This document shows, piece by piece, positions 1 through 64,000 of a stretch of 64,000 nt of DNA. A model generated the notes under the pieces. It did no database searches, was not told the DNA's origin, and saw nothing but the letters and a program-made list of their open reading frames with translations. How positions within the stretch are numbered: position 1 is the stretch's first letter; each line of letters begins with the position of its first letter. The translations under genes were made by a program, and so were the position numbers. Source of the stretch: Vicinamibacterales bacterium (GTDB taxonomy: Bacteria; Acidobacteriota; Vicinamibacteria; Vicinamibacterales; UBA8438); NCBI GenBank assembly GCA_965207675.1, contig CBDBMY010000008.1, positions 8,545 through 72,544 on the forward strand. Reading direction: 5' to 3'.

Positions 1-596
1 TTCCGATGGGCCAGTTCCGCAAGCTGTTCGGGGCGCGCCCGTCGCTCAGCCTGCGGGTCCGCTCCGACACCCCCGAGGAGTTCGACCGCGCCGTCGACGA
101 GGCGACGGTGGCCCTGCGCATCGAGCGGCAGCTGCGCGCCACCGAGGAGAACGACTTCGGGCTGTTCACGTCGGGGGCGGTGCTGGGGCTCTACCAGCAG
201 GCCACCACCGGCATCTTCGCGGTGCTGGTGGGCATCGTCAGCCTGTCGCTGGTGGTGGGGGGCATCGTCATCATGAACATCATGCTGATGGTGGTCTCCG
301 AGCGCACGCGGGAGATCGGGCTGCGCAAGGCGCTGGGGGCCCGCCGCCGCGACCTCCTCTGGCAGATCCTCGCCGAGTCGGTGATCCTGTCCGTCGCCGG
401 CGGCCTGATCGGGACCGCGCTGGGGTTCGGGGTAGCCATCGGGCTGAGCTCGATGACGCCGATCACCGCCGCCGTGCACCCGTGGTCGGTGGTGCTGGGC
501 ATCACGATGACGGCGGCGGTGGGGCTGTTCTTCGGGCTGTATCCCGCCTCGAGGGCGGCGTCGCTCGACCCCATCACGGCGCTGGGCCGCGCGTGA
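1..596 (+). CDS. ABC transporter permease, MacB/FtsX family, C-terminal part (5' end outside window)
   Basis: ORF 6..596 is open to the window edge. FtsX-type C-terminal TM bundle with SERTREIGLRKALGARRRDL motif, paralogous to the next gene. Stop TGA 594-596. Confidence 0.8.
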   Translation, partial: PMGQFRKLFGARPSLSLRVRSDTPEEFDRAVDEATVALRIERQLRATEENDFGLFTSGAVLGLYQQATTGIFAVLVGIVSLSLVVGGIVIMNIMLMVVSERTREIGLRKALGARRRDLLWQILAESVILSVAGGLIGTALGFGVAIGLSSMTPITAAVHPWSVVLGITMTAAVGLFFGLYPASRAASLDPITALGRA

Positions 597-612
597 TCGG
601 CCGGAAGCCCAA

Positions 613-715
613 GGTGAAGGCCCTGCGCCGCACCGAGACCCGAGAGGTGAGCTTCTTGCAAGTCTCGTCCTTGATGGCGCCATGGTGAAGACTCTGCGCC
701 GCACCGAGACCCGAG
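613..715. repeat. Tandem direct repeat (32 nt x2, period 71) just downstream of the permease stop
   Basis: 613-644 ggtgaaggccctgcgccgcaccgagacccgag vs 684-715 ggtgaagactctgcgccgcaccgagacccgag; 2 mismatches. Confidence 0.85.
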
Positions 716-798
716 GGGGAGGCCGCGAGCTGCCGGACCGCCCTCGGGCGAAGGGCGCCCGGGCCTGACGGAGCGACACGAGGGGGACCGACGAATCG

Positions 799-2091
799 AT
801 GGCCAGGCACTCCTACGGCGGCCTGTTCGGCGAGATCGTGACGATGGCGGTGGCCACGCTGCGGGATCAGAAGGCGCGGTCGGGGCTGACGATCCTCGGC
901 GTCGTCATCGGCATCATGTCCATCGTCGGCAGCACGTCGCTGATCCGGGGGCTCGACCAGTCGCTGCGCGACACCATCGAGACGATGGGGCCGGACGTCA
1001 TCATGCTGACGAAGTTCTCGGCCATCAGCATGGGCTCGGGCGAGGACTTCATGGAGTTGATCCGCCGCCCGAACCTCACCACCGCGGACGCGGAGGCCAT
1101 CGCGCGCCAGGCCGACTCGCTCGCCAACGTGGCCATCGTGCTCGGACAGGGCGGCCCCCCCACCCAGGAGCGGGTCTACCACCGGTCGGATCAGACGAAG
1201 CCGATCATGATCCTCGGCACCACCGCCGAGTATCCGGACGTGCAACCCGTGGACCTGGTGGAGGGCCGCTTCTTCACACCGGGCGAGACCCGCCGGCGGA
1301 CGCGAGTGGCGGTGCTGGGCCATACGCCGGCCCAGGCCCTGTTCGCGAACACCGATCCCATCGGGAAGCGCGTCCGCATCGGGACCGGCCGCTACATGGT
1401 GATCGGGGTGATCGGGGAGACGCCGAGTCCGGGCGGCTTCAACATGGGGCAGGACGACTTCGTCCTCATTCCCCACACCACGTATCAGAAGCAGTTCGGG
1501 ATCAGGGCGCAACGGGCCTTCGGCGGCGTGATGCGCGCGGTGGTGATTGCGGCGGCCCCCCGCGAGGGCGTCGATCCCGAGGTCGCCGTCCGGGACATCG
1601 AGCGCGTCATGCGCATCCGGCACGGGCTGCGGCTCGACGAGCCGAACGACTTCGAGTTCATCACCCAGGACGCGATGCTCGCGCTGTGGGACCAGATCAG
1701 CAGCGCCACGTTCCTGTCGCTGATCGTCATCTCCTCGATCGCGCTGATGGTCGGGGGCATCGGGGTGATGGCTATCATGACGATCTCCGTCACCGACCGC
1801 ACCCGCGAGATCGGCACCCGCCGCGCCATCGGGGCGAAGCGCAAGGAGATTCTCTGGCAGTTCCTGCTCGAGGCCGCCTGCCTGACCGGCATCGGCGGCC
1901 TGATCGGCATCCTCCTCGGCAGCGGCATCGGCCTCGGCATTCACTGGGCGACGGGGTTCCCGGTCTCGCTGCCCTGGTGGTCGTTCGCCCTCGGCCTGGG
2001 CTTCTCCTGCGGCGTCGGCGTCGTGTTCGGCATGTATCCGGCCATCAAGGCCTCCAGCCTCGACCCCATCGAAGCCCTGCGCTACGAATAG
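799..2091 (+). CDS. ABC transporter permease, MacB/FtsX family
   Basis: 430-aa ORF. N-terminal TM (LTILGVVIGIMSIVG), large extracytoplasmic domain, C-terminal FtsX domain (DRTREIGTRRAIGAKRKEI). GAGGGGGA about 13 nt upstream of ATG 799. Confidence 0.85.
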   Translation: MARHSYGGLFGEIVTMAVATLRDQKARSGLTILGVVIGIMSIVGSTSLIRGLDQSLRDTIETMGPDVIMLTKFSAISMGSGEDFMELIRRPNLTTADAEAIARQADSLANVAIVLGQGGPPTQERVYHRSDQTKPIMILGTTAEYPDVQPVDLVEGRFFTPGETRRRTRVAVLGHTPAQALFANTDPIGKRVRIGTGRYMVIGVIGETPSPGGFNMGQDDFVLIPHTTYQKQFGIRAQRAFGGVMRAVVIAAAPREGVDPEVAVRDIERVMRIRHGLRLDEPNDFEFITQDAMLALWDQISSATFLSLIVISSIALMVGGIGVMAIMTISVTDRTREIGTRRAIGAKRKEILWQFLLEAACLTGIGGLIGILLGSGIGLGIHWATGFPVSLPWWSFALGLGFSCGVGVVFGMYPAIKASSLDPIEALRYE

Positions 2092-2168
2092 ACGGCGGTC
2101 CACTCGACTACGCGGGCGCGGCGAACACGGCGGCCGGGGCCATGCGCTACGAATAGACGGCGGTCCAC
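2078..2168. repeat. Tandem duplication of the permease 3' terminus (26 nt exact x2, period 65)
   Basis: tgcgctacgaatagacggcggtccac at 2078-2103 (last 4 codons LRYE, stop, 12 nt) and again at 2143-2168. Confidence 0.9.
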
Positions 2169-2181
2169 GGGCTTCCGTCGC

Positions 2182-2210
2182 TTGAGCGGGCGCCCCGACT
2201 GGCGTAGGAT
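2182..2210 (+). promoter_or_regulatory. Candidate sigma70-type promoter for the EF-G paralog
   Basis: TTGAGC (2182-2187), 17-nt spacer, TAGGAT (2205-2210). Hand-found, no experimental support. Confidence 0.35.
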
Positions 2211-2383
2211 GTAGGTTTGCGCCGGTAGCCGACGAGATCGATGGCCTCCTCCGCACCTACGGGTGGAGCCGGAAGGAGATCGCGGCCGAGGGGAACACGG
2301 TGGCCCGGGCTGCCGATGCCGCGGCCTCGCCGAGTGCGTTTGCGGACGGCCAGGAGTCGTCGGCGCAGGAGGATACCCGAGCC

Positions 2384-4468
2384 ATGAGAGTGTACGACGC
2401 GGACCAGATCCGTAATGTCGCGTTGGTGGGACACAGCGGCGCCGGCAAGACGCAGCTCGCCTCGGCCCTCCTGTTCGACGCCCAAGCCGTCAACCGCCTC
2501 GGCGCCGTCGACGACGGCACCACCGTCACCGACTACGACGAAGAGGAAATTGCGCGCAAGCACACGCTGTCGTCGAGCACCGCGTTCGCGGAATGGAACA
2601 AGCGGAAGATCAACCTCATCGACACGCCGGGCATGGCGAACTTCTTCAGCGACGCCTGCTGCGCCCTGCGGGTCGCCGACGCCGCCCTGGTCGTCGTCGA
2701 CGCGGTGGCCGGCTGCGAGGTGCTGACGGAGAAGGTGTGGGCGGTCGCCGACGAGTTGAACCTGCCTTGCATGGTGGTGCTCAACCGCCTCGACCGGGAA
2801 CGGGCGAGCCTGTCCCGCTCGCTCGACTCGCTGCAGGAGGCCCTCGGCCGCACGGTGGTGCCGATACAGCTTCCGATCGGAGAGGAGAAGGGCTTCCGCG
2901 GCGTCGTCGACCTCGTCGCCATGAGGGCGCTGACGTTCGATTTGGACGGCAAGACGGTATCCGTACGCGACGTGCCGGCCGAGCTGGCAGATGAAGCCGG
3001 CACCGCGCGGGAGGCCCTCATCGAGCTGGTCGCCGAGGCGGACGACGAGCTCATGGAGCAGTTCTTCGAGGCAGGCACCCTGACCCAGGAGCAGTTGGAG
3101 GCGGGGCTCAAGACGGCCACCGCGGGGCGGCACGTGTTCCCCCTGGTGTGCACGTCGGCCACCGCCAACCTGGGCATTCAGCCGTTGCTCGACGCCGTCG
3201 TCTCGTATCTGCCGTCCCCGATGCAACGGCCCCTGCCCGTTGTCGACGCGGAAGGCAACAGGGCGACGCCCGACTCGTTCGACGACCCCGCCGCCCTGGT
3301 GTGGAAGACGGTGGCCGACCCGTTCGCGGGGCGGATCACCATGTTCCGGGTGGCGAGCGGCTCGATCGCGGCGGATTCGACGATTCAGAACGTCAGTCGG
3401 GAGGTCGGCGAGCGGATCGGCGCGATCACCCTCATGCAGGGCAAGACCCAGGCCGGCGTGCCCGAGATCAGGGCGGGGGATCTCGGCGCCGTGGCGAAGC
3501 TGAAGGAAACGCGGACCGGCGACACGCTGGCGCCCAAGGAGACGGCGTGGCGGTTCCCGCCGTTCCAGTTCACCGAGCCGGTGCTGTCCTACGCCATCGA
3601 GCCGAAGAGCCGCGGGGACGAGGAAAAGATCAGCACCGCCCTGCAGCGGCTGCAAGAGGAGGACCCCACCATCCGCTACGCCCGCGACGCCCAGACCTCG
3701 CAGCTTCTGCTCTCGGGGCAGGGACAGCTGCACATCGAGGTGACCGTCGCCAAGCTCAAGCGCCGCTTCGGGGTCGAGGTGAACCTGAAGCTGCCGCGGA
3801 TCCCCTATCGCGAGACCATCAAGGCGTCGACCGAGGCGCACGGACGCCACAAGAAGCAGACGGGCGGGCACGGACAGTTCGGGGACTGCAAGATCAAGGT
3901 CGCGCCGCTGCCGCGGGGCGAGGACTTCCAGTTCGTCGACGAGATCTTCGGGGGCGCCATCCCGCGCGGCTTCATCCCCGCCGTCGAGAAGGGCATCCAG
4001 GAGGCGCGAACGCGGGGCTATCTCGCGGGCTATCCGATGGTGGACTTCCAGGTGACCCTGTACGACGGGTCGTTCCACCCCGTCGACTCGAACGAGATGT
4101 CGTTCAAGATGGCGGGGCGCCTCGCGTTCCGCGACGCCATGTCGCGGGCGAAGCCCACGCTGCTCGAGCCGGTCATGAACGTCGAGGTCTACGCGCCGAG
4201 CGACTACGCCGGCGACCTGATGGGAGACCTGAACGGCCGCCGCGGGAAGATCGGCGGCATGGAGACGCGCGGGTCCTCGACCTCGATCAAGGCCGAGGTC
4301 CCGATGGCGGAGATGCTGACCTACGAGCAGCAGCTGACCTCGGCCACCGGCGGCCGCGGGTCATACCACATGGAGTTCTCGCACTACGAAGAGGTGCCGG
4401 CGCACATCCTGCAGAAGGTCATCGCGGAAGCCAAGGCCGAGAAGGGCGAGGACGAGCAGGAAGGCTGA
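2384..4468 (+). CDS. Elongation factor G paralog (EF-G2-like translational GTPase)
   Basis: ORF 2300..4468; ATG 2384 preceded by AGGAGG (2366-2371). G1 GHSGAGKT, DTPG, NRLD, then EF-G domains II-V. Distinct from the canonical fusA at 22817..24916. Confidence 0.85.
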   Translation: MRVYDADQIRNVALVGHSGAGKTQLASALLFDAQAVNRLGAVDDGTTVTDYDEEEIARKHTLSSSTAFAEWNKRKINLIDTPGMANFFSDACCALRVADAALVVVDAVAGCEVLTEKVWAVADELNLPCMVVLNRLDRERASLSRSLDSLQEALGRTVVPIQLPIGEEKGFRGVVDLVAMRALTFDLDGKTVSVRDVPAELADEAGTAREALIELVAEADDELMEQFFEAGTLTQEQLEAGLKTATAGRHVFPLVCTSATANLGIQPLLDAVVSYLPSPMQRPLPVVDAEGNRATPDSFDDPAALVWKTVADPFAGRITMFRVASGSIAADSTIQNVSREVGERIGAITLMQGKTQAGVPEIRAGDLGAVAKLKETRTGDTLAPKETAWRFPPFQFTEPVLSYAIEPKSRGDEEKISTALQRLQEEDPTIRYARDAQTSQLLLSGQGQLHIEVTVAKLKRRFGVEVNLKLPRIPYRETIKASTEAHGRHKKQTGGHGQFGDCKIKVAPLPRGEDFQFVDEIFGGAIPRGFIPAVEKGIQEARTRGYLAGYPMVDFQVTLYDGSFHPVDSNEMSFKMAGRLAFRDAMSRAKPTLLEPVMNVEVYAPSDYAGDLMGDLNGRRGKIGGMETRGSSTSIKAEVPMAEMLTYEQQLTSATGGRGSYHMEFSHYEEVPAHILQKVIAEAKAEKGEDEQEG

Positions 4469-4553
4469 TACCCGCCCCGCCTGCGCAGAGGTGAACGGTC
4501 ATCGCGGAGACCAAGGCCGACAAGGGCGAGGACGAGCAGGAAGGCTGATACCC
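4417..4553. repeat. Tandem duplication of the EF-G-paralog 3' terminus (57 nt x2, period 80)
   Basis: 4417-4473 (last 16 codons, TGA, 5 nt) repeated at 4497-4553 with 3 mismatches. The second copy lies in the gap before the convergent rplQ stop. Confidence 0.9.
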
Positions 4554-4556
4554 GGT

Positions 4557-5087
4557 TCAGGCGGTCTCCTCGGACTTCTCGGCGTCCTGCCCTCGCCGCA
4601 GGCGCTTCGCGGCGGCGCGCAGGCGGCCGCCCACCCCTCGCTTCTTCGAGGCGTCCGCCGTCGGCGCCGCGTCATCGGCATCCCGATCCTGGCTCGGATC
4701 GTACTCGCTGCCGACGAGCTCTATCTGGGCGATCTCGGCCGAGTCTCCCTTGCGGCGGCCGAGATGCAGCACCCGCGTATACCCGCCCGGCCGTTCCGCG
4801 AAACGGGGCGCGATGGTGCCGAAGAGCTTGCCGGCGATCTGCTTGTCGGCGATGTCCCGCGCCACGAGCCGGCGCGCGTGCAGGGCGCGAGTGGTCTCCG
4901 CACCGTCCTCGATGCCGCGCTTGGCCAGCGTGATCAGGCGCTCGACGAACGGACGCAGCTCCTTCGCCTTGGCGAGGGTCGTGTCGATCCGCTCGTGGCG
5001 CAACAGCATCGTGGCCTGGTTGCGCAGCGTGGCGACTCGATGCTCGGTCACTCGACCGAGCTTCCTGTGCGCTACTCGATGACGCAT
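4557..5087 (-). CDS. rplQ: 50S ribosomal protein L17
   Basis: Inner part of ORF 4557..5501, from ATG 5087 (GAGGAAA upstream): MRHRVAHRKLGRVTEHR... L17 signature. Has a long charged C-terminal tail. Confidence 0.93.
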   Translation of the reverse strand: MRHRVAHRKLGRVTEHRVATLRNQATMLLRHERIDTTLAKAKELRPFVERLITLAKRGIEDGAETTRALHARRLVARDIADKQIAGKLFGTIAPRFAERPGGYTRVLHLGRRKGDSAEIAQIELVGSEYDPSQDRDADDAAPTADASKKRGVGGRLRAAAKRLRRGQDAEKSEETA

Positions 5088-5113
5088 GCTCTCGTTTCCT
5101 CTCGTCCGGACTC

Positions 5114-6106
5114 TTACTGGCCTTCCGCCTCGGCGTCGGGCGCCGGCTGATCGAATCGCATGCCGAGGCCGAGCCCCATCTGCTGGAGTATCTCCTTGAT
5201 CTCGTTGAGCGACTTGCGGCCGAAGTTCTTCGTGCGAAGCATCTCCGCCTCGCTCTTCTGCACGAGCTCGCGGATCGTCCGGATGTTGGCGTTCTTCAGG
5301 CAGTTGTAGGAGCGGACCGAGAGCTCGAGCTCCTCGACGCTCTTGTCGAGGTGCTCGTTGGTTGCCGTCACCCCCTCGGTGTCCGGCTCGGCCGGGGCGT
5401 CGCCCGACTCTTCGAGATCGATGAAGATGCTCAGGTGGTCGCGCACCAGCCTGGCCCCCAGCGAGATCGCCTCCCGGGCGGTGACCGAGCCGTCGGTCCA
5501 CACGTCCACGGTGAGCTTGTCATAGTCGGTCGTCTGGCCGAGACGCGCCGCTTCGACGAGGTAGTTGACCTTGCGCACCGGGGAGTGGACCGAGTCGATG
5601 GGAATCCAGCCGATGCCGAGGTCCTCGTCGAAGTTCTTCTCCGCCGAGACGTACCCTCGCCCCTGCTTGACCCGCAGCTCCATGTGCAGGGAGCCGCCGT
5701 CGGCCACCGTCGCGACGTGCAGATCGGGGTCGAGAATCTCCACCGCGGCGTCGACCTCGAGATCCGCCGCCTTGACCGCGCCCGGCTTGTCGGCCCGCAG
5801 ATACAACGTCTTCGTCTCGTCGCCGTGCAGCTTGATGGGGATCTGCTTCAGGTTCAGGATGATGTCGGTCGCATCCTCCACGACCCCCGGAATCGGAGAG
5901 AACTCGTGGAGCACATTGTCGATCTTGACGCTCGTGACCGCGGCGCCCTCGATCGCGGACAAGAGCACGCGACGCAACGCGTTGCCGATCGTGGTCCCGA
6001 AACCGCGCTCGAACGGCTGGGCGGAGAACCTCCCGAATCGCGCGGTCAGGGTCTCCGCATCGAACTCCAGCCGTTTCGGTCGCTGGAAGCCTTTCCACAA
6101 CATCAA
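5114..6106 (-). CDS. rpoA: DNA-directed RNA polymerase subunit alpha
   Basis: 330-aa ORF with ...[19 protein letters not shown]... N-terminal domain and C-terminal helix-hairpin-helix domain ([14 protein letters not shown]). Confidence 0.97.
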
Positions 6107-6138
6107 GTCAGTCCTTTCCGTGGCCGGGCCTGCTTCCC

Positions 6139-6771
6139 TTACTTCGAGTACAGCTCGACGATCAGCTGCTCCTGCACCGGCAGGTTGATCTGCTCGCGCG
6201 TCGGGAGCGCGGCGACGCGCCCCGTCATGGTGGACGCGTCGAACTCCAGCCAGTCGGGGATCCCCCGTCCCTTGACCTCCTCCATGGCGTAGAGAATCGC
6301 GGGCTTCTTCGCGCTACGCTGCCTGACGCTGACGGCGTCGCCGGCCTTCAGCGAGAAGGACGGGATGTCGGCCCGCCTGCCGTTCACCTGCACGTGGCCG
6401 TGCCGGACGAGCTGCCGGGCCTGGGGGCGCGACGTCGCGAGCCCGAGCCGGTAGACGACGTTGTCGAGCCGGCGCTCGAGCAGCTGCAGCAGCGTCTCGC
6501 CGGTGATGCCCCGCTGCCGTTCGGCCGCCGCGAAGTAGCGGCGGAACTGGTTCTCGAGCACGCCGTAGGTGCGCTTGACCTTCTGCTTCTCGCGAAGCTG
6601 CGACCCGTAGCCCATGACCTTGCTGGGGCGGCGGCGCCGCCCCTGCTGGCCGGGGGGAACGTTGCGCTTCTCGATGGCGCACTTCTCCGCGTAGCACCGC
6701 TCGCCCTTCAGGAAGAGCTTCATGCCCTCGCGGCGGCAGAGCCGGCAAACGGGTCCTGCGTATCGTGCCAT
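6139..6771 (-). CDS. rpsD: 30S ribosomal protein S4
   Basis: [26 protein letters not shown]...; full-length S4. Confidence 0.97.
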
Positions 6772-6792
6772 GCTGATTCTGCTCCTCCGTAC

Positions 6793-7239
6793 CTACACGC
6801 GCCGCCGCTTGGGCGGCCGGCACCCGTTGTGAGGAATGGGGGTCACGTCGCGTATCGACTTCACGCTGAGCCCGGCCGAGGCCTGCAGCGCGCGAATGGC
6901 CGACTCGCGCCCCCCGCCCGGCCCCTTGACCCGCACGTCCACGGTGCGCATGCCGACCGCCTTGGCCCCGTGCCCGGCCCGTATCGCGGCCTGGGTGGCC
7001 GCGAACGGCGTGCCCTTCCGCGAGCCGCGGAAGCCGATGCCGCCCGCGCTCGACCACGCCACGACGTTCCCCTCGGTATCGGCGATCGTGATGATGGTGT
7101 TGTTGAACGACGCCTGGATGTGCACGATGCCATGGTGCACGACCCGCTTGTCGCGCTTCTTCTTGAAGGTCTTCTTGCGCTTGGCCGGCCGCTTGCTCGG
7201 CGTCGGAACCGAGGCGTCGACCGTCTCCAGCTTAGCCAT
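6793..7239 (-). CDS. rpsK: 30S ribosomal protein S11
   Basis: ...[22 protein letters not shown]...[13 protein letters not shown]; S11 with a basic N-terminal extension. Confidence 0.96.
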
Positions 7240-7311
7240 TCGCGAACAGTCCTTTCCTCACGATCGAAAGCCGCCTGCACAAGCCCCATTTCCCCGGGGC
7301 TGGCAACTCCT

Positions 7312-7378
7312 GGAGTTTCGCGCCAGCGAAACTCCCAAGGCGGCCGAAGGTCGCCCAGTTTCGCGCCAGCGAAACTCC
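7312..7378. repeat. Twin perfect hairpins in the rpsM/rpsK spacer
   Basis: GGAGTTTCGC-gcca-GCGAAACTCC at 7312-7335. The 22-nt core agtttcgcgccagcgaaactcc repeats exactly at 7314-7335 and 7357-7378. Confidence 0.9.
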
Positions 7379-7398
7379 AGACGGGACCGGAGGTCCCG

Positions 7399-7773
7399 CT
7401 AACTCGTCCGCTTCTTCGCCACCGCGCCCCGGCGCGGCCCCTTCCGCGTTCGGGCGTTCGTCTGCGTCCGCTGACCGCGAACGGGGAGGTTGCGGCGATG
7501 GCGCATCCCGCGAAAGGACCCCACCTCCATCAACCGTTTGATGTTCATGGTGACCTCCTTGCGCAGATCACCCTCCACCCGTCCCTGCTCCTCGATGACC
7601 CGGCTGATCTTGCGGACGTCGTCCTCGGAGAGGTCCTTGATCCGGATGTCGGGAGCGACTCCGGCCTCCTTCAGGATTACCCCGGACCGGTGATCGCCTA
7701 TCCCGAAGATGTACGTCAGCCCAGTCTCGATACGCTTGCTTCTCGGAAGATCGACACCCGCGATTCGAGCCAT
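7399..7773 (-). CDS. rpsM: 30S ribosomal protein S13
   Basis: Inner part of ORF 7399..7869, from ATG 7773: [26 protein letters not shown]... Confidence 0.95.
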
Positions 7774-7784
7774 GATCCAGCCTC

Positions 7785-7898
7785 TCACCCCTGTCGCTGC
7801 TTGTGCTTCGGATTCGAGCAGATCACGCGCACGACGCCCGAGCGGCGCACGATCTTGCACTTGTCGCAAATGCGTTTCACCGATGCTCGTACCTTCAT
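7785..7898 (-). CDS. rpmJ: 50S ribosomal protein L36 (zinc-ribbon type)
   Basis: Not in the ORF track (37 aa). Hand translation: [42 protein letters not shown] 7 nt upstream. Confidence 0.93.
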
Positions 7899-7919
7899 TC
7901 CACGTCCTCCGGCCCGCCG

Positions 7920-8705
7920 TCAGTGGACCGATGACGGCCCCGCCGCCACGCCGGCGGCGGCCGCGCGGGTCAGCACCTCGGGGCCGCCCTCGGTAATCGC
8001 CACCGTGTGCTCGAAGTGCGCCGCGAGGCTGCCGTCGCGGGTCACCGCCGTCCAGCCGTCACCGAGCACCTTGACCGCCGGCCGGCCCAGGGTGACCATG
8101 GGCTCGATGGCGAGGACCATGCCCGTATCCAGCCTCGGCCCCTGGCCCGGCTCGCCGTAGTTGGGAATCTGCGGCTCCTCGTGCAGCGCGACCCCGATGC
8201 CGTGGCCCACGAACTCCCGGACCACCGAGAACCCGTGCGCCTCCACGTGCCGCTGCACGTGGTGCCCGATGTCGGAGACGTGTCCGCCGACGCGGACCTG
8301 GGCGATGCCCCGCTCCAGCGCGTCCCGGGTGACCCGGAGGAGCTCCGAGACGCGCTCGGGAACCCCGCCGACGGGCACGGTGATTGCCGAATCACCATAG
8401 TAGCCGTCGAGCACGACGCCCATGTCGAGCGACACGATGTCGCCGTCGACGAGCGGCGACGGCGACGGAATGCCGTGCACGACGGCCTCGTTCACCGATG
8501 CGCACAACGTCGCCGGATAGCCCTGATACCCCTTGAACGCGGGCACCGCGCCGACCGCCCGAATCTGCCGTTCCGCCACCGCGTCGAGCTCCAGCGTCGA
8601 GACGCCGGGCGCCACCAGTCGGCGCAGCTCCGAGAGCACCTGCGCCACCAGCCCGTTGGCCGCGCGCATGCGCTCGATCTCGGCCGGCGACCTGCGGGCG
8701 ATCAT
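7920..8705 (-). CDS. map: Methionine aminopeptidase type I
   Basis: Inner part of ORF 7920..9413, from ATG 8705 (ATGA overlap with the adk stop): [17 protein letters not shown]...GHGIG...HFEHTV. Confidence 0.94.
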
Positions 8706-9406
8706 GCGCCGGCCTCCCCCACCGGGACGCGCCCCGCCGCCCGTTCCGCGAGCACCGCGTCGACGGCGGCGGCGAGCGCCGACCCCACCTCGACCGGACT
8801 CCGGTCTCCGTCGACGGCGCGAAACGAGGGACGCTGCGAATAGTAGTCGACGAGAGGCCGGGTCGCTTCGGCGTAGACCCGCAACCGCTCTCGCACGACC
8901 GACTCGGAGTCGTCGCTCCGCAGCAGCAGCTCGCCGCCGCACCGGCCGCAACGCGAGCCCGGAGACAGGTCGACGCTGGTCGCCTGCCCGCAGCTCCCGC
9001 AGACCCGCCGCCGCGCGAGTCGGGCGACGAGCGCGTCGTCCGGCACCGCGATGTCGATGACGATCAGCGGCGAACGCCCGGTCATGACCTCGTCGAGAGC
9101 CACCGCCTGGGCCACCGTGCGCGGAAACCCGTCGAGCACGAAACCGTCCGCGACGTCCTCCCGGCCCAGGCGATCCCGAACGATGGCGATCATCAGCTCG
9201 TCGTCGACGAGGCCCCCGGCCTCCATCGTCGCCCTGGCCCGCCGGCCGAGCTCGGATCCGGATCTGACCGCGTCCCGCAGAATGTCTCCCGTCGAGATCT
9301 GCGGTATGCCGTGCCGGCGGGCGAACTCGACGCCCTGCGTTCCCTTGCCGGCGCCGGGAGGCCCCAGGACGACGAGGTTGATCGCGGACCCGCTGGAAAC
9401 GGCCAC
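8702..9406 (-). CDS. adk: Adenylate kinase (Zn-lid type)
   Basis: GTG start. P-loop GPPGAGKGTQ; lid with CGSCG...CGRCGG. Confidence 0.95.
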   Translation of the reverse strand: MAVSSGSAINLVVLGPPGAGKGTQGVEFARRHGIPQISTGDILRDAVRSGSELGRRARATMEAGGLVDDELMIAIVRDRLGREDVADGFVLDGFPRTVAQAVALDEVMTGRSPLIVIDIAVPDDALVARLARRRVCGSCGQATSVDLSPGSRCGRCGGELLLRSDDSESVVRERLRVYAEATRPLVDYYSQRPSFRAVDGDRSPVEVGSALAAAVDAVLAERAAGRVPVGEAGA

Positions 9407-9416
9407 CCTTCAACCC

Positions 9417-10805
<1,389 letters not shown>

Positions 10806-10847
10806 CGATGCGCCCCTTGCCGGTCAGGTTCCGGTCCGTTCCGACGC

Positions 10848-11297
10848 TCACCCCGTCACGACCTCCGTCCGGCCGCCGGCCCCGGCGATGAGCTCGGCCG
10901 CCTTGCGGCTGAACTTGTGCGCCTTGACCGTCAACGCGATGTCCAGGCCTCCCCGGGCCAGGACCTTGACGAGCCCGGCGTTCGACCGCACCAGGCCCGA
11001 CTCCCGCAACAGGTCCGGCGTCACCTCGGTATCGGCCGCGAACCGCTCGGCCAGCGTGTCCAGATTGACGACGGCGTACTCCACCCGGAACCGATTGTAG
11101 AACCCCCGCTTCGGCACGCGGCGGTGCAGCGGCATCTGGCCGCCCTCGAACCCGCGCTTCCGGCGGTATCCCGACCGGGACTTCTGCCCCTTGTGCCCCC
11201 GCCCCGACGTCACCCCGGTACCGGAGCCGTAGCCCCTGCCCACGCGCTTCTTCCGGCGGCGGGCACCGGTGGGCGGTCTCAGATCGCTCAAGCTCAT
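10848..11297 (-). CDS. rplO: 50S ribosomal protein L15
   Basis: Inner part of ORF 10848..11471, from ATG 11297: MSLSDLRPPTGARRRKKRVGRGYGSGTG... Confidence 0.94.
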   Translation of the reverse strand: MSLSDLRPPTGARRRKKRVGRGYGSGTGVTSGRGHKGQKSRSGYRRKRGFEGGQMPLHRRVPKRGFYNRFRVEYAVVNLDTLAERFAADTEVTPDLLRESGLVRSNAGLVKVLARGGLDIALTVKAHKFSRKAAELIAGAGGRTEVVTG

Positions 11298-11325
11298 CGT
11301 CAGCCCTCGCAGCCCGTGGCGGAAG

Positions 11326-11369
11326 CGCCGCTGCATTCGAGCGGCGACGCATCCCGCCTGCGCCCGGCA
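11326..11369 (-). repeat. Family B intergenic repeat, copy 1
   Basis: Plus strand: cgccgctgcattcgagcggcgacgcatcccgcctgcgcccggca. Followed by a Family-A-like 3' module (ccgtcgccttcggctccgattgccgccc). Confidence 0.75.
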
Positions 11370-11497
11370 ACCGTCGCCTTCGGCTCCGATTGCCGCCCAG
11401 CCATGCCTGCCGGGCGTCTGCACCGTGACCGGCGCAGACACCCGGTTGCGTTGTTCGTCGGTTGCATACACCTCATATGCGCGCTCCTCTCGCCTTG

Positions 11498-11755
11498 TCA
11501 GGCGGGCGCCTCGCCACTCTCTGTGCGAACGCGGGGTTCCTCCACGGGCAGCTCGGTCACGCGGACCAGATGCCGAACCTTCCGGATCATGCCGCGGATG
11601 GACGGCAGGTCCTGCAGCTCGACGGTGTGGTTCAACCGCCGCAAGCCCAGACCGCGCACCACCTTCGTCTGACGCCTGTCGAACCCGATCGTGCTGCGCA
11701 CCAGCGTCACGCGCACGCGCCCGGCACTCGCGGCTTTCGTAGTAGTCGTCTCCAT
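11498..11755 (-). CDS. rpmD: 50S ribosomal protein L30
   Basis: Inner part of ORF 11498..11797, from ATG 11755: ...[25 protein letters not shown]...[13 protein letters not shown]. Start choice is uncertain. Confidence 0.85.
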
Positions 11756-11761
11756 CTGCCC

Positions 11762-11806
11762 CGTCCCAGCCCGCCCTGCACCGTCGTTCTGCGGCACAGA
11801 CTCCTA
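11762..11806 (-). repeat. Family A repeat, 5' module only (after rpsE stop)
   Basis: Sense strand: TAGGAGTCTGTGCCGCAGAACGACGGTGCAGGG... The TAG is the rpsE stop codon. Confidence 0.75.
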
Positions 11807-12319
11807 GACCGCCGTCAACTCCTCGAGATCGATACCGCGCAGCCGCGCCACCGAAACCGGATCCTTCAGCTCCATGAGTCCGGTGAAGGTGGCCCGCACG
11901 ACGTTGTGCGGATTCTGCGTCCCCAGAGACTTGGTCAGGATGTTCTGCACGCCGGCCGACTCCAGGACCGCGCGCACGGCGCCGCCGGCGATGATGCCGG
12001 TGCCTTCGGGAGCCGGCTTCAGCAGCACGCGGCCGGCCCCGAAGCGCCCGACCACCGTGTGGGGTATCGTCGTGCCGGCGAGGGGCACGCGGAGCAGCGC
12101 CTTCTTGGCCGCTTCGATCCCCTTCTTGATGGCCGACGGCACCTCCTTGGCCTTGCCGACCCCGAACCCGACCACGCCGTGGCCGTCGCCCACGACCACG
12201 AGGGCGCTGAAGCTCAGGTTCTTGCCGCCCTTGACCACCTTCGTGACGCGGTTGATGGAGACGACCGTGTCCTTCAGGTCGAAATCGTTGGGGTCGATCT
12301 TGGCTCGCGTATGGTTCAT
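11804..12319 (-). CDS. rpsE: 30S ribosomal protein S5
   Basis: Inner part of ORF 11804..12451: ...[33 protein letters not shown]... Start is ATG 12319 (alternative ATG 12349). Confidence 0.9.
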
Positions 12320-12384
12320 GGCATGTCCCGGCAGCCTTTGTTCACCCATGCCGGCAGGATGATCGTTCCCGGCGGCGGCAACGG

Positions 12385-12420
12385 CCCCGCCGCATTCCAG
12401 CGGCGATGCGTCCCGCCTGA
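12385..12420 (-). repeat. Family B intergenic repeat, copy 2
   Basis: Plus strand: ccccgccgcattccagcggcgatgcgtcccgcctga, followed by a gactcc...ggagtc inverted repeat. Confidence 0.7.
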
Positions 12421-12522
12421 CTCCGTTGCTCCCCGGCGGAGTCCATCGCACCGCCTCGTCGGGCCCGGCGTTCCCTGAAGCCTGCCGGCGCGTCGGCGCC
12501 GGGCGGCGTTCACCGCGGGCCG

Positions 12523-12897
12523 CTAGAATCGCAGCCCGGCCTCCCTCGCCGCGTCTGCGACCTTGCGGACCCGGCCGTGATACAGAAACCCGCCCCGATC
12601 GAAGACGACGCTCCTGATGCCCTTGTCGAGCGTCCGCTCCGCGATCAGCCGTCCCACCACCCCGGCGCCGGCCACGTTTCCGCCCGAGGCACCGTCCGTG
12701 AAGCTCGCCTTGATCGCGGGCTCGGTGCTCGACGCCGACGCCAGCGTGATGCCGTTCGAGTCGTCGATGACCTGGACCGCAATGTGCCCCAGGCTCCGGA
12801 AGACCGACATCCGCGGGCAGCCCGGCGTCCCCTTGATCTTCTTGCGCTGGCGCAGTGCAATCCGGCGGCGCCGGTCCTTCTTCGTCTTGACCTTCAT
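12523..12897 (-). CDS. rplR: 50S ribosomal protein L18
   Basis: Inner part of ORF 12523..13341, from ATG 12897: [21 protein letters not shown]...[26 protein letters not shown]. Confidence 0.94.
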
Positions 12898-12921
12898 GAC
12901 ACGTTCGACCCCGCGAGCCGG

Positions 12922-13027
12922 CCCGCCAATCGTCGCCGAACGCGACCGCAAGGTCGCGCCGCGGCCTCCGCCTGGCGCCCGGCCGACCCCTACAGGAGTC
13001 CGCGCCGTTCTGCGGTGCAGGCTCCTA
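12922..13027 (-). repeat. Family A repeat (after rplF stop), with GCGACC-GCAA-GGTCGC hairpin module
   Basis: Sense strand: TAGGAGCCTGCACCGCAGAACGGCGCGGACTCCTGTAGGGGTCGGCCGGGCGCCAGGCGGAGGCCGCGGCGCGACCTTGCGGTCGCGTTCGGCGACGATTGGCGGG. Confidence 0.85.
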
Positions 13028-13561
13028 GGCTCCCGTCTTGCCGACCTTCTTCTTGAGCACCTCGCCGGTGTAGCGAATCCCCTTCTGCTTGTACGGGTCC
13101 GGCTTGCGGAGGCTCCGAATGTCGGCGGCCACCTGTCCGACCGCCTGGCGGTCCACGCCCGACACCACCAGATGCGTCTGGTTCTCCACCGCCACCGAGA
13201 TGCCGTCGGGCACTTCGAACACCACCGGGTGCGAGTATCCGAGCGACATCGTGAGCCGCTGGCCGGCCACCTCGGCCCGGTAGCCGATGCCCACGATGTC
13301 CAGCTCCTTCTTGAACCCCGACGACACGCCGGCGACGGCATTCGCGACGAGACTGCGCCCGAGGCCGTGGAACTTGGCCATCCCGCGCTCCTCGCGCTCG
13401 GGGCGCGCTCGCAGGACCCCGTCCTCCATCTCGATCACGACGCCCGGCGGCAACGGTTGCCGCATCGTCCCCTTCGGCCCCTTGGCCTCGACCGCGTCCG
13501 CCGTGATCTGCACGGTCACTCCGGCCGGAATCGGGATCGGCCGCTTGCCTACTCGCGACAT
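13025..13561 (-). CDS. rplF: 50S ribosomal protein L6
   Basis: [19 protein letters not shown]...; full-length L6. Confidence 0.97.
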
Positions 13562-13604
13562 CTCGTCACTCCAACGCCAGGGGGGACAGCCCCTGGCGAG
13601 AACC

Positions 13605-13647
13605 CCCGCCGCACTCGAGCGGCGATGCAGCCCTCCTGCGCCCGGCA
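13605..13647 (-). repeat. Family B intergenic repeat, copy 3
   Basis: Plus strand: cccgccgcactcgagcggcgatgcagccctcctgcgcccggca. A 9-bp perfect hairpin CGCCAGGGG/CCCCTGGCG lies at about 13575-13598. Confidence 0.7.
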
Positions 13648-13700
13648 GGCGCCGCCGACACCCTCCCGGCGCGCGGCGGCGCGGGTCTCGCCATGGGCCG

Positions 13701-14111
13701 TCACCAGACCTTGCACAACACTTCGCCGCCCACGCCCTTCTTCACCGCTTCGCGCCCGGTCATGACCCCGCGCGAGGTGGTGAGAATGCTGGTGCCGAGG
13801 CCGGCGAGAACCGGGGGCACGCTGTCCCGGCCGCAGTAGACGCGCCGGCCGGGCCGGCTGACGCGCTGAATCCCGGAGATGACGTTCTCGCCGCGCGATC
13901 CGTACTTCAGCTGGATGCGAATCATCGGACGCGCCTGCTGCCCCCGTTCGACGACCACGTCCACCATCTTGAACGACTGGATGTACCCCTCGCTCTGCAG
14001 AATCCTCGCGATCTCCGTCTTGAGCCGCGATGCCGGGACGTCCACGCGCCGGCGATGTGCGGTGGTCCCGTTGCGGATTCTCGTCAACATATCGGCGATC
14101 GGATCAGTCAT
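13701..14111 (-). CDS. rpsH: 30S ribosomal protein S8
   Basis: MTDPIADMLTRIRNG...; full-length S8. Confidence 0.97.
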   Translation of the reverse strand: MTDPIADMLTRIRNGTTAHRRRVDVPASRLKTEIARILQSEGYIQSFKMVDVVVERGQQARPMIRIQLKYGSRGENVISGIQRVSRPGRRVYCGRDSVPPVLAGLGTSILTTSRGVMTGREAVKKGVGGEVLCKVW

Positions 14112-14162
14112 GTCTCTCTTGTCTGTCGACCCCGCGCCCGGGCGACGCGGCGCCCGGCATCG

Positions 14163-14348
14163 TCACCAGCTGCTCTTGGTCACCCCTGCGATGTCGCCCT
14201 CGAGCGCGAGCCGCCGGAAGCACAGGCGGCACAGCGCGAACTTGCGGATGAACCCCCGCGGCCGCCCGCAAAGGCGGCACCGGTTGCGAAGCCGCACCTT
14301 GAACTTCGGCGGCTTTTCCTCCCTGACCATCTTCGCAATCGTCGCCAT
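14163..14348 (-). CDS. rpsN: 30S ribosomal protein S14, short zinc-binding (type Z) form
   Basis: 61 aa with CRLCGRPRG...CRLCFR. Confidence 0.95.
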
Positions 14349-14368
14349 CGAGCTCCCCTCGCACCTTG

Positions 14369-14450
14369 CCCGCCCGTCGTCGCCGAACGCGACCGCGGGG
14401 TCGCGCTTCGGCCTCCCCGGGAACCGCGCCGCGCCACGGGCGCGCTCCTA
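14369..14450 (-). repeat. Family A repeat, degenerate copy (after rplE stop)
   Basis: Sense strand starts TAGGAGCGCGCC..., contains the GCGACC-loop-GGTCGC hairpin and ends ...GGCGACGACGGGCGGG. Confidence 0.6.
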
Positions 14451-14993
14451 ATTCGTTCGGAACGGCATCCCCATGAGCTGGAGGAGCCGGCGCCCCTCTT
14501 CGTCCGTGTTGGCGGTGGTCACCACCGAGATGTTCATCCCGCGCGACTTGTCGACCTTCATGTAGTCGATCTCGACGAACATCAGCTGGTCCGGAAGCCC
14601 CAGCGTGTAGTTGCCGCGTCCGTCGAACCCCTTGGGCGACACGCCGCGGAAGTCCCTGACGCGGGGCAGCGCGATGGAGATCAACCGGTCGAGAAACTCG
14701 TACATGCGATCGCGCCGCAACGTGACCACCGAGCCGATCGGCATCCCCTGACGCAGCTTGAACTGGGCTATCGACTTCCGGGCGCGGGTCGTCAACGGCT
14801 TCTGGCCGGTGATGCGCGTGAGGTCGTCGCTGCCCGCGTCGATCAGCTTCACGTTCTGCGTGGCCTCGCCGAGGCCCATGTTCACCACGATCCGCTGAAT
14901 CTTGGGCACCGCCATGACGTTGGCGTACCCGAACTCCTTCGTGAGCGCGGGAACCACGCTCTCGTGGTAGCGCGCTCTCAGTCGGCTAGTCAT
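14448..14993 (-). CDS. rplE: 50S ribosomal protein L5
   Basis: Inner part of ORF 14448..15014, from ATG 14993 (ATGA overlap with the rplX stop): [23 protein letters not shown]... Confidence 0.94.
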
Positions 14994-15322
14994 CGATCCA
15001 CGACCCCGTCGCACTTGCGGCAGATCCGAACCTTGCGGCCGTCACCGAGGAGGCGCTTGCCGATACGGGTGGGCGCGCCGCACTCCGGGCAGACGAGCTG
15101 AACGTTCGACGCGTGGAACGGCGCCTCGCGCTCCACGATGCCGCCCTTCACGTTCTGCCTGGGGTTGGGGCGGGTGTGGCGCTTGACGATGTTCACGCCC
15201 TCGACGATCAGCCGGTTCTTGGCCGGCACGAGCTGCAGGACGCGCCCCCGCTTCCCCCGGTCCCTGCCCGTGATGACGACGACGTTGTCGTTCTTCCGGA
15301 TGGGGGTCTGTAGTCTCGACAT
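14990..15322 (-). CDS. rplX: 50S ribosomal protein L24 (C-terminal CxxC...CxxC)
   Basis: ...[21 protein letters not shown]... KOW motif. The tail has CPECG...CRKCDG. Confidence 0.95.
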
Positions 15323-15341
15323 GGCTCACACGCTCGCGGCT

Positions 15342-15710
15342 TCAGAGTACTTCCGGCGCCAGAGAGATGATTCTCATGAACTTGCGTTCCCGAAGCTCGC
15401 GCGCCACCGGCCCGAAGACCCGGGTCCCGATGGGCTCGCCCTGCTCGTTGACGAGGACCGCCGCGTTCCGGTCGAAACGGATGTAGCTGCCGTCTCGCCG
15501 GCGGTGCTCCTTCGCCGTCCTCACGATGACCGCCCGCACGACCTGGCCCTTCTTGACCGCCGACCGCGGAGCCGCTTCCTTCACCGACGCCGTAACGAGG
15601 TCACCCAGCTTCGCGAAGCGACCGGTCGACCCGCCGATCGGGTTGATGACCGCGATCTTCCGGGCCCCGGAGTTGTCCGCGACCTCGAGGATCGATTGCA
15701 TCTGGATCAT
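15342..15710 (-). CDS. rplN: 50S ribosomal protein L14
   Basis: Inner part of ORF 15342..15875, from ATG 15710: [19 protein letters not shown]... Confidence 0.96.
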
Positions 15711-15802
15711 GGTTCTGTGCTCGCTCTGCCGGGGACCCGAACGCCTCGCGGCCCGCCCGTCGTCCCCTCCCGCCGCGCCGCCGCCCGGCCGCGCCGCGGG
15801 GA

Positions 15803-15935
15803 ACCTGCGCCCTTCCATGGCGCAGACTCCCGGACCGCCAATCGTCGCCTCCGGCTCCGCTTGGCGCCCAACCACCCCTGCCAGGAGGTCTGCGCCTTCT
15901 CCGGAGGCGGCACCGCTCTGCGGCGCCGACTCCTA
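15803..15935 (-). repeat. Family A repeat, long form (after rpsQ stop)
   Basis: Sense strand: TAGGAGTCGGCGCCGCAGAGCGGTGCCGCCTCCGGAGAAGGCGCAGACCTCCTGGCAGGGGTGGTTGGGCGCCAAGCGGAGCCGGAGGCGACGATTGGCGGTCCGGGAGTCTGCGCC... Confidence 0.85.
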
Positions 15936-16187
15936 GACCGTCTTCGCCCGTTCGACCACCCTCACGACGGCCCAGCGCTTGCGCCGGCTGAGGGGCCGGG
16001 TCTCGACGATGGAGACGACGTCGCCCTCTCTCGCGTAGTTGCCCGGATCGTGGGCCATGAACTTCGACGTCCGGCGCTGAATCTTGCCGTAGAGTCCGTG
16101 GCGCACGCGGCGCTCGACGGCCACGACGACGCTCCGATCCATCTTGCCGCTGACGACGACGCCCTGGATTTCTGCCTTAGTCCCCAT
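15933..16187 (-). CDS. rpsQ: 30S ribosomal protein S17
   Basis: ...[22 protein letters not shown]... Confidence 0.95.
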
Positions 16188-16416
16188 CGGCTGCTTCTTT
16201 CGTCTCGCTCGCCGGCGCCTCGATGCCGAGCGCGTAGCCGCGCAGGAGCGTCTTGACCCGGGCCAGGTCCTGCCGGGTCCGACGCAGCTTGTTGGCCGCT
16301 TCCTGCTGCCCCATCGACTTCTGCAGCCGAAGGCGGAACACCTCGTCGGCCAGCTCCCGCTCGCGCTGCTCGAGGTCCGACACGCCGAGCTCGCGGAGCT
16401 CCGTGATCGCGGTCAT
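16177..16416 (-). CDS. rpmC: 50S ribosomal protein L29
   Basis: [32 protein letters not shown]...; overlaps the rpsQ start by 11 nt. Confidence 0.93.
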
Positions 16417-16838
16417 GACGCCTCACCCCCCCCGAACCGGGTGGCGAACCTGGTGTGGATGGGCAGCTTGGCCGCGGCCAGACGCATCGCCTGCCGCGCC
16501 ACCGGCGCTTCGACCCCTTCCATCTCGAACAGAATGCGGCCCGACTTGACGACCGCGACCCACTGCTCGGGCGCGCCCTTGCCCTTGCCCATCCGGGTCT
16601 CCTGGGGCTTCTTGGTGATCGGCTTGTCCGGAAACACCCGAATCCAGATCTTCCCGCCGCGCTTGATGGACCGGGTCATCGCCACCCGCGCGGCCTCGAT
16701 CTGACGATCCGTCAGCCAGCACGGCTCCATCGCCCTCAGGCCGTAGTCGCCGAACGCCACCGTCGAGCCCCGCCACGCCTTGCCCGTCATGCGCCCGCGG
16801 TGCTGCTTCCGGTGTTTGACTTTCTTCGGCATCAACAT
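16413..16838 (-). CDS. rplP: 50S ribosomal protein L16
   Basis: [19 protein letters not shown]...; ATGA overlap with the rpmC start. Confidence 0.97.
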
Positions 16839-16885
16839 GACTGCTACCTCGCAGGTGCCCGGCGTCCCGGGCGGCGCATGCCTGA

Positions 16886-16988
16886 CCCGCCAATCGCCGC
16901 CTTTTCGGGGCCGCCTTGCGCCCGGCCGACCCTCCGGGGGAATCCGCGCCTTCTCCGGAGGCGGCGCCGTTCCACGCCCGGACGCCTA
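16886..16988 (-). repeat. Family A repeat (after rpsC stop)
   Basis: Sense strand: TAGGCGTCCGGGCGTGGAACGGCGCCGCCTCCGGAGAAGGCGCGGATTCCCCCGGAGGGTCGGCCGGGCGCAAGGCGG...GGCGGCGATTGGCGGG. Confidence 0.8.
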
Positions 16989-17666
16989 CACGCGGCCTCC
17001 GCGGCGCGGCACGCGGTACTCTTCGTCGCGGGCCAGCCGCGGCTCGTGACGATCGCCCTTGTACAGCCACACCTTCACGCCGATCTGGCCGTAGGTGGTG
17101 TTGGCTTCCGCGAATCCGTAGTCGATGTCCGCCCGCAGCGTCTGCAGCGGCAGCTGCCCGTGCAGATACCATTCGGTGCGGGCGATCTCCGCGCCGTTCA
17201 GGCGCCCCCCCACGCGCACCTTGATGCCGCGGCCCCCGAACCGCAGGGCCGACTCGACCGCCTTGCGCATCGCGCGGCGGAAGGCGACGCGCTTCTCGAG
17301 CTGCAGGGCGACCGACTCGCTGATCAACTGGGCATCGAGCTCGGGCTTCTGAATCTCCTGGATGTTGATGAAGACCTCGCGCTTGGTCCGCCGCTGGATC
17401 TCGGTCTTGAGCTTGTCGACCTCGGTGCCCTTGCGACCGATGATGATCCCGGGCCGCGACGTGCAGATGTCGATCTTCAACTTGTTGGCGGCGCGCTCGA
17501 TCTCGATCTTCGATACCCCGGCGTGCTTGAAGCGCTTCTTCAGGTCGGAGCGCAGCGAGAGGTCTTCGTGCAGGAGCTTGGCGTATTCGCGGTCCGCGTA
17601 CCAGCGCGACCGCCACGTCTTGTTGAACCCCAGCCTGAACCCGTACGGGTGTACCTTCTGCCCCAT
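16986..17666 (-). CDS. rpsC: 30S ribosomal protein S3
   Basis: Inner part of ORF 16986..18005, from ATG 17666: [24 protein letters not shown]... Confidence 0.96.
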
Positions 17667-17700
17667 CTCGTCAACCCCTGGCCGCGCGTGCGGCGCAAAA

Positions 17701-17788
17701 CGTCCCGGCCCTCCAACCACCGCGGGCGGCTCTGTCCGACCCCGCAGACCCTCCGGGCGCCCGCGCCGTTCCCCGGCGCAGACTCCTA
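17701..17788 (-). repeat. Family A repeat, divergent copy (after rplV stop)
   Basis: Sense strand: TAGGAGTCTGCGCCGGGGAACGGCGCGGGCGCCCGGAGGGTCTGCGGGGTCGG...GGTGGTTGGAGGGCCGGG. Confidence 0.65.
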
Positions 17789-18238
17789 GTCGCGGGACCT
17801 CTTCCTCGGCCGCCGCGGAGAGCGCCGGCGGGAACCTCGTCGGGAAGAGCCCCCGCCCGCCCCGGAGCCGCCCTCCGAGGCAAGCATCTCCGGCCGCTCG
17901 GCGACGTGCACGGTCAGATGCGCTGTGCGCTTGACGATGCGGAATGCGCGGCCCATCGGGGCGGGTCGAATGCGCTTCATCGACGGCCCCTGGTCGGCGT
18001 AGCACTTGGACACGAACATGCGGTCGACGTCGCCCCCCGAGCCCTCCTTCTGCTCCGCGTTCGCCACCGCGGAGCGGAGCACCTTGGCGACGGCGACGGC
18101 TACGCGCTTCTGCGAGAAACGCAGGGTGGCCAGCGCCCGATCCACGCTCTGGCCGCGAATCAGGTCCATCACCAGCTTGGCCTTCTGGGCCGAGGTCCGG
18201 ACGTAACGCGCCGTGGCACGCCCTTCGATCATCGTCAT
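17786..18238 (-). CDS. rplV: 50S ribosomal protein L22
   Basis: Inner part of ORF 17786..18580, from ATG 18238 (ATGA overlap with the rpsS stop): [23 protein letters not shown]... Arg/Ser-rich C-terminal tail. Confidence 0.94.
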
Positions 18239-18528
18239 TTGCCCTTGCCGACGGAGGCGGCCTTGTCGCGCTTGCTCGTATGACCCCTGAACAAGCGGGT
18301 CGGCGAGAACTCGCCCAGCTTGTGCCCGACCATGTTCTCGGTCAGGTACACCGGGATGAACTTCTTGCCGTTGTGCACCGCGATCGTGTGCCCGACCATC
18401 TCGGGTATGACCGTCGAGCGTCGAGACCAGGTCTTGATGACCCGGCGGTCTCCGCTGTTGTTCATGCGTTCGACCTTCTCGAGCAGCGGTATGTCGACGA
18501 ACGGTCCCTTCTTCAGCGATCGACTCAT
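18235..18528 (-). CDS. rpsS: 30S ribosomal protein S19
   Basis: [19 protein letters not shown]...[11 protein letters not shown]... Confidence 0.97.
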
Positions 18529-18631
18529 TGACGCCTCGTCTCAATCCCGCCCGCGAACGGCTGCCCTGCGAACGCTCCACCTCCCGCCGCGCGCAGCGCC
18601 TCGCCGGCCGGCGCCCGGCGCGCGACGCTCC

Positions 18632-19462
18632 TCACTTGCGCCGCCGGCGGCGCTGGACGATGAACTTGTCCGACGGCTTCCGGCTCCGGGTCTTGTACCC
18701 CTTGGTCGGGACGCCCCACGGAGACACCGGGTGCCGGCCGCCCGCGGCCTTGCCCTCGCCGCCGCCGAGCGGGTGGTCGACGGGGTTCATCGCGACCCCG
18801 CGGACGTTGGGCCGGCGCCCGAGCCAGCGCTTGCGGCCCGCCTTGCCCAGCGATACGTTCTCGTGATCGACGTTGCCGACCTGTCCGATGGTGGCCACGC
18901 ACTCCTTCAGAATCCGGCGGATCTCGCCCGACGGCAGCCGCACCGACACGTACTCGCCTTCCTTGGCCACGAGCTGCACGCTCGCCCCCGCGCTGCGGGC
19001 GAGCTGCCCGCCCTTGCCCGGCTTGAGCTCGACGTTGTGCATCTGGGTGCCGAGGGGGATGTTCTTGAGGGGCAGGGTGTTGCCGGGAAGGATGTCGACG
19101 CGGTCGCCCGCGACGACGGTGTCGTTCACGGCCACGCCGGCCGGGTGCAGGATGTACCGCTTCTCGCCGTCCGCGTAGGTCACGAGCGCGATGCGCGCAG
19201 AGCGGTTGGGGTCGTACTCGACGGTCGTCACCCGGCCCGGCACGTCGTGCTTGTCACGCTTGAAGTCGATGATGCGATACGTGCGCTTGTGCCCTCCGCC
19301 CCGCTGCCAGATCGTGATGCGGCCGCGGTTGTTGCGGCCACCCGACTTGGGCAACGGTTCCGTCAGCGGCTTGTACGGCTTCGTCTCGGTGATCTCGTCG
19401 AACGTCTGCACCGTCTGGAAGCGCCGTCCCGCCGACGTCGGCTTGTACTTGCGGATAGTCAT
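18632..19462 (-). CDS. rplB: 50S ribosomal protein L2
   Basis: 276 aa; ...[15 protein letters not shown]...HPHGGGEG-like motif ([10 protein letters not shown]). Confidence 0.97.
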
Positions 19463-19469
19463 GGTGCTT

Positions 19470-19760
19470 CTAGGCGCCTTCCAGGAACTCGGGCACGCTC
19501 TCGCCGTCGCGCAGCCGGACGTAGGCCTTCTTCCAGTCCGGACGCTGGCCCGAGAAGCGCCCCTGCCGCTTGATCTTGCCGTGATTGATGGACGTACGCA
19601 CGCTGGCGACCTTCGATCCGAGCAGTCGCTCGACCGCCTGCTTGATCTCGACCTTGGTCGCCCGCATCGCCACCTCGAGCACGATGATGCCCGTGTCCTC
19701 GCGCTGGATGGAGGTCTTCTCGGTGACGAGGGCCCGCCGAATGACTTCGGTCTCTCTCAT
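19470..19760 (-). CDS. rplW: 50S ribosomal protein L23
   Basis: Inner part of ORF 19470..20192, from ATG 19760 (ATGA overlap with the rplD stop): [17 protein letters not shown]... Confidence 0.94.
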
Positions 19761-20380
19761 GATGCCAGCACCTGAGTGAGCTTCTCGACCGCGGCGCGCG
19801 TCATCACCAGCTGACGGGCGTCGACGACGTCCCTCGCGCCGAGGCGCCCGGTCGCCACGAGACGGACGCCGCCGAGGTTGCGCACCGCCAGCGCGAGATT
19901 CGCATCCGGCTGCACGTCGACCAGCACCGCCTTCGAGGCCACGTCGAGGCGGTCGAGCAGCTCGACCGCGAGCCGGGTCCGCGGCTCGTCGACCCCGAGG
20001 CCATCGACGACGAGGACGTCCCCGCCCGCGAACTTCTCCGTCAGGGCGGCCCGCAACGCGCCCCGCACGACCTTCTTCGGCAACCTGTACCCGTAGCTCC
20101 GCGGTTGGGGCCCGAAAACGGCGCCGCCGGTGCGCCAGAGCGGATTGCGGCTCTCGCCCACCCGTGCGCGACCCGTGCCCTTCTGGCGCCACGGCTTCTT
20201 GCCGGTCCCGCTGACCTGCCCCCGCGTCTTCGTCGCGTGGGTGCCGCGCCGCTCGGCGGCCGACTGGTGCACCACCGATTCCCAGATCACGCTCCGGTTC
20301 GGCCGGCCGCCGAAGACGGCGTCACTGACCTCGACCGAGCCGATCTTCTCGTTCCGCAAATCAACGACATCCAGCGTCAT
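19757..20380 (-). CDS. rplD: 50S ribosomal protein L4
   Basis: 207 aa; ...THATKTRGQVSGTGKKPWRQKGTGRARVG... Confidence 0.97.
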   Translation of the reverse strand: MTLDVVDLRNEKIGSVEVSDAVFGGRPNRSVIWESVVHQSAAERRGTHATKTRGQVSGTGKKPWRQKGTGRARVGESRNPLWRTGGAVFGPQPRSYGYRLPKKVVRGALRAALTEKFAGGDVLVVDGLGVDEPRTRLAVELLDRLDVASKAVLVDVQPDANLALAVRNLGGVRLVATGRLGARDVVDARQLVMTRAAVEKLTQVLAS

Positions 20381-20402
20381 GGCCGCAACCCAGTCTGAGC
20401 TA

Positions 20403-21080
20403 CTACTTCTTCCGCGTCTTCGCCGACGCCTCGGCCGGCGCCACGCGCGTCGGCTTCGCGGCGACCGCCTTCCTGATCATGACCACGCCGCCCGGCGCGC
20501 CCGGAACCGCCCCCTTGACCACGAGCACATGCCGATCCGCATCCACGCGCAGCACTTCCAGGTTCCGGACGGTGACCCGGTCGCCGCCCATCCGCCCGGG
20601 TCCCCGCATGCCCTTGATGACCCGGGACGGATACGACGACGCTCCGATGGAGCCCGGCGCGCGGTGGAACATGGACCCGTGCGTCGCACGCCCCCCGCCG
20701 AAGCCGTGACGCTTCATGACGCCCTGGAAACCCTTGCCGCGGCTCACCCCCACGACGTCGACCCGATCGCCGTCCGCGAACACCGAGGCCGCCACCTGCT
20801 CGCCTTCCGCCGGTCCGTCGCCGTCCACGCCGACCTCGCGCCGAATCCGGGTCGGAGGCACGTTGGCCTTCCTGTAATGGCCCGCGATGGGCCGGTTGGC
20901 GTGGACCGGGAGGTCCTCGACGAGGCCGAGCTGCACCGCGGCATAGCCGTCGCGCTCCACCGTCTTCCGCTGCACGACGACGCACGGACCGGCCTTGATG
21001 ACCGTCGCCGGCATGAGCGCACCGTCGTCGGCGAACAACTGGGTCATTCCGATCTTCCGTCCGAGGATTCCGGTCACCAT
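20403..21080 (-). CDS. rplC: 50S ribosomal protein L3
   Basis: Inner part of ORF 20403..21221, from ATG 21080: [16 protein letters not shown]... Confidence 0.95.
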
Positions 21081-21124
21081 GATCGTCTGCGTCCGTCCTG
21101 CCGGGGCTCCACCGGAAGTCCCGA

Positions 21125-21227
21125 CCCGCCATTCGCCGCCCCGGCTCCGCATGGCGCCCGACCGACGCGCCGGCGAGTCCGCGCCTGCTCCGAGGCGGGG
21201 CCCTTCACGGCGCACCGCCACGGGCTG

Positions 21228-21230
<3 letters not shown>
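21125..21230 (-). repeat. Family A repeat (after rpsJ stop)
   Basis: Sense strand: TAGCAGCCCGTGGCGG...CCGCCTCGGAGCAGGCGCGGACTCGCCGGCGCGTCGGTCGGGCGCCATGCGGAGCCGGGGCGGCGAATGGCGGG. The closing stem is CGCCAT/ATGGCG. Confidence 0.8.
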
Positions 21231-21557
<327 letters not shown>

Positions 21558-21615
21558 GGCTTCATGTGGGGCTCGACCCCGGGAGCATGTCTTCCTCCGG
21601 CCGCGGCGCGGACGC

Positions 21616-22803
<1,188 letters not shown>

Positions 22804-22816
22804 GCGATAGCCTCTT

Positions 22817-24916
22817 CTATCTGCCCTGAATGCGCGCGACGATCTGTTCGCTGACCGCCTGCGGGACCTGATCGTAGCGTTCGAAGTGCATCGTGTAGGT
22901 GGCGCGCCCCTGCGTGCGGGAGCGCAGCTCGGTCGCGTAGCCGAACATCTCGGCCAGCGGCACGCGGGCGTTGACGATCTGCGTGCCGCCGTGGGATTCC
23001 ATCGACTTCACCTTGCCGCGGCGTCCGTTGATGTCGGCGATGATGTCGCCCATGTACACCTCCGGCACCACGACCTCGACCTTCATGATCGGCTCCAGCA
23101 GCACCGGGGCGGCGCGCCGGGCGGCCTCGCGGAACGCCATGGACCCCGCGATCTTGAACGCCACCTCCGACGAGTCGACGTCGTGCGACGAACCGTCGAG
23201 CAGCGTCACGGTCACGTCCTCGACCGGGTACCCGGCGAGGATGCCGGTCGTCACCGCCTCGCGCACGCCCGCCTCGACCGACGGAATGAACTCCTTCGGA
23301 ATCGCGCCGCCGAATATGCGGCTCTCGAAGACGAACCCGTTCCCCGCCTGCCCCGGCACCACGCCGAGCTTGACGTGGCCGTACTGACCGCGCCCGCCGG
23401 TCTGCTTGACGTGCCGGGCCTCGGCCTCCGCCGGCCGCGTGAGCGTCTCGCGATAGGCCACCTGCGGACGGCCGACCGTCGCCGCCACGCCGAACTCGCG
23501 CCGCAGCCGGTCGACGATGATCTCGAGATGGAGCTCACCCATGCCGGACACCACCACCTGCCCGGTCTCGGGGTCGGTTCGGACCTGGAACGTCGGGTCC
23601 TCGGTGGTGAGCTTCGCCAACCCCTGGCCGAGCTTCTCCTGGTCCGCCTTGGTCTTCGGCTCGATGGCCAGCGTGATGACGGGAGTCGGAAACTCCATGG
23701 CCTCGAGCACGACCGGATGCGCCCGGTCGCAGATGGTGTCGCCGGTGGCCACCGTCTTCAGTCCGACCGCGGCCGCGATGTCGCCGGCGTAGACCTGCTC
23801 GATCTCCTCCCGCTTGTTGGCGTGCATCTTCAGCAGGCGGCCGATCCGCTCCCGGCGCCCCAGCCGCGGGTTGTAGATCGTCGCCCCGCTGGCCATGACG
23901 CCGGAGTACACGCGGATGAAGGCGAGCTGACCGACGTAGGGATCGGTCATGATCTTGAAGGCGAGGGCCGAGAACGGCGCGTCGTCCCGCGCCGGACGCG
24001 CGAGCACCGCGTCGCCGTCCGGCACCGTGCCGGCGACGGCGGGAATGTCGGCCGGCGACGGCAGATAGTCGACCACCGCGTCGATCAGCGGCTGCACGCC
24101 CTTGTTCTTGAAGGCGCTGCCGCACAGCACCGGCACGAACGGCGCGTCCTCGCTGCCCACGGACTCGACGGTCCGCCGGCGCAGGATCGGGACGATCTCG
24201 TCGGCCGCGATCGGCTCCCCGTGCAGGTACTTCTCGAGCAGACGGTCGTCGACCTCGCAGACCTTCTCGATCAACGCCTCGCGCGCCGCCGTCGCCTCCT
24301 CGAGGCGGCTCGCCGGAATCTCCTCGAGCGCCGACTCGGCGCCGAGCGATTCGTCCTGGTACCGGACGGCCTTCATCGCGACCAGATCGATCACGCCGGC
24401 GAAGCCGTCCTCGGCGCCGAGCGGCAGCTGGACGGCCACCGGATTCGCCTGGAGCTTCTCGCGGATCTGGGTCAGCGTGCGCTGGAAGTCGGCCCCGACG
24501 CGGTCCATCTTGTTGACGAAGCAGATGCGCGGCACCCGGTACTTGTCGGCCTGGCGCCAGACGGTCTCGGACTGCGGCTCCACGCCGCCCACCGCGTCGA
24601 ACACCGCCACCGCCCCGTCGAGCACCCGCAGCGATCGCTCGACCTCGGCCGTGAAGTCCACGTGCCCCGGCGTGTCGATGATGTTGATGCGGTGGCCGCG
24701 CCACATGCACGTGGTCGCGGCGGAGGTGATGGTGATGCCCCGCTCCTGCTCCTGGGCCATCCAGTCCATGACGGCGGTGCCGTCGTGGACCTCGCCGATC
24801 TTGTAGGTGATGCCGGTATAGAAGAGCACTCGTTCGGTGGTCGTCGTCTTGCCGGCATCGATGTGGGCCATGATGCCGATGTTCCGTGTCCGCTCGAGCG
24901 GCACCTGTCTCGACAT
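22817..24916 (-). CDS. fusA: Elongation factor G
   Basis: Inner part of ORF 22817..25816, from ATG 24916: [35 protein letters not shown]... 699 aa. Confidence 0.96.
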
Positions 24917-25029
24917 CACCCTGCCCGTTCGTGCCTGCCGGCCTCGCGCGACCCGTCGGTCCGCGGTCGTCGGGGCGATCTCCAACTCGGCTCCAACCAC
25001 TGGTCTGTTTCCGCCTGCTGACCGCGTCC

Positions 25030-25503
25030 TCACCACCGATAGTGGGCGAACGCCTTGTTCGCTTCGGCCATCCGGTGCGTGTCCTCGCGCTTCTTCACCG
25101 ACCCGCCCCGGAGATTCGACGCGTCGATGAACTCGTTGGCGAGCTTCTCCCGCATCGTCTTGCCGTCGCTGCGGGCCCGCGCATAGCCCGACAACCACCG
25201 CAGGCTCAGCGAGAGCCGGCGGTTCGGGTTGACCTCGATGGGCACCTGGTAGTTCGAGCCGCCGACGCGCCGCGACTTGACCTCGAGGCTGGGCTTTACG
25301 TTGTCGATCGCCTTCTTGAACACCTTGAGCGGATCGTCGCCGGTCCGCTCGCGGATGATGTCGAGGCTGCCGTAAATCAGCCCCTCGGCCGTGCTCCGCT
25401 TGCCGCTCTTCATGATGGTGCGCACGAACTTGGTCACGAGGGTGCTGTTGTAAAGGGGATCCGGGGGAACCTCGCGCTTCGGGACCTCGCGTCTGCGTGG
25501 CAT
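25030..25503 (-). CDS. rpsG: 30S ribosomal protein S7
   Basis: [20 protein letters not shown]... Confidence 0.97.
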
Positions 25504-25539
25504 GGCACTTTCCTCTTCGACGGCCGCGGCACCCGGGCC

Positions 25540-25914
25540 CTACGCCTTCGGCCGCTTCGCCCCGTACTTCGACCGGCTCTGCTTCCGGCCCTGGACGCCG
25601 GTGGTGTCCAGGGTCCCCCGCACCACGTGGTAGCGAACCCCCGGCAGGTCCTTGACGCGGCCGCCGCGAATGAGCACCAGCGAGTGCTCCTGGAGGTTGT
25701 GGCCCTCGCCGGGAATGTACGTGGTCACCTCGATCTGATTGGTCAGCCGGACCCGGGCGACCTTTCGCAGCGCCGAGTTCGGCTTCTTCGGCGTCTGCGT
25801 GAACACCCGCACGCACACGCCCCGGCGTTGGGGAGAGCTCTGCAAGGCGGGGCTCTTGGTCTTGGTCTCGATCCGGTAGCGGCCCTTCCTCACGAGCTGG
25901 CTGATCGTAGGCAC
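25540..25914 (-). CDS. rpsL: 30S ribosomal protein S12
   Basis: GTG start with AAGGAG upstream: (M)[11 protein letters not shown]...[10 protein letters not shown]... Confidence 0.97.
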
Positions 25915-26223
25915 GAACCCGCTCCTTGCGTCGATCGCGTCACGAAGTCCCGGCCGGCGGCGAGGACGCCCGCGACAGTCTGCGTCGGGCCTGAAAGCGA
26001 CAGCTTGGCACCCGACGCGTTTGACCCTATTTGTGTGTGCGCGCCGCGAAGAAGAGCCCCGCCGCCCCGCGAGGGCCGACGCGAGCCCGCTCCGTTCGAG
26101 AAAGAGGCGCGTCGTGCGAGGCTCGTCGATGCCCGACCGGGCTCACGGAGCCCGACGGTCCGCACGCCTCTTTCCGACGGTCGGAGTCAGATAGGGTGTC
26201 CCGACTCCGGCCCAAACCTTGCG

Positions 26224-26252
26224 AGGTTAACACGGAAGCCCCGCCAACGCAA
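26224..26252 (-). promoter_or_regulatory. Candidate promoter of the rpsL-rpsG-fusA-tuf (str) operon
   Basis: Minus strand: TTGCGT (26252-26247), 17 nt, TAACCT (26229-26224), in the 390-nt rpoC/rpsL spacer. The leader would be about 300 nt. Confidence 0.35.
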
Positions 26253-26280
26253 GGGCCTGCCCCTTCGTCCCGCCGCGCGT

Positions 26281-26304
26281 CACTCTTCCGGAGGCGGCGG
26301 CGTC

Positions 26305-26323
<19 letters not shown>
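26281..26323 (-). repeat. Family A repeat, 5' half, overlapping the rpoC 3' end
   Basis: Sense strand: CAGGAGTCCGCGCCGTAGGACGCCGCCGCCTCCGGAAGAGTG. Its codons GAG-TCC-GCG-CCG-TAG give the rpoC tail ...ESAP*. Confidence 0.75.
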
Positions 26324-30495
<4,172 letters not shown>

Positions 30496-30587
30496 GGGTT
30501 CTCCTGCGCCGAGCCAGACCCGCGCCGCGGAGGCCCGAATGGCCCCGCGGCCCCTGTCGTTCCCGCGCGGTGCGGTACTTCCGCCAG

Positions 30588-30667
30588 CCCGCCAATCGTC
30601 GCCTGCGGCTCCGCTTGGCGCCCGACCGACCCTGCCAGGAGTCTGTGCCGTTCTGCGGCGCGGACTC

Positions 30668-30670
<3 letters not shown>
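30588..30670 (-). repeat. Family A repeat, reference copy (after rpoB stop)
   Basis: Sense strand: TAGGAGTCCGCGCCGCAGAACGGCACAGACTCCTGGCAGGGTCGGTCGGGCGCCAAGCGGAGCCGCAGGCGACGATTGGCGGG. Confidence 0.88.
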
Positions 30671-35017
<4,347 letters not shown>

Positions 35018-35311
35018 TCTGCATCCTCGGACTGGCGGCCAGGATGGGATGATTCAGAAATGTGCTCGCTACGTCTCCAGCGGTTCCAGGTGCGCCGCCC
35101 GAGGAAACATGAGCCGGGGCCGGCACGCGACCCGCGGCTCCTGGTCCGGCCCGCGTCCGCGCGGCGCCGGTCAGGGCCGCGCGACGCCGCCCCCACCATC
35201 CATCCCCACTTCCGGGACCGGGCGGGCGGGAGGGCGCGCCGCCGCGGCCCGACCGTGCGTATCGCGTCGGCATGGGCCGACGAGCGCGCAACCCTGCCCG
35301 GGGCGAAGGCG

Positions 35312-35701
35312 CTACTTCACCTCGGCCTTGGCGCCAACCTCCTCGAACTTCTTCGCGATGGCTTCCGCCTCGTCCTTGGGAATGTCCTCCTTGACCGCCT
35401 TCGGGGCGCTCTCGACGAGGTCCTTGGCCTCCTTGAGTCCCAGGCTCGTCACTTCGCGGACCGCCTTGATCACGTTGATCTTCTTGGGGCCGACCTCCAC
35501 GAGCATGACCGTGAACTCGGTCTGCTCCTCGGCCGCCTCGGCCGCCGCCCCCGGAGCCGCGGCGCCCGCCACCGCGACCGGCATCGCCGCCGCGGCGGAG
35601 ACCCCGAGCTCCTCCTCGAGGGTCTTGACGAGCTGGGAGAGCTCGAGCACGGAGATTCCCTTGATGTAGTCGACAACCTGCTCCTGCGTCACTTCGGCCA
35701 T
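35312..35701 (-). CDS. rplL: 50S ribosomal protein L7/L12
   Basis: 129 aa with Ala-rich hinge and ...[10 protein letters not shown]... C-terminal domain. Confidence 0.97.
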
Positions 35702-35737
35702 GACCAGACTCCTCGCACTGAAAACCCCGGAAGGCGG

Positions 35738-36289
35738 CTAACCGTCCGCCTGTTCCTGTTCCTCCGATTCCCTTCGCTTCTTCTCCGCCTGAACGAGCAC
35801 GCCGAGGAGGTCGCGCGGGACCGCGCCCAACACGCCGACGAGCTGGCTCATGGGAGCCTGCAGGGTCCTGAGCAGGGTCGCCCGCAGCTCGTCCTTGCCG
35901 GGCAGGGTCGCGAGGCTCTCGACCTCGGCCGGGGCCATGGGCTGCCCCGACACCATGCCCGACTTGACCTTGAGCTCGGGCGTCGTCCTGGCGAAGGTCA
36001 CGAGAGCTTTCGCCAGCCCGACCGGATCCTCCTCGGTGTACGCGACCGCCGTGGTGCCGCGAAACGAGTCCCGCAGCGGTTCGTAGGCGGTCCCGGCCAC
36101 GGCGCGCCGGGCCAGCGTGTTCTTGACGACGCGATAGCTGCCCCGCGCCGCACGAACCTGGCGCCGCAGCTCGGTGACCTTCGGCACGTCCAAACCGCTG
36201 AAATCGACGAGAACCACGCTCTCCGCGCTGGCCAGGGCCTCGTTCAACTCCCCGATCCGCTCATTCTTGGCGCTTCTACTGACCGGCAT
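35738..36289 (-). CDS. rplJ: 50S ribosomal protein L10
   Basis: 183 aa; ...VVLVDFSGLDVPKVTELRRQVRAA... Confidence 0.95.
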   Translation of the reverse strand: MPVSRSAKNERIGELNEALASAESVVLVDFSGLDVPKVTELRRQVRAARGSYRVVKNTLARRAVAGTAYEPLRDSFRGTTAVAYTEEDPVGLAKALVTFARTTPELKVKSGMVSGQPMAPAEVESLATLPGKDELRATLLRTLQAPMSQLVGVLGAVPRDLLGVLVQAEKKRRESEEQEQADG

Positions 36290-36347
36290 CTCTCTCCCCG
36301 ACGCTCTACGGTGCGGCCCGGCGGCGGCGCGACCGGGCCGCCGCCCC

Positions 36348-37049
36348 TCACTGAACCAGCGTATCGACTCTCGACGCGTCGATCCTGACCCCGGGTCCCA
36401 TGGTCGACGAGACGGTCACGCTCCGCACGTACTTGCCCCGCGCCGCCGCCGGCTTCGCGCGGACGACGCTGGCCATCAACGCCTCGGCGTTCTCGACGAG
36501 GGCGCCGGAGTCGAAGGAGCACCGACCCACCGGCGCGTGCACCACCCCGGCCTTGTCGACGCGGTAGTTGACCTTGCCGGCCTTGATCTCCTTGATCGCC
36601 TGGGCCACCTCGAACGTCACCGTGCCGGTCTTCGGATTCGGCATCAGCCCCCGGGGCCCCAGCACCTTGCCGAGCCTCCCGACCACCCGCATCATGTCGG
36701 GGGTGGCGACCACGGCATCGAACTCCAGCCACCCCCCCTGGATGCGCTCGACCATCTCCTCGCCGCCGACGACGTCGGCCCCGGCCTCCTCGGCTTCCTT
36801 CTGCTTCTCGCCGCCGGCGATCACCAGCACCCGCTTGGACCGGCCCAGCCCATGCGGCAGCACGACCGTACCCCGCACCATCTGGTCCGCGTGCTTCGGG
36901 TTCACGCCCAGCCGGAGCGCCACCTCCACCGACTCGTCGAAGCCCGCGTATCCGACCTTCTGGAGAAGGGGCATCGCCTCGGCCAGGCTGTACAGCCGGT
37001 CCTCGACCTGCTCGGCCGCCGCCCTGAACTTCCTGCTCTTCCTCGCCAT
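36348..37049 (-). CDS. rplA: 50S ribosomal protein L1
   Basis: Inner part of ORF 36348..38300, from ATG 37049: [25 protein letters not shown]... Confidence 0.95.
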
Positions 37050-37109
37050 CTCTGCCCCTCCGCCACACCCGGTGCGCGGCCGAGGCCGCCCGACCGCGTG
37101 GGCGCCTCG

Positions 37110-37209
37110 CCCGCCCATCGTCGGCTTCGGCTCCGCCTGGCGCCCGACCAACCTTCCGGGAGTCTGCGCCTCCTGCCAGGAGGCGGGCTCTACGGCGCCG
37201 ACTCCTGCC
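37110..37209 (-). repeat. Family A repeat, overlapping the rplK 3' end
   Basis: Sense strand: CAGGAGTCGGCGCCGTAGAGCCCGCCTCCTGGCAGGAGGCGCAGACTCCCGGAAGGTTGGTCGGGCGCCAGGCGGAGCCGAAGCCGACGATGGGCGGG. Supplies the rplK tail ...QESAP*. Confidence 0.85.
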
Positions 37210-37630
37210 CCGCGATCTCGATCCCCATGGAGCGGGCCGTGCCCGCCACCACCTTCACCGCCCCGGCCAGATCGTTGGTGTTCAGGTCCGGCATCTTGGT
37301 CTTCGCGATCTCCTCGACCTGGGCCACGGTCACCTCGCCGACCTTGTTGCGATTCGGCTCGGCCGAGCCCTTGGCGATGTTGGCGGCCCGCTTGAGCAGC
37401 ACGGCCGCGGGCGGGGTCTTGGTGATGAAGCTCAGGGTGCGATCGGCGTAGATGGTCACGACCGCCGGAATGACGAGCCCTTCCTGACTGGCGGTCCTGG
37501 CGTTGAAGGCCTTGCAGAAGTCCATGATGTTGACCCCGTGCGGACCGAGCGCGGTCCCCACCGGGGGCGCCGGCGTCGCCTTGCCGGCCGCAATCTGGAG
37601 CTTGACCATTCCGATCACCTTCTTCGCCAT
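37190..37630 (-). CDS. rplK: 50S ribosomal protein L11
   Basis: [43 protein letters not shown]... Confidence 0.97.
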
Positions 37631-37649
37631 GTCCCGTCCAACCTCCGAT

Positions 37650-37783
37650 CACGCGCGACCTCGCGGTCGCGTCGGGAGCTTCGCTGACGCGAAACTCCTG
37701 CGGCCTCCGATTCGCCGCCCGACCAACCCGGCCGGGGCCGCCGCCAGCCGGCGACCGGCGCCGTTCCACGGCGCCGAGGTCTA
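37650..37783 (-). repeat. Family A-related composite repeat (after nusG stop)
   Basis: Sense strand: TAGACCTCGGCGCCGTGGAACGGCGCC...GGGTTGGTCGGGCGGCGAATCGGAGGCCGCAGGAGTTTCGCGTCAGCGAAGCTCC...GCGACCGCGAGGTCGC. Confidence 0.65.
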
Positions 37784-38323
37784 CAGCTTCTCGACCTGCA
37801 GGAAATCGAGCTCCACCGGCGTCGATCGCCCGAAGATGGTCACCATGACCCTCAACGTGTTCCGATCCAGATTGACATCGTCCACGGTGCCGTTGAAGCT
37901 GTTGAACGGCCCCTCGTTGATGCGCACCTGGTCGCCCTTCTCGAACGTGTACTTCGGCTTGGGCTTCTCCGCCGCGACCGTGACCTGGTGGAGAATCTGG
38001 TCCACTTCCTCGCGCGTCAGCGGTGTCGGCTTCGAGCCCGCGCCGACGAATCCGGTCACCTTCGGCGTGTTCCGGACCACGTGCCACGCATGGTCGGACA
38101 TGTTCATCTCGATCAGGATGTAGCCGGGGAAGAAACGCTTCGAGCTGACGACGCGCTTGCCTCCGCGCATCTCGACGACGTCCTCGGTCGGAATGAGGAC
38201 GTCGCCGATGTCCGCCTGCAGCCCGTAGGCCTGGACCCGTTGCTGAAGCGACTCGGACACCTTCTTCTCGAAGCCCGAGTAGGTGTGCACGATGTACCAC
38301 TGCCGGGTGCTGACGTCGGTCAT
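37781..38323 (-). CDS. nusG: Transcription termination/antitermination factor NusG
   Basis: Inner part of ORF 37781..38704, from ATG 38323 (ATGA overlap with the secE stop): ...[14 protein letters not shown]...KOW ([18 protein letters not shown]). Confidence 0.95.
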
Positions 38324-38574
38324 TGCGCTCCGAAAGTCTCGAAGATGAACCTGGCGACCCGGGTCAGGACGAGATCGATGCTCCAGAGGTAGATTCCGAA
38401 GAACACCGAGGTCAGGATGACGACCAGCGTCGTGGCGTAGACCTCCTTGCGGGTCGGCCACGTCACCCGCTCCATCTCGTTCTTGACCTGGGCGAGAAAG
38501 ACGCGAGCCCGACCGAACCACCCCGTGACGGGGAGCGACGAGTCTCTGACGTTGTCGAGTCGTGCTGACTTCAC
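38320..38574 (-). CDS. secE: Preprotein translocase subunit SecE
   Basis: ORF 38320..38673 runs into tRNA-Trp, so I chose GTG 38574 (AGGAAAGGA upstream): ...[20 protein letters not shown] plus one TM. Start is uncertain. Confidence 0.8.
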
Positions 38575-38643
38575 GAAGTGCCCGGTCCTTTCCTGCTTGC
38601 GCGGACAGCGGACGCGCGCCGCGCCGGCTCCGCCGAACGCTTG

Positions 38644-38719
38644 TGGCAGGCCAGGAGGGAATCGAACCCCCAACCCCCGGTTTTGGAGACCGGTGCTCTG
38701 CCAATTGAGCTACTGGCCT
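38644..38719 (-). tRNA. tRNA-Trp (anticodon CCA)
   Basis: AGGCCAGTAGCTCAATTGGCAGAGCACCGGTCTCCAAAACCGGGGGTTGGGGGTTCGATTCCCTCCTGGCCTGCCA. Cloverleaf, T-loop GGTTCGATT, CCA encoded. Confidence 0.93.
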
Positions 38720-38854
38720 GTGCTCCTGGTGTCCGCCGGCCCGAACTCCGCGGCCTCACGCGCATCCGGCCGGCAACGGCGACCCCCCGCTCGCGGTCCG
38801 GCGCACGTCGCGGGGCCGCACCGCCCGGAAACGAAGAAAATGGTCCGCCGCTCG

Positions 38855-39004
38855 CTATTTCGACTCCCGGTGAACGGTGTGGGAGCGACACCAGCGGCAG
38901 TACTTCTTGAACTCCAGCCGCCCCGTCGTCTTCCGCTTGTTCTTCGTCGTGCTGTAGTTGCGGCGCTTGCAGTCGGTGCACGCCAACAAGATGATGTCCC
39001 GCAT
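38855..39004 (-). CDS. rpmG: 50S ribosomal protein L33 (zinc-binding form)
   Basis: Not in the ORF track (49 aa). Hand translation: [49 protein letters not shown]. Confidence 0.92.
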
Positions 39005-39067
39005 GGATCGAGCTACTCCACAATCAGAAGTGCGTTCTCCCGGACCGCGGCGCGAGTTCGCGGACGC

Positions 39068-40255
<1,188 letters not shown>

Positions 40256-40415
40256 TTGTTCGCTCGCTCTCGAATCGATGCTCCGCGCCCGCCCGCGCTT
40301 CCCGCAATCGTCGGCGCCGTGCCCTCGCCCGGCCCCGCGGGCCTGCCGCCCCGCCCGACGCCCCCGGCAGTCCGCCGACGCCCGCCGACCCGAAGAACGC
40401 GGCTCCCGGGGAGGC

Positions 40416-40491
<76 letters not shown>

Positions 40492-40629
40492 ACCCTGTCG
40501 CACGCCCCGCCGCCCGACGCCCCCCGTCACCGGTGCGGCCGGAGGGCCGCGCCGGGCACTCGCCCCGCCGGGGCCTTCACGCCGCCCCCCTGCGCGACCG
40601 AGGGGACCGCGCCGCCGCACGCGAGGAAC

Positions 40630-40704
40630 TGGAGCGGGAGACGGGGATCGAACCCGCGACCAACAGCTTGGAAGGCTGTGACTCTACCACTGAGTTACTC
40701 CCGC
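40630..40704 (-). tRNA. tRNA-Gly (anticodon UCC)
   Basis: GCGGGAGTAACTCAGTGGTAGAGTCACAGCCTTCCAAGCTGTTGGTCGCGGGTTCGATCCCCGTCTCCCGCTCCA; CCA encoded. Confidence 0.92.
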
Positions 40705-40773
40705 CTTCGCGATCCCTGCCGTCATGGAACACGAGCCGGCGCCGCCGCGTCCCTCGGCCGTGCCGGACGAAGC

Positions 40774-40860
40774 TGGTGGCGAGGGGAGGATTCGAACCTC
40801 CGAAGCCTCTAGGGCGACAGATTTACAGTCTGTTGCGTTTGACCGCTCCGCAACCTCGCC
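40774..40860 (-). tRNA. tRNA-Tyr (anticodon GUA), long variable arm
   Basis: GGCGAGGTTGCGGAGCGGTCAAACGCAACAGACTGTAAATCTGTCGCCCTAGAGGCTTCGGAGGTTCGAATCCTCCCCTCGCCACCA. Confidence 0.92.
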
Positions 40861-40898
40861 GTATCCCAAACGTTCTGCGCCGGGCAACCCGGTGAAGT

Positions 40899-40932
40899 CC
40901 CCGCTGCATTCGAGAGCGATGCATCCCGCCGA
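40899..40932 (-). repeat. Family B intergenic repeat, copy 4 (tRNA-Thr/tRNA-Tyr spacer)
   Basis: Plus strand: ccccgctgcattcgagagcgatgcatcccgccga. Confidence 0.7.
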
Positions 40933-41108
40933 TCCGCCGCCGCCCTCCCGGCGCGGTGCGACGCGGAGCTTCACCTCGGGCTCCGGGCAGCCGCGACGCA
41001 CGCTCGAGGCCGGCCGGACCGGCAGGCGGACACCGACACCGTGGTCACCTCGCCAACGGAGATCACACCGGCCCGCCGAAACCCACCTGTCACGTGGAAG
41101 CAATCCGC

Positions 41109-41185
41109 TGGAGCTGGCGAAGGGATTCGAACCCCCGACCCGCTGATTACAAATCAGCTGCTCTACCGGACTGAGCTACGCCAGC
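41109..41185 (-). tRNA. tRNA-Thr (anticodon UGU)
   Basis: GCTGGCGTAGCTCAGTCCGGTAGAGCAGCTGATTTGTAATCAGCGGGTCGGGGGTTCGAATCCCTTCGCCAGCTCCA. Confidence 0.92.
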
Positions 41186-41199
41186 CGGACCAAACGGAG

Positions 41200-41229
41200 A
41201 ATTTAGCACGATCGGCCCCGTCTGCGCAA
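41200..41229 (-). promoter_or_regulatory. Candidate promoter of the tRNA(Thr-Tyr-Gly-Thr)-tuf operon
   Basis: Minus strand: TTGCGC (41229-41224), 18 nt, TAAATT (41205-41200), about 15 nt upstream of the tRNA-Thr 5' end. Confidence 0.45.
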
Positions 41230-41277
41230 GGCGCATCTCGCGTGCCCCGGCGCGCCACCCGCCGGGGCAGGGGGAGC

Positions 41278-42045
41278 TCACGCCGATCCCGGGCCCGGCG
41301 CGGCGGCGCGTCCTCCGGCCCCGCCGGCGCGGGCGGGGCCGGCGCGGCGCTGCCGCACCGCCTCGAAGAGCGCGACGCCGGCCGCGACCGAGACGTTGAG
41401 GCTGTTCACCCGCCCGAGCATGGGTATCGACACCACGCGATCGCACCGGTCCCGGACGAGGCGCCGCAGCCCGCGCCCTTCGCTGCCGACCACGAGGGCG
41501 GTCGGCAGGGTCAGGTCGACGTCCCGGTACAGGTCGTCGCCGTCCGCCTCGAGCCCCACCGCCCACACCCCCGCCGCCCGAAGGGCGGCCACCGCCCGGG
41601 CGATGTTGACGACCGACACGATCCGAACGTGCGACGCCGCGCCGGCGGACGCCTTCTCGACCTGCCCGAGGGGGGCGGCCCGCCGCGTCTGCCGGACGAC
41701 CCCGTCGACCCCCGCCGCCTCGGCGCTGCGCAGGATCGCCCCGAGGTTCCCGGGGTCCTCGATGCCGTCGAGCACGAGGAGCAGCGCCGGTTCGCGAAGA
41801 CCGCCGATCAACGCTTCCAGGCTGACGGCCTCCGGCGGGTCGACGTCCGCCGCCACCCCCTGATGCGCCGCGCCTCCCGCCATCCGGTCGAGGGCGGCCG
41901 GAGGCACGCGGACCACCGGGATGCCGCTCTCCTGCGCGAACCGGCGGATCTCGGCCGTCTTGCGCGAGTCCGAGGCGAGGCGAACGGTCCGGACGCGCTC
42001 CGCCCGCAACGCCTCGAGCACCGGATTGACGCCGTAGACGATCAC
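41278..42045 (-). CDS. rlmB: 23S rRNA 2'-O-methyltransferase, SpoU/TrmH family (RlmB-like)
   Basis: ORF 41278..42078 starts at a TTG inside a repeat, so I chose GTG 42045: (M)IVYGVNPVLEAL... SpoU motifs LVLDGIEDPGNLGAILRSA and IPMLGRVNSLNVSVA. Confidence 0.85.
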   Translation of the reverse strand: MIVYGVNPVLEALRAERVRTVRLASDSRKTAEIRRFAQESGIPVVRVPPAALDRMAGGAAHQGVAADVDPPEAVSLEALIGGLREPALLLVLDGIEDPGNLGAILRSAEAAGVDGVVRQTRRAAPLGQVEKASAGAASHVRIVSVVNIARAVAALRAAGVWAVGLEADGDDLYRDVDLTLPTALVVGSEGRGLRRLVRDRCDRVVSIPMLGRVNSLNVSVAAGVALFEAVRQRRAGPARAGGAGGRAAAPGPGSA

Positions 42046-42070
42046 GATGCCCCCCGGCCCGCTACCTGCC

Positions 42071-42146
42071 CCCGCCAATCGTCGCCCGTGGCTCCGCTCG
42101 GTTGCCCAACCGACCCTGGCGGCGCGCGGCTACGGTGAAGACTCCC
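42071..42146 (-). repeat. Family A repeat, short form, overlapping the ispDF 3' end
   Basis: Sense strand: GGGAGTCTTCACCGTAGCCGCGCGCCGCCAGGGTCGGTTGGGCAACCGAGCGGAGCCACGGGCGACGATTGGCGGG. Gives the ispDF tail ...RESSP*. Confidence 0.8.
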
Positions 42147-43317
42147 GGCCCGCCGGGGGGGAGGCATCCAGCATCGCCACCGCGTGCACTTCGAGGGCCT
42201 CCCCGCGCCCCGTCGCCCCGACGCCCTCCGCCGTCTTGCCCTTGATGCCGACCGCCGAAGGCTCGACCCCGACGGCGGCGGCCAGCGCCTCCCGCATCCG
42301 GTCGACGTGGGGAGCGATGCGGGGGTGCTCGGTCACCACCACCACGTCGACGTTGACGACGACGAGGCCGCGGGCGCGCGCCAGGCCCGCCGCCGACCGC
42401 AGCAACGCGATGCTCGAGGCCCCCTTCCAGCGGGGATCGGTGTCGGGGAAGTGGCGGCCGATGTCGCCCGCGGCGGCGGCCCCGAGAATCGCGTCGGTCA
42501 CCGCGTGGCAGACCGCGTCGGCGTCGGAATGCCCCACCAGCCCCCGGTCGTGCGGAATCAGGACGCCGCCGAGCCGGAGCGGCCCCCCGTCCTCGAAGCG
42601 ATGCAGGTCGTACCCGAGCCCGACGCGGCCGGTCGCCATGGTCTCCTCCACGAGCCGCCGCGCGACGGCGAGATCCCGCTCCGTGGTGATCTTGACGTTC
42701 CAGGGGTCGCCCTCGACGAGCGCCACCCGATGTCCGGCCCGCTCCGCGAGTCCCGCCTCGTCGGTCGCCGCCACCCCGGCCCGGCCCAGGCGGACCGCGT
42801 CCGCGAGGACCTCCGCGCGAAACGCCTGCGGGGTCTGCGCCTGCACGATCCGGTCACGCGCGAGGGTACGGCCCACGAACCGGCCCTCCCCCACCGAGCG
42901 CTGCTTGAGGGTGTCCTGCGCCGGGAGCGCGGCCACCGCCGCGCCGTGGCGGCGCGCGGCGTCGATGGTCCGCACGATCACGTCGGACGCGCAGAACGGC
43001 CTCGCCGCATCGTGCACGACGACGATGTCGCTCCCCCGCGCGGCCGCCGCCTCGAATCCGCGCGCCACCGAGTCCTGCCGCCGCGCGCCCCCGGCCACGA
43101 CGCGCAGCGGCGTGCCGGCCGGCGTCGCGGCGAGCGCGGGCCCGCCGGCGAGCGCGGGCGGCAGCACGAGCACGATCTCGTCGACGCGGTCGCACCGGTC
43201 GAACGCGCTCACCGAGCGCTGCAGGATGGTGACGCCGCCGAGGCGGACGAGCTGCTTGGGCCGGCCCGCGCCGAGACGGGCCCCGACCCCGCCGGCGGCG
43301 ATGACGGCGCTCACCAT
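42130..43317 (-). CDS. ispDF: Bifunctional IspD/IspF (CDP-ME synthase / MEcPP synthase)
   Basis: 395 aa. N-terminal AAGGVGARLG...PKQL (IspD); C-terminal RVGLGYDLHRF...GHSDADAVCHA (IspF). Confidence 0.93.
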   Translation of the reverse strand: MVSAVIAAGGVGARLGAGRPKQLVRLGGVTILQRSVSAFDRCDRVDEIVLVLPPALAGGPALAATPAGTPLRVVAGGARRQDSVARGFEAAAARGSDIVVVHDAARPFCASDVIVRTIDAARRHGAAVAALPAQDTLKQRSVGEGRFVGRTLARDRIVQAQTPQAFRAEVLADAVRLGRAGVAATDEAGLAERAGHRVALVEGDPWNVKITTERDLAVARRLVEETMATGRVGLGYDLHRFEDGGPLRLGGVLIPHDRGLVGHSDADAVCHAVTDAILGAAAAGDIGRHFPDTDPRWKGASSIALLRSAAGLARARGLVVVNVDVVVVTEHPRIAPHVDRMREALAAAVGVEPSAVGIKGKTAEGVGATGRGEALEVHAVAMLDASPPAGRESSP

Positions 43318-43350
43318 GACGCGGCCCCTCGCAGACGGACGTACGTCGGC

Positions 43351-43522
43351 CGGCGCCCCGCCTTCACGTGAACGGTCCCTCCAGGGCCTGACCGACGCGG
43401 TCCACCGAAATCAGCTCGCAACCCGGTGAGGCGCACCAACCCGCGCCGGCGCCCCGCCTTCATGTGAACAGTCCCTCCAGGGCCTGACCGACGTGGTCCA
43501 CCGGAATCAGCTCGCAACCCGG
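43351..43522. repeat. Tandem duplication of the radA 3' terminus (76 nt x2, period 96)
   Basis: 43447-43522 (last 20 codons, TGA, 13 nt) is repeated at 43351-43426 with 4 mismatches, in the radA/ispDF spacer. Confidence 0.92.
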
Positions 43523-44821
43523 CGCGGACACGCCGTCCTCCCGGTCGCCCCTCGGCATGAAGCAGCGCGTGAACCCCATCTGCGCGGCCTCGCGAACCCG
43601 CAACCCGGGCTGCGTCGCGCCCCGGATCTCTCCCGCCAGCCCGACCTCGCCGAACAGGGCGGCGCCGGCCGGCACGGGCTGGTTGCGCAGGCTCGACGCC
43701 ACCGCCGCGACCACCGCGAGATCGGCGGCCGGCTCGTGCACGGGAATGCCCCCCGGCACGTTCACGAACACGTCCTCGCCGGCGAGCGACAGGCCCGCGC
43801 GCTTCTCGAGCACCGTCAGCAGCAGCGAGAGCCGATGGCGGTCGACGCCGTTCGCCACCCGCTGGGCGTTGCCGTAGACCCCGGCGCCGACGAGCGCCTG
43901 CACCTCGACGAGAATGGGCCGCGACCCCTCGAGCGAGCACAGCACCACCGACCCCGGCACCTCCGTCCTGCGTTCCGACAGGAACTGCGCCGACGGGTTG
44001 GCCACCGGTTGCAGCCCGCCGCGCGTCATCTCGAACACCCCCACCTCGCTCACCGCCCCGAAGCGGTTCTTCACGGCCCGTACGATCCGGTGCGCATGAT
44101 GGCGATCCCCCTCGAAGTAGAGCACGGTGTCGACGACGTGCTCGAGCACCTTGGGGCCGGCGAGGGCGCCGTCCTTGGTCACGTGCCCGACGACGAGGAC
44201 CGGCACGTTGCGGCCCTTGGCCACGATCAGGAGGCGGTTGGCCGCGTCGCGCACCTGGGCGACGGTGCCCGGGGCCGACTCGAGCTCGACCGAGAACAGC
44301 GTCTGGACCGAATCGACGACGACCAGATCCGGCGACAGCCGCGACACCTCGTCGACCACCCGCTCCAGGCACGTCTCCGCCAGCACGTGCAGCCGCGGCG
44401 GAGAGAGGCCGAGGCGTTCGCCGCGGCGGCGCACCTGGTGGGGGGACTCCTCGCCCGAGCAGTAGAGGACGGTCCGCCCCGCCGACGCGACCTCGGCCGA
44501 CGCCTGCAGCAGCAGCGTCGACTTCCCGATGCCCGGCTCGCCCCCGAGCAGGACCAGCGACCCCGGCACGAGGCCCCCGCCGAGCACCCGGTCGAGCTCG
44601 CTCACCCCGGTCGAGACCCGGTCCGCCTCCGACGCCTCGATGTCGGCGAAGAGCCGTGCTCCCCCGCCGGTCAGGGCCGGCCTCGAACCGGGGTCGGGGC
44701 GCTTCCCGACCTGCTCCTCGACCAGCGAGTTCCACTCGCCGCAGTCGGGGCACCGGCCCAGCCACTTCCGCGCCTGAGCGCCGCACGCCTGGCAGACGAA
44801 GATGGTGTCGGGTGACTTCAC
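43460..44821 (-). CDS. radA: DNA repair protein RadA/Sms
   Basis: ORF 43460..45064 overlaps alr and a repeat, so I chose GTG 44821: (M)KSPDTIFVCQACGAQARKWLGRCPDCGEWNSLVE. Walker A GGEPGIGKST; Lon-like C-terminal domain. Confidence 0.9.
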   Translation of the reverse strand: MKSPDTIFVCQACGAQARKWLGRCPDCGEWNSLVEEQVGKRPDPGSRPALTGGGARLFADIEASEADRVSTGVSELDRVLGGGLVPGSLVLLGGEPGIGKSTLLLQASAEVASAGRTVLYCSGEESPHQVRRRGERLGLSPPRLHVLAETCLERVVDEVSRLSPDLVVVDSVQTLFSVELESAPGTVAQVRDAANRLLIVAKGRNVPVLVVGHVTKDGALAGPKVLEHVVDTVLYFEGDRHHAHRIVRAVKNRFGAVSEVGVFEMTRGGLQPVANPSAQFLSERRTEVPGSVVLCSLEGSRPILVEVQALVGAGVYGNAQRVANGVDRHRLSLLLTVLEKRAGLSLAGEDVFVNVPGGIPVHEPAADLAVVAAVASSLRNQPVPAGAALFGEVGLAGEIRGATQPGLRVREAAQMGFTRCFMPRGDREDGVSAPGCELIPVDHVGQALEGLFT

Positions 44822-44870
44822 CGTAGCGACTACCCGCGTTAGCGATGCCCCCGCCGGTCGCCGGGGCGTG

Positions 44871-44960
44871 CCGACTCGACCGCGAGGTCGCGCCGCCGTT
44901 TCCAGCCGCCTCCCGGCCATACGCGCCGGGAGTCCGGGCGTTCTACGGCGCAGACTCCCC
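44871..44960 (-). repeat. Family A repeat overlapping the alr 3' end
   Basis: Sense strand: GGGGAGTCTGCGCCGTAGAACGCCCGGACTCCCGGCGCG...GCGACCTCGCGGTCGAGTCGG. Gives the alr tail ...GESAP*. Confidence 0.75.
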
Positions 44961-46145
44961 CGCCGGGTCCGCACCGCCGGCATACGTGCGAACGATCCGG
45001 CTCCCCGTCCGACACAGGATCTCGTGCGGCACGGTGCCGAGCGCCGCCGCGATCTCCCCGGCACCGATGCGCCGGCCCGACTGCTCGCCCACCAGCACCA
45101 CCTCGTCCCCGGGGGTGACGTCGAGGCCGGTCACGTCGATGGTGATCGAGTCCATCGACACCGCGCCGACCACCGGCGCCCGCCTCCCGCGGACGAGCAC
45201 CGAGCCGCGGCCCGCCATGCGCACGTCCAGGCCGTCGGCGTAGCCGGCCGGCACCACCGCGATGGTCGCCGGACGATCGACCGGGGACCGGGCCCCGTAG
45301 CCCGTCGTCTCCCCGACCCGCAGGCCCTTCACGGCGACCACCCGGCTGCGCATGGTCATCGCCGGCACCACCGCGAACGGAGCCTCGACCCCGGGAGGAA
45401 CCAGGCCGTAGAGCAGCAGGCCCGGCCGGACCGCGTCGTACCAGGCGTTCCGATCGCGCAGCAGGGCGGCGCTGTTCGCCGCATGCCTCAGGGGCGGCCG
45501 GACGCCCATCGCGGCGAGGCGGCGCAGGGACTCGTCGAAGCGCTTCCGCTGCCGCTCGAACAGCGGATGCGCCGGCTCGTCGGCGGTGGCGAAATGCGTG
45601 TACGCGGCCGCGATCTCGAGCGCGGGGCGGCCCAGCACGTCCTGCATGGTGTGCTCGAGGTTGTCGAAGCGGAACCCGAGCCGGTTCATGCCGGTGTCGA
45701 TCTTCAGGTGACACGCCACCGTCACGCCGCGCCGCGCCGCGGCCGCGCTCAACGCACGGGCGGCGAACGGCGAGGACACCGTGGGCGTCAGCCCGTAGGT
45801 GAACACGCCGTCGAGCTCGCTGATGGAGAGGGCCCCGAAGACGAGAATCGGCCCCCGGACGCCGCCGTCGCGCAGGACCACCGCTTCCTCGATGTCCGCG
45901 CAGGCGAGCATGGCCGCCCCCGCCTGTTCGAGGGCCCGGGCCACCGGGACCGCTCCGTGACCGTAGGCGTTCGCCTTGACGACCGCGATCACCAGGGGCG
46001 CCTCCGCGCCGCCCACGTGTCGCACCACCGCCCTGTAGTTGGCCCGCACCGCGTCCAGATCGACGCGGGCGAAGGTCGGCCGGACGGCGACGGAGACCGG
46101 CTTCGGAAGCGAGTCCGACGCCGGGCGGTCAGGACTCGTAGGCAT
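44943..46145 (-). CDS. alr: Alanine racemase
   Basis: 400 aa; PLP site VVKANAYGHG. Confidence 0.93.
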   Translation of the reverse strand: MPTSPDRPASDSLPKPVSVAVRPTFARVDLDAVRANYRAVVRHVGGAEAPLVIAVVKANAYGHGAVPVARALEQAGAAMLACADIEEAVVLRDGGVRGPILVFGALSISELDGVFTYGLTPTVSSPFAARALSAAAARRGVTVACHLKIDTGMNRLGFRFDNLEHTMQDVLGRPALEIAAAYTHFATADEPAHPLFERQRKRFDESLRRLAAMGVRPPLRHAANSAALLRDRNAWYDAVRPGLLLYGLVPPGVEAPFAVVPAMTMRSRVVAVKGLRVGETTGYGARSPVDRPATIAVVPAGYADGLDVRMAGRGSVLVRGRRAPVVGAVSMDSITIDVTGLDVTPGDEVVLVGEQSGRRIGAGEIAAALGTVPHEILCRTGSRIVRTYAGGADPAGESAP

Positions 46146-47487
46146 CGGCGGCGAGGCTTGCGAACTTCGTGCACTGCTTGAGGAACGCGAGCCTGACGAC
46201 CCCCGTCGGCCCGTTCCGCTGCTTGCCGATGATGATCTCGGCGAGGTTCTCGTTCTCCGGCGTCGGGTCGTACTGCTCCTCCCGGTAGATGAAGAGGACC
46301 AGATCGGCGTCCTGCTCCAGGGCCCCCGACTCCCGCAGGTCCGAGAGCTGGGGGCGGCGGTCGGACCGGCTCTCGGGAGCGCGGCTCAACTGGGACAGCG
46401 CCACCACCGGCACGTCGAGCTCCTTGGCGAGGCCCTTCAGCGACCGCGAGATCGAGGCGAGCTCCTGGGTGCGGTTGTCGAACCGGCCGCGCCCGGTCAT
46501 GAGCTGCAGGTAGTCGATGACGACGAGGTGCAACCCGTGCTCGGCCTTCAGCCGGCGCGCCTTCGCCCGCATCTCCAGGACGCCGATGGAGGCGCTGTCG
46601 TCGATGAACACCTTCGCGCCGTCCAGGCGGGTGAGGGCCTCGGCCAGCGCGTCGTAGTCGCGCTGGCCGAGAAAGCCCCCGCGGAACTTGTGCGAGTCGA
46701 CCCCCGCCTCGGTCGTCAGCATGCGCATGAACAGCTGCTCCTTGGACATCTCCAGGCTGAAGACGCCGACCGTCATGTCGGTGCTCACGCCGAGATGCTG
46801 CGCGATGTTGAGGACGAGGGCGGTCTTGCCCATGGAGGGCCGCGCCGCGACGAGAACGAGGTCCGCCGCCTGAAAGCCCCGCGTCAGCTTGTCCAGGTCG
46901 ACGAACCCGCTGGGGACGCCGGTGACGACGCCCTCGCCCGCCTGCAGCTTGTCGAGGGTCGTGTGGCTCGACTCGACGAGGTCGTGCAACGCCACGAACC
47001 CGGTGTGCACGCTGTCGTCGGCGATACGGAAGATCGCCTGCTCGGCCCGGTCGAGAACCGTGTCGGCCTCTCCCTCGGCGGTATGGGCGGTCTCGAGAAT
47101 CTCGTTCGCGGCGAAGATGATCTTTCGGCGCGTCGACTTCTCCTTGACGATGTGGGCGTAGTACCCGACGTGGGTGGAGCGGGGCACGCCGTCGACGAGC
47201 CCCGCGATGTACGCCGGCCCGCCGACGCCCTCGAGCTCGCCCGACCGCGCGAGCTCGTTCTTCAGGGTGACGAGATCGATGACCTCGCCCCGCTCGTTGA
47301 GGTCGACCATCTTGTCGAACACGCGGCGGTGGGCGTCACGGAAGAAGTCGTCGGCGTCGATCAGCTCGGCCGCCTGGTTGAACGCGTCGTTCTGAATCAG
47401 GATCGCGCCGAGAACGCAACGCTCCGCCTCGAGGTTGTGGGGCAGCGATCGTTCGGAGGGAAGGGAGACGACGTCGGCCATGACCAT
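46129..47487 (-). CDS. dnaB: Replicative DNA helicase DnaB
   Basis: 452 aa; ...PHNLEAERCVLGAIL..., Walker A ARPSMGKTA. The 3' end overlaps the alr start by 17 nt. Confidence 0.95.
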   Translation of the reverse strand: MVMADVVSLPSERSLPHNLEAERCVLGAILIQNDAFNQAAELIDADDFFRDAHRRVFDKMVDLNERGEVIDLVTLKNELARSGELEGVGGPAYIAGLVDGVPRSTHVGYYAHIVKEKSTRRKIIFAANEILETAHTAEGEADTVLDRAEQAIFRIADDSVHTGFVALHDLVESSHTTLDKLQAGEGVVTGVPSGFVDLDKLTRGFQAADLVLVAARPSMGKTALVLNIAQHLGVSTDMTVGVFSLEMSKEQLFMRMLTTEAGVDSHKFRGGFLGQRDYDALAEALTRLDGAKVFIDDSASIGVLEMRAKARRLKAEHGLHLVVIDYLQLMTGRGRFDNRTQELASISRSLKGLAKELDVPVVALSQLSRAPESRSDRRPQLSDLRESGALEQDADLVLFIYREEQYDPTPENENLAEIIIGKQRNGPTGVVRLAFLKQCTKFASLAADAYES

Positions 47488-47504
47488 CTGGACCGGATCG
47501 GGGG

Positions 47505-47555
47505 TGACGCGGCGCCACCGCCCCGACCAACCCTCCCGGAGTCCGCGCCGGTCTA
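47505..47555 (-). repeat. Family A repeat, partial (after rplI stop)
   Basis: Sense strand: GTAGACCGGCGCGGACTCCGGGAGGGTTGGTCGGGGCGGTGGCGCC. Confidence 0.6.
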
Positions 47556-48092
47556 CGCCGGTTCGGCCGAAGCCTCCGAGGGCTCGGCGTCGGGCGATGC
47601 GGCGGCGTCGCCGGCCTCGTCGCCGTCCGCCTCGTCCTCGGCCCCTTCCTTGACGATGCGAACCGTCACCTCGGCCGTGACTTCGCGGTGAACCCTGACG
47701 GCCACGGGGTGTTCGCCGAGCCTCTTCAGCGGCTCCGCGAGCTGGATCTTGCGCCGGTCGATCTCGAACGACTGCTCGAGGAGCGACGCCGCGACGTCGG
47801 CCGCGGTGACCGATCCGTACATGGTCTCGGTCTCGCCGACGCGGCGCGCGATGACGCAGACGGCCTGGCTCAGCCGCTCCGCGAACCTCTCCGCGCTCTC
47901 CTTCTCGGCCTGGTCGCGGGCGTCGGCGACGACCCGCTCGCGATCGACCTGCCGGCGGTTGGCCTCGGTCACCGGCAGGGCCAGCCGACGCGGCAGGAGA
48001 TAGTTGCGGGCGTATCCGGGGGCGACCTTCACGATGTCGCCGCGGCGCCCGAGATGATCCACCGGCTCTCTGAGAATGACCTGAACTGCCAT
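47553..48092 (-). CDS. rplI: 50S ribosomal protein L9
   Basis: MAVQVILREPVDHLGRRGDIVKVAPGYARNYLLP...; acidic C-terminal tail. Confidence 0.95.
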   Translation of the reverse strand: MAVQVILREPVDHLGRRGDIVKVAPGYARNYLLPRRLALPVTEANRRQVDRERVVADARDQAEKESAERFAERLSQAVCVIARRVGETETMYGSVTAADVAASLLEQSFEIDRRKIQLAEPLKRLGEHPVAVRVHREVTAEVTVRIVKEGAEDEADGDEAGDAAASPDAEPSEASAEPA

Positions 48093-48107
48093 GACTTCAC
48101 CGCGGCC

Positions 48108-48377
48108 CTAGTCGGTCACGTACGGGATCAGGGCCAGCTGCCGCGCGCGCTTGATGGCCGTCTGCAGCTTGCGCTGGTGGGGGGCACAGGTTCCCGACAG
48201 GCGCCGGGGCTGTATCTTCCCCCGCTCGGGGATGCTCGCGATCAGCATGCGAACGTCCTTGTAGTCGATGTAAGGCACCTTGTCGACGCAGAACCGGCAG
48301 ACGCGCTTCCGCCGGAACATGCCGCGTCGGGGCCGGTCGAACTTCGGTTTGCGGGCGGCGCCGCGATCGTTCTTCAT
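48108..48377 (-). CDS. rpsR: 30S ribosomal protein S18
   Basis: Inner part of ORF 48108..48404, from ATG 48377 (GGAGGTG upstream): [30 protein letters not shown]... Confidence 0.93.
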
Positions 48378-48515
48378 CCTTGCACCTCCGGAAGCGCGCC
48401 CCACGGCGCGCAGCGAGAATCGTCCCCCCGGGAGCCCGCGTCGTCCTGGCCGCGGCCCTGTGGCCGCGTTCGGCGGCGACGGGCGGGCCCTCCGTCGGGC
48501 GCCCGGCGAACCCGA

Positions 48516-49172
48516 CTAGGACGGCGACTCCTCGCCGCCGGCGGGTTCCTCCGACGCCGCGGCCGGGGATGGCTCCGCCGCCGTCTGCGGCTCCGGCGCG
48601 GCCTCCGCGGCGGGAGACGGCTGCGCCGCCGGCTCGTCCGCGGGCGACGCACCACCCGACGCCGCCGCCGGCGCCGCCGGCTGGGGCGCCGTCTCCGCCG
48701 GCGTCACCTCCGCCTTCGGCCCACTCCCGGCCGGAGACCCTCCCTCGGCCGGAGACCCGCCGTCCGGCTCCGCCGCGGGCGGCCGCGGCGGCGGCGCCTC
48801 CTCCGATCTGCGCGCAGCCCGACGCCGCTCGGCGTCCGCCTTGCGCTTCTCGGCCGCCCGCCGCGCCTTGCGCAGGTCGTCGTCGACCCGCACCGTGAGG
48901 TATCGCAGGACGTCGTCATGGACGCGCATCCGGCGTTCGAGCTCGGTCACCATCGTGCCCGGCCCGCTGATGAGCTGGACGACGTAGATGCCCTCCGTGA
49001 AGTTGCCGATCGGATAGGCGAGCTTGCGGCGTCCCCAGAGGTCGGTGTTCTCCACCGCGCCGCCGAGCTTTCCGATCTGGCCCTCCAGATCGCGCTGGAG
49101 CGTCTCCACCTCGGCATTGGCGACGGTGGGGGCGAGGACGTACACGAATTCGTATTGTCGTTCGTTGGGCAT
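48516..49172 (-). CDS. rpsF: 30S ribosomal protein S6 with long Pro/Ala/Glu-rich C-terminal tail
   Basis: Inner part of ORF 48516..49229, from ATG 49172 (AAGGAG upstream): MPNERQYEFVYVLAP... The S6 core is about 100 aa, followed by about 118 aa of low complexity. Confidence 0.92.
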   Translation of the reverse strand: MPNERQYEFVYVLAPTVANAEVETLQRDLEGQIGKLGGAVENTDLWGRRKLAYPIGNFTEGIYVVQLISGPGTMVTELERRMRVHDDVLRYLTVRVDDDLRKARRAAEKRKADAERRRAARRSEEAPPPRPPAAEPDGGSPAEGGSPAGSGPKAEVTPAETAPQPAAPAAASGGASPADEPAAQPSPAAEAAPEPQTAAEPSPAAASEEPAGGEESPS

Positions 49173-49252
49173 GCGGCTCCTTCTGGACTGACGGCCACCG
49201 GGGTGGCAAGGAGTGAACGAGGCGGGCACGAACGCACCCCTCTCGACTCACG

Positions 49253-49281
49253 AGATTAACGGACCGGACAATCGACGTCAA
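49253..49281 (-). promoter_or_regulatory. Candidate promoter of rpsF-rpsR-rplI
   Basis: Minus strand: TTGACG (49281-49276, overlapping the pth TGA stop), 17 nt, TAATCT (49258-49253). The leader to ATG 49172 would be about 75 nt. Confidence 0.45.
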
Positions 49282-49901
49282 CCGCGCGGACCGGCGCCGG
49301 CCGGCGAATCCTCGTCGTCCTTCTCGGCTTCCCGCCGATTGAACGCATTCATGACCGGGCCGATCCCGGCCTCCACGAACATCTCCACCGCATCGGCCGC
49401 CCGCCGCACCATGTCGTCCATCGCCGGCCGCTCGACGCGGTTGAATCGGGACAGGACCCGCCCGGACAGCCTCTGCCTCGGGTCGCCCCGCCCCACCCCG
49501 ACGCGAAGACGGGAGAAATCCTCCCCGGCGACGGCTTCGATTATCGAGCGCAGGCCGTTGTGCCCGCCGGACGATCCCCGACGGCGGGCCCGCAACCGGC
49601 CGAGCGGCAGATTCACGTCCTCGGTGACCACGAGCAGGTCGTCCGGATCGATGCGGTAGTAGCGCAGCAACGCGCCGACCGCGAACCCGCTACGGTTCAT
49701 GTAGGTCAGCGGCTTCGCCAGCAGGACCGCGCCGCGCCCCCCCGGCACCGCCGGGGCGTTGGCGAGCAGGGCGTCGGCCGGCGCGGACCGGAACACGAGG
49801 TCCCACCGCCGCGCCGTCTCGTCGACGACCTCGAAGCCCACGTTGTGCCGGGTTCCCCGGTACTCCTCGCCGGGGTTGCCGAGTCCCGCGATCAGCTTCA
49901 C
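49278..49901 (-). CDS. pth: Peptidyl-tRNA hydrolase
   Basis: Inner part of ORF 49278..50138, GTG 49901: (M)KLIAGLGNPGEEYRGTRHNVGF...GGHNGLRSI. No clear SD, so the start is uncertain. Confidence 0.88.
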   Translation of the reverse strand: MKLIAGLGNPGEEYRGTRHNVGFEVVDETARRWDLVFRSAPADALLANAPAVPGGRGAVLLAKPLTYMNRSGFAVGALLRYYRIDPDDLLVVTEDVNLPLGRLRARRRGSSGGHNGLRSIIEAVAGEDFSRLRVGVGRGDPRQRLSGRVLSRFNRVERPAMDDMVRRAADAVEMFVEAGIGPVMNAFNRREAEKDDEDSPAGAGPRG

Positions 49902-49956
49902 GGTCGTGCGCGCGGGAAGTCCGCGACCGCCGGAGGTGCCTTCACCGGCGGGAGCA

Positions 49957-50619
49957 TCAACCCTCTGCCTTGCTCCCCGCCTCGTCCGCCGCCTCGCCCT
50001 CGGCCTCGCCCTCGGCCTCCGCCTCGTCCTCCGTCTCGTCCGCCTCGAGCCTCGGCGCGATGACGTGGACGATGAGGGTCTCGGGGTCGCTGACCGGCTG
50101 CCACGACACTCCCTCGAGGAGATCCTTGAGACGGACACCCTGGCCGATCGTCAACGGCGAGACGTCGACCTCGATGTGCTCGGGAATCTCGGACGGCAGG
50201 CACGCGACGGCCACCTCGCGCTGCACGAAGTCGATCAGGCCGCCCTGCACCTTGACCCCCTCCGCCTCGCCCGACAGCTCGACGCGCACGGTGACGGTGA
50301 TGACCCTGTCCATGGCCACCCGATAGAAGTCGACGTGCAGGAGCCGGTGCGAGATGGGATCGACCTGATAGTCCTTGATCAGCACCTTGCTCGAGTCGCC
50401 GCTGCCGACGGTGAGGCCGATCAGGGTGTTGGCGCCGGCCTCCGAGTGGAGCACCCGCGACACCTCCTCGGGCTCGATGCTCACCGCCAGCGCACCCGAG
50501 GCGTCCGACCCTCCCGCGTCGCCGTAGACGACGCCGGGGATGCGGCCGCCGCGACGAAGCCGGCGGGCTACGCCCTTGCCGCGTTCAGACCGAAGCTCCG
50601 CGTTCAACGTGGTTTCCAT
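49957..50619 (-). CDS. rplY: 50S ribosomal protein L25 / general stress protein Ctc
   Basis: Inner part of ORF 49957..50685, from ATG 50619: METTLNAELRSERGKGVARRLRRGGRIPGVVYG... Acidic tail. Confidence 0.92.
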   Translation of the reverse strand: METTLNAELRSERGKGVARRLRRGGRIPGVVYGDAGGSDASGALAVSIEPEEVSRVLHSEAGANTLIGLTVGSGDSSKVLIKDYQVDPISHRLLHVDFYRVAMDRVITVTVRVELSGEAEGVKVQGGLIDFVQREVAVACLPSEIPEHIEVDVSPLTIGQGVRLKDLLEGVSWQPVSDPETLIVHVIAPRLEADETEDEAEAEGEAEGEAADEAGSKAEG

Positions 50620-50663
50620 GAATGACCTGTCTGGCAAGCGGATCGACCCGCCTGGCCCGGAGA

Positions 50664-50766
50664 GCGGCGCCGAACGCGACCGCAAGGCCGCGCCGCGGCC
50701 TCCGCTCGCCGCCCAACCAACCCTCCGGCAATCCGCGCCGTACCACCGCGCGGACTGCCGGCCCTA
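50664..50766 (-). repeat. Family A repeat, divergent, with GCGGCC-loop-GGTCGC hairpin module (after prs stop)
   Basis: Sense strand: TAGGGCCGGCAGTCCGCGCGGTGGTACGGCGCGGATTGCCGGAGGGTTGGTTGGGCGGCGAGCGGAGGCCGCGGCGCGGCCTTGCGGTCGCGTTCGGCGCC. Confidence 0.7.
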
Positions 50767-51714
50767 GACGAAAAGCGACGACACGGACGTCTCCTGGTGA
50801 ATGCTCTGAATCGCCTTTCCGAGCAACGGGGCGACGGACAGCACCTCGACCCGGTCCGACGCGGCGACCTCCGGCCGGGGGGGAATGGTGTTCGTGACCA
50901 CCAGCCTCTCGAGCGCCGACGCCTCGATGCGCTCGAGCGCGGGCCCCGACAGCACGCCGTGCACGGCGCACGCGATGACCCGCTCGGCGCCGTTGTCGTG
51001 CAGCGCCGCCACGGTCTGGACGAGCGTCCCCGCGGTGTCGACGATGTCGTCCTGGATGATGCACACGCGACCCCTGACCTCGCCCACGACGTGCATCACC
51101 TCGGCGCGGCCGTCCTCGGAGCGGCGCTTGTCGATGATCGCCAGGTCCGCGCCGAGCCGCTTGGCGTAGGCCCGCGCACGCTCGACGCCGCCGGCGTCGG
51201 GCGACACGAACACGACGCGCGGATCCTGGTCCTGATAGCCGGCGAGGTGCTGCATGAACACGGGGGCGGCGAACAGGTGATCGACCGGGATGTCGAAGAA
51301 CCCCTGGATCTGCGCCTTGTGCAGGTCCATGGTGAGGACCCGGTTGGCCCCGGCCGCGCACAGCAGGTTCGCCACCAGCTTCGCCGAGATCGGGACCCGC
51401 GGCTTGTCCTTCCGGTCCTGCCGCGCGTAGCCGTAGTAGGGCATCACGGCGGTGATGCGGGCCGCCGACGACCGCCGGAACGCGTCGATCATGACGCACA
51501 GCTCGACGAGGTGCGAATCGACGGGCGTGCACGTCGGCTGCAAGATGAACACGTCCGCGCCGCGGATGTTCTCGTCGATCCGGAACGACACCTCCGTGTC
51601 GGCGAACCGCCTCAGATTCGCGCGGCCCAGGGGGGTGCCCAGGTAGTCGGCCATCTCCCGCGCCAACCGTGGGTGCGCGCTGCCCGAGAAGAGTTTGAGT
51701 TGCCCGTTCAGCAT
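50764..51714 (-). CDS. prs: Ribose-phosphate pyrophosphokinase
   Basis: Inner part of ORF 50764..51855, from ATG 51714: MLNGQLKLFSGSAHPRLAREMADYLG...; PRPP loop DDIVDTAGT. Confidence 0.95.
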   Translation of the reverse strand: MLNGQLKLFSGSAHPRLAREMADYLGTPLGRANLRRFADTEVSFRIDENIRGADVFILQPTCTPVDSHLVELCVMIDAFRRSSAARITAVMPYYGYARQDRKDKPRVPISAKLVANLLCAAGANRVLTMDLHKAQIQGFFDIPVDHLFAAPVFMQHLAGYQDQDPRVVFVSPDAGGVERARAYAKRLGADLAIIDKRRSEDGRAEVMHVVGEVRGRVCIIQDDIVDTAGTLVQTVAALHDNGAERVIACAVHGVLSGPALERIEASALERLVVTNTIPPRPEVAASDRVEVLSVAPLLGKAIQSIHQETSVSSLFV

Positions 51715-51776
51715 CGCCGCCGATCCGATCCGGCAAGGCCGTTCACGGGAGAACGCCGCCGCCGGAGACGCCGGTC

Positions 51777-51851
51777 TGGCTGGGGCGGAAGGATTCGAAC
51801 CTTCGAATACGGGATCCAAAGTCCCGCGCCTTACCACTTGGCCACGCCCCA
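51777..51851 (-). tRNA. tRNA-Gln (anticodon UUG)
   Basis: TGGGGCGTGGCCAAGTGGTAAGGCGCGGGACTTTGGATCCCGTATTCGAAGGTTCGAATCCTTCCGCCCCAGCCA. Confidence 0.9.
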
Positions 51852-51904
51852 TCAAGCGCAGGCCCGTCCCGCACGCAGCACCCGCCGACTACCGCGAACC
51901 CGTT

Positions 51905-51933
51905 ATTCTAACCGGCCGCCCTCGCCCCATCAA
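51905..51933 (-). promoter_or_regulatory. Candidate promoter of tRNA-Gln-prs-rplY-pth
   Basis: Minus strand: TTGATG (51933-51928, overlapping the ispE TGA stop), 17 nt, TAGAAT (51910-51905). Confidence 0.5.
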
Positions 51934-52889
51934 GGCTCGGCCGCGCCGCGCCGCGGTCGAACCAGGAACCGGCGCGCGAGCCCGGCCCGGTCCATCGTCC
52001 GGGTGACCCACGCGGTCCACCCCGGGCGGCCGCGCAGGCGCCGGACCGCGCCTGCGGCCGCGTCGCGGCGCTCGAAGAGGCCGAACACCGCGGAGCCGCT
52101 GCCCGTCATGCCGGCCCGGCCGGCGCCGGCCTCCGAAAGCAGCCCGATCGCCGCGCCGATGCCGGCCCGACGCCTCGCCACCGGCTCCTCGAGGTCGTTC
52201 CGGAGCCCCTCGAGCACGAGCGCCGCCCCGCAAAACCGCACCGGCGGCGCGGCGGCCCTCCCGGCCGCCGGTCCCCGGCCCGCACGGCCCCGGTCTTCAT
52301 CGAGCCAGCCGTAGGCGGTGGCGGCCGAGACGCCGTACGGCGGAGCCGCCACCACCACCCACCGCCGGGCCTGCTCGGCGAGCGGGTGAACCTCGTCGCC
52401 GCGCCCCAACCCGAGAGCCGTGCCGCCGACGAGGAAGAAGGGGCCGTCCGCCCCCACCTCGGCGGCCAGCGCGTGAAGCCGACCCGGGGGCGGCGTTCGT
52501 CCCCACAGGAGGCACAGGCCCCTCAGCGCGGCCACCGCGTCGGCGGTGCCGCCCCCCAGGCCCGCCGCCACCGGAATCCGCTTCCGGATGGTCACCGCGA
52601 CGCCCCGCACCTCGCCGCTCCCGCCCAGCTCGGTCCAGAGGCCCTGCGCGGCCCGGTGCACCAGGTTGTCCCTTCCCGAGGGCACCTCGGCGGCGGAGCA
52701 ACGAATGCGGCAGTCCCCCTCGACCGCCCGCAACGTCAGGGTGTCGTGCAAGCCGATGGACTGCAGGATGGTGCGCAGATCGTGGAAGCCGTCGCGGCGC
52801 CGGCCGCCGACCCGCAGGTCGAGGTTGACCTTGGCGTGCGCCCGCAGGGTCACCCGCCGGCGCGGTCCGGCCGCCGGCGAAGCGCTCAT
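51930..52889 (-). CDS. ispE: 4-diphosphocytidyl-2-C-methyl-D-erythritol kinase
   Basis: Inner part of ORF 51930..53681, from ATG 52889 (ATGA overlap with the upstream stop): ...[22 protein letters not shown]...; GHMP motif PVAAGLGGGTADA. Confidence 0.92.
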   Translation of the reverse strand: MSASPAAGPRRRVTLRAHAKVNLDLRVGGRRRDGFHDLRTILQSIGLHDTLTLRAVEGDCRIRCSAAEVPSGRDNLVHRAAQGLWTELGGSGEVRGVAVTIRKRIPVAAGLGGGTADAVAALRGLCLLWGRTPPPGRLHALAAEVGADGPFFLVGGTALGLGRGDEVHPLAEQARRWVVVAAPPYGVSAATAYGWLDEDRGRAGRGPAAGRAAAPPVRFCGAALVLEGLRNDLEEPVARRRAGIGAAIGLLSEAGAGRAGMTGSGSAVFGLFERRDAAAGAVRRLRGRPGWTAWVTRTMDRAGLARRFLVRPRRGAAEP

Positions 52890-53701
52890 ATCGGCTCGAC
52901 CGGGACCTCCAGCGGGCCCGCTCCGCTCAGCTCCTCGAGGGTCGCGGGCGCGACGCCCGCGGGCACCGCCAGCTGGAACGCCTCGGCACCGAGCGCGACG
53001 TTGGTGCTGACCTGCGACAGCCGGGCCGTCAGGTCGGTCAGGGGTCCGCCACCGCCGCCATCCGCGTCGTCGGACGACACGCGCACCAGCCGCGGCAGGC
53101 GGCGGCGGAACTCGCTGTACTCGATCGTCAGCCCGTCCCGCGTCCCCGCGGCCAAGCGGTGCTCGCCCTCGATCTCGCGCAGCCACGCGACGGCGCCCCC
53201 GGCGAGATCGACGGCGATCCAGTCGCCGTGGCGCCGCCCCGCGGTCGGCCGCGGCTCGGGCACCAGGCAGCCGGTCAGCACCGCCCTCAGGTCGTCCGGC
53301 CCGAACGGGATGCCGGTCAGGCTCGCGAGCAGCTCGGGGGCCGGCACCCCCGTCACCACCCGGGCCTCCCGGGTCAGCCACAACGTGGCGTCCCCCGGCG
53401 ACGCCACCAGGTAGAAGACCGGCGCACCGAACGGGGCCAGTCCCTCCAGCCGCATGGACGCGGGCTCGGCCAGCCCGGCCCGCACCCGCCCCCTCAGCGC
53501 GGCCCCGCCGCCTCTCCCGCTGAGCCGGATCAGCGTCTCGACGGACCTCACGCTCCGGCACTCGGAAACCACCGAGCCGAAGAGTCGTTCGAACCCCGGG
53601 TAGGGGATGCCGGGTCCGTCCGGGAGGATCAGCCGGGTCGAGCCGCAGCCGGCCGCCACGGCGGCGGCAGAGCAGATCCACAGGACGCGAAGACCGCTCA
53701 T
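52886..53701 (-). CDS. Outer-membrane lipoprotein, LolB-like (assignment mainly by position upstream of ispE)
   Basis: Inner part of ORF 52886..54181, from ATG 53701: MSGLRVLWICSAAAVAAGCGS... (signal peptide plus lipobox-like AAGC). Sits in the TPR/lolB/ispE/tRNA-Gln/prs order known from proteobacteria. Confidence 0.65.
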   Translation of the reverse strand: MSGLRVLWICSAAAVAAGCGSTRLILPDGPGIPYPGFERLFGSVVSECRSVRSVETLIRLSGRGGGAALRGRVRAGLAEPASMRLEGLAPFGAPVFYLVASPGDATLWLTREARVVTGVPAPELLASLTGIPFGPDDLRAVLTGCLVPEPRPTAGRRHGDWIAVDLAGGAVAWLREIEGEHRLAAGTRDGLTIEYSEFRRRLPRLVRVSSDDADGGGGGPLTDLTARLSQVSTNVALGAEAFQLAVPAGVAPATLEELSGAGPLEVPVEPI

Positions 53702-53743
53702 CGTTCGCCGCAACCGTTTCGACCCCGCCGTCGGGGCGCCCAA

Positions 53744-53833
53744 GCCGCCCGTCGGCTCCGCTGGGCGCGCAGCCGACCCTGCGGGGAGCCGGCGCCTCCT
53801 CCGGAGGCGCGCCATTCTACGCCGCGGACTCCC
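53744..53833 (-). repeat. Family A repeat, second of a tandem pair
   Basis: Sense strand: GGGAGTCCGCGGCGTAGAATGGCGCGCCTCCGGAGGAGGCGCCGGCTCCCCGCAGGGTCGGCTGCGCGCCCAGCGGAGCCGACGGGCGGC. Confidence 0.8.
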
Positions 53834-53835
53834 AG

Positions 53836-53937
53836 CCCACCCATCGTCGCCTACGGCTCCGCTGGGCGCCCAACCAACCGGCCAGGGAGTCTGCGCCTCC
53901 TCCGGAGTCGGCACCGTTCTACGGGCGCAGACTCCTA
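53836..53937 (-). repeat. Family A repeat, first of a tandem pair (after the TPR gene stop)
   Basis: Sense strand: TAGGAGTCTGCGCCCGTAGAACGGTGCCGACTCCGGAGGAGGCGCAGACTCCCTGGCCGGTTGGTTGGGCGCCCAGCGGAGCCGTAGGCGACGATGGGTGGG. Confidence 0.85.
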
Positions 53938-55794
53938 GCGCTCCGAGCCCAGGCGGGCCCGCGCGTCGCGAATCTTGGCCTCCAGCGCTTCCGCTTCGAC
54001 CCCCTCGCGGTCGCCGGCGAGGGCGCGCTCCCAGGCGTCGATGGCTTCCGCGTAGCGCTCGAAGCGGAACAGCAGGTCGCCCATGTGGTCCTGCACCACC
54101 GAGTTGCGCGGCAGCTGATCGCTCGCCGCGCGCAGCGGCGATTCGGCGAGCTCGAGCTCGTCCTGCTGGAAGTAGGCCCATCCGAGGCTGTCGAGGTAGG
54201 CCCCGTTGTGGGGGTCGAGCTCGAGGGCTCGGCGGATGAGGTCGACCGACTCGTCGAGCCGCTCGCCCCGCTCGGCGAGCATGTAGCCCAGGTAGTTGAG
54301 CGTCTGCGCGTCGTCGGGGTCCTGCTCGAGCACGCGCCGGAACGCGCCCTCCGCCTCCTCGAACCGCCGGCCGCGCTCGAAGACGGCGCCGAGCTGGAAC
54401 AGGATCAGGGTGTTGCCCGGAAACCGATCTTCGGCCGACCGCAGGACGCCGACCGCCTCGTCGACCCGGTCGTGCTGGCTGTAGAGATCGGCCAGCACCA
54501 CGTGCGCGATGGGCTCGTCCTCGTAGCGCGTACGCGCCCGCTCGAGCAGCGAGACGGCGTCGTCGACCGATCCGCGGGCGGACAGCACACGGGCGTCGAG
54601 CCGCATCAGGGTGAGATCGTCGCGCCGCGCGCTACGGATCTCGGACACCAGATCGCCCGCTTCGTCGAGGCGCCCCGCGTCGAGATAGACCTGCACGAGC
54701 TGCGCCTGCAGCCCGAGGTTGGACGGCACCAGCTCGAGGGCGTCGGCCAGGGAGTCGGCGGCGGCGTCGAGGTCGCCGACGCTCTGCTGGGCGAACCCCA
54801 GCTGCTGCAGGAGCCCGGCCACCTGCCGGGTATCGCCGCCGCCCGCCCGCACCCGTTGCACCACCGGGGCCAGCACGTCCGCCATCTCTCGATAGCGGCG
54901 CTTGCCGCCGAGGGCCCGGGACAGCAGGTAGGGGCCCCGCAGCTCGTCCGGCTCGAGCTCGACCACCCGCCGGGCCGCCGTCTCGGCGGCGTCGAAGTCG
55001 CCGGCCTCGAGCTCGAGACCGGCGAGCCGATACCAGCCGTTCGTGTCGTCCGGTCGAAGCTGGACGAGCTCCTCCAGCACCTCGACGGCCCGGTCCGTCC
55101 GCCCCGCGTTCGCCAGGGCATTGGCGAGCTGGCGGCGGTAGCGGGCTCGCCGGGGGCTGTACAGGACGGCGAGCTCATAGGCGGCGGCAGCCTCGTCCCA
55201 TTGGTCGAGGGCCTCGTGCGCGCGGGCCAGCAGCACCTGACCGTCGGCGAACCGCGGCTCGAAGTCGAGCATGTCGCTCAGCACCTCGACGGCCGGCTCC
55301 GGCTGCCGGGTGGAGAGGTAGAGGCGCCCCAGGGTGATGGACAGCATCACGTCGGGCCTCTGTGGATTGCGCGCCTCGGCGAGGTGGTCCATGGCCAGAT
55401 CCACGTCGGACTGCGTCGGCCTCTCCCGGGACTCCACCCGGGCGGCGTAGACGAGGCCCAGCGTGCGGTGGGCCTCCCGATCCTCGGGATTCCGGTCCAA
55501 CGCCTCGTTCCCGGCCTCGATCGCCTCGTCGGGCCGGTTGCGGCGCGCGTAGAGGCCGGCCAGCTCGGTCCAGATCCCCGACGACGCGGGATCGAGCTCC
55601 ACCGCCCGCCGGTAGGCGTCGACCGCCTCCTCGATCCGATCCTCCCGCTCCAGGGTCCGGCCCAGGATGAAGGCATGGTACGCGGCGGCGCGATCGTCCA
55701 GGCCCGGGGGCTCGGGCGCCGGTGCTTGGGCTTGGGCGATGGCTCCCGGTGCCAGTACGCCCGCGACGAACAGAGCGCTGATTGGAAACCGCAT
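53935..55794 (-). CDS. Secreted tetratricopeptide-repeat (TPR) protein
   Basis: Inner part of ORF 53935..56130, from ATG 55794: MRFPISALFVAGVLAPGAIAQAQA (signal peptide), then more than 10 TPR-like units. Alternative start ATG 55827. Confidence 0.8.
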   Translation of the reverse strand: MRFPISALFVAGVLAPGAIAQAQAPAPEPPGLDDRAAAYHAFILGRTLEREDRIEEAVDAYRRAVELDPASSGIWTELAGLYARRNRPDEAIEAGNEALDRNPEDREAHRTLGLVYAARVESRERPTQSDVDLAMDHLAEARNPQRPDVMLSITLGRLYLSTRQPEPAVEVLSDMLDFEPRFADGQVLLARAHEALDQWDEAAAAYELAVLYSPRRARYRRQLANALANAGRTDRAVEVLEELVQLRPDDTNGWYRLAGLELEAGDFDAAETAARRVVELEPDELRGPYLLSRALGGKRRYREMADVLAPVVQRVRAGGGDTRQVAGLLQQLGFAQQSVGDLDAAADSLADALELVPSNLGLQAQLVQVYLDAGRLDEAGDLVSEIRSARRDDLTLMRLDARVLSARGSVDDAVSLLERARTRYEDEPIAHVVLADLYSQHDRVDEAVGVLRSAEDRFPGNTLILFQLGAVFERGRRFEEAEGAFRRVLEQDPDDAQTLNYLGYMLAERGERLDESVDLIRRALELDPHNGAYLDSLGWAYFQQDELELAESPLRAASDQLPRNSVVQDHMGDLLFRFERYAEAIDAWERALAGDREGVEAEALEAKIRDARARLGSER

Positions 55795-55897
55795 AAGGCC
55801 CGCATTGTTCCACAACGACCCGACCATGAACAACCGCCCGGCGGGCATGCGTGGGCATGCGGCCGGCCGCACCGCCTCCGCGAGCCGTCCCCGCGCT

Positions 55898-55999
55898 GGT
55901 GCGAGCGCCGGGGCGAGGGCTCGGAAACCTGTCCGTTGCGGCAGTAGGTGAGCAACCAGGCGTGCGCCGGTGCGAGCGCCGGGGCGCGGGCTCGGAAAC
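55898..55999. repeat. Tandem direct repeat (31 nt x2, period 71) in a divergent intergenic region
   Basis: ggtgcgagcgccggggcgagggctcggaaac at 55898-55928 vs ggtgcgagcgccggggcgcgggctcggaaac at 55969-55999. Confidence 0.88.
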
Positions 56000-56058
56000 G
56001 GGGGCGGCAGAGGGCCGTTCCGGACGCCCGGGTACGCCCCGGAGCGGCAGGGGCGGTC

Positions 56059-56067
56059 TGGTATAGT
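56059..56067 (+). promoter_or_regulatory. Candidate extended -10 promoter for trm112 and the O-antigen-ligase-like gene
   Basis: TGgTATAGT about 27 nt upstream of ATG 56094; no good -35. Confidence 0.3.
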
Positions 56068-56093
56068 CTGATCTTCCCGGGGGAGGTGCGGTG

Positions 56094-56318
56094 ATGCCGG
56101 TCGACGCGGAGCTTCTCGAGATCCTCGCATGTCCCAAGTGCCGGACGCCCGTCACGCCCGTGCGCGACGGCGCCGGCCTGAAGTGCGGAGTCTGTCACAG
56201 GGTGTATCCGATCACGGACGACATACCGGTCATGCTCATCGACGAAGCGACCATCGAGGAACCGCCCGAGACCCAGGGGCCGCGCCCGCTCGAAGAACCG
56301 CCCGCATCAGCCGAATGA
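56094..56318 (+). CDS. Trm112/UPF0434 family zinc-ribbon protein
   Basis: ORF 56091..56318; ATG 56094 lies 7 nt after GGAGG. ...LLEILACPKCRTPV...LKCGVCHRVYPITDDIPVMLIDEA. Confidence 0.88.
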   Translation: MPVDAELLEILACPKCRTPVTPVRDGAGLKCGVCHRVYPITDDIPVMLIDEATIEEPPETQGPRPLEEPPASAE

Positions 56319-57505
56319 CCGCCCCCAGACTGCCGGGACTCGAAGCCGCGGCCTTCGCGACGCTCCTCGGTTTCGTGGCCGCGCTGCAGGTTTCAATCGC
56401 CGCCGCCGGCATCCTGCTGACCTTCACCCTCGGGCTCTGGATCGCGTTGCTGGCCAGGGAGCGCGAGCGGCCGGCGGGACCGCCGTTCCTGCCCCCCCTG
56501 CTCGCCTACGCGGCTGCGACCTTCGTCTCGGCCGCGTTCTCCCTCGACCCCGGCGCCAGCCTCGTCGACTCGCGGGAGGTGCTGCTCTTCGTCGTGGTGC
56601 CGATAGTGCACCGTCTGGCCCGGCACGAGCGGGCGCAGACCGTGGCCACCCTCGTCGTGACCGTCGGGGCCACCACCGCGGTATGGGGGGTCGTGCAGTA
56701 CGGCGTTCTCGAGTACGACCACCTCGGACGGCGGCCGGACGGCACGATGGGGCACTACATGACCTATTCCGGGCTGCTGGCGCTCACCATCTCCCTCGCC
56801 GCCGCCCGCGTGCTCTTCGATCGCCGCCGTCGCCTGTGGTCCTCCCTGGTGATGCCCGCCCTCCTCGTGGCGCTGGCGGTGACGCTGACCCGCAGCTACT
56901 GGGTCGGCGCGGGGGCCGCCATCGCGGTTCTGTGCCTGCTGAGGGACCTGCGGCTGTTGGCGGTGGCCCCGGTGCTCGCGGCCCTGGTGCTGGCCCTCGC
57001 TCCCCCGCAGATCAGCGACCGCCTGTACTCGGCCTTCGACCCGGAGGATCCGACGGTCCGCGACCGACTGGCGATGGCGCGGGCGGGGGTGCGGATCATC
57101 CGAGACCATCCCTGGACCGGGGTGGGTCCGGACATGGTGCAGGAGGTGTACCCGCGGTACCGCGATGCGGGAGCCGTGCTGGAGGAGAACCCGCACCTGC
57201 ACAACGTGCCGGTCCAGATCGCGGCCGAGCGGGGGCTGCCCGCCCTCGCGGTCTGGTGCCTGTTCGTGGTCGCGGCGGTCCGCCACCTGTTCCGGCTGCT
57301 GGACGACGAAGCGGCCCGCCCCCTCGCCGCGGCGGGCCTCGCGGCGGTCGCGGCCATGCTCACCGGCGGCCTGTTCGAGTACAACTTCGGCGACTCGGAG
57401 TTCCTGATGCTGTTCCTCGTCGTCCTCGCCCTGCCGCAGGCGGCCGCCCTGCGCCCGGCCGCCCCCCGGCCCGCGCCGACCGGCCCCGACCCGTCCCACG
57501 GCTGA
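56315..57505 (+). CDS. O-antigen ligase/polymerase (Wzy_C-like) family membrane protein
   Basis: Inner part of ORF 56129..57505, from ATG 56315 (ATGA overlap with the trm112 stop). About 10 TM segments plus a loop with ...RDRLAMARAGVRIIRDHPWTGVGPD... Confidence 0.7.
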   Translation: MTAPRLPGLEAAAFATLLGFVAALQVSIAAAGILLTFTLGLWIALLARERERPAGPPFLPPLLAYAAATFVSAAFSLDPGASLVDSREVLLFVVVPIVHRLARHERAQTVATLVVTVGATTAVWGVVQYGVLEYDHLGRRPDGTMGHYMTYSGLLALTISLAAARVLFDRRRRLWSSLVMPALLVALAVTLTRSYWVGAGAAIAVLCLLRDLRLLAVAPVLAALVLALAPPQISDRLYSAFDPEDPTVRDRLAMARAGVRIIRDHPWTGVGPDMVQEVYPRYRDAGAVLEENPHLHNVPVQIAAERGLPALAVWCLFVVAAVRHLFRLLDDEAARPLAAAGLAAVAAMLTGGLFEYNFGDSEFLMLFLVVLALPQAAALRPAAPRPAPTGPDPSHG

Positions 57506-57604
57506 CCGGCCGCGGCCCGGGGACGGATCGGTTGGGGGGGCGAGCCGGCAGGCGGCATCTCGCGGGTCCGGCCGGAACCGGAGCTCCACCGCGCGCCGCC
57601 GCCC

Positions 57605-59206
57605 TCAGTGCCGGAAGTGCCGCCGCCCCGTGAACACCATCGCCAGGCCGTGCTCGTCGGCGGCGGCGACGACCTCCTCGTCCCGAACCGACCCCCCGGG
57701 CTGGACCACCGCGGTCGCGCCGGCCGCGGCAATGGCGTCGAGGCCGTCGCGGAACGGGAAGAACGCATCGGAGGCGGCCACCGTGCCGCTCAGCCCCGCC
57801 GCCTTCATCACCGCCACCTTCACGGCGTCGACCCGGCTCATCTGGCCGGCGCCGATCGCGGCGAGCCGATCCGCCCGCGCGAACACCACCGCGTTCGACT
57901 TCACGTGGGCCGTGACCCGCCAGGCCAGCCGGAGGGCCGCCCACTCCGCTCCGGTCGGCCGCCGGCGGGTCATCACGCGAAGGCCGGACTCGGGGCGCCC
58001 CGCCGCCTCCGCCGTCCACGGCGCCGCCGCCTCGGTCACGCGGTCGCCGCCCTGCACGAGGAACGCGCCGAGAATGGACCGGACGTCGCGGTCCGGCCGG
58101 ACGCCCCCGGGCGCGAAGCAATCCGCGAGAACCAGCCGCAGGTTCTTCTTCGCCGCGAGGGTCGCGCGGGCCTCGTCGTCCGCGTCCGGCGCCACGACCG
58201 CCTCGATGAAGGTCGAGGCAATCGCTTCCGCCGTCATGCCGTCGATGCGGCGGTTCAGCCCCACGATCCCGCCGAACGCGGACAGGGCGTCGACCTCCCG
58301 CGCCGACACGTAGGCGTCGCTCAACGCGTCGGCGGTCGCCACCCCGCAGGGGTTGGTGTGCTTCACGACCACCGCGGCCGGCTCGTCGAACTCGCGCGCC
58401 AGCCGCGCCGCCGCGTCGAGATCCAGCAGGTTGGTGAACGACAGGGGCTTGCCCTGCACCACGCGAGCGCCGCCGAAACCCGCGTCGCCGGCGGCGTAGA
58501 GCGCCGCGGCCTGATGGGGATTCTCCCCGTATCGGAGGGTCCGGCGGCGATCCGCCCTCACCGCGAAGGTGTCCGGAACGAGCTCCTCCACGGGTGCCGC
58601 GCGCCGGATGAAGCGGCCGTCCGCGACCTCCACCGCCGACAGCGTGGAGGCGATGGCGCCGTCGTACGAGCCGGTGTGGGCGAACGCCTTGCGGGCGAGC
58701 GCCAGCCGGAAGTCGGGGTCCGGTCCCCCGGCGCGCCGCAGCGCCTCCAGGGTCTCGGGATAGTCGCCGGGATCGACGACCACGACCACGTCGCGGAAGT
58801 TCTTCGCGGCCGCGCGCACCAGCGTCGGCCCGCCGACGTCGATCTCCTCGACCAGCGCCTCGACGCCGGCGTCGGGGTCCGCCGCGACCCGGGCGAAGGG
58901 ATAGAGGTTGACGGCCACCACGTCGACGGGCCCGATGCCGTGGTCGTGGAGCGCCCGCAGGTCGCCGGGCTCGCCGCGGCGGGCGAGAATGCCGGCATGG
59001 ACGGCGGGATGCAGGGTCTTGACCCGACCGTCCATCATCTCCGGGAATCCCGTCACCGACGACACCGGGGTGACGGCGACCCCCGCCTCGGCCAACGTCC
59101 GCGCGGTGCCGCCGGTGGACACGATCTCGAAGCCGGCGGCGGCGAGGCCGCGGGCAAAGTCGGCGATGCCGGTCTTGTCCGATACGCTCAGCAACGCTCG
59201 TCTCAA
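57605..59206 (-). CDS. purH: Bifunctional AICAR transformylase / IMP cyclohydrolase
   Basis: 533 aa; TTG start with AGGAG upstream: (M)RRALLSVSDKTGIADFARGL...GGTARTL... Confidence 0.96.
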   Translation of the reverse strand: MRRALLSVSDKTGIADFARGLAAAGFEIVSTGGTARTLAEAGVAVTPVSSVTGFPEMMDGRVKTLHPAVHAGILARRGEPGDLRALHDHGIGPVDVVAVNLYPFARVAADPDAGVEALVEEIDVGGPTLVRAAAKNFRDVVVVVDPGDYPETLEALRRAGGPDPDFRLALARKAFAHTGSYDGAIASTLSAVEVADGRFIRRAAPVEELVPDTFAVRADRRRTLRYGENPHQAAALYAAGDAGFGGARVVQGKPLSFTNLLDLDAAARLAREFDEPAAVVVKHTNPCGVATADALSDAYVSAREVDALSAFGGIVGLNRRIDGMTAEAIASTFIEAVVAPDADDEARATLAAKKNLRLVLADCFAPGGVRPDRDVRSILGAFLVQGGDRVTEAAAPWTAEAAGRPESGLRVMTRRRPTGAEWAALRLAWRVTAHVKSNAVVFARADRLAAIGAGQMSRVDAVKVAVMKAAGLSGTVAASDAFFPFRDGLDAIAAAGATAVVQPGGSVRDEEVVAAADEHGLAMVFTGRRHFRH

Positions 59207-59758
59207 CTGATCACACTCCTCTCGGTCCTGCCGGCCCGGCGGCGGGGCCCTGCCGGGCTCTCGACCGGCGACGCACCCCGGTCGGAACCTGGCGCCTCGC
59301 CCGTTCGACCCGGGCCCCCGGCGACGGCCGACCGCTTCCGCCGGCCCGTCGCCGAGCCTCGTCCGCCCCCCTCGGTCGACCGGTAGTGCGCTGACCTAAA
59401 CCCACTCCCCCTTGTGGAGGACCCAGATGGCCCATCAAGATGTAGGGCATGGCGCATCGAGAGACGCATCGAGACAGGCAAGGGGCGGGGGGGTCTCAGG
59501 CGCCCCGGCGAGCCCGACCCGATCGGCTCGCAGGGGCTGCCGCACAGGAGTAGTGTATGCGAATGTCCGGGGGGACCCGGCAGACAACAACTTCGACTGG
59601 GTGACCACCCGGTACAGCTGCACGGCGAATGCGGCGTTCAAGCGCCTCCGGGATTTGGCCCAGACGAACGTCTGTACCCGCTGTGCTCAGATACAGAGCG
59701 ACGAACGGCCGTCCCAGCCACCTCCGAGATCACGGCACGCGGGTCGTTCTCAGACGCG

Positions 59759-59767
59759 TGCTATTAT
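59759..59767 (+). promoter_or_regulatory. Candidate extended -10 promoter for the ECF sigma gene
   Basis: TGcTATTAT in a locally AT-richer patch, about 92 nt upstream of ATG 59859. Confidence 0.3.
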
Positions 59768-59858
59768 TTCGCGACTCTTAGGTTTCGAAAAGCGACAATG
59801 TGGCACGGCGGTGCCGATTTCGGTGAACCCGTCGTGCTGGCGTGGGACCGCTGACGCC

Positions 59859-60386
59859 ATGCCCGAGAGCCCAGAGCTCGCGAAGGCGGCGAGGTGCCCG
59901 CTGCTTGAGAGAGACCCTGCAGGCTGGATCCGCTGCTGCACGCGGCGGTTCCTGCCCGTCGCCCGGCGCGTCGCCGGCGAGGATGCACTTGCCCGCGACG
60001 CGCTCCAGGAAGCCTGGATCATCGTGCTTCAGCGGCTGAACCAGTACCGGGGAGGCTCTCCGGCATGCAGCTGGGTCAGGGTGATCGTCCGCCACGAGGC
60101 GGTCCACCGCATCGCGGCCCAGACGCGCGAGACGCCGCTGAGCGGCGCCGAGCAGGCCGCGGACCAGCCCGAGATGAGGATCTACGAGGCCGAGCTGCGG
60201 GTTCTGCTGCTGGCGGCCATAGACGAGTTGCCGCCCACGTACCGCGAGGTCGTACGGCTGCGCGACATCGAGGAGCGCTCGACCACCGACGTCGCCGAGC
60301 AGCTCCACATCTCGAAGCGGAACGCCGCAGTCCGCCTGCACCGGGCGCACCGTCTGCTGAGGGCGCGGCTCCTGGCCCACCGGTGA
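59859..60386 (+). CDS. ECF-type RNA polymerase sigma factor (sigma-70 family group 4)
   Basis: Inner part of ORF 59412..60386, from ATG 59859. Region 2 (...DALQEAWIIVLQRLNQYRG...), region 4 HTH (...EVVRLRDIEERSTTDVAEQLHISKRNAAVRLHRAHRLLR). Confidence 0.85.
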   Translation: MPESPELAKAARCPLLERDPAGWIRCCTRRFLPVARRVAGEDALARDALQEAWIIVLQRLNQYRGGSPACSWVRVIVRHEAVHRIAAQTRETPLSGAEQAADQPEMRIYEAELRVLLLAAIDELPPTYREVVRLRDIEERSTTDVAEQLHISKRNAAVRLHRAHRLLRARLLAHR

Positions 60387-60392
60387 GTCGGC

Positions 60393-60500
60393 TCAGTAGA
60401 CGGCGGCCGCGTACCACTTCACCGCCAAGACGATGAGCAGCGTGAGGGCGAGAGCGGTCGTCATCACGCGGACCACGAGGCCCGCCCAGTCTTCGTACAT
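60393..60500 (-). CDS. Possible 35-aa single-pass membrane peptide (hypothetical)
   Basis: Hand translation: MYEDWAGLVVRVMTTALALTLLIVLAVKWYAAAVY*. Starts 6 nt after the stop of the upstream gene. No homology evidence. Confidence 0.3.
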   Translation of the reverse strand: MYEDWAGLVVRVMTTALALTLLIVLAVKWYAAAVY

Positions 60501-60506
60501 CGGCGG

Positions 60507-61022
60507 TCACCACGAGATCGACAGGGCGGCGCCCCCCTGCAGCGGCGAGATCGCCACGCGCTGCCGCCGGCTGCGGTACAGGTCCTGAAGCCGCTCCGAG
60601 CGGCTGACGTCGAGCACCGCGCCGATCACCCCCCCGAGGACGGCGCTCATGACGGGCAGCGAGAGGTCGGGATCCTCCGAGCCCGTGCCGACGAAGGCCA
60701 GCAGCATCGCGGGGGCGGCGCCGACCGCGAACCCGAGCGCCATGCCGTCCAGGATCGGGTCGTCCCAGAGCTGCTGCACGCGCCGGACGCGGGCCTCGTC
60801 CAGCCGGATCCTGCGGCCGTCAGCGTCGAGCACGCTTAGCGAGCCTGGCGAGATGTCGAGAACCGAGCCGATGATCACGTCGTCCCCGGGGGCCGTGACC
60901 ACCGCGATGCTCCTGCCGGCCCTGACCAACTCCGCGAGCTCGCGGAACGAGTCGACGGGCTGCGCCCCCGCGGAGGAGGCCGCGAGGGCGACCATGGCGG
61001 CGGCGGTTCGATGATGTCTCAT
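60507..61022 (-). CDS. Hypothetical secreted/envelope protein with Gly-zipper-like hydrophobic C-terminal region
   Basis: Inner part of ORF 60507..61508, from ATG 61022 (GGAGGAG upstream): MRHHRTAAAMVALAASSAGAQP (signal peptide)...SAVLGGVIGAVLD...ends ...ALSISW. Confidence 0.7.
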   Translation of the reverse strand: MRHHRTAAAMVALAASSAGAQPVDSFRELAELVRAGRSIAVVTAPGDDVIIGSVLDISPGSLSVLDADGRRIRLDEARVRRVQQLWDDPILDGMALGFAVGAAPAMLLAFVGTGSEDPDLSLPVMSAVLGGVIGAVLDVSRSERLQDLYRSRRQRVAISPLQGGAALSISW

Positions 61023-61096
61023 GTCTCCTCCTCGGCGCGCGGCCCCCGACCCGCCCCCGGAGGCCAGGGGCCGCAGAGTGGACGCCGCGCGGGCGG

Positions 61097-61783
61097 TCAA
61101 CGACTCTCCCAGAACCTCGTCTTCACCTCCACCCGCGCCTTCGCCTTCACGGTGCCGCCGCCGCTCGTCGCGGAGATCCAGGCCGACTCTCCGCTGCACC
61201 GGTACGCGCTCGTGCACGTGAGCGCGACGCTGACGTCGCCGTACACGAGCGAGGCGACCAGCTCGTCGCTGTCCGGCCAGTCCAGCTCGTAGAGGTGCAT
61301 GTCGATCTCCTCGACCGTCTCGACCCCTATCGCGTTGCACAGCGTTCCGTAGGGGCGGAGGAAGTAGCTGTAGCCGCCGTACCGCCTCTTGTTCTCCGGC
61401 ACGGTCTTCTGCCCCGTGCAGTGGTTGTCGTTGTAGGCGAGGCAGTCGGGCTTCGGGAGCTTCTTGGTGCAGGACTGCCACTGCAGCTTGTCGTCCTCGT
61501 CGTACCACCCGGCGAACTGATCGGTGTCACGGATCTCCCCGTACTGGGACGCAACGCCCCAGTTGCCGAAGCCTGACTGGTACTTGGACTTCTTCTTGCC
61601 GCAGCCGCTGTAGTGGCACTCCGAGCACTCCGCGTTGACGTGCCCGGGCACCCTGCGCTCGTAGTTGTACAGACTGACCTCCACGAAGCACCAGGCCACT
61701 GCCTCGATGGGGGTGCACAGCACGACGGCGGCCGCGAGGGCGCGCATCGTCCAGTGCGGCAACGAGTGAAAGTACGTGCTCAT
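61097..61783 (-). CDS. Hypothetical Cys-rich secreted protein
   Basis: 228 aa; GGAAGGAG 7 nt upstream of ATG 61783. Signal peptide ...MRALAAAVVLCTPIEAVA. Mature part is rich in C/Y/W/K/N/D, unlike the Ala/Arg/Gly-rich neighbours. Confidence 0.75.
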   Translation of the reverse strand: MSTYFHSLPHWTMRALAAAVVLCTPIEAVAWCFVEVSLYNYERRVPGHVNAECSECHYSGCGKKKSKYQSGFGNWGVASQYGEIRDTDQFAGWYDEDDKLQWQSCTKKLPKPDCLAYNDNHCTGQKTVPENKRRYGGYSYFLRPYGTLCNAIGVETVEEIDMHLYELDWPDSDELVASLVYGDVSVALTCTSAYRCSGESAWISATSGGGTVKAKARVEVKTRFWESR

Positions 61784-61843
61784 TTTTGGTCTCCTTCCTC
61801 ATCTGCGGGTTGCCCCAGGTCCTCCGACCGCCGCGCGCGTTTT

Positions 61844-62707
61844 TCACGGCAGCGTGAGGACGATGTTCGACCGTTTCGTTCCGGGGGCGATCGAGAACGT
61901 CTCCACCTCGGATCGGCGCCCGGCGAACTCCGCCTGGAGCGCGATCGTCGTGGAGGGCATCAGGCCGTCGAGTCCGAACACGCCGTCCGCTTCCGTCAAG
62001 GGTCGGCCGCCGACGAAGTCCTCGACGAGGCCGGCGCCCGCCAGCTCCGGGTACGCCGCGGTCACAACGGCGCCCGCCACGGGGTTCCCTCGCGCGTCCC
62101 TGACCTGGCCCTCGGCCTGCGCCGCGAGCATCATGCCGATCCGCACGAAGCGCGTCTTGCCGCCCTCGACGCTCGCGCTGCCGACGAACGGCGCGTACCC
62201 GTCCGCGCGGGCCGTCACGAGCGCCGGCCCCGTCGGGAGATCCGTCATCTGAAACTTGCCCTGCACCGCAGTGGCCGCGCGCGACAGGACGTTGCCGGGG
62301 GACTGCACGAGCACGCGCACCCGCGCCGAGATCGGCCGTCCGGTCGCGAGGTCGGCCACCGTGCCGCCCAGGATCGCGGGCGGGGTCAGCGCCACGAGTA
62401 GCGTACTGGCGCCGGTAGTGGGCGGCCACCTCCGGCGGGCGGTGCCGAAGTCCCTGGCGGTGACCGTCACCACGCCGCGCCGGCCGGCCGAGAGCTCGAA
62501 GTACCCCTTCGAGTCGGTCGTCGTCGTCTGCGGCGGCTGGCCCGCCTCCTCGTACCGCACGGCGGCGTTGGCCACCGGCTGCTGCGAGGCCGCCGACATC
62601 ACGGTTCCGTTCACCTTCCGCCCGCGGTCCACCTGCGCCGTGGCAGGCGCAGCGACCACGAGGGCCGCGAGTGCGGCCCAGATACCCCAACATCGATGCC
62701 GTCTCAT
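61844..62707 (-). CDS. Secreted protein with about 3 carboxypeptidase-regulatory-like (CarboxypepD_reg) beta-sandwich repeats
   Basis: 287 aa; TAGGAGGTG upstream. Signal peptide WAALAALVVAAPATAQ. Repeats of the type V.G.V.d...g.P...A.V......TD..G.F.l. Confidence 0.75.
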   Translation of the reverse strand: MRRHRCWGIWAALAALVVAAPATAQVDRGRKVNGTVMSAASQQPVANAAVRYEEAGQPPQTTTTDSKGYFELSAGRRGVVTVTARDFGTARRRWPPTTGASTLLVALTPPAILGGTVADLATGRPISARVRVLVQSPGNVLSRAATAVQGKFQMTDLPTGPALVTARADGYAPFVGSASVEGGKTRFVRIGMMLAAQAEGQVRDARGNPVAGAVVTAAYPELAGAGLVEDFVGGRPLTEADGVFGLDGLMPSTTIALQAEFAGRRSEVETFSIAPGTKRSNIVLTLP

Positions 62708-63205
62708 GCTTCACCTCCTACGCATAGGAGGCGGGCAGGGCCGGATCGGTTACACGCCTTTTCGGCCGTGCACTCCTGATAGAGGAGAGCCGCCCGAGGG
62801 CGAGGCCTTCCAGGGTCTGCTGGCGCACTGCGCGAGCAGTCACAAGCGAGCCGGGACCGCTCATCTCCCGGCTCGCCGCTCATCAGCAACTCAGACAGCG
62901 CAGAACTCCAGGTAGCCAGGTCTCGGGCGGCCAGACCGAGGCCGCCGCTGGTCGTCAGGCCAGGATGGCCCGCCGATCGAGGAGGACCTCGATCGGATCG
63001 GAAGGCGCGATCATGGTCACCGAAATCAGGCGAGAGCGTCTGAGAGCGTCAAGGATGGTGACGAGGATGAGTGAAGCTGAACAGCTCAGGTCGGGATCAG
63101 AGGTCGGCAGCGGCCAGGCTGGATGTGTAGTCGATCTACACGTAGGGCGCAGCAGAATTCCGGACCAGATTTTCAAGACGGGACAACACCGGTCGACCAG
63201 CCGTC

Positions 63206-63234
63206 TTGACAACGTCGGACGTGCTCACTACGAT
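63206..63234 (+). promoter_or_regulatory. Candidate sigma70 promoter upstream of the csp leader
   Basis: TTGACA (63206-63211), 17 nt, TACGAT (63229-63234). Confidence 0.5.
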
Positions 63235-63240
63235 GGCCTT

Positions 63241-63314
63241 TCGGCTCAAGGGTCGAGCCCGCCTCAGTACGGTACAGGGGTTCGACCCGCAGACCGCTCG
63301 CGCGGTCTTTTTTT
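63241..63314 (+). ncRNA. Candidate short (about 75 nt) terminated leader transcript / attenuator or sRNA upstream of csp
   Basis: Bounded by the promoter above and an intrinsic terminator. Hairpin GGGTCGA(63250-56)/TCGACCC(63282-88), then the terminator hairpin. Confidence 0.3.
63291..63314 (+). terminator. Intrinsic terminator-like hairpin with T7 tract
   Basis: AGACCGC-tcgc-GCGGTCT followed by TTTTTT. A T-run of this length stands out in this GC-rich DNA. Confidence 0.55.
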
Positions 63315-63396
63315 GTGCACCCATGGCGCAACGTCTTCATGGGTCCGGGAGTTGGGGGCGTGGCGCGTCACGCCCCTCCAAAAAAGAGGAAGCACG

Positions 63397-63603
63397 ATGC
63401 GCATCACCGGCAAGGTCAAGTGGTTCAACAACGCCAAGGGGTACGGATTCATCGAGCGTGAAGGCGGAAGCGACGTCTTCGTGCACTTCTCGGCGATTCA
63501 GGGGAACGGTTTTCGCACGCTGGAAGAGGGTCAGGCCGTGGAGTTCGAGATCGTCGACGGACCCAAGGGTCCCCAGGCAGGCAGCGTCACCCGAAGCGAG
63601 TAG
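63397..63603 (+). CDS. Cold-shock protein (CspA family)
   Basis: 68 aa; [46 protein letters not shown]... (RNP1 KGYGFI, RNP2 VFVHF). Confidence 0.96.
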
Positions 63604-63611
63604 GTCCGTCC

Positions 63612-63636
63612 GGCCCGGCCGCGCCGCGGCCGGGCC
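63612..63636 (+). terminator. GC-rich palindrome immediately after csp (possible terminator, no T tract)
   Basis: GGCCCGGCCGCG-c-CGCGGCCGGGCC. Confidence 0.3.
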
Positions 63637-63894
63637 GCTCATTCCGCCCCCGCGCTTCCCACCCCCGAGACCGACATCGAGAACGCGGCCGTCACAACGC
63701 CGGGGCGATGGTAGACTGAGCCCGGACATCGTCACCGGCCGCACCGACTGCCGCCCCGCCGAGTCTGACGGGATTCCGCGTCGTCGTGCACAGGCGCCCC
63801 GGACGGCGTCGCCCGTCGTCGCCGCGGGGCAGGCGATGGTATCCGAATCGGGGCGCAGCGGCAAGACGGCGACCCACGTCGGCGCGGCGGCGCC

Positions 63895-64000
63895 ATGACC
63901 ACCCCCCGCATTCTGCCGTCCATCGATCGCCTGCGACGGCGCCCGCTCGTCCGCGCTCTCGAGACCGAGTACGGCCGCGAGGCGGCCCTCGACGCCTTGC
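63895..64000 (+). CDS. Possible start of a SelA-like (L-seryl-tRNA(Sec) selenium transferase family) gene, truncated by the window end
   Basis: ATG 63895: MTTPRILPSIDRLRRRPLVRALETEYGREAALDAL... resembles the SelA N-terminus (LP.iD.LL.......l....G). Only 35 codons are visible. Confidence 0.35.
   Translation, partial: MTTPRILPSIDRLRRRPLVRALETEYGREAALDAL

Follow-up and report, generated by a model that had tools for sequence, protein, structure and literature searches.

Family A copies in the ribosomal-protein and rpoBC operons

The window analyzed here is a stretch of 64,000 nucleotides from an uncultured soil acidobacterium of the order Vicinamibacterales. It carries 18-20 copies or fragments of a repeat, Family A, in the rpoBC, S10/spc, L11/L1 and prs-L25-pth operons and in nearby housekeeping operons. 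A preliminary description had listed seventeen copies in ribosomal-protein, rpoBC and housekeeping operons, and this gene map is correct. The described sequence is present in each of the 17 intervals, always on the minus (gene-sense) strand. The list had missed two copies (11361-11445 and 63714-63782), and some of its entries need qualification. All copies described below lie on the minus strand.

The canonical minimal unit lies at 30588..30670, where the rpoB stop codon is its first TAG; it gives the best match of the covariance model (CM, E=5.5e-18). The second-best is the complete unit in the L30>L15 spacer (11361..11445; nhmmer E=9.5e-12, CM E=1.7e-15), which adjoins no stop codon. An apical module in helix 1 is found in the full unit at the S17 TAG stop (15830..15935; CM E=1.4e-11), at the S3 TAG stop (16886..16988; CM E=4.1e-5), in a diverged unit at the S10 TAG stop (21125..21230; CM E=1.4e-5), after L11 (37110..37209; CM E=7.6e-12) and in the full unit at 53836..53937 (CM E=9.8e-13). 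In the S17>L14 spacer a degenerate second head-to-tail unit begins at 15782..15829 (helix 1 only; nhmmer E=0.0065, also CM), and the listed interval 15803-15935 combines its start with the full unit. The first TAG of 53836..53937 is the stop codon of a TPR gene. This unit leads a head-to-tail pair. The second unit, 53744..53835 (nhmmer E=1.6e-8, also CM), is located ahead of a lolB-like gene; its 5' TAG has decayed to TGG and the 3' end of the unit is degenerate.

An apical hairpin in helix 2 marks four further copies. The copy at 50664..50766 (GCGCGGCC..GGTCGCG; z=-4.5; nhmmer and CM) follows the prs TAG stop by 3 nt and has a compensated helix-1 variant. The others lie after alr (44871..44960; nhmmer and CM), at the L6 TAG stop (12922..13027; CM E=5.2e-8) and at the L5 TAG stop (14369..14450), the last being so degenerate that it is recognizable mainly by strain comparison, through a fuller version in L001-L003. 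The unit at the L22 TAG stop has a diverged 3' half (17701..17788; CM E=1.1e-6), the one after ispDF lacks the 3' arm of helix 1 (42071..42146; CM E=5.9e-5), and a diverged unit with extra hairpins lies past the nusG TAG stop (37650..37783; nhmmer E=2.6e-5). Two listed copies are 5' fragments only, namely 11762..11806, which keeps the left arm and the loop of helix 1 and lies at the S5 TAG stop, and 26281..26323 after rpoC (CM E=0.0065). The listed copy 47505..47555, directly adjoining the L9 TAG stop, is a weak truncated one that retains the helix-1 3' arm and the linker (nhmmer E=0.009, CM E=0.037). A degenerate copy at 63714..63782 (CM E=0.0045) lies beyond the span described before.

The unit consists of two different hairpins

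As refined by a metagenome scan, the unit reads TAG followed by GAGTCTGCGCC-GTAGAAC-GGYGCAGACTCC-TGGCAGGGTTGGTTGGG-CGCCAA..TTGGCG-GGC and again TAG. Its length is about 84 nt; apical loop modules can extend it to about 135 nt. Each unit contains two different hairpins with a TAG tag on each outer end, so that the top strand runs 5' NTAG-helix 1 ... helix 2-GGC-TAG 3'; read from the other strand, the 3' end is CTAG-CC-CGCCAA..TTGGCG. The linker between the hairpins is G/T-rich and nearly invariant (AGGGTTGGTTGGG). The preliminary description had recognized both palindromes, the order of the modules and the optional parts correctly; it had overlooked the (C)TAG at the unit end. The optional parts sit in the loops of helix 1 and helix 2 as apical insertions. 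Helix 1 has 12-15 bp and a 7-nt loop that itself contains GTAG/GTGG in 44 of 60 units. Its NTAG tag is partly paired and can pair with a downstream CTRG.

Compensatory change maintains both helices. Among 60 distinct units 90% of the cells are paired, and 15 of the 27 pairs have changed at both positions. In 500 shuffles these values were never reached, and slid controls were paired at 33-40%. Variants of helix 2 include CGCCAA/TTGGCG, CGCCCA/TGGGCG, CGGCAA/TTGCCG, CGGAAA/TTTCCG, CACCAG/CTGGTG and CGGAGAGCG/CGCTCTCCG. G.U outnumbers A.C in the helices by 117:25, and therefore the folding strand is the sense strand. The sense fold is the more stable one in 59 of 60 units.

Family A is a genuine repeat family

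The window has a GC content of 67-77%, GC-rich DNA folds easily, and for certain single copies the shuffles fold just as well. These facts would fit mere low complexity, or intrinsic terminators or ribosomal-protein leader structures. The controls leave this explanation practically no room. An nhmmer profile of 16 copies returned 16 minus-strand matches in the window at E<0.01 and no plus-strand match at that level, whereas 20 block-wise dinucleotide shuffles of the window gave a single match at E=9.7 and none at comparable E-values. The CM found 11 minus-strand matches at E<1e-4, and its plus-strand matches are merely mirror images of the palindromic helix 1. The metagenome scan recovered 113 further copies in 57 of 120 contigs, all independent, each with the same 84-nt unit. 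Terminator-like sites and copies never overlap, no copy has a T-run, and a single sequence stands downstream of many different genes. The Rfam scan yielded tRNAs only and no match for Family A. We consider low complexity, terminators and leaders refuted by the profile, CM, shuffle, metagenome and terminator results. Family A is a genuine repeat family of about 84 bases with two hairpins that has not been described before.

Copies are tied to TAG stop codons and follow the orientation of genes

In the window a copy adjoins 16 of the 29 genes that end in TAG and none of the 19 that end in TGA or TAA (Fisher p=3e-5). The unit usually supplies or overlaps the TAG stop of the upstream gene. If a mutation has removed the first TAG, the reading frame runs on to the in-frame TAG of the loop and stops there, as seen for alr (..GESAP*), ispDF (..RESSP*), L11, which continues via CAG (..GQESAP*), and rpoC (..DQESAP*). 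[quoted passage not shown] In the translation-gene region copies are roughly 6-fold denser than in a rough background.

It had been stated that every copy has the orientation of its flanking genes. The rule is strong but not absolute, because 63714-63782 is antisense to both of its plus-strand neighbors, a cold-shock gene (62965-63603) and an ORF whose start is close to 63893. Among the flanking coding windows, those with the orientation of the unit outnumber the others 26:5 upstream and 25:7 downstream. On each of the contigs L100, L104 and L198, oppositely oriented clusters follow their own genes. Such a gene-following orientation is equally expected under selection at the RNA level, a point that weighs against a mobile element.

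TAG-type triplets occur at both unit ends. In 57 of 60 units a C precedes the 3' TAG, whereas the base ahead of the 5' TAG varies (C44/G12/T3/A1). Arrays consist of 2-3 units, exclusively head-to-tail, that have one CTAG in common; no inverted adjacent pair was found among 69 clusters. IS630 elements target CTAG and duplicate TA, and IS5-group elements duplicate CTAG-like sites. The flanking triplets and the common CTAG would thus be in line with a cut-and-paste MITE that a DDE transposase (IS630/Tc1-like or IS5-like) inserts into CTAG/TAG, both terminal TAGs stemming from duplication of TA or TAG. We regard this origin as very unlikely. Terminal inverted repeats are absent, as the 5' end (GAGTCTGCGCC) does not resemble the reverse-complemented 3' end (GCCCGCCAATCG). 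The earlier suggestion of a MITE-like element is therefore unsupported for a classical MITE. A palindromic CTAG and a double-stranded mechanism predict both orientations and inverted neighbors, in contrast to the co-orientation and the purely head-to-tail arrays. Since the base before the 5' TAG is variable and that before the 3' TAG fixed, TAG is duplicated at most. A search of the window and of the neighborhoods of the copies revealed no DDE transposase.

Copies turn over among close relatives

Family A is lineage-restricted and absent from the orthologous spacers of other genera. These spacers are mostly 2-30 nt long in L009, L010, L012, L019 and L022, and outside the close strains a homologous unit occurs in L012 only, at a different junction. 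Other Vicinamibacterales genomes have unrelated hairpin repeats in the corresponding spacers. Their presence there hints at a host-side reason, a point that also speaks against mobility.

Six junctions (L30>L15, secY>adk, L5>S14, L3>L4, rpoC>S12 and nusG>L11) differ in presence or copy number among strains of 90-99% identity. The 11361-11445 unit is missing from the 97%-identical strain L001. At L5>S14, L001-L003 have one extra unit between the TAG and their copy; relative L111 has two units at nusG>L11, and L199 has a full dimer at rpoC>S12 where the window has a 5' fragment. No clean filled/empty pair that fixes the insertion point was found in the compared junctions. The 'empty' sites of the window carry GGGTTG and may be deletion remnants, so that gain and loss of copies look alike. 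Relative to L001, the elements have diverged by 5.0%, third codon positions by 6.1% and other spacers by 4.8%; copies drift at about the synonymous rate, and constraint in place is weak.

These data bear on whether the copies exist as intercistronic RNA modules needed by the host for mRNA processing, segmental stability, or uncoupling and tuning the translation of adjacent cistrons, with the sequence family as a mere vehicle. Such a function would explain the sense orientation to the genes on either side, the G.U excess, the covarying helices, the stop codon as exact start of helix 1, the density in the translation-gene region and the unrelated stable hairpins in the same spacers of other Vicinamibacterales. 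REPs of E. coli that lie no more than 15 nt from a stop codon cause ribosome stalling and reduce translation of the upstream gene, according to the summary in PMC12306157. Nevertheless, we think it unlikely that this is why the copies exist. Occupied junctions differ between genera, and several relatives manage with 2-30 nt spacers throughout; closely related strains differ in presence and copy number; copies have decayed to fragments (11762-11806, 26281-26323, 47505-47555); divergence resembles that of synonymous sites; the distance to the next start varies; and Rfam has no match. Covariation is seen across paralogous copies, and a requirement of transposition explains it equally well. The functional RNA of the preliminary description is thereby weakened as a reason for the copies, while a secondary effect is conceivable.

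Discussion

Lineage restriction, short or unrelated orthologous spacers, polymorphism and near-neutral divergence favor the other earlier proposal, selfish DNA associated with TAG/CTAG. On balance, we lean toward Family A being a non-autonomous mobile repeat that is specific to its lineage and belongs with the REP/BIME/REPIN elements.

The likeness to REP/BIME elements noted before holds at the level of anatomy: two TAG-tagged hairpins with the tags outside, a linker, loop variants and arrays. IS200/IS605 elements, too, lack terminal inverted repeats and have unlike sub-terminal hairpins on the left and right; one strand matters, and they are seated directly 3' of a short fixed sequence, in an orientation fixed to it, with no target duplication. 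Family A shares these traits with them and with their ORF-less derivatives (PATE-type MITEs). However, its target would be the trinucleotide TAG with the same triplet as right end, its orientation follows genes and not the replication strand, the unit is far shorter than the derivatives, and no TnpA or TnpB partner was found. Correia (CREE) and ERIC elements are likewise short, abundant, co-transcribed and foldable as RNA, and can alter mRNA stability or processing. In contrast to Family A, with its orientation bias and its lack of terminal inverted repeats, they each consist of one long imperfect palindrome bounded by terminal inverted repeats and insert in both orientations, and Correia duplicates TA.

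The 5' GTAG tag ascribed to REPs is indeed described in the literature (PMC3733652). GTAG REPs resemble Family A as GC-rich hairpins with a terminal xTAG tag that often is the TAG stop of a flanking ORF, in sub-families with complementary stem changes, frequent G-T pairs and loop-length variants with self-complementary inserts, and in their extragenic position, mostly 3' of genes in unidirectional or convergent spacers (PMC3733652). They differ in that they are single hairpins of 20-40 nt with loops of 2-3 nt, whose dimers mostly join similar REPs head-head or tail-tail, head-to-tail arrays being rare (PMC3733652). The Family A tag is NTAG (mostly C) rather than GTAG, the helix-1 tag can pair with a downstream CTRG, and helix 1 is long with a 7-nt loop. 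Two unlike REPs with outside tags and a conserved spacer recall BIME Y/Z heterodimers or 'HH' dimers, tandem arrays of dimers recall BIME-2, and species- or genus-specific families are common to both (PMC3733652). Unlike in REPINs, the two hairpins are unrelated in sequence, and thus no single long REPIN-type hairpin is possible. Further differences from REP/BIME are an orientation that follows transcription, the exclusively head-to-tail arrays and the host, an acidobacterium of the Vicinamibacterales.

REPs, the BIMEs of enterobacteria and the REPINs of Pseudomonas are thought to be mobilized by RAYT Y1 transposases. Searches of the window and the surroundings of the copies (about 0.9 Mb; Pfam, phmmer with E. 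coli RayT, motif scan) revealed neither a RAYT nor an IS200/IS605 TnpA nor any other transposase, a result that is uninformative because such a gene is expected about once per genome.

We infer TAG as the insertion target. Copies would spread as folded single-stranded DNA on which a Y1/HUH transposase, presumably RAYT-like or IS200/IS605-like, acts in trans, and would land directionally, immediately 3' of TAG. In a genome of 69% GC a harmless TAG would above all be a sense-strand stop codon; insertion there would preserve the stop and impose the sense orientation. A copy inserted the other way round at this CTAG would lie within coding sequence and be lost. The TAG recreated at the 3' end of an inserted copy could seed tandem arrays. 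Copies would subsequently be transcribed within operon mRNAs, and any effects on the host, such as stalling of ribosomes at a stop codon enclosed in a helix of 12-15 bp or hindrance of 3' exonucleases, would be side effects. The copies thus look like selfish elements carried within mRNAs rather than conserved regulatory RNA, and they may have a secondary role as RNA, for example in ribosome stalling at stop codons or in mRNA stabilization.

Results

Family A is a real repeat, structured and strand-specific, with recent turnover, a range restricted to its lineage and near-neutral evolution of copies once in place. The minus-strand genes of the window (67-77% GC) encode a TPR protein, a lolB-like protein, ispE, tRNA-Gln, prs, L25, pth, S6, S18, L9, dnaB, alr, radA, ispDF and trmH, followed by four tRNAs, tuf, L33, tRNA-Trp, secE, nusG, L11, L1, L10, L7/L12, rpoB, rpoC, S12, S7, fusA, tuf and the S10 and spc operons up to secY. 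The best matches of the L4 protein are MAGs labelled Vicinamibacterales or Acidobacteriota, the nearest species representative being 75% identical, and an exact-protein look-up of the window proteins returned metagenomic contigs only, 96-99% identical to the window; the DNA hence comes from an uncultured representative of Vicinamibacterales. All 17 intervals of the preliminary description carry the described sequence on the gene-sense (minus) strand. However, two of them (11762-11806 and 26281-26323) are 5' fragments, a weak fragment lies at 47505-47555, the copy at 14369-14450 is degenerate, and 15803-15935 holds one unit and the beginning of another. Two copies had been missed: 11361-11445, a complete unit, and 63714-63782, which is degenerate. 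The 64 kb hold 18-20 copies.

A profile HMM trained on 16 copies gave 16 window matches at E<0.01, all on the minus strand. The covariance model from 60 independent units gave 11 minus-strand matches at E<1e-4 (best 5.5e-18), and its plus-strand matches in the window were the mirror of the palindromic helix 1 (the 5' hairpin) only. Twenty shuffles that preserve local dinucleotides yielded a single match with E=9.7. The covariance-model E-values and the shuffled windows thus rule out chance or low complexity as the source of the similarity. A degenerate 30-mer taken from the central part of the repeat retrieved 120 metagenome contigs, and in 57 of these the window-derived profile found 113 further matches. 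The preliminary description had named no matching repeat family; an Rfam scan of the window at the gathering threshold returned six tRNAs and nothing for Family A, ruling out identity with a known RNA family or ribosomal-protein leader. A full-text literature search for REP-type repeats in Acidobacteria/Vicinamibacteria or in ribosomal-protein operons found no description of Family A.

The metagenome copies gave a much cleaner consensus than those of the window: TAG - GAGTCTGCGCC GTAGAAC GGYGCAGACTCC TGGC AGGGTTGGTTGGG CGCCMAGCGGAGCCGAAGGCGACGATKGGCG GGC - TAG. The unit is about 84 nt long, with a TAG-type triplet at the 5' and 3' ends that has frequently decayed to CAG, TGG or CGG. Among 60 units the base preceding the 5' TAG is C in 44, G in 12, T in three and A in one, and the base preceding the 3' TAG is C in 57. 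Helix 1 has a stem of 12-15 bp with a 7-nt loop; helix 2, the 3' hairpin, has a stem of 6-9 bp and an apical stem of 3 bp. The two helices are unrelated in sequence, fold separately and are joined by the G/T-rich, near-invariant linker AGGGTTGGTTGGG, identical in 26 of the 60 units. The modules described earlier as optional are insertions at the hairpin tips: helix 1 can carry GCCTCCGGAGRAGGC, and helix 2 GCGCGACC-loop-GGTCGCG. In reverse complement, the 3' end becomes CTAG-CC-CGCCAA...TTGGCG, which is a CTAG-tagged hairpin, and hence the unit consists of two unlike TAG-tagged hairpins with the tags outside. The 5' end GAGTCTGCGCC is unrelated to the reverse complement of the 3' end GCCCGCCAATCG, so that there are no terminal inverted repeats.

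The fold was tested on 60 distinct units, with helix 1 as alignment columns 1-17 paired with 26-41 (its 15 pairs take in the 5' CTAG), helix 2 as columns 57-65 with 81-90 and the apical stem as 68-70 with 75-77. Pairing is seen in 90% of cells and both-sided change at 15 of 27 pairs; none of 500 column shuffles attained these values, and slid partners pair at 33-40%. Helix 2 occurs in at least six mutually compensated versions, and the 5' tag is able to pair with the CTRG 3' of helix 1. An extra helix between CTRGC (columns 38-42) and the 3' GCTAG (columns 92-96) was rejected: the segments are complementary, but their covariation does not exceed that of the shuffles. The non-Watson-Crick cells on the sense strand are G.U in 117 cases and A.C in 25, an A.C cell being a G.U pair on the other strand. 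In 59 of 60 units the sense strand also folds more stably than its antisense counterpart, which is partly a composition effect of the G-rich strand. Together these two features place the structural constraint on the sense strand; it could act either on RNA or on single-stranded DNA.

The 48 minus-strand genes at 9417-56130 end in 29 TAG, 18 TGA and one TAA codon; TAG as the commonest stop codon is unusual at 69% GC and is frequent too in relatives that lack Family A. A copy starts at or a few bases from the stop codon in 16 of the 29 TAG-ending window genes and in none of the 19 ending in TGA or TAA (Fisher p=3e-5). Where the first TAG is mutated (rpoC, L11, alr, ispDF), the frame continues to an in-frame TAG in the helix-1 loop, adding ..ESAP. 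In the window, the gap between a copy's 3' end and the start codon that follows ranges from about 3 to about 90 nt; copies are anchored at their 5' end only. After removal of redundancy the metagenome contigs hold 69 clusters, of which 50 are single units, 16 are dimers and 3 are trimers, and the arrays are always head-to-tail, with one CTAG common to neighbouring units.

Every copy had been said to share the orientation of its flanking genes. A strong bias is borne out, universality is not: one window copy (63714-63782) lies antisense to the genes on both its sides, and a trimer lies in a divergent spacer of one metagenome contig (L135). For the metagenome contigs, flanking strands were called from 300-nt fully open coding windows on each side, classed by codon-position GC. 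Co-orientation with the element is 26:5 upstream and 25:7 downstream; random orientation predicts equal numbers of 'upstream same' and 'downstream opposite', a prediction at odds with these counts. About 6 of some 14 contigs with at least two clusters have them in both orientations, each cluster in line with its own genes (L100, L104 and L198 were checked by hand). Orientation thus tracks transcription and not one DNA strand, and replication strand is ruled out as its cause. In convergent spacers (L098, L104, L198) the 3' CTAG provides the stop codon of the opposite-strand gene. The antisense version of the linker is C-rich (CCCAACCAACCC) and could, judging by this composition, serve as a Rho loading site in antisense orientation.

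Orthologous S10/spc junctions in five other genomes (L009, L010, L012, L019, L022) are mostly 2-30 nt long, and those of further Vicinamibacterales are filled with quite different repeats. A conserved operon leader or regulator is ruled out, as orthologous spacers in relatives are short or unrelated. Outside the near strains, only one of the genomes compared has a Family A unit, the complete Vicinamibacterales chromosome OZ241978.1 (L012), whose L4 is 63% identical to that of the window. Its unit lies at S12>S7 (the spacer from S12 to S7 on the gene strand), a junction different from those in the window, shows compensated helix-2 changes and was detected by the window-only profile.

Six junctions differ among sequences 90-99% identical to the window. 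At L30>L15 the window has a unit that is missing in the near strain L001, and at secY>adk L001 has a unit where the window spacer is 10 nt. L5>S14 holds two units in L001-L003 and one in the window and L004, the extra unit sitting exactly between the TAG and the older copy. There is a unit at L3>L4 in L129 (22 nt in the window), a dimer at rpoC>S12 in L199 (a fragment in the window) and two units at nusG>L11 in L111. A clean empty site was sought at these polymorphic junctions; the 'empty' ones resemble deletion remnants, the window alleles retaining GGGTTG, and each change could therefore be a gain or a loss. Between the window and L001 the elements diverge by 5.0%, third codon positions by 6.1% and other spacers by 4.8%, which suggests that copies once in place are at most weakly constrained.

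Further repeats were seen in these regions. Family B has the core CAGGCGGGATGCRTCGCCGCTCGAATGCRGCGGGGC and a small GCCGC/GCGGC hairpin; it occurs on the minus strand at 11307-11384 (L30>L15), 12366-12444 (L18>S5), 13586-13663 (S8>L6) and 40888-40946 (tRNA-Thr>tRNA-Tyr), and also in L001 and the metagenome contig L170. Seven Vicinamibacterales/Acidobacteriota sequences (L007, L010, L011, L013, L017, L018, L020) have unrelated hairpins in the same S10/spc gaps, in which a tandem 6-8-mer array precedes its inverted complement: GCTTCCA(n)..TGGAAGC(n), GCTGAAT(n)..ATTCAGC(n) or TTGGTAA(n)..TTACCAA(n). They span the stop codon almost to the next start (for example L017 9093-9192, 11891-11995 and 14797-14878), and we know of no description of such spacer hairpins. 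The Acidobacteriota MAGs L013 and L016 share another repeat, GCGCCTGCGGCCATGCC...GAGGCATCAGCG..GGGGGTGGGGCCCCGCGAGAGAGT, at many S10/spc junctions, with three tandem units at L6>L18 in L016 (16798-17163). In the window, the tuf genes are 100% identical over 300 nt (21607-21906 and 39059-39358), including a common downstream spacer start TAGGCGTCCGCG, which suggests gene conversion. An 83-nt direct repeat (43349-43431 and 43445-43527, 96-nt spacing, 93% identity) covers the radA 3' end and the radA>ispDF spacer.

Discussion

The earlier comparison of Family A with REP/BIME or MITE elements holds for the former, and a classical MITE is unlikely. By its anatomy Family A matches the REP/BIME class. 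GTAG REPs are tagged GC-rich hairpins with sub-families that differ by complementary stem changes, G-T pairs and loop-length variants; they also form heterodimers with outside tags and a conserved spacer, as well as arrays, and lie downstream of genes, where their tags can supply a TAG stop (PMC3733652). The stem-loops of this superfamily total 20-40 nt with GC-rich stems of 5-13 bp, are multiply repeated and end in an unpaired GTAG or a degenerate GYAG, GYRG or GTRG (Di Nocera 2013). They are extragenic, chiefly 3' of ORFs in unidirectional or convergent spacers, their tag may give the TAG stop, and their genomes have a RAYT (Y1 transposase) gene flanked by its own REPs (Di Nocera 2013). Family A likewise consists of short GC-rich repeated stem-loops with covarying helices and is extragenic and downstream of genes, 16 window genes ending in or at a copy. 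However, its outer ends are xTAG or decayed CAG/CGG/TGG, so that it is TAG-tagged and not strictly GTAG; the tag is NTAG, and the hairpins are long and mutually unlike. In contrast to described REP families, its arrays are head-to-tail only and its orientation follows transcription.

A BIME or REPIN unit comprises two inverted REPs with a conserved spacer and may be tandemly reiterated. Family A resembles this with helix 1 (5' tag), linker AGGGTTGGTTGGG and helix 2 (3' tag, inverted) in arrays of 2-3 units. The two REPs of a REPIN are alike and the doublet forms one long hairpin, whereas the Family A hairpins are unrelated and fold separately; a BIME-like heterodimer fits, a strict REPIN does not. 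Classical MITEs, as derivatives of DDE transposase elements, have terminal inverted repeats and a target-site duplication. Family A lacks such terminal repeats, and the TAG on both sides of the unit could be a 3-bp duplication or the target together with the element's own end. Miniature elements derived from IS200/IS605 lack inverted repeats, have unlike sub-terminal hairpins and follow directly on a short invariant sequence at their left end; the group shows a lagging-strand-template insertion bias and has a cognate TnpA. The hairpins, ends and 5' TAG of Family A are compatible with this in anatomy only, and its orientation, in contrast, is not replication-strand-biased.

An enzyme was searched for in several ways. 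Pfam revealed no transposase among window ORFs outside the operons or among ORFs flanked by clusters of opposite orientation. A phmmer search of 8138 ORFs with E. coli RayT found none, and a HUH/YxxNP motif scan was likewise negative. The absence of TnpA or any other Y1 transposase gene from the roughly 0.9 Mb searched is uninformative, as such a gene is expected about once per genome. An autonomous partner was sought as 5'-only or 3'-only half-units, and metagenome contigs L184 and L170 proved to hold one unit interrupted by about 200 nt of unrelated sequence. The unit (L184 3491-3617 joined to L170 1800-1925) is split at GGGTTG, and the insert has imperfect terminal inverted repeats (CCGTGAAAGT.. 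/ ..ACTTTCATGCGG); it is possibly a different miniature element inserting into Family A. In L100, a 427-aa ORF at 8989-10269 (minus) is found 202 nt downstream of a Family A copy with the same orientation; the ORF has a helix-turn-helix-like N-terminus, no Pfam match and, by eye only, a loose resemblance to an integrase or transposase.

Two readings had been left open, selfish DNA and a functional intercistronic RNA. The profile of Family A fits better with a non-autonomous mobile element whose active copies must keep the fold than with a conserved regulatory RNA. A Y1/HUH mechanism seems most likely to us. The enzyme would act on the folded top strand and place the element directionally, just 3' of TAG. 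Insertion at a sense-strand stop codon would be harmless and would keep the stop. The same insertion on the opposite CTAG strand would land within the gene. Such an insertion filter alone would produce the orientation lock, the stop-codon anchoring, the fixed C before the 3' TAG and arrays that extend from the TAG restored at their 3' end. RNA-level selection could contribute, as could exposure of the non-template strand where transcription is heavy.

We consider it improbable that stable hairpins between cistrons are a host-level requirement across Vicinamibacterales and that Family A is a mobile element domesticated as a local RNA insulator. Different genera do have unrelated hairpins in the same S10/spc/rpoBC spacers (Family A, the inverted 6-8-mer arrays, other families). 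On this reading Family A would persist in essential operons through its helix at the stop codon, which would adjust, cistron by cistron, either termination and re-initiation or the stability of mRNA segments.

No promoter-like or terminator-like sites were predicted at the copies in the window, and a hairpin followed by a T-run is found at none of them, which rules out intrinsic terminators. Lying between co-oriented cistrons, the copies are thus very probably transcribed within the operon mRNAs. As a rule, the genes of ribosomal-protein operons are separated by hardly any spacer. In the window, more than 12 structured inserts of 80-135 nt are tolerated within the S10/spc, L11/L1 and rpoBC transcripts, and because each insert starts on a stop codon, the terminating ribosome must open a helix of 12-15 bp. 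REPs are able to shield upstream mRNA from 3' exonucleases, and by analogy Family A may protect the message upstream of it. In E. coli, REPs within 15 nt of a stop codon stall ribosomes and lower synthesis of the upstream protein, as summarised in PMC12306157. The Family A helix similarly begins at the stop codon, and ribosomes might stall there as well.

The unrelated hairpin repeats at the junctions of sister genera merit a separate study. Family A extends REP/BIME-type elements to an uncultured soil acidobacterial order. Its numerous paralogous copies, the natural variants with and without a unit and the calibrated model make it a tractable case for testing effects on the stoichiometry of operon-encoded proteins. 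If the element does land beside sense-strand TAG stops, this would be a simple and harmless way for selfish DNA to enter essential operons, and would account at once for the orientation lock and for the tandem arrays.
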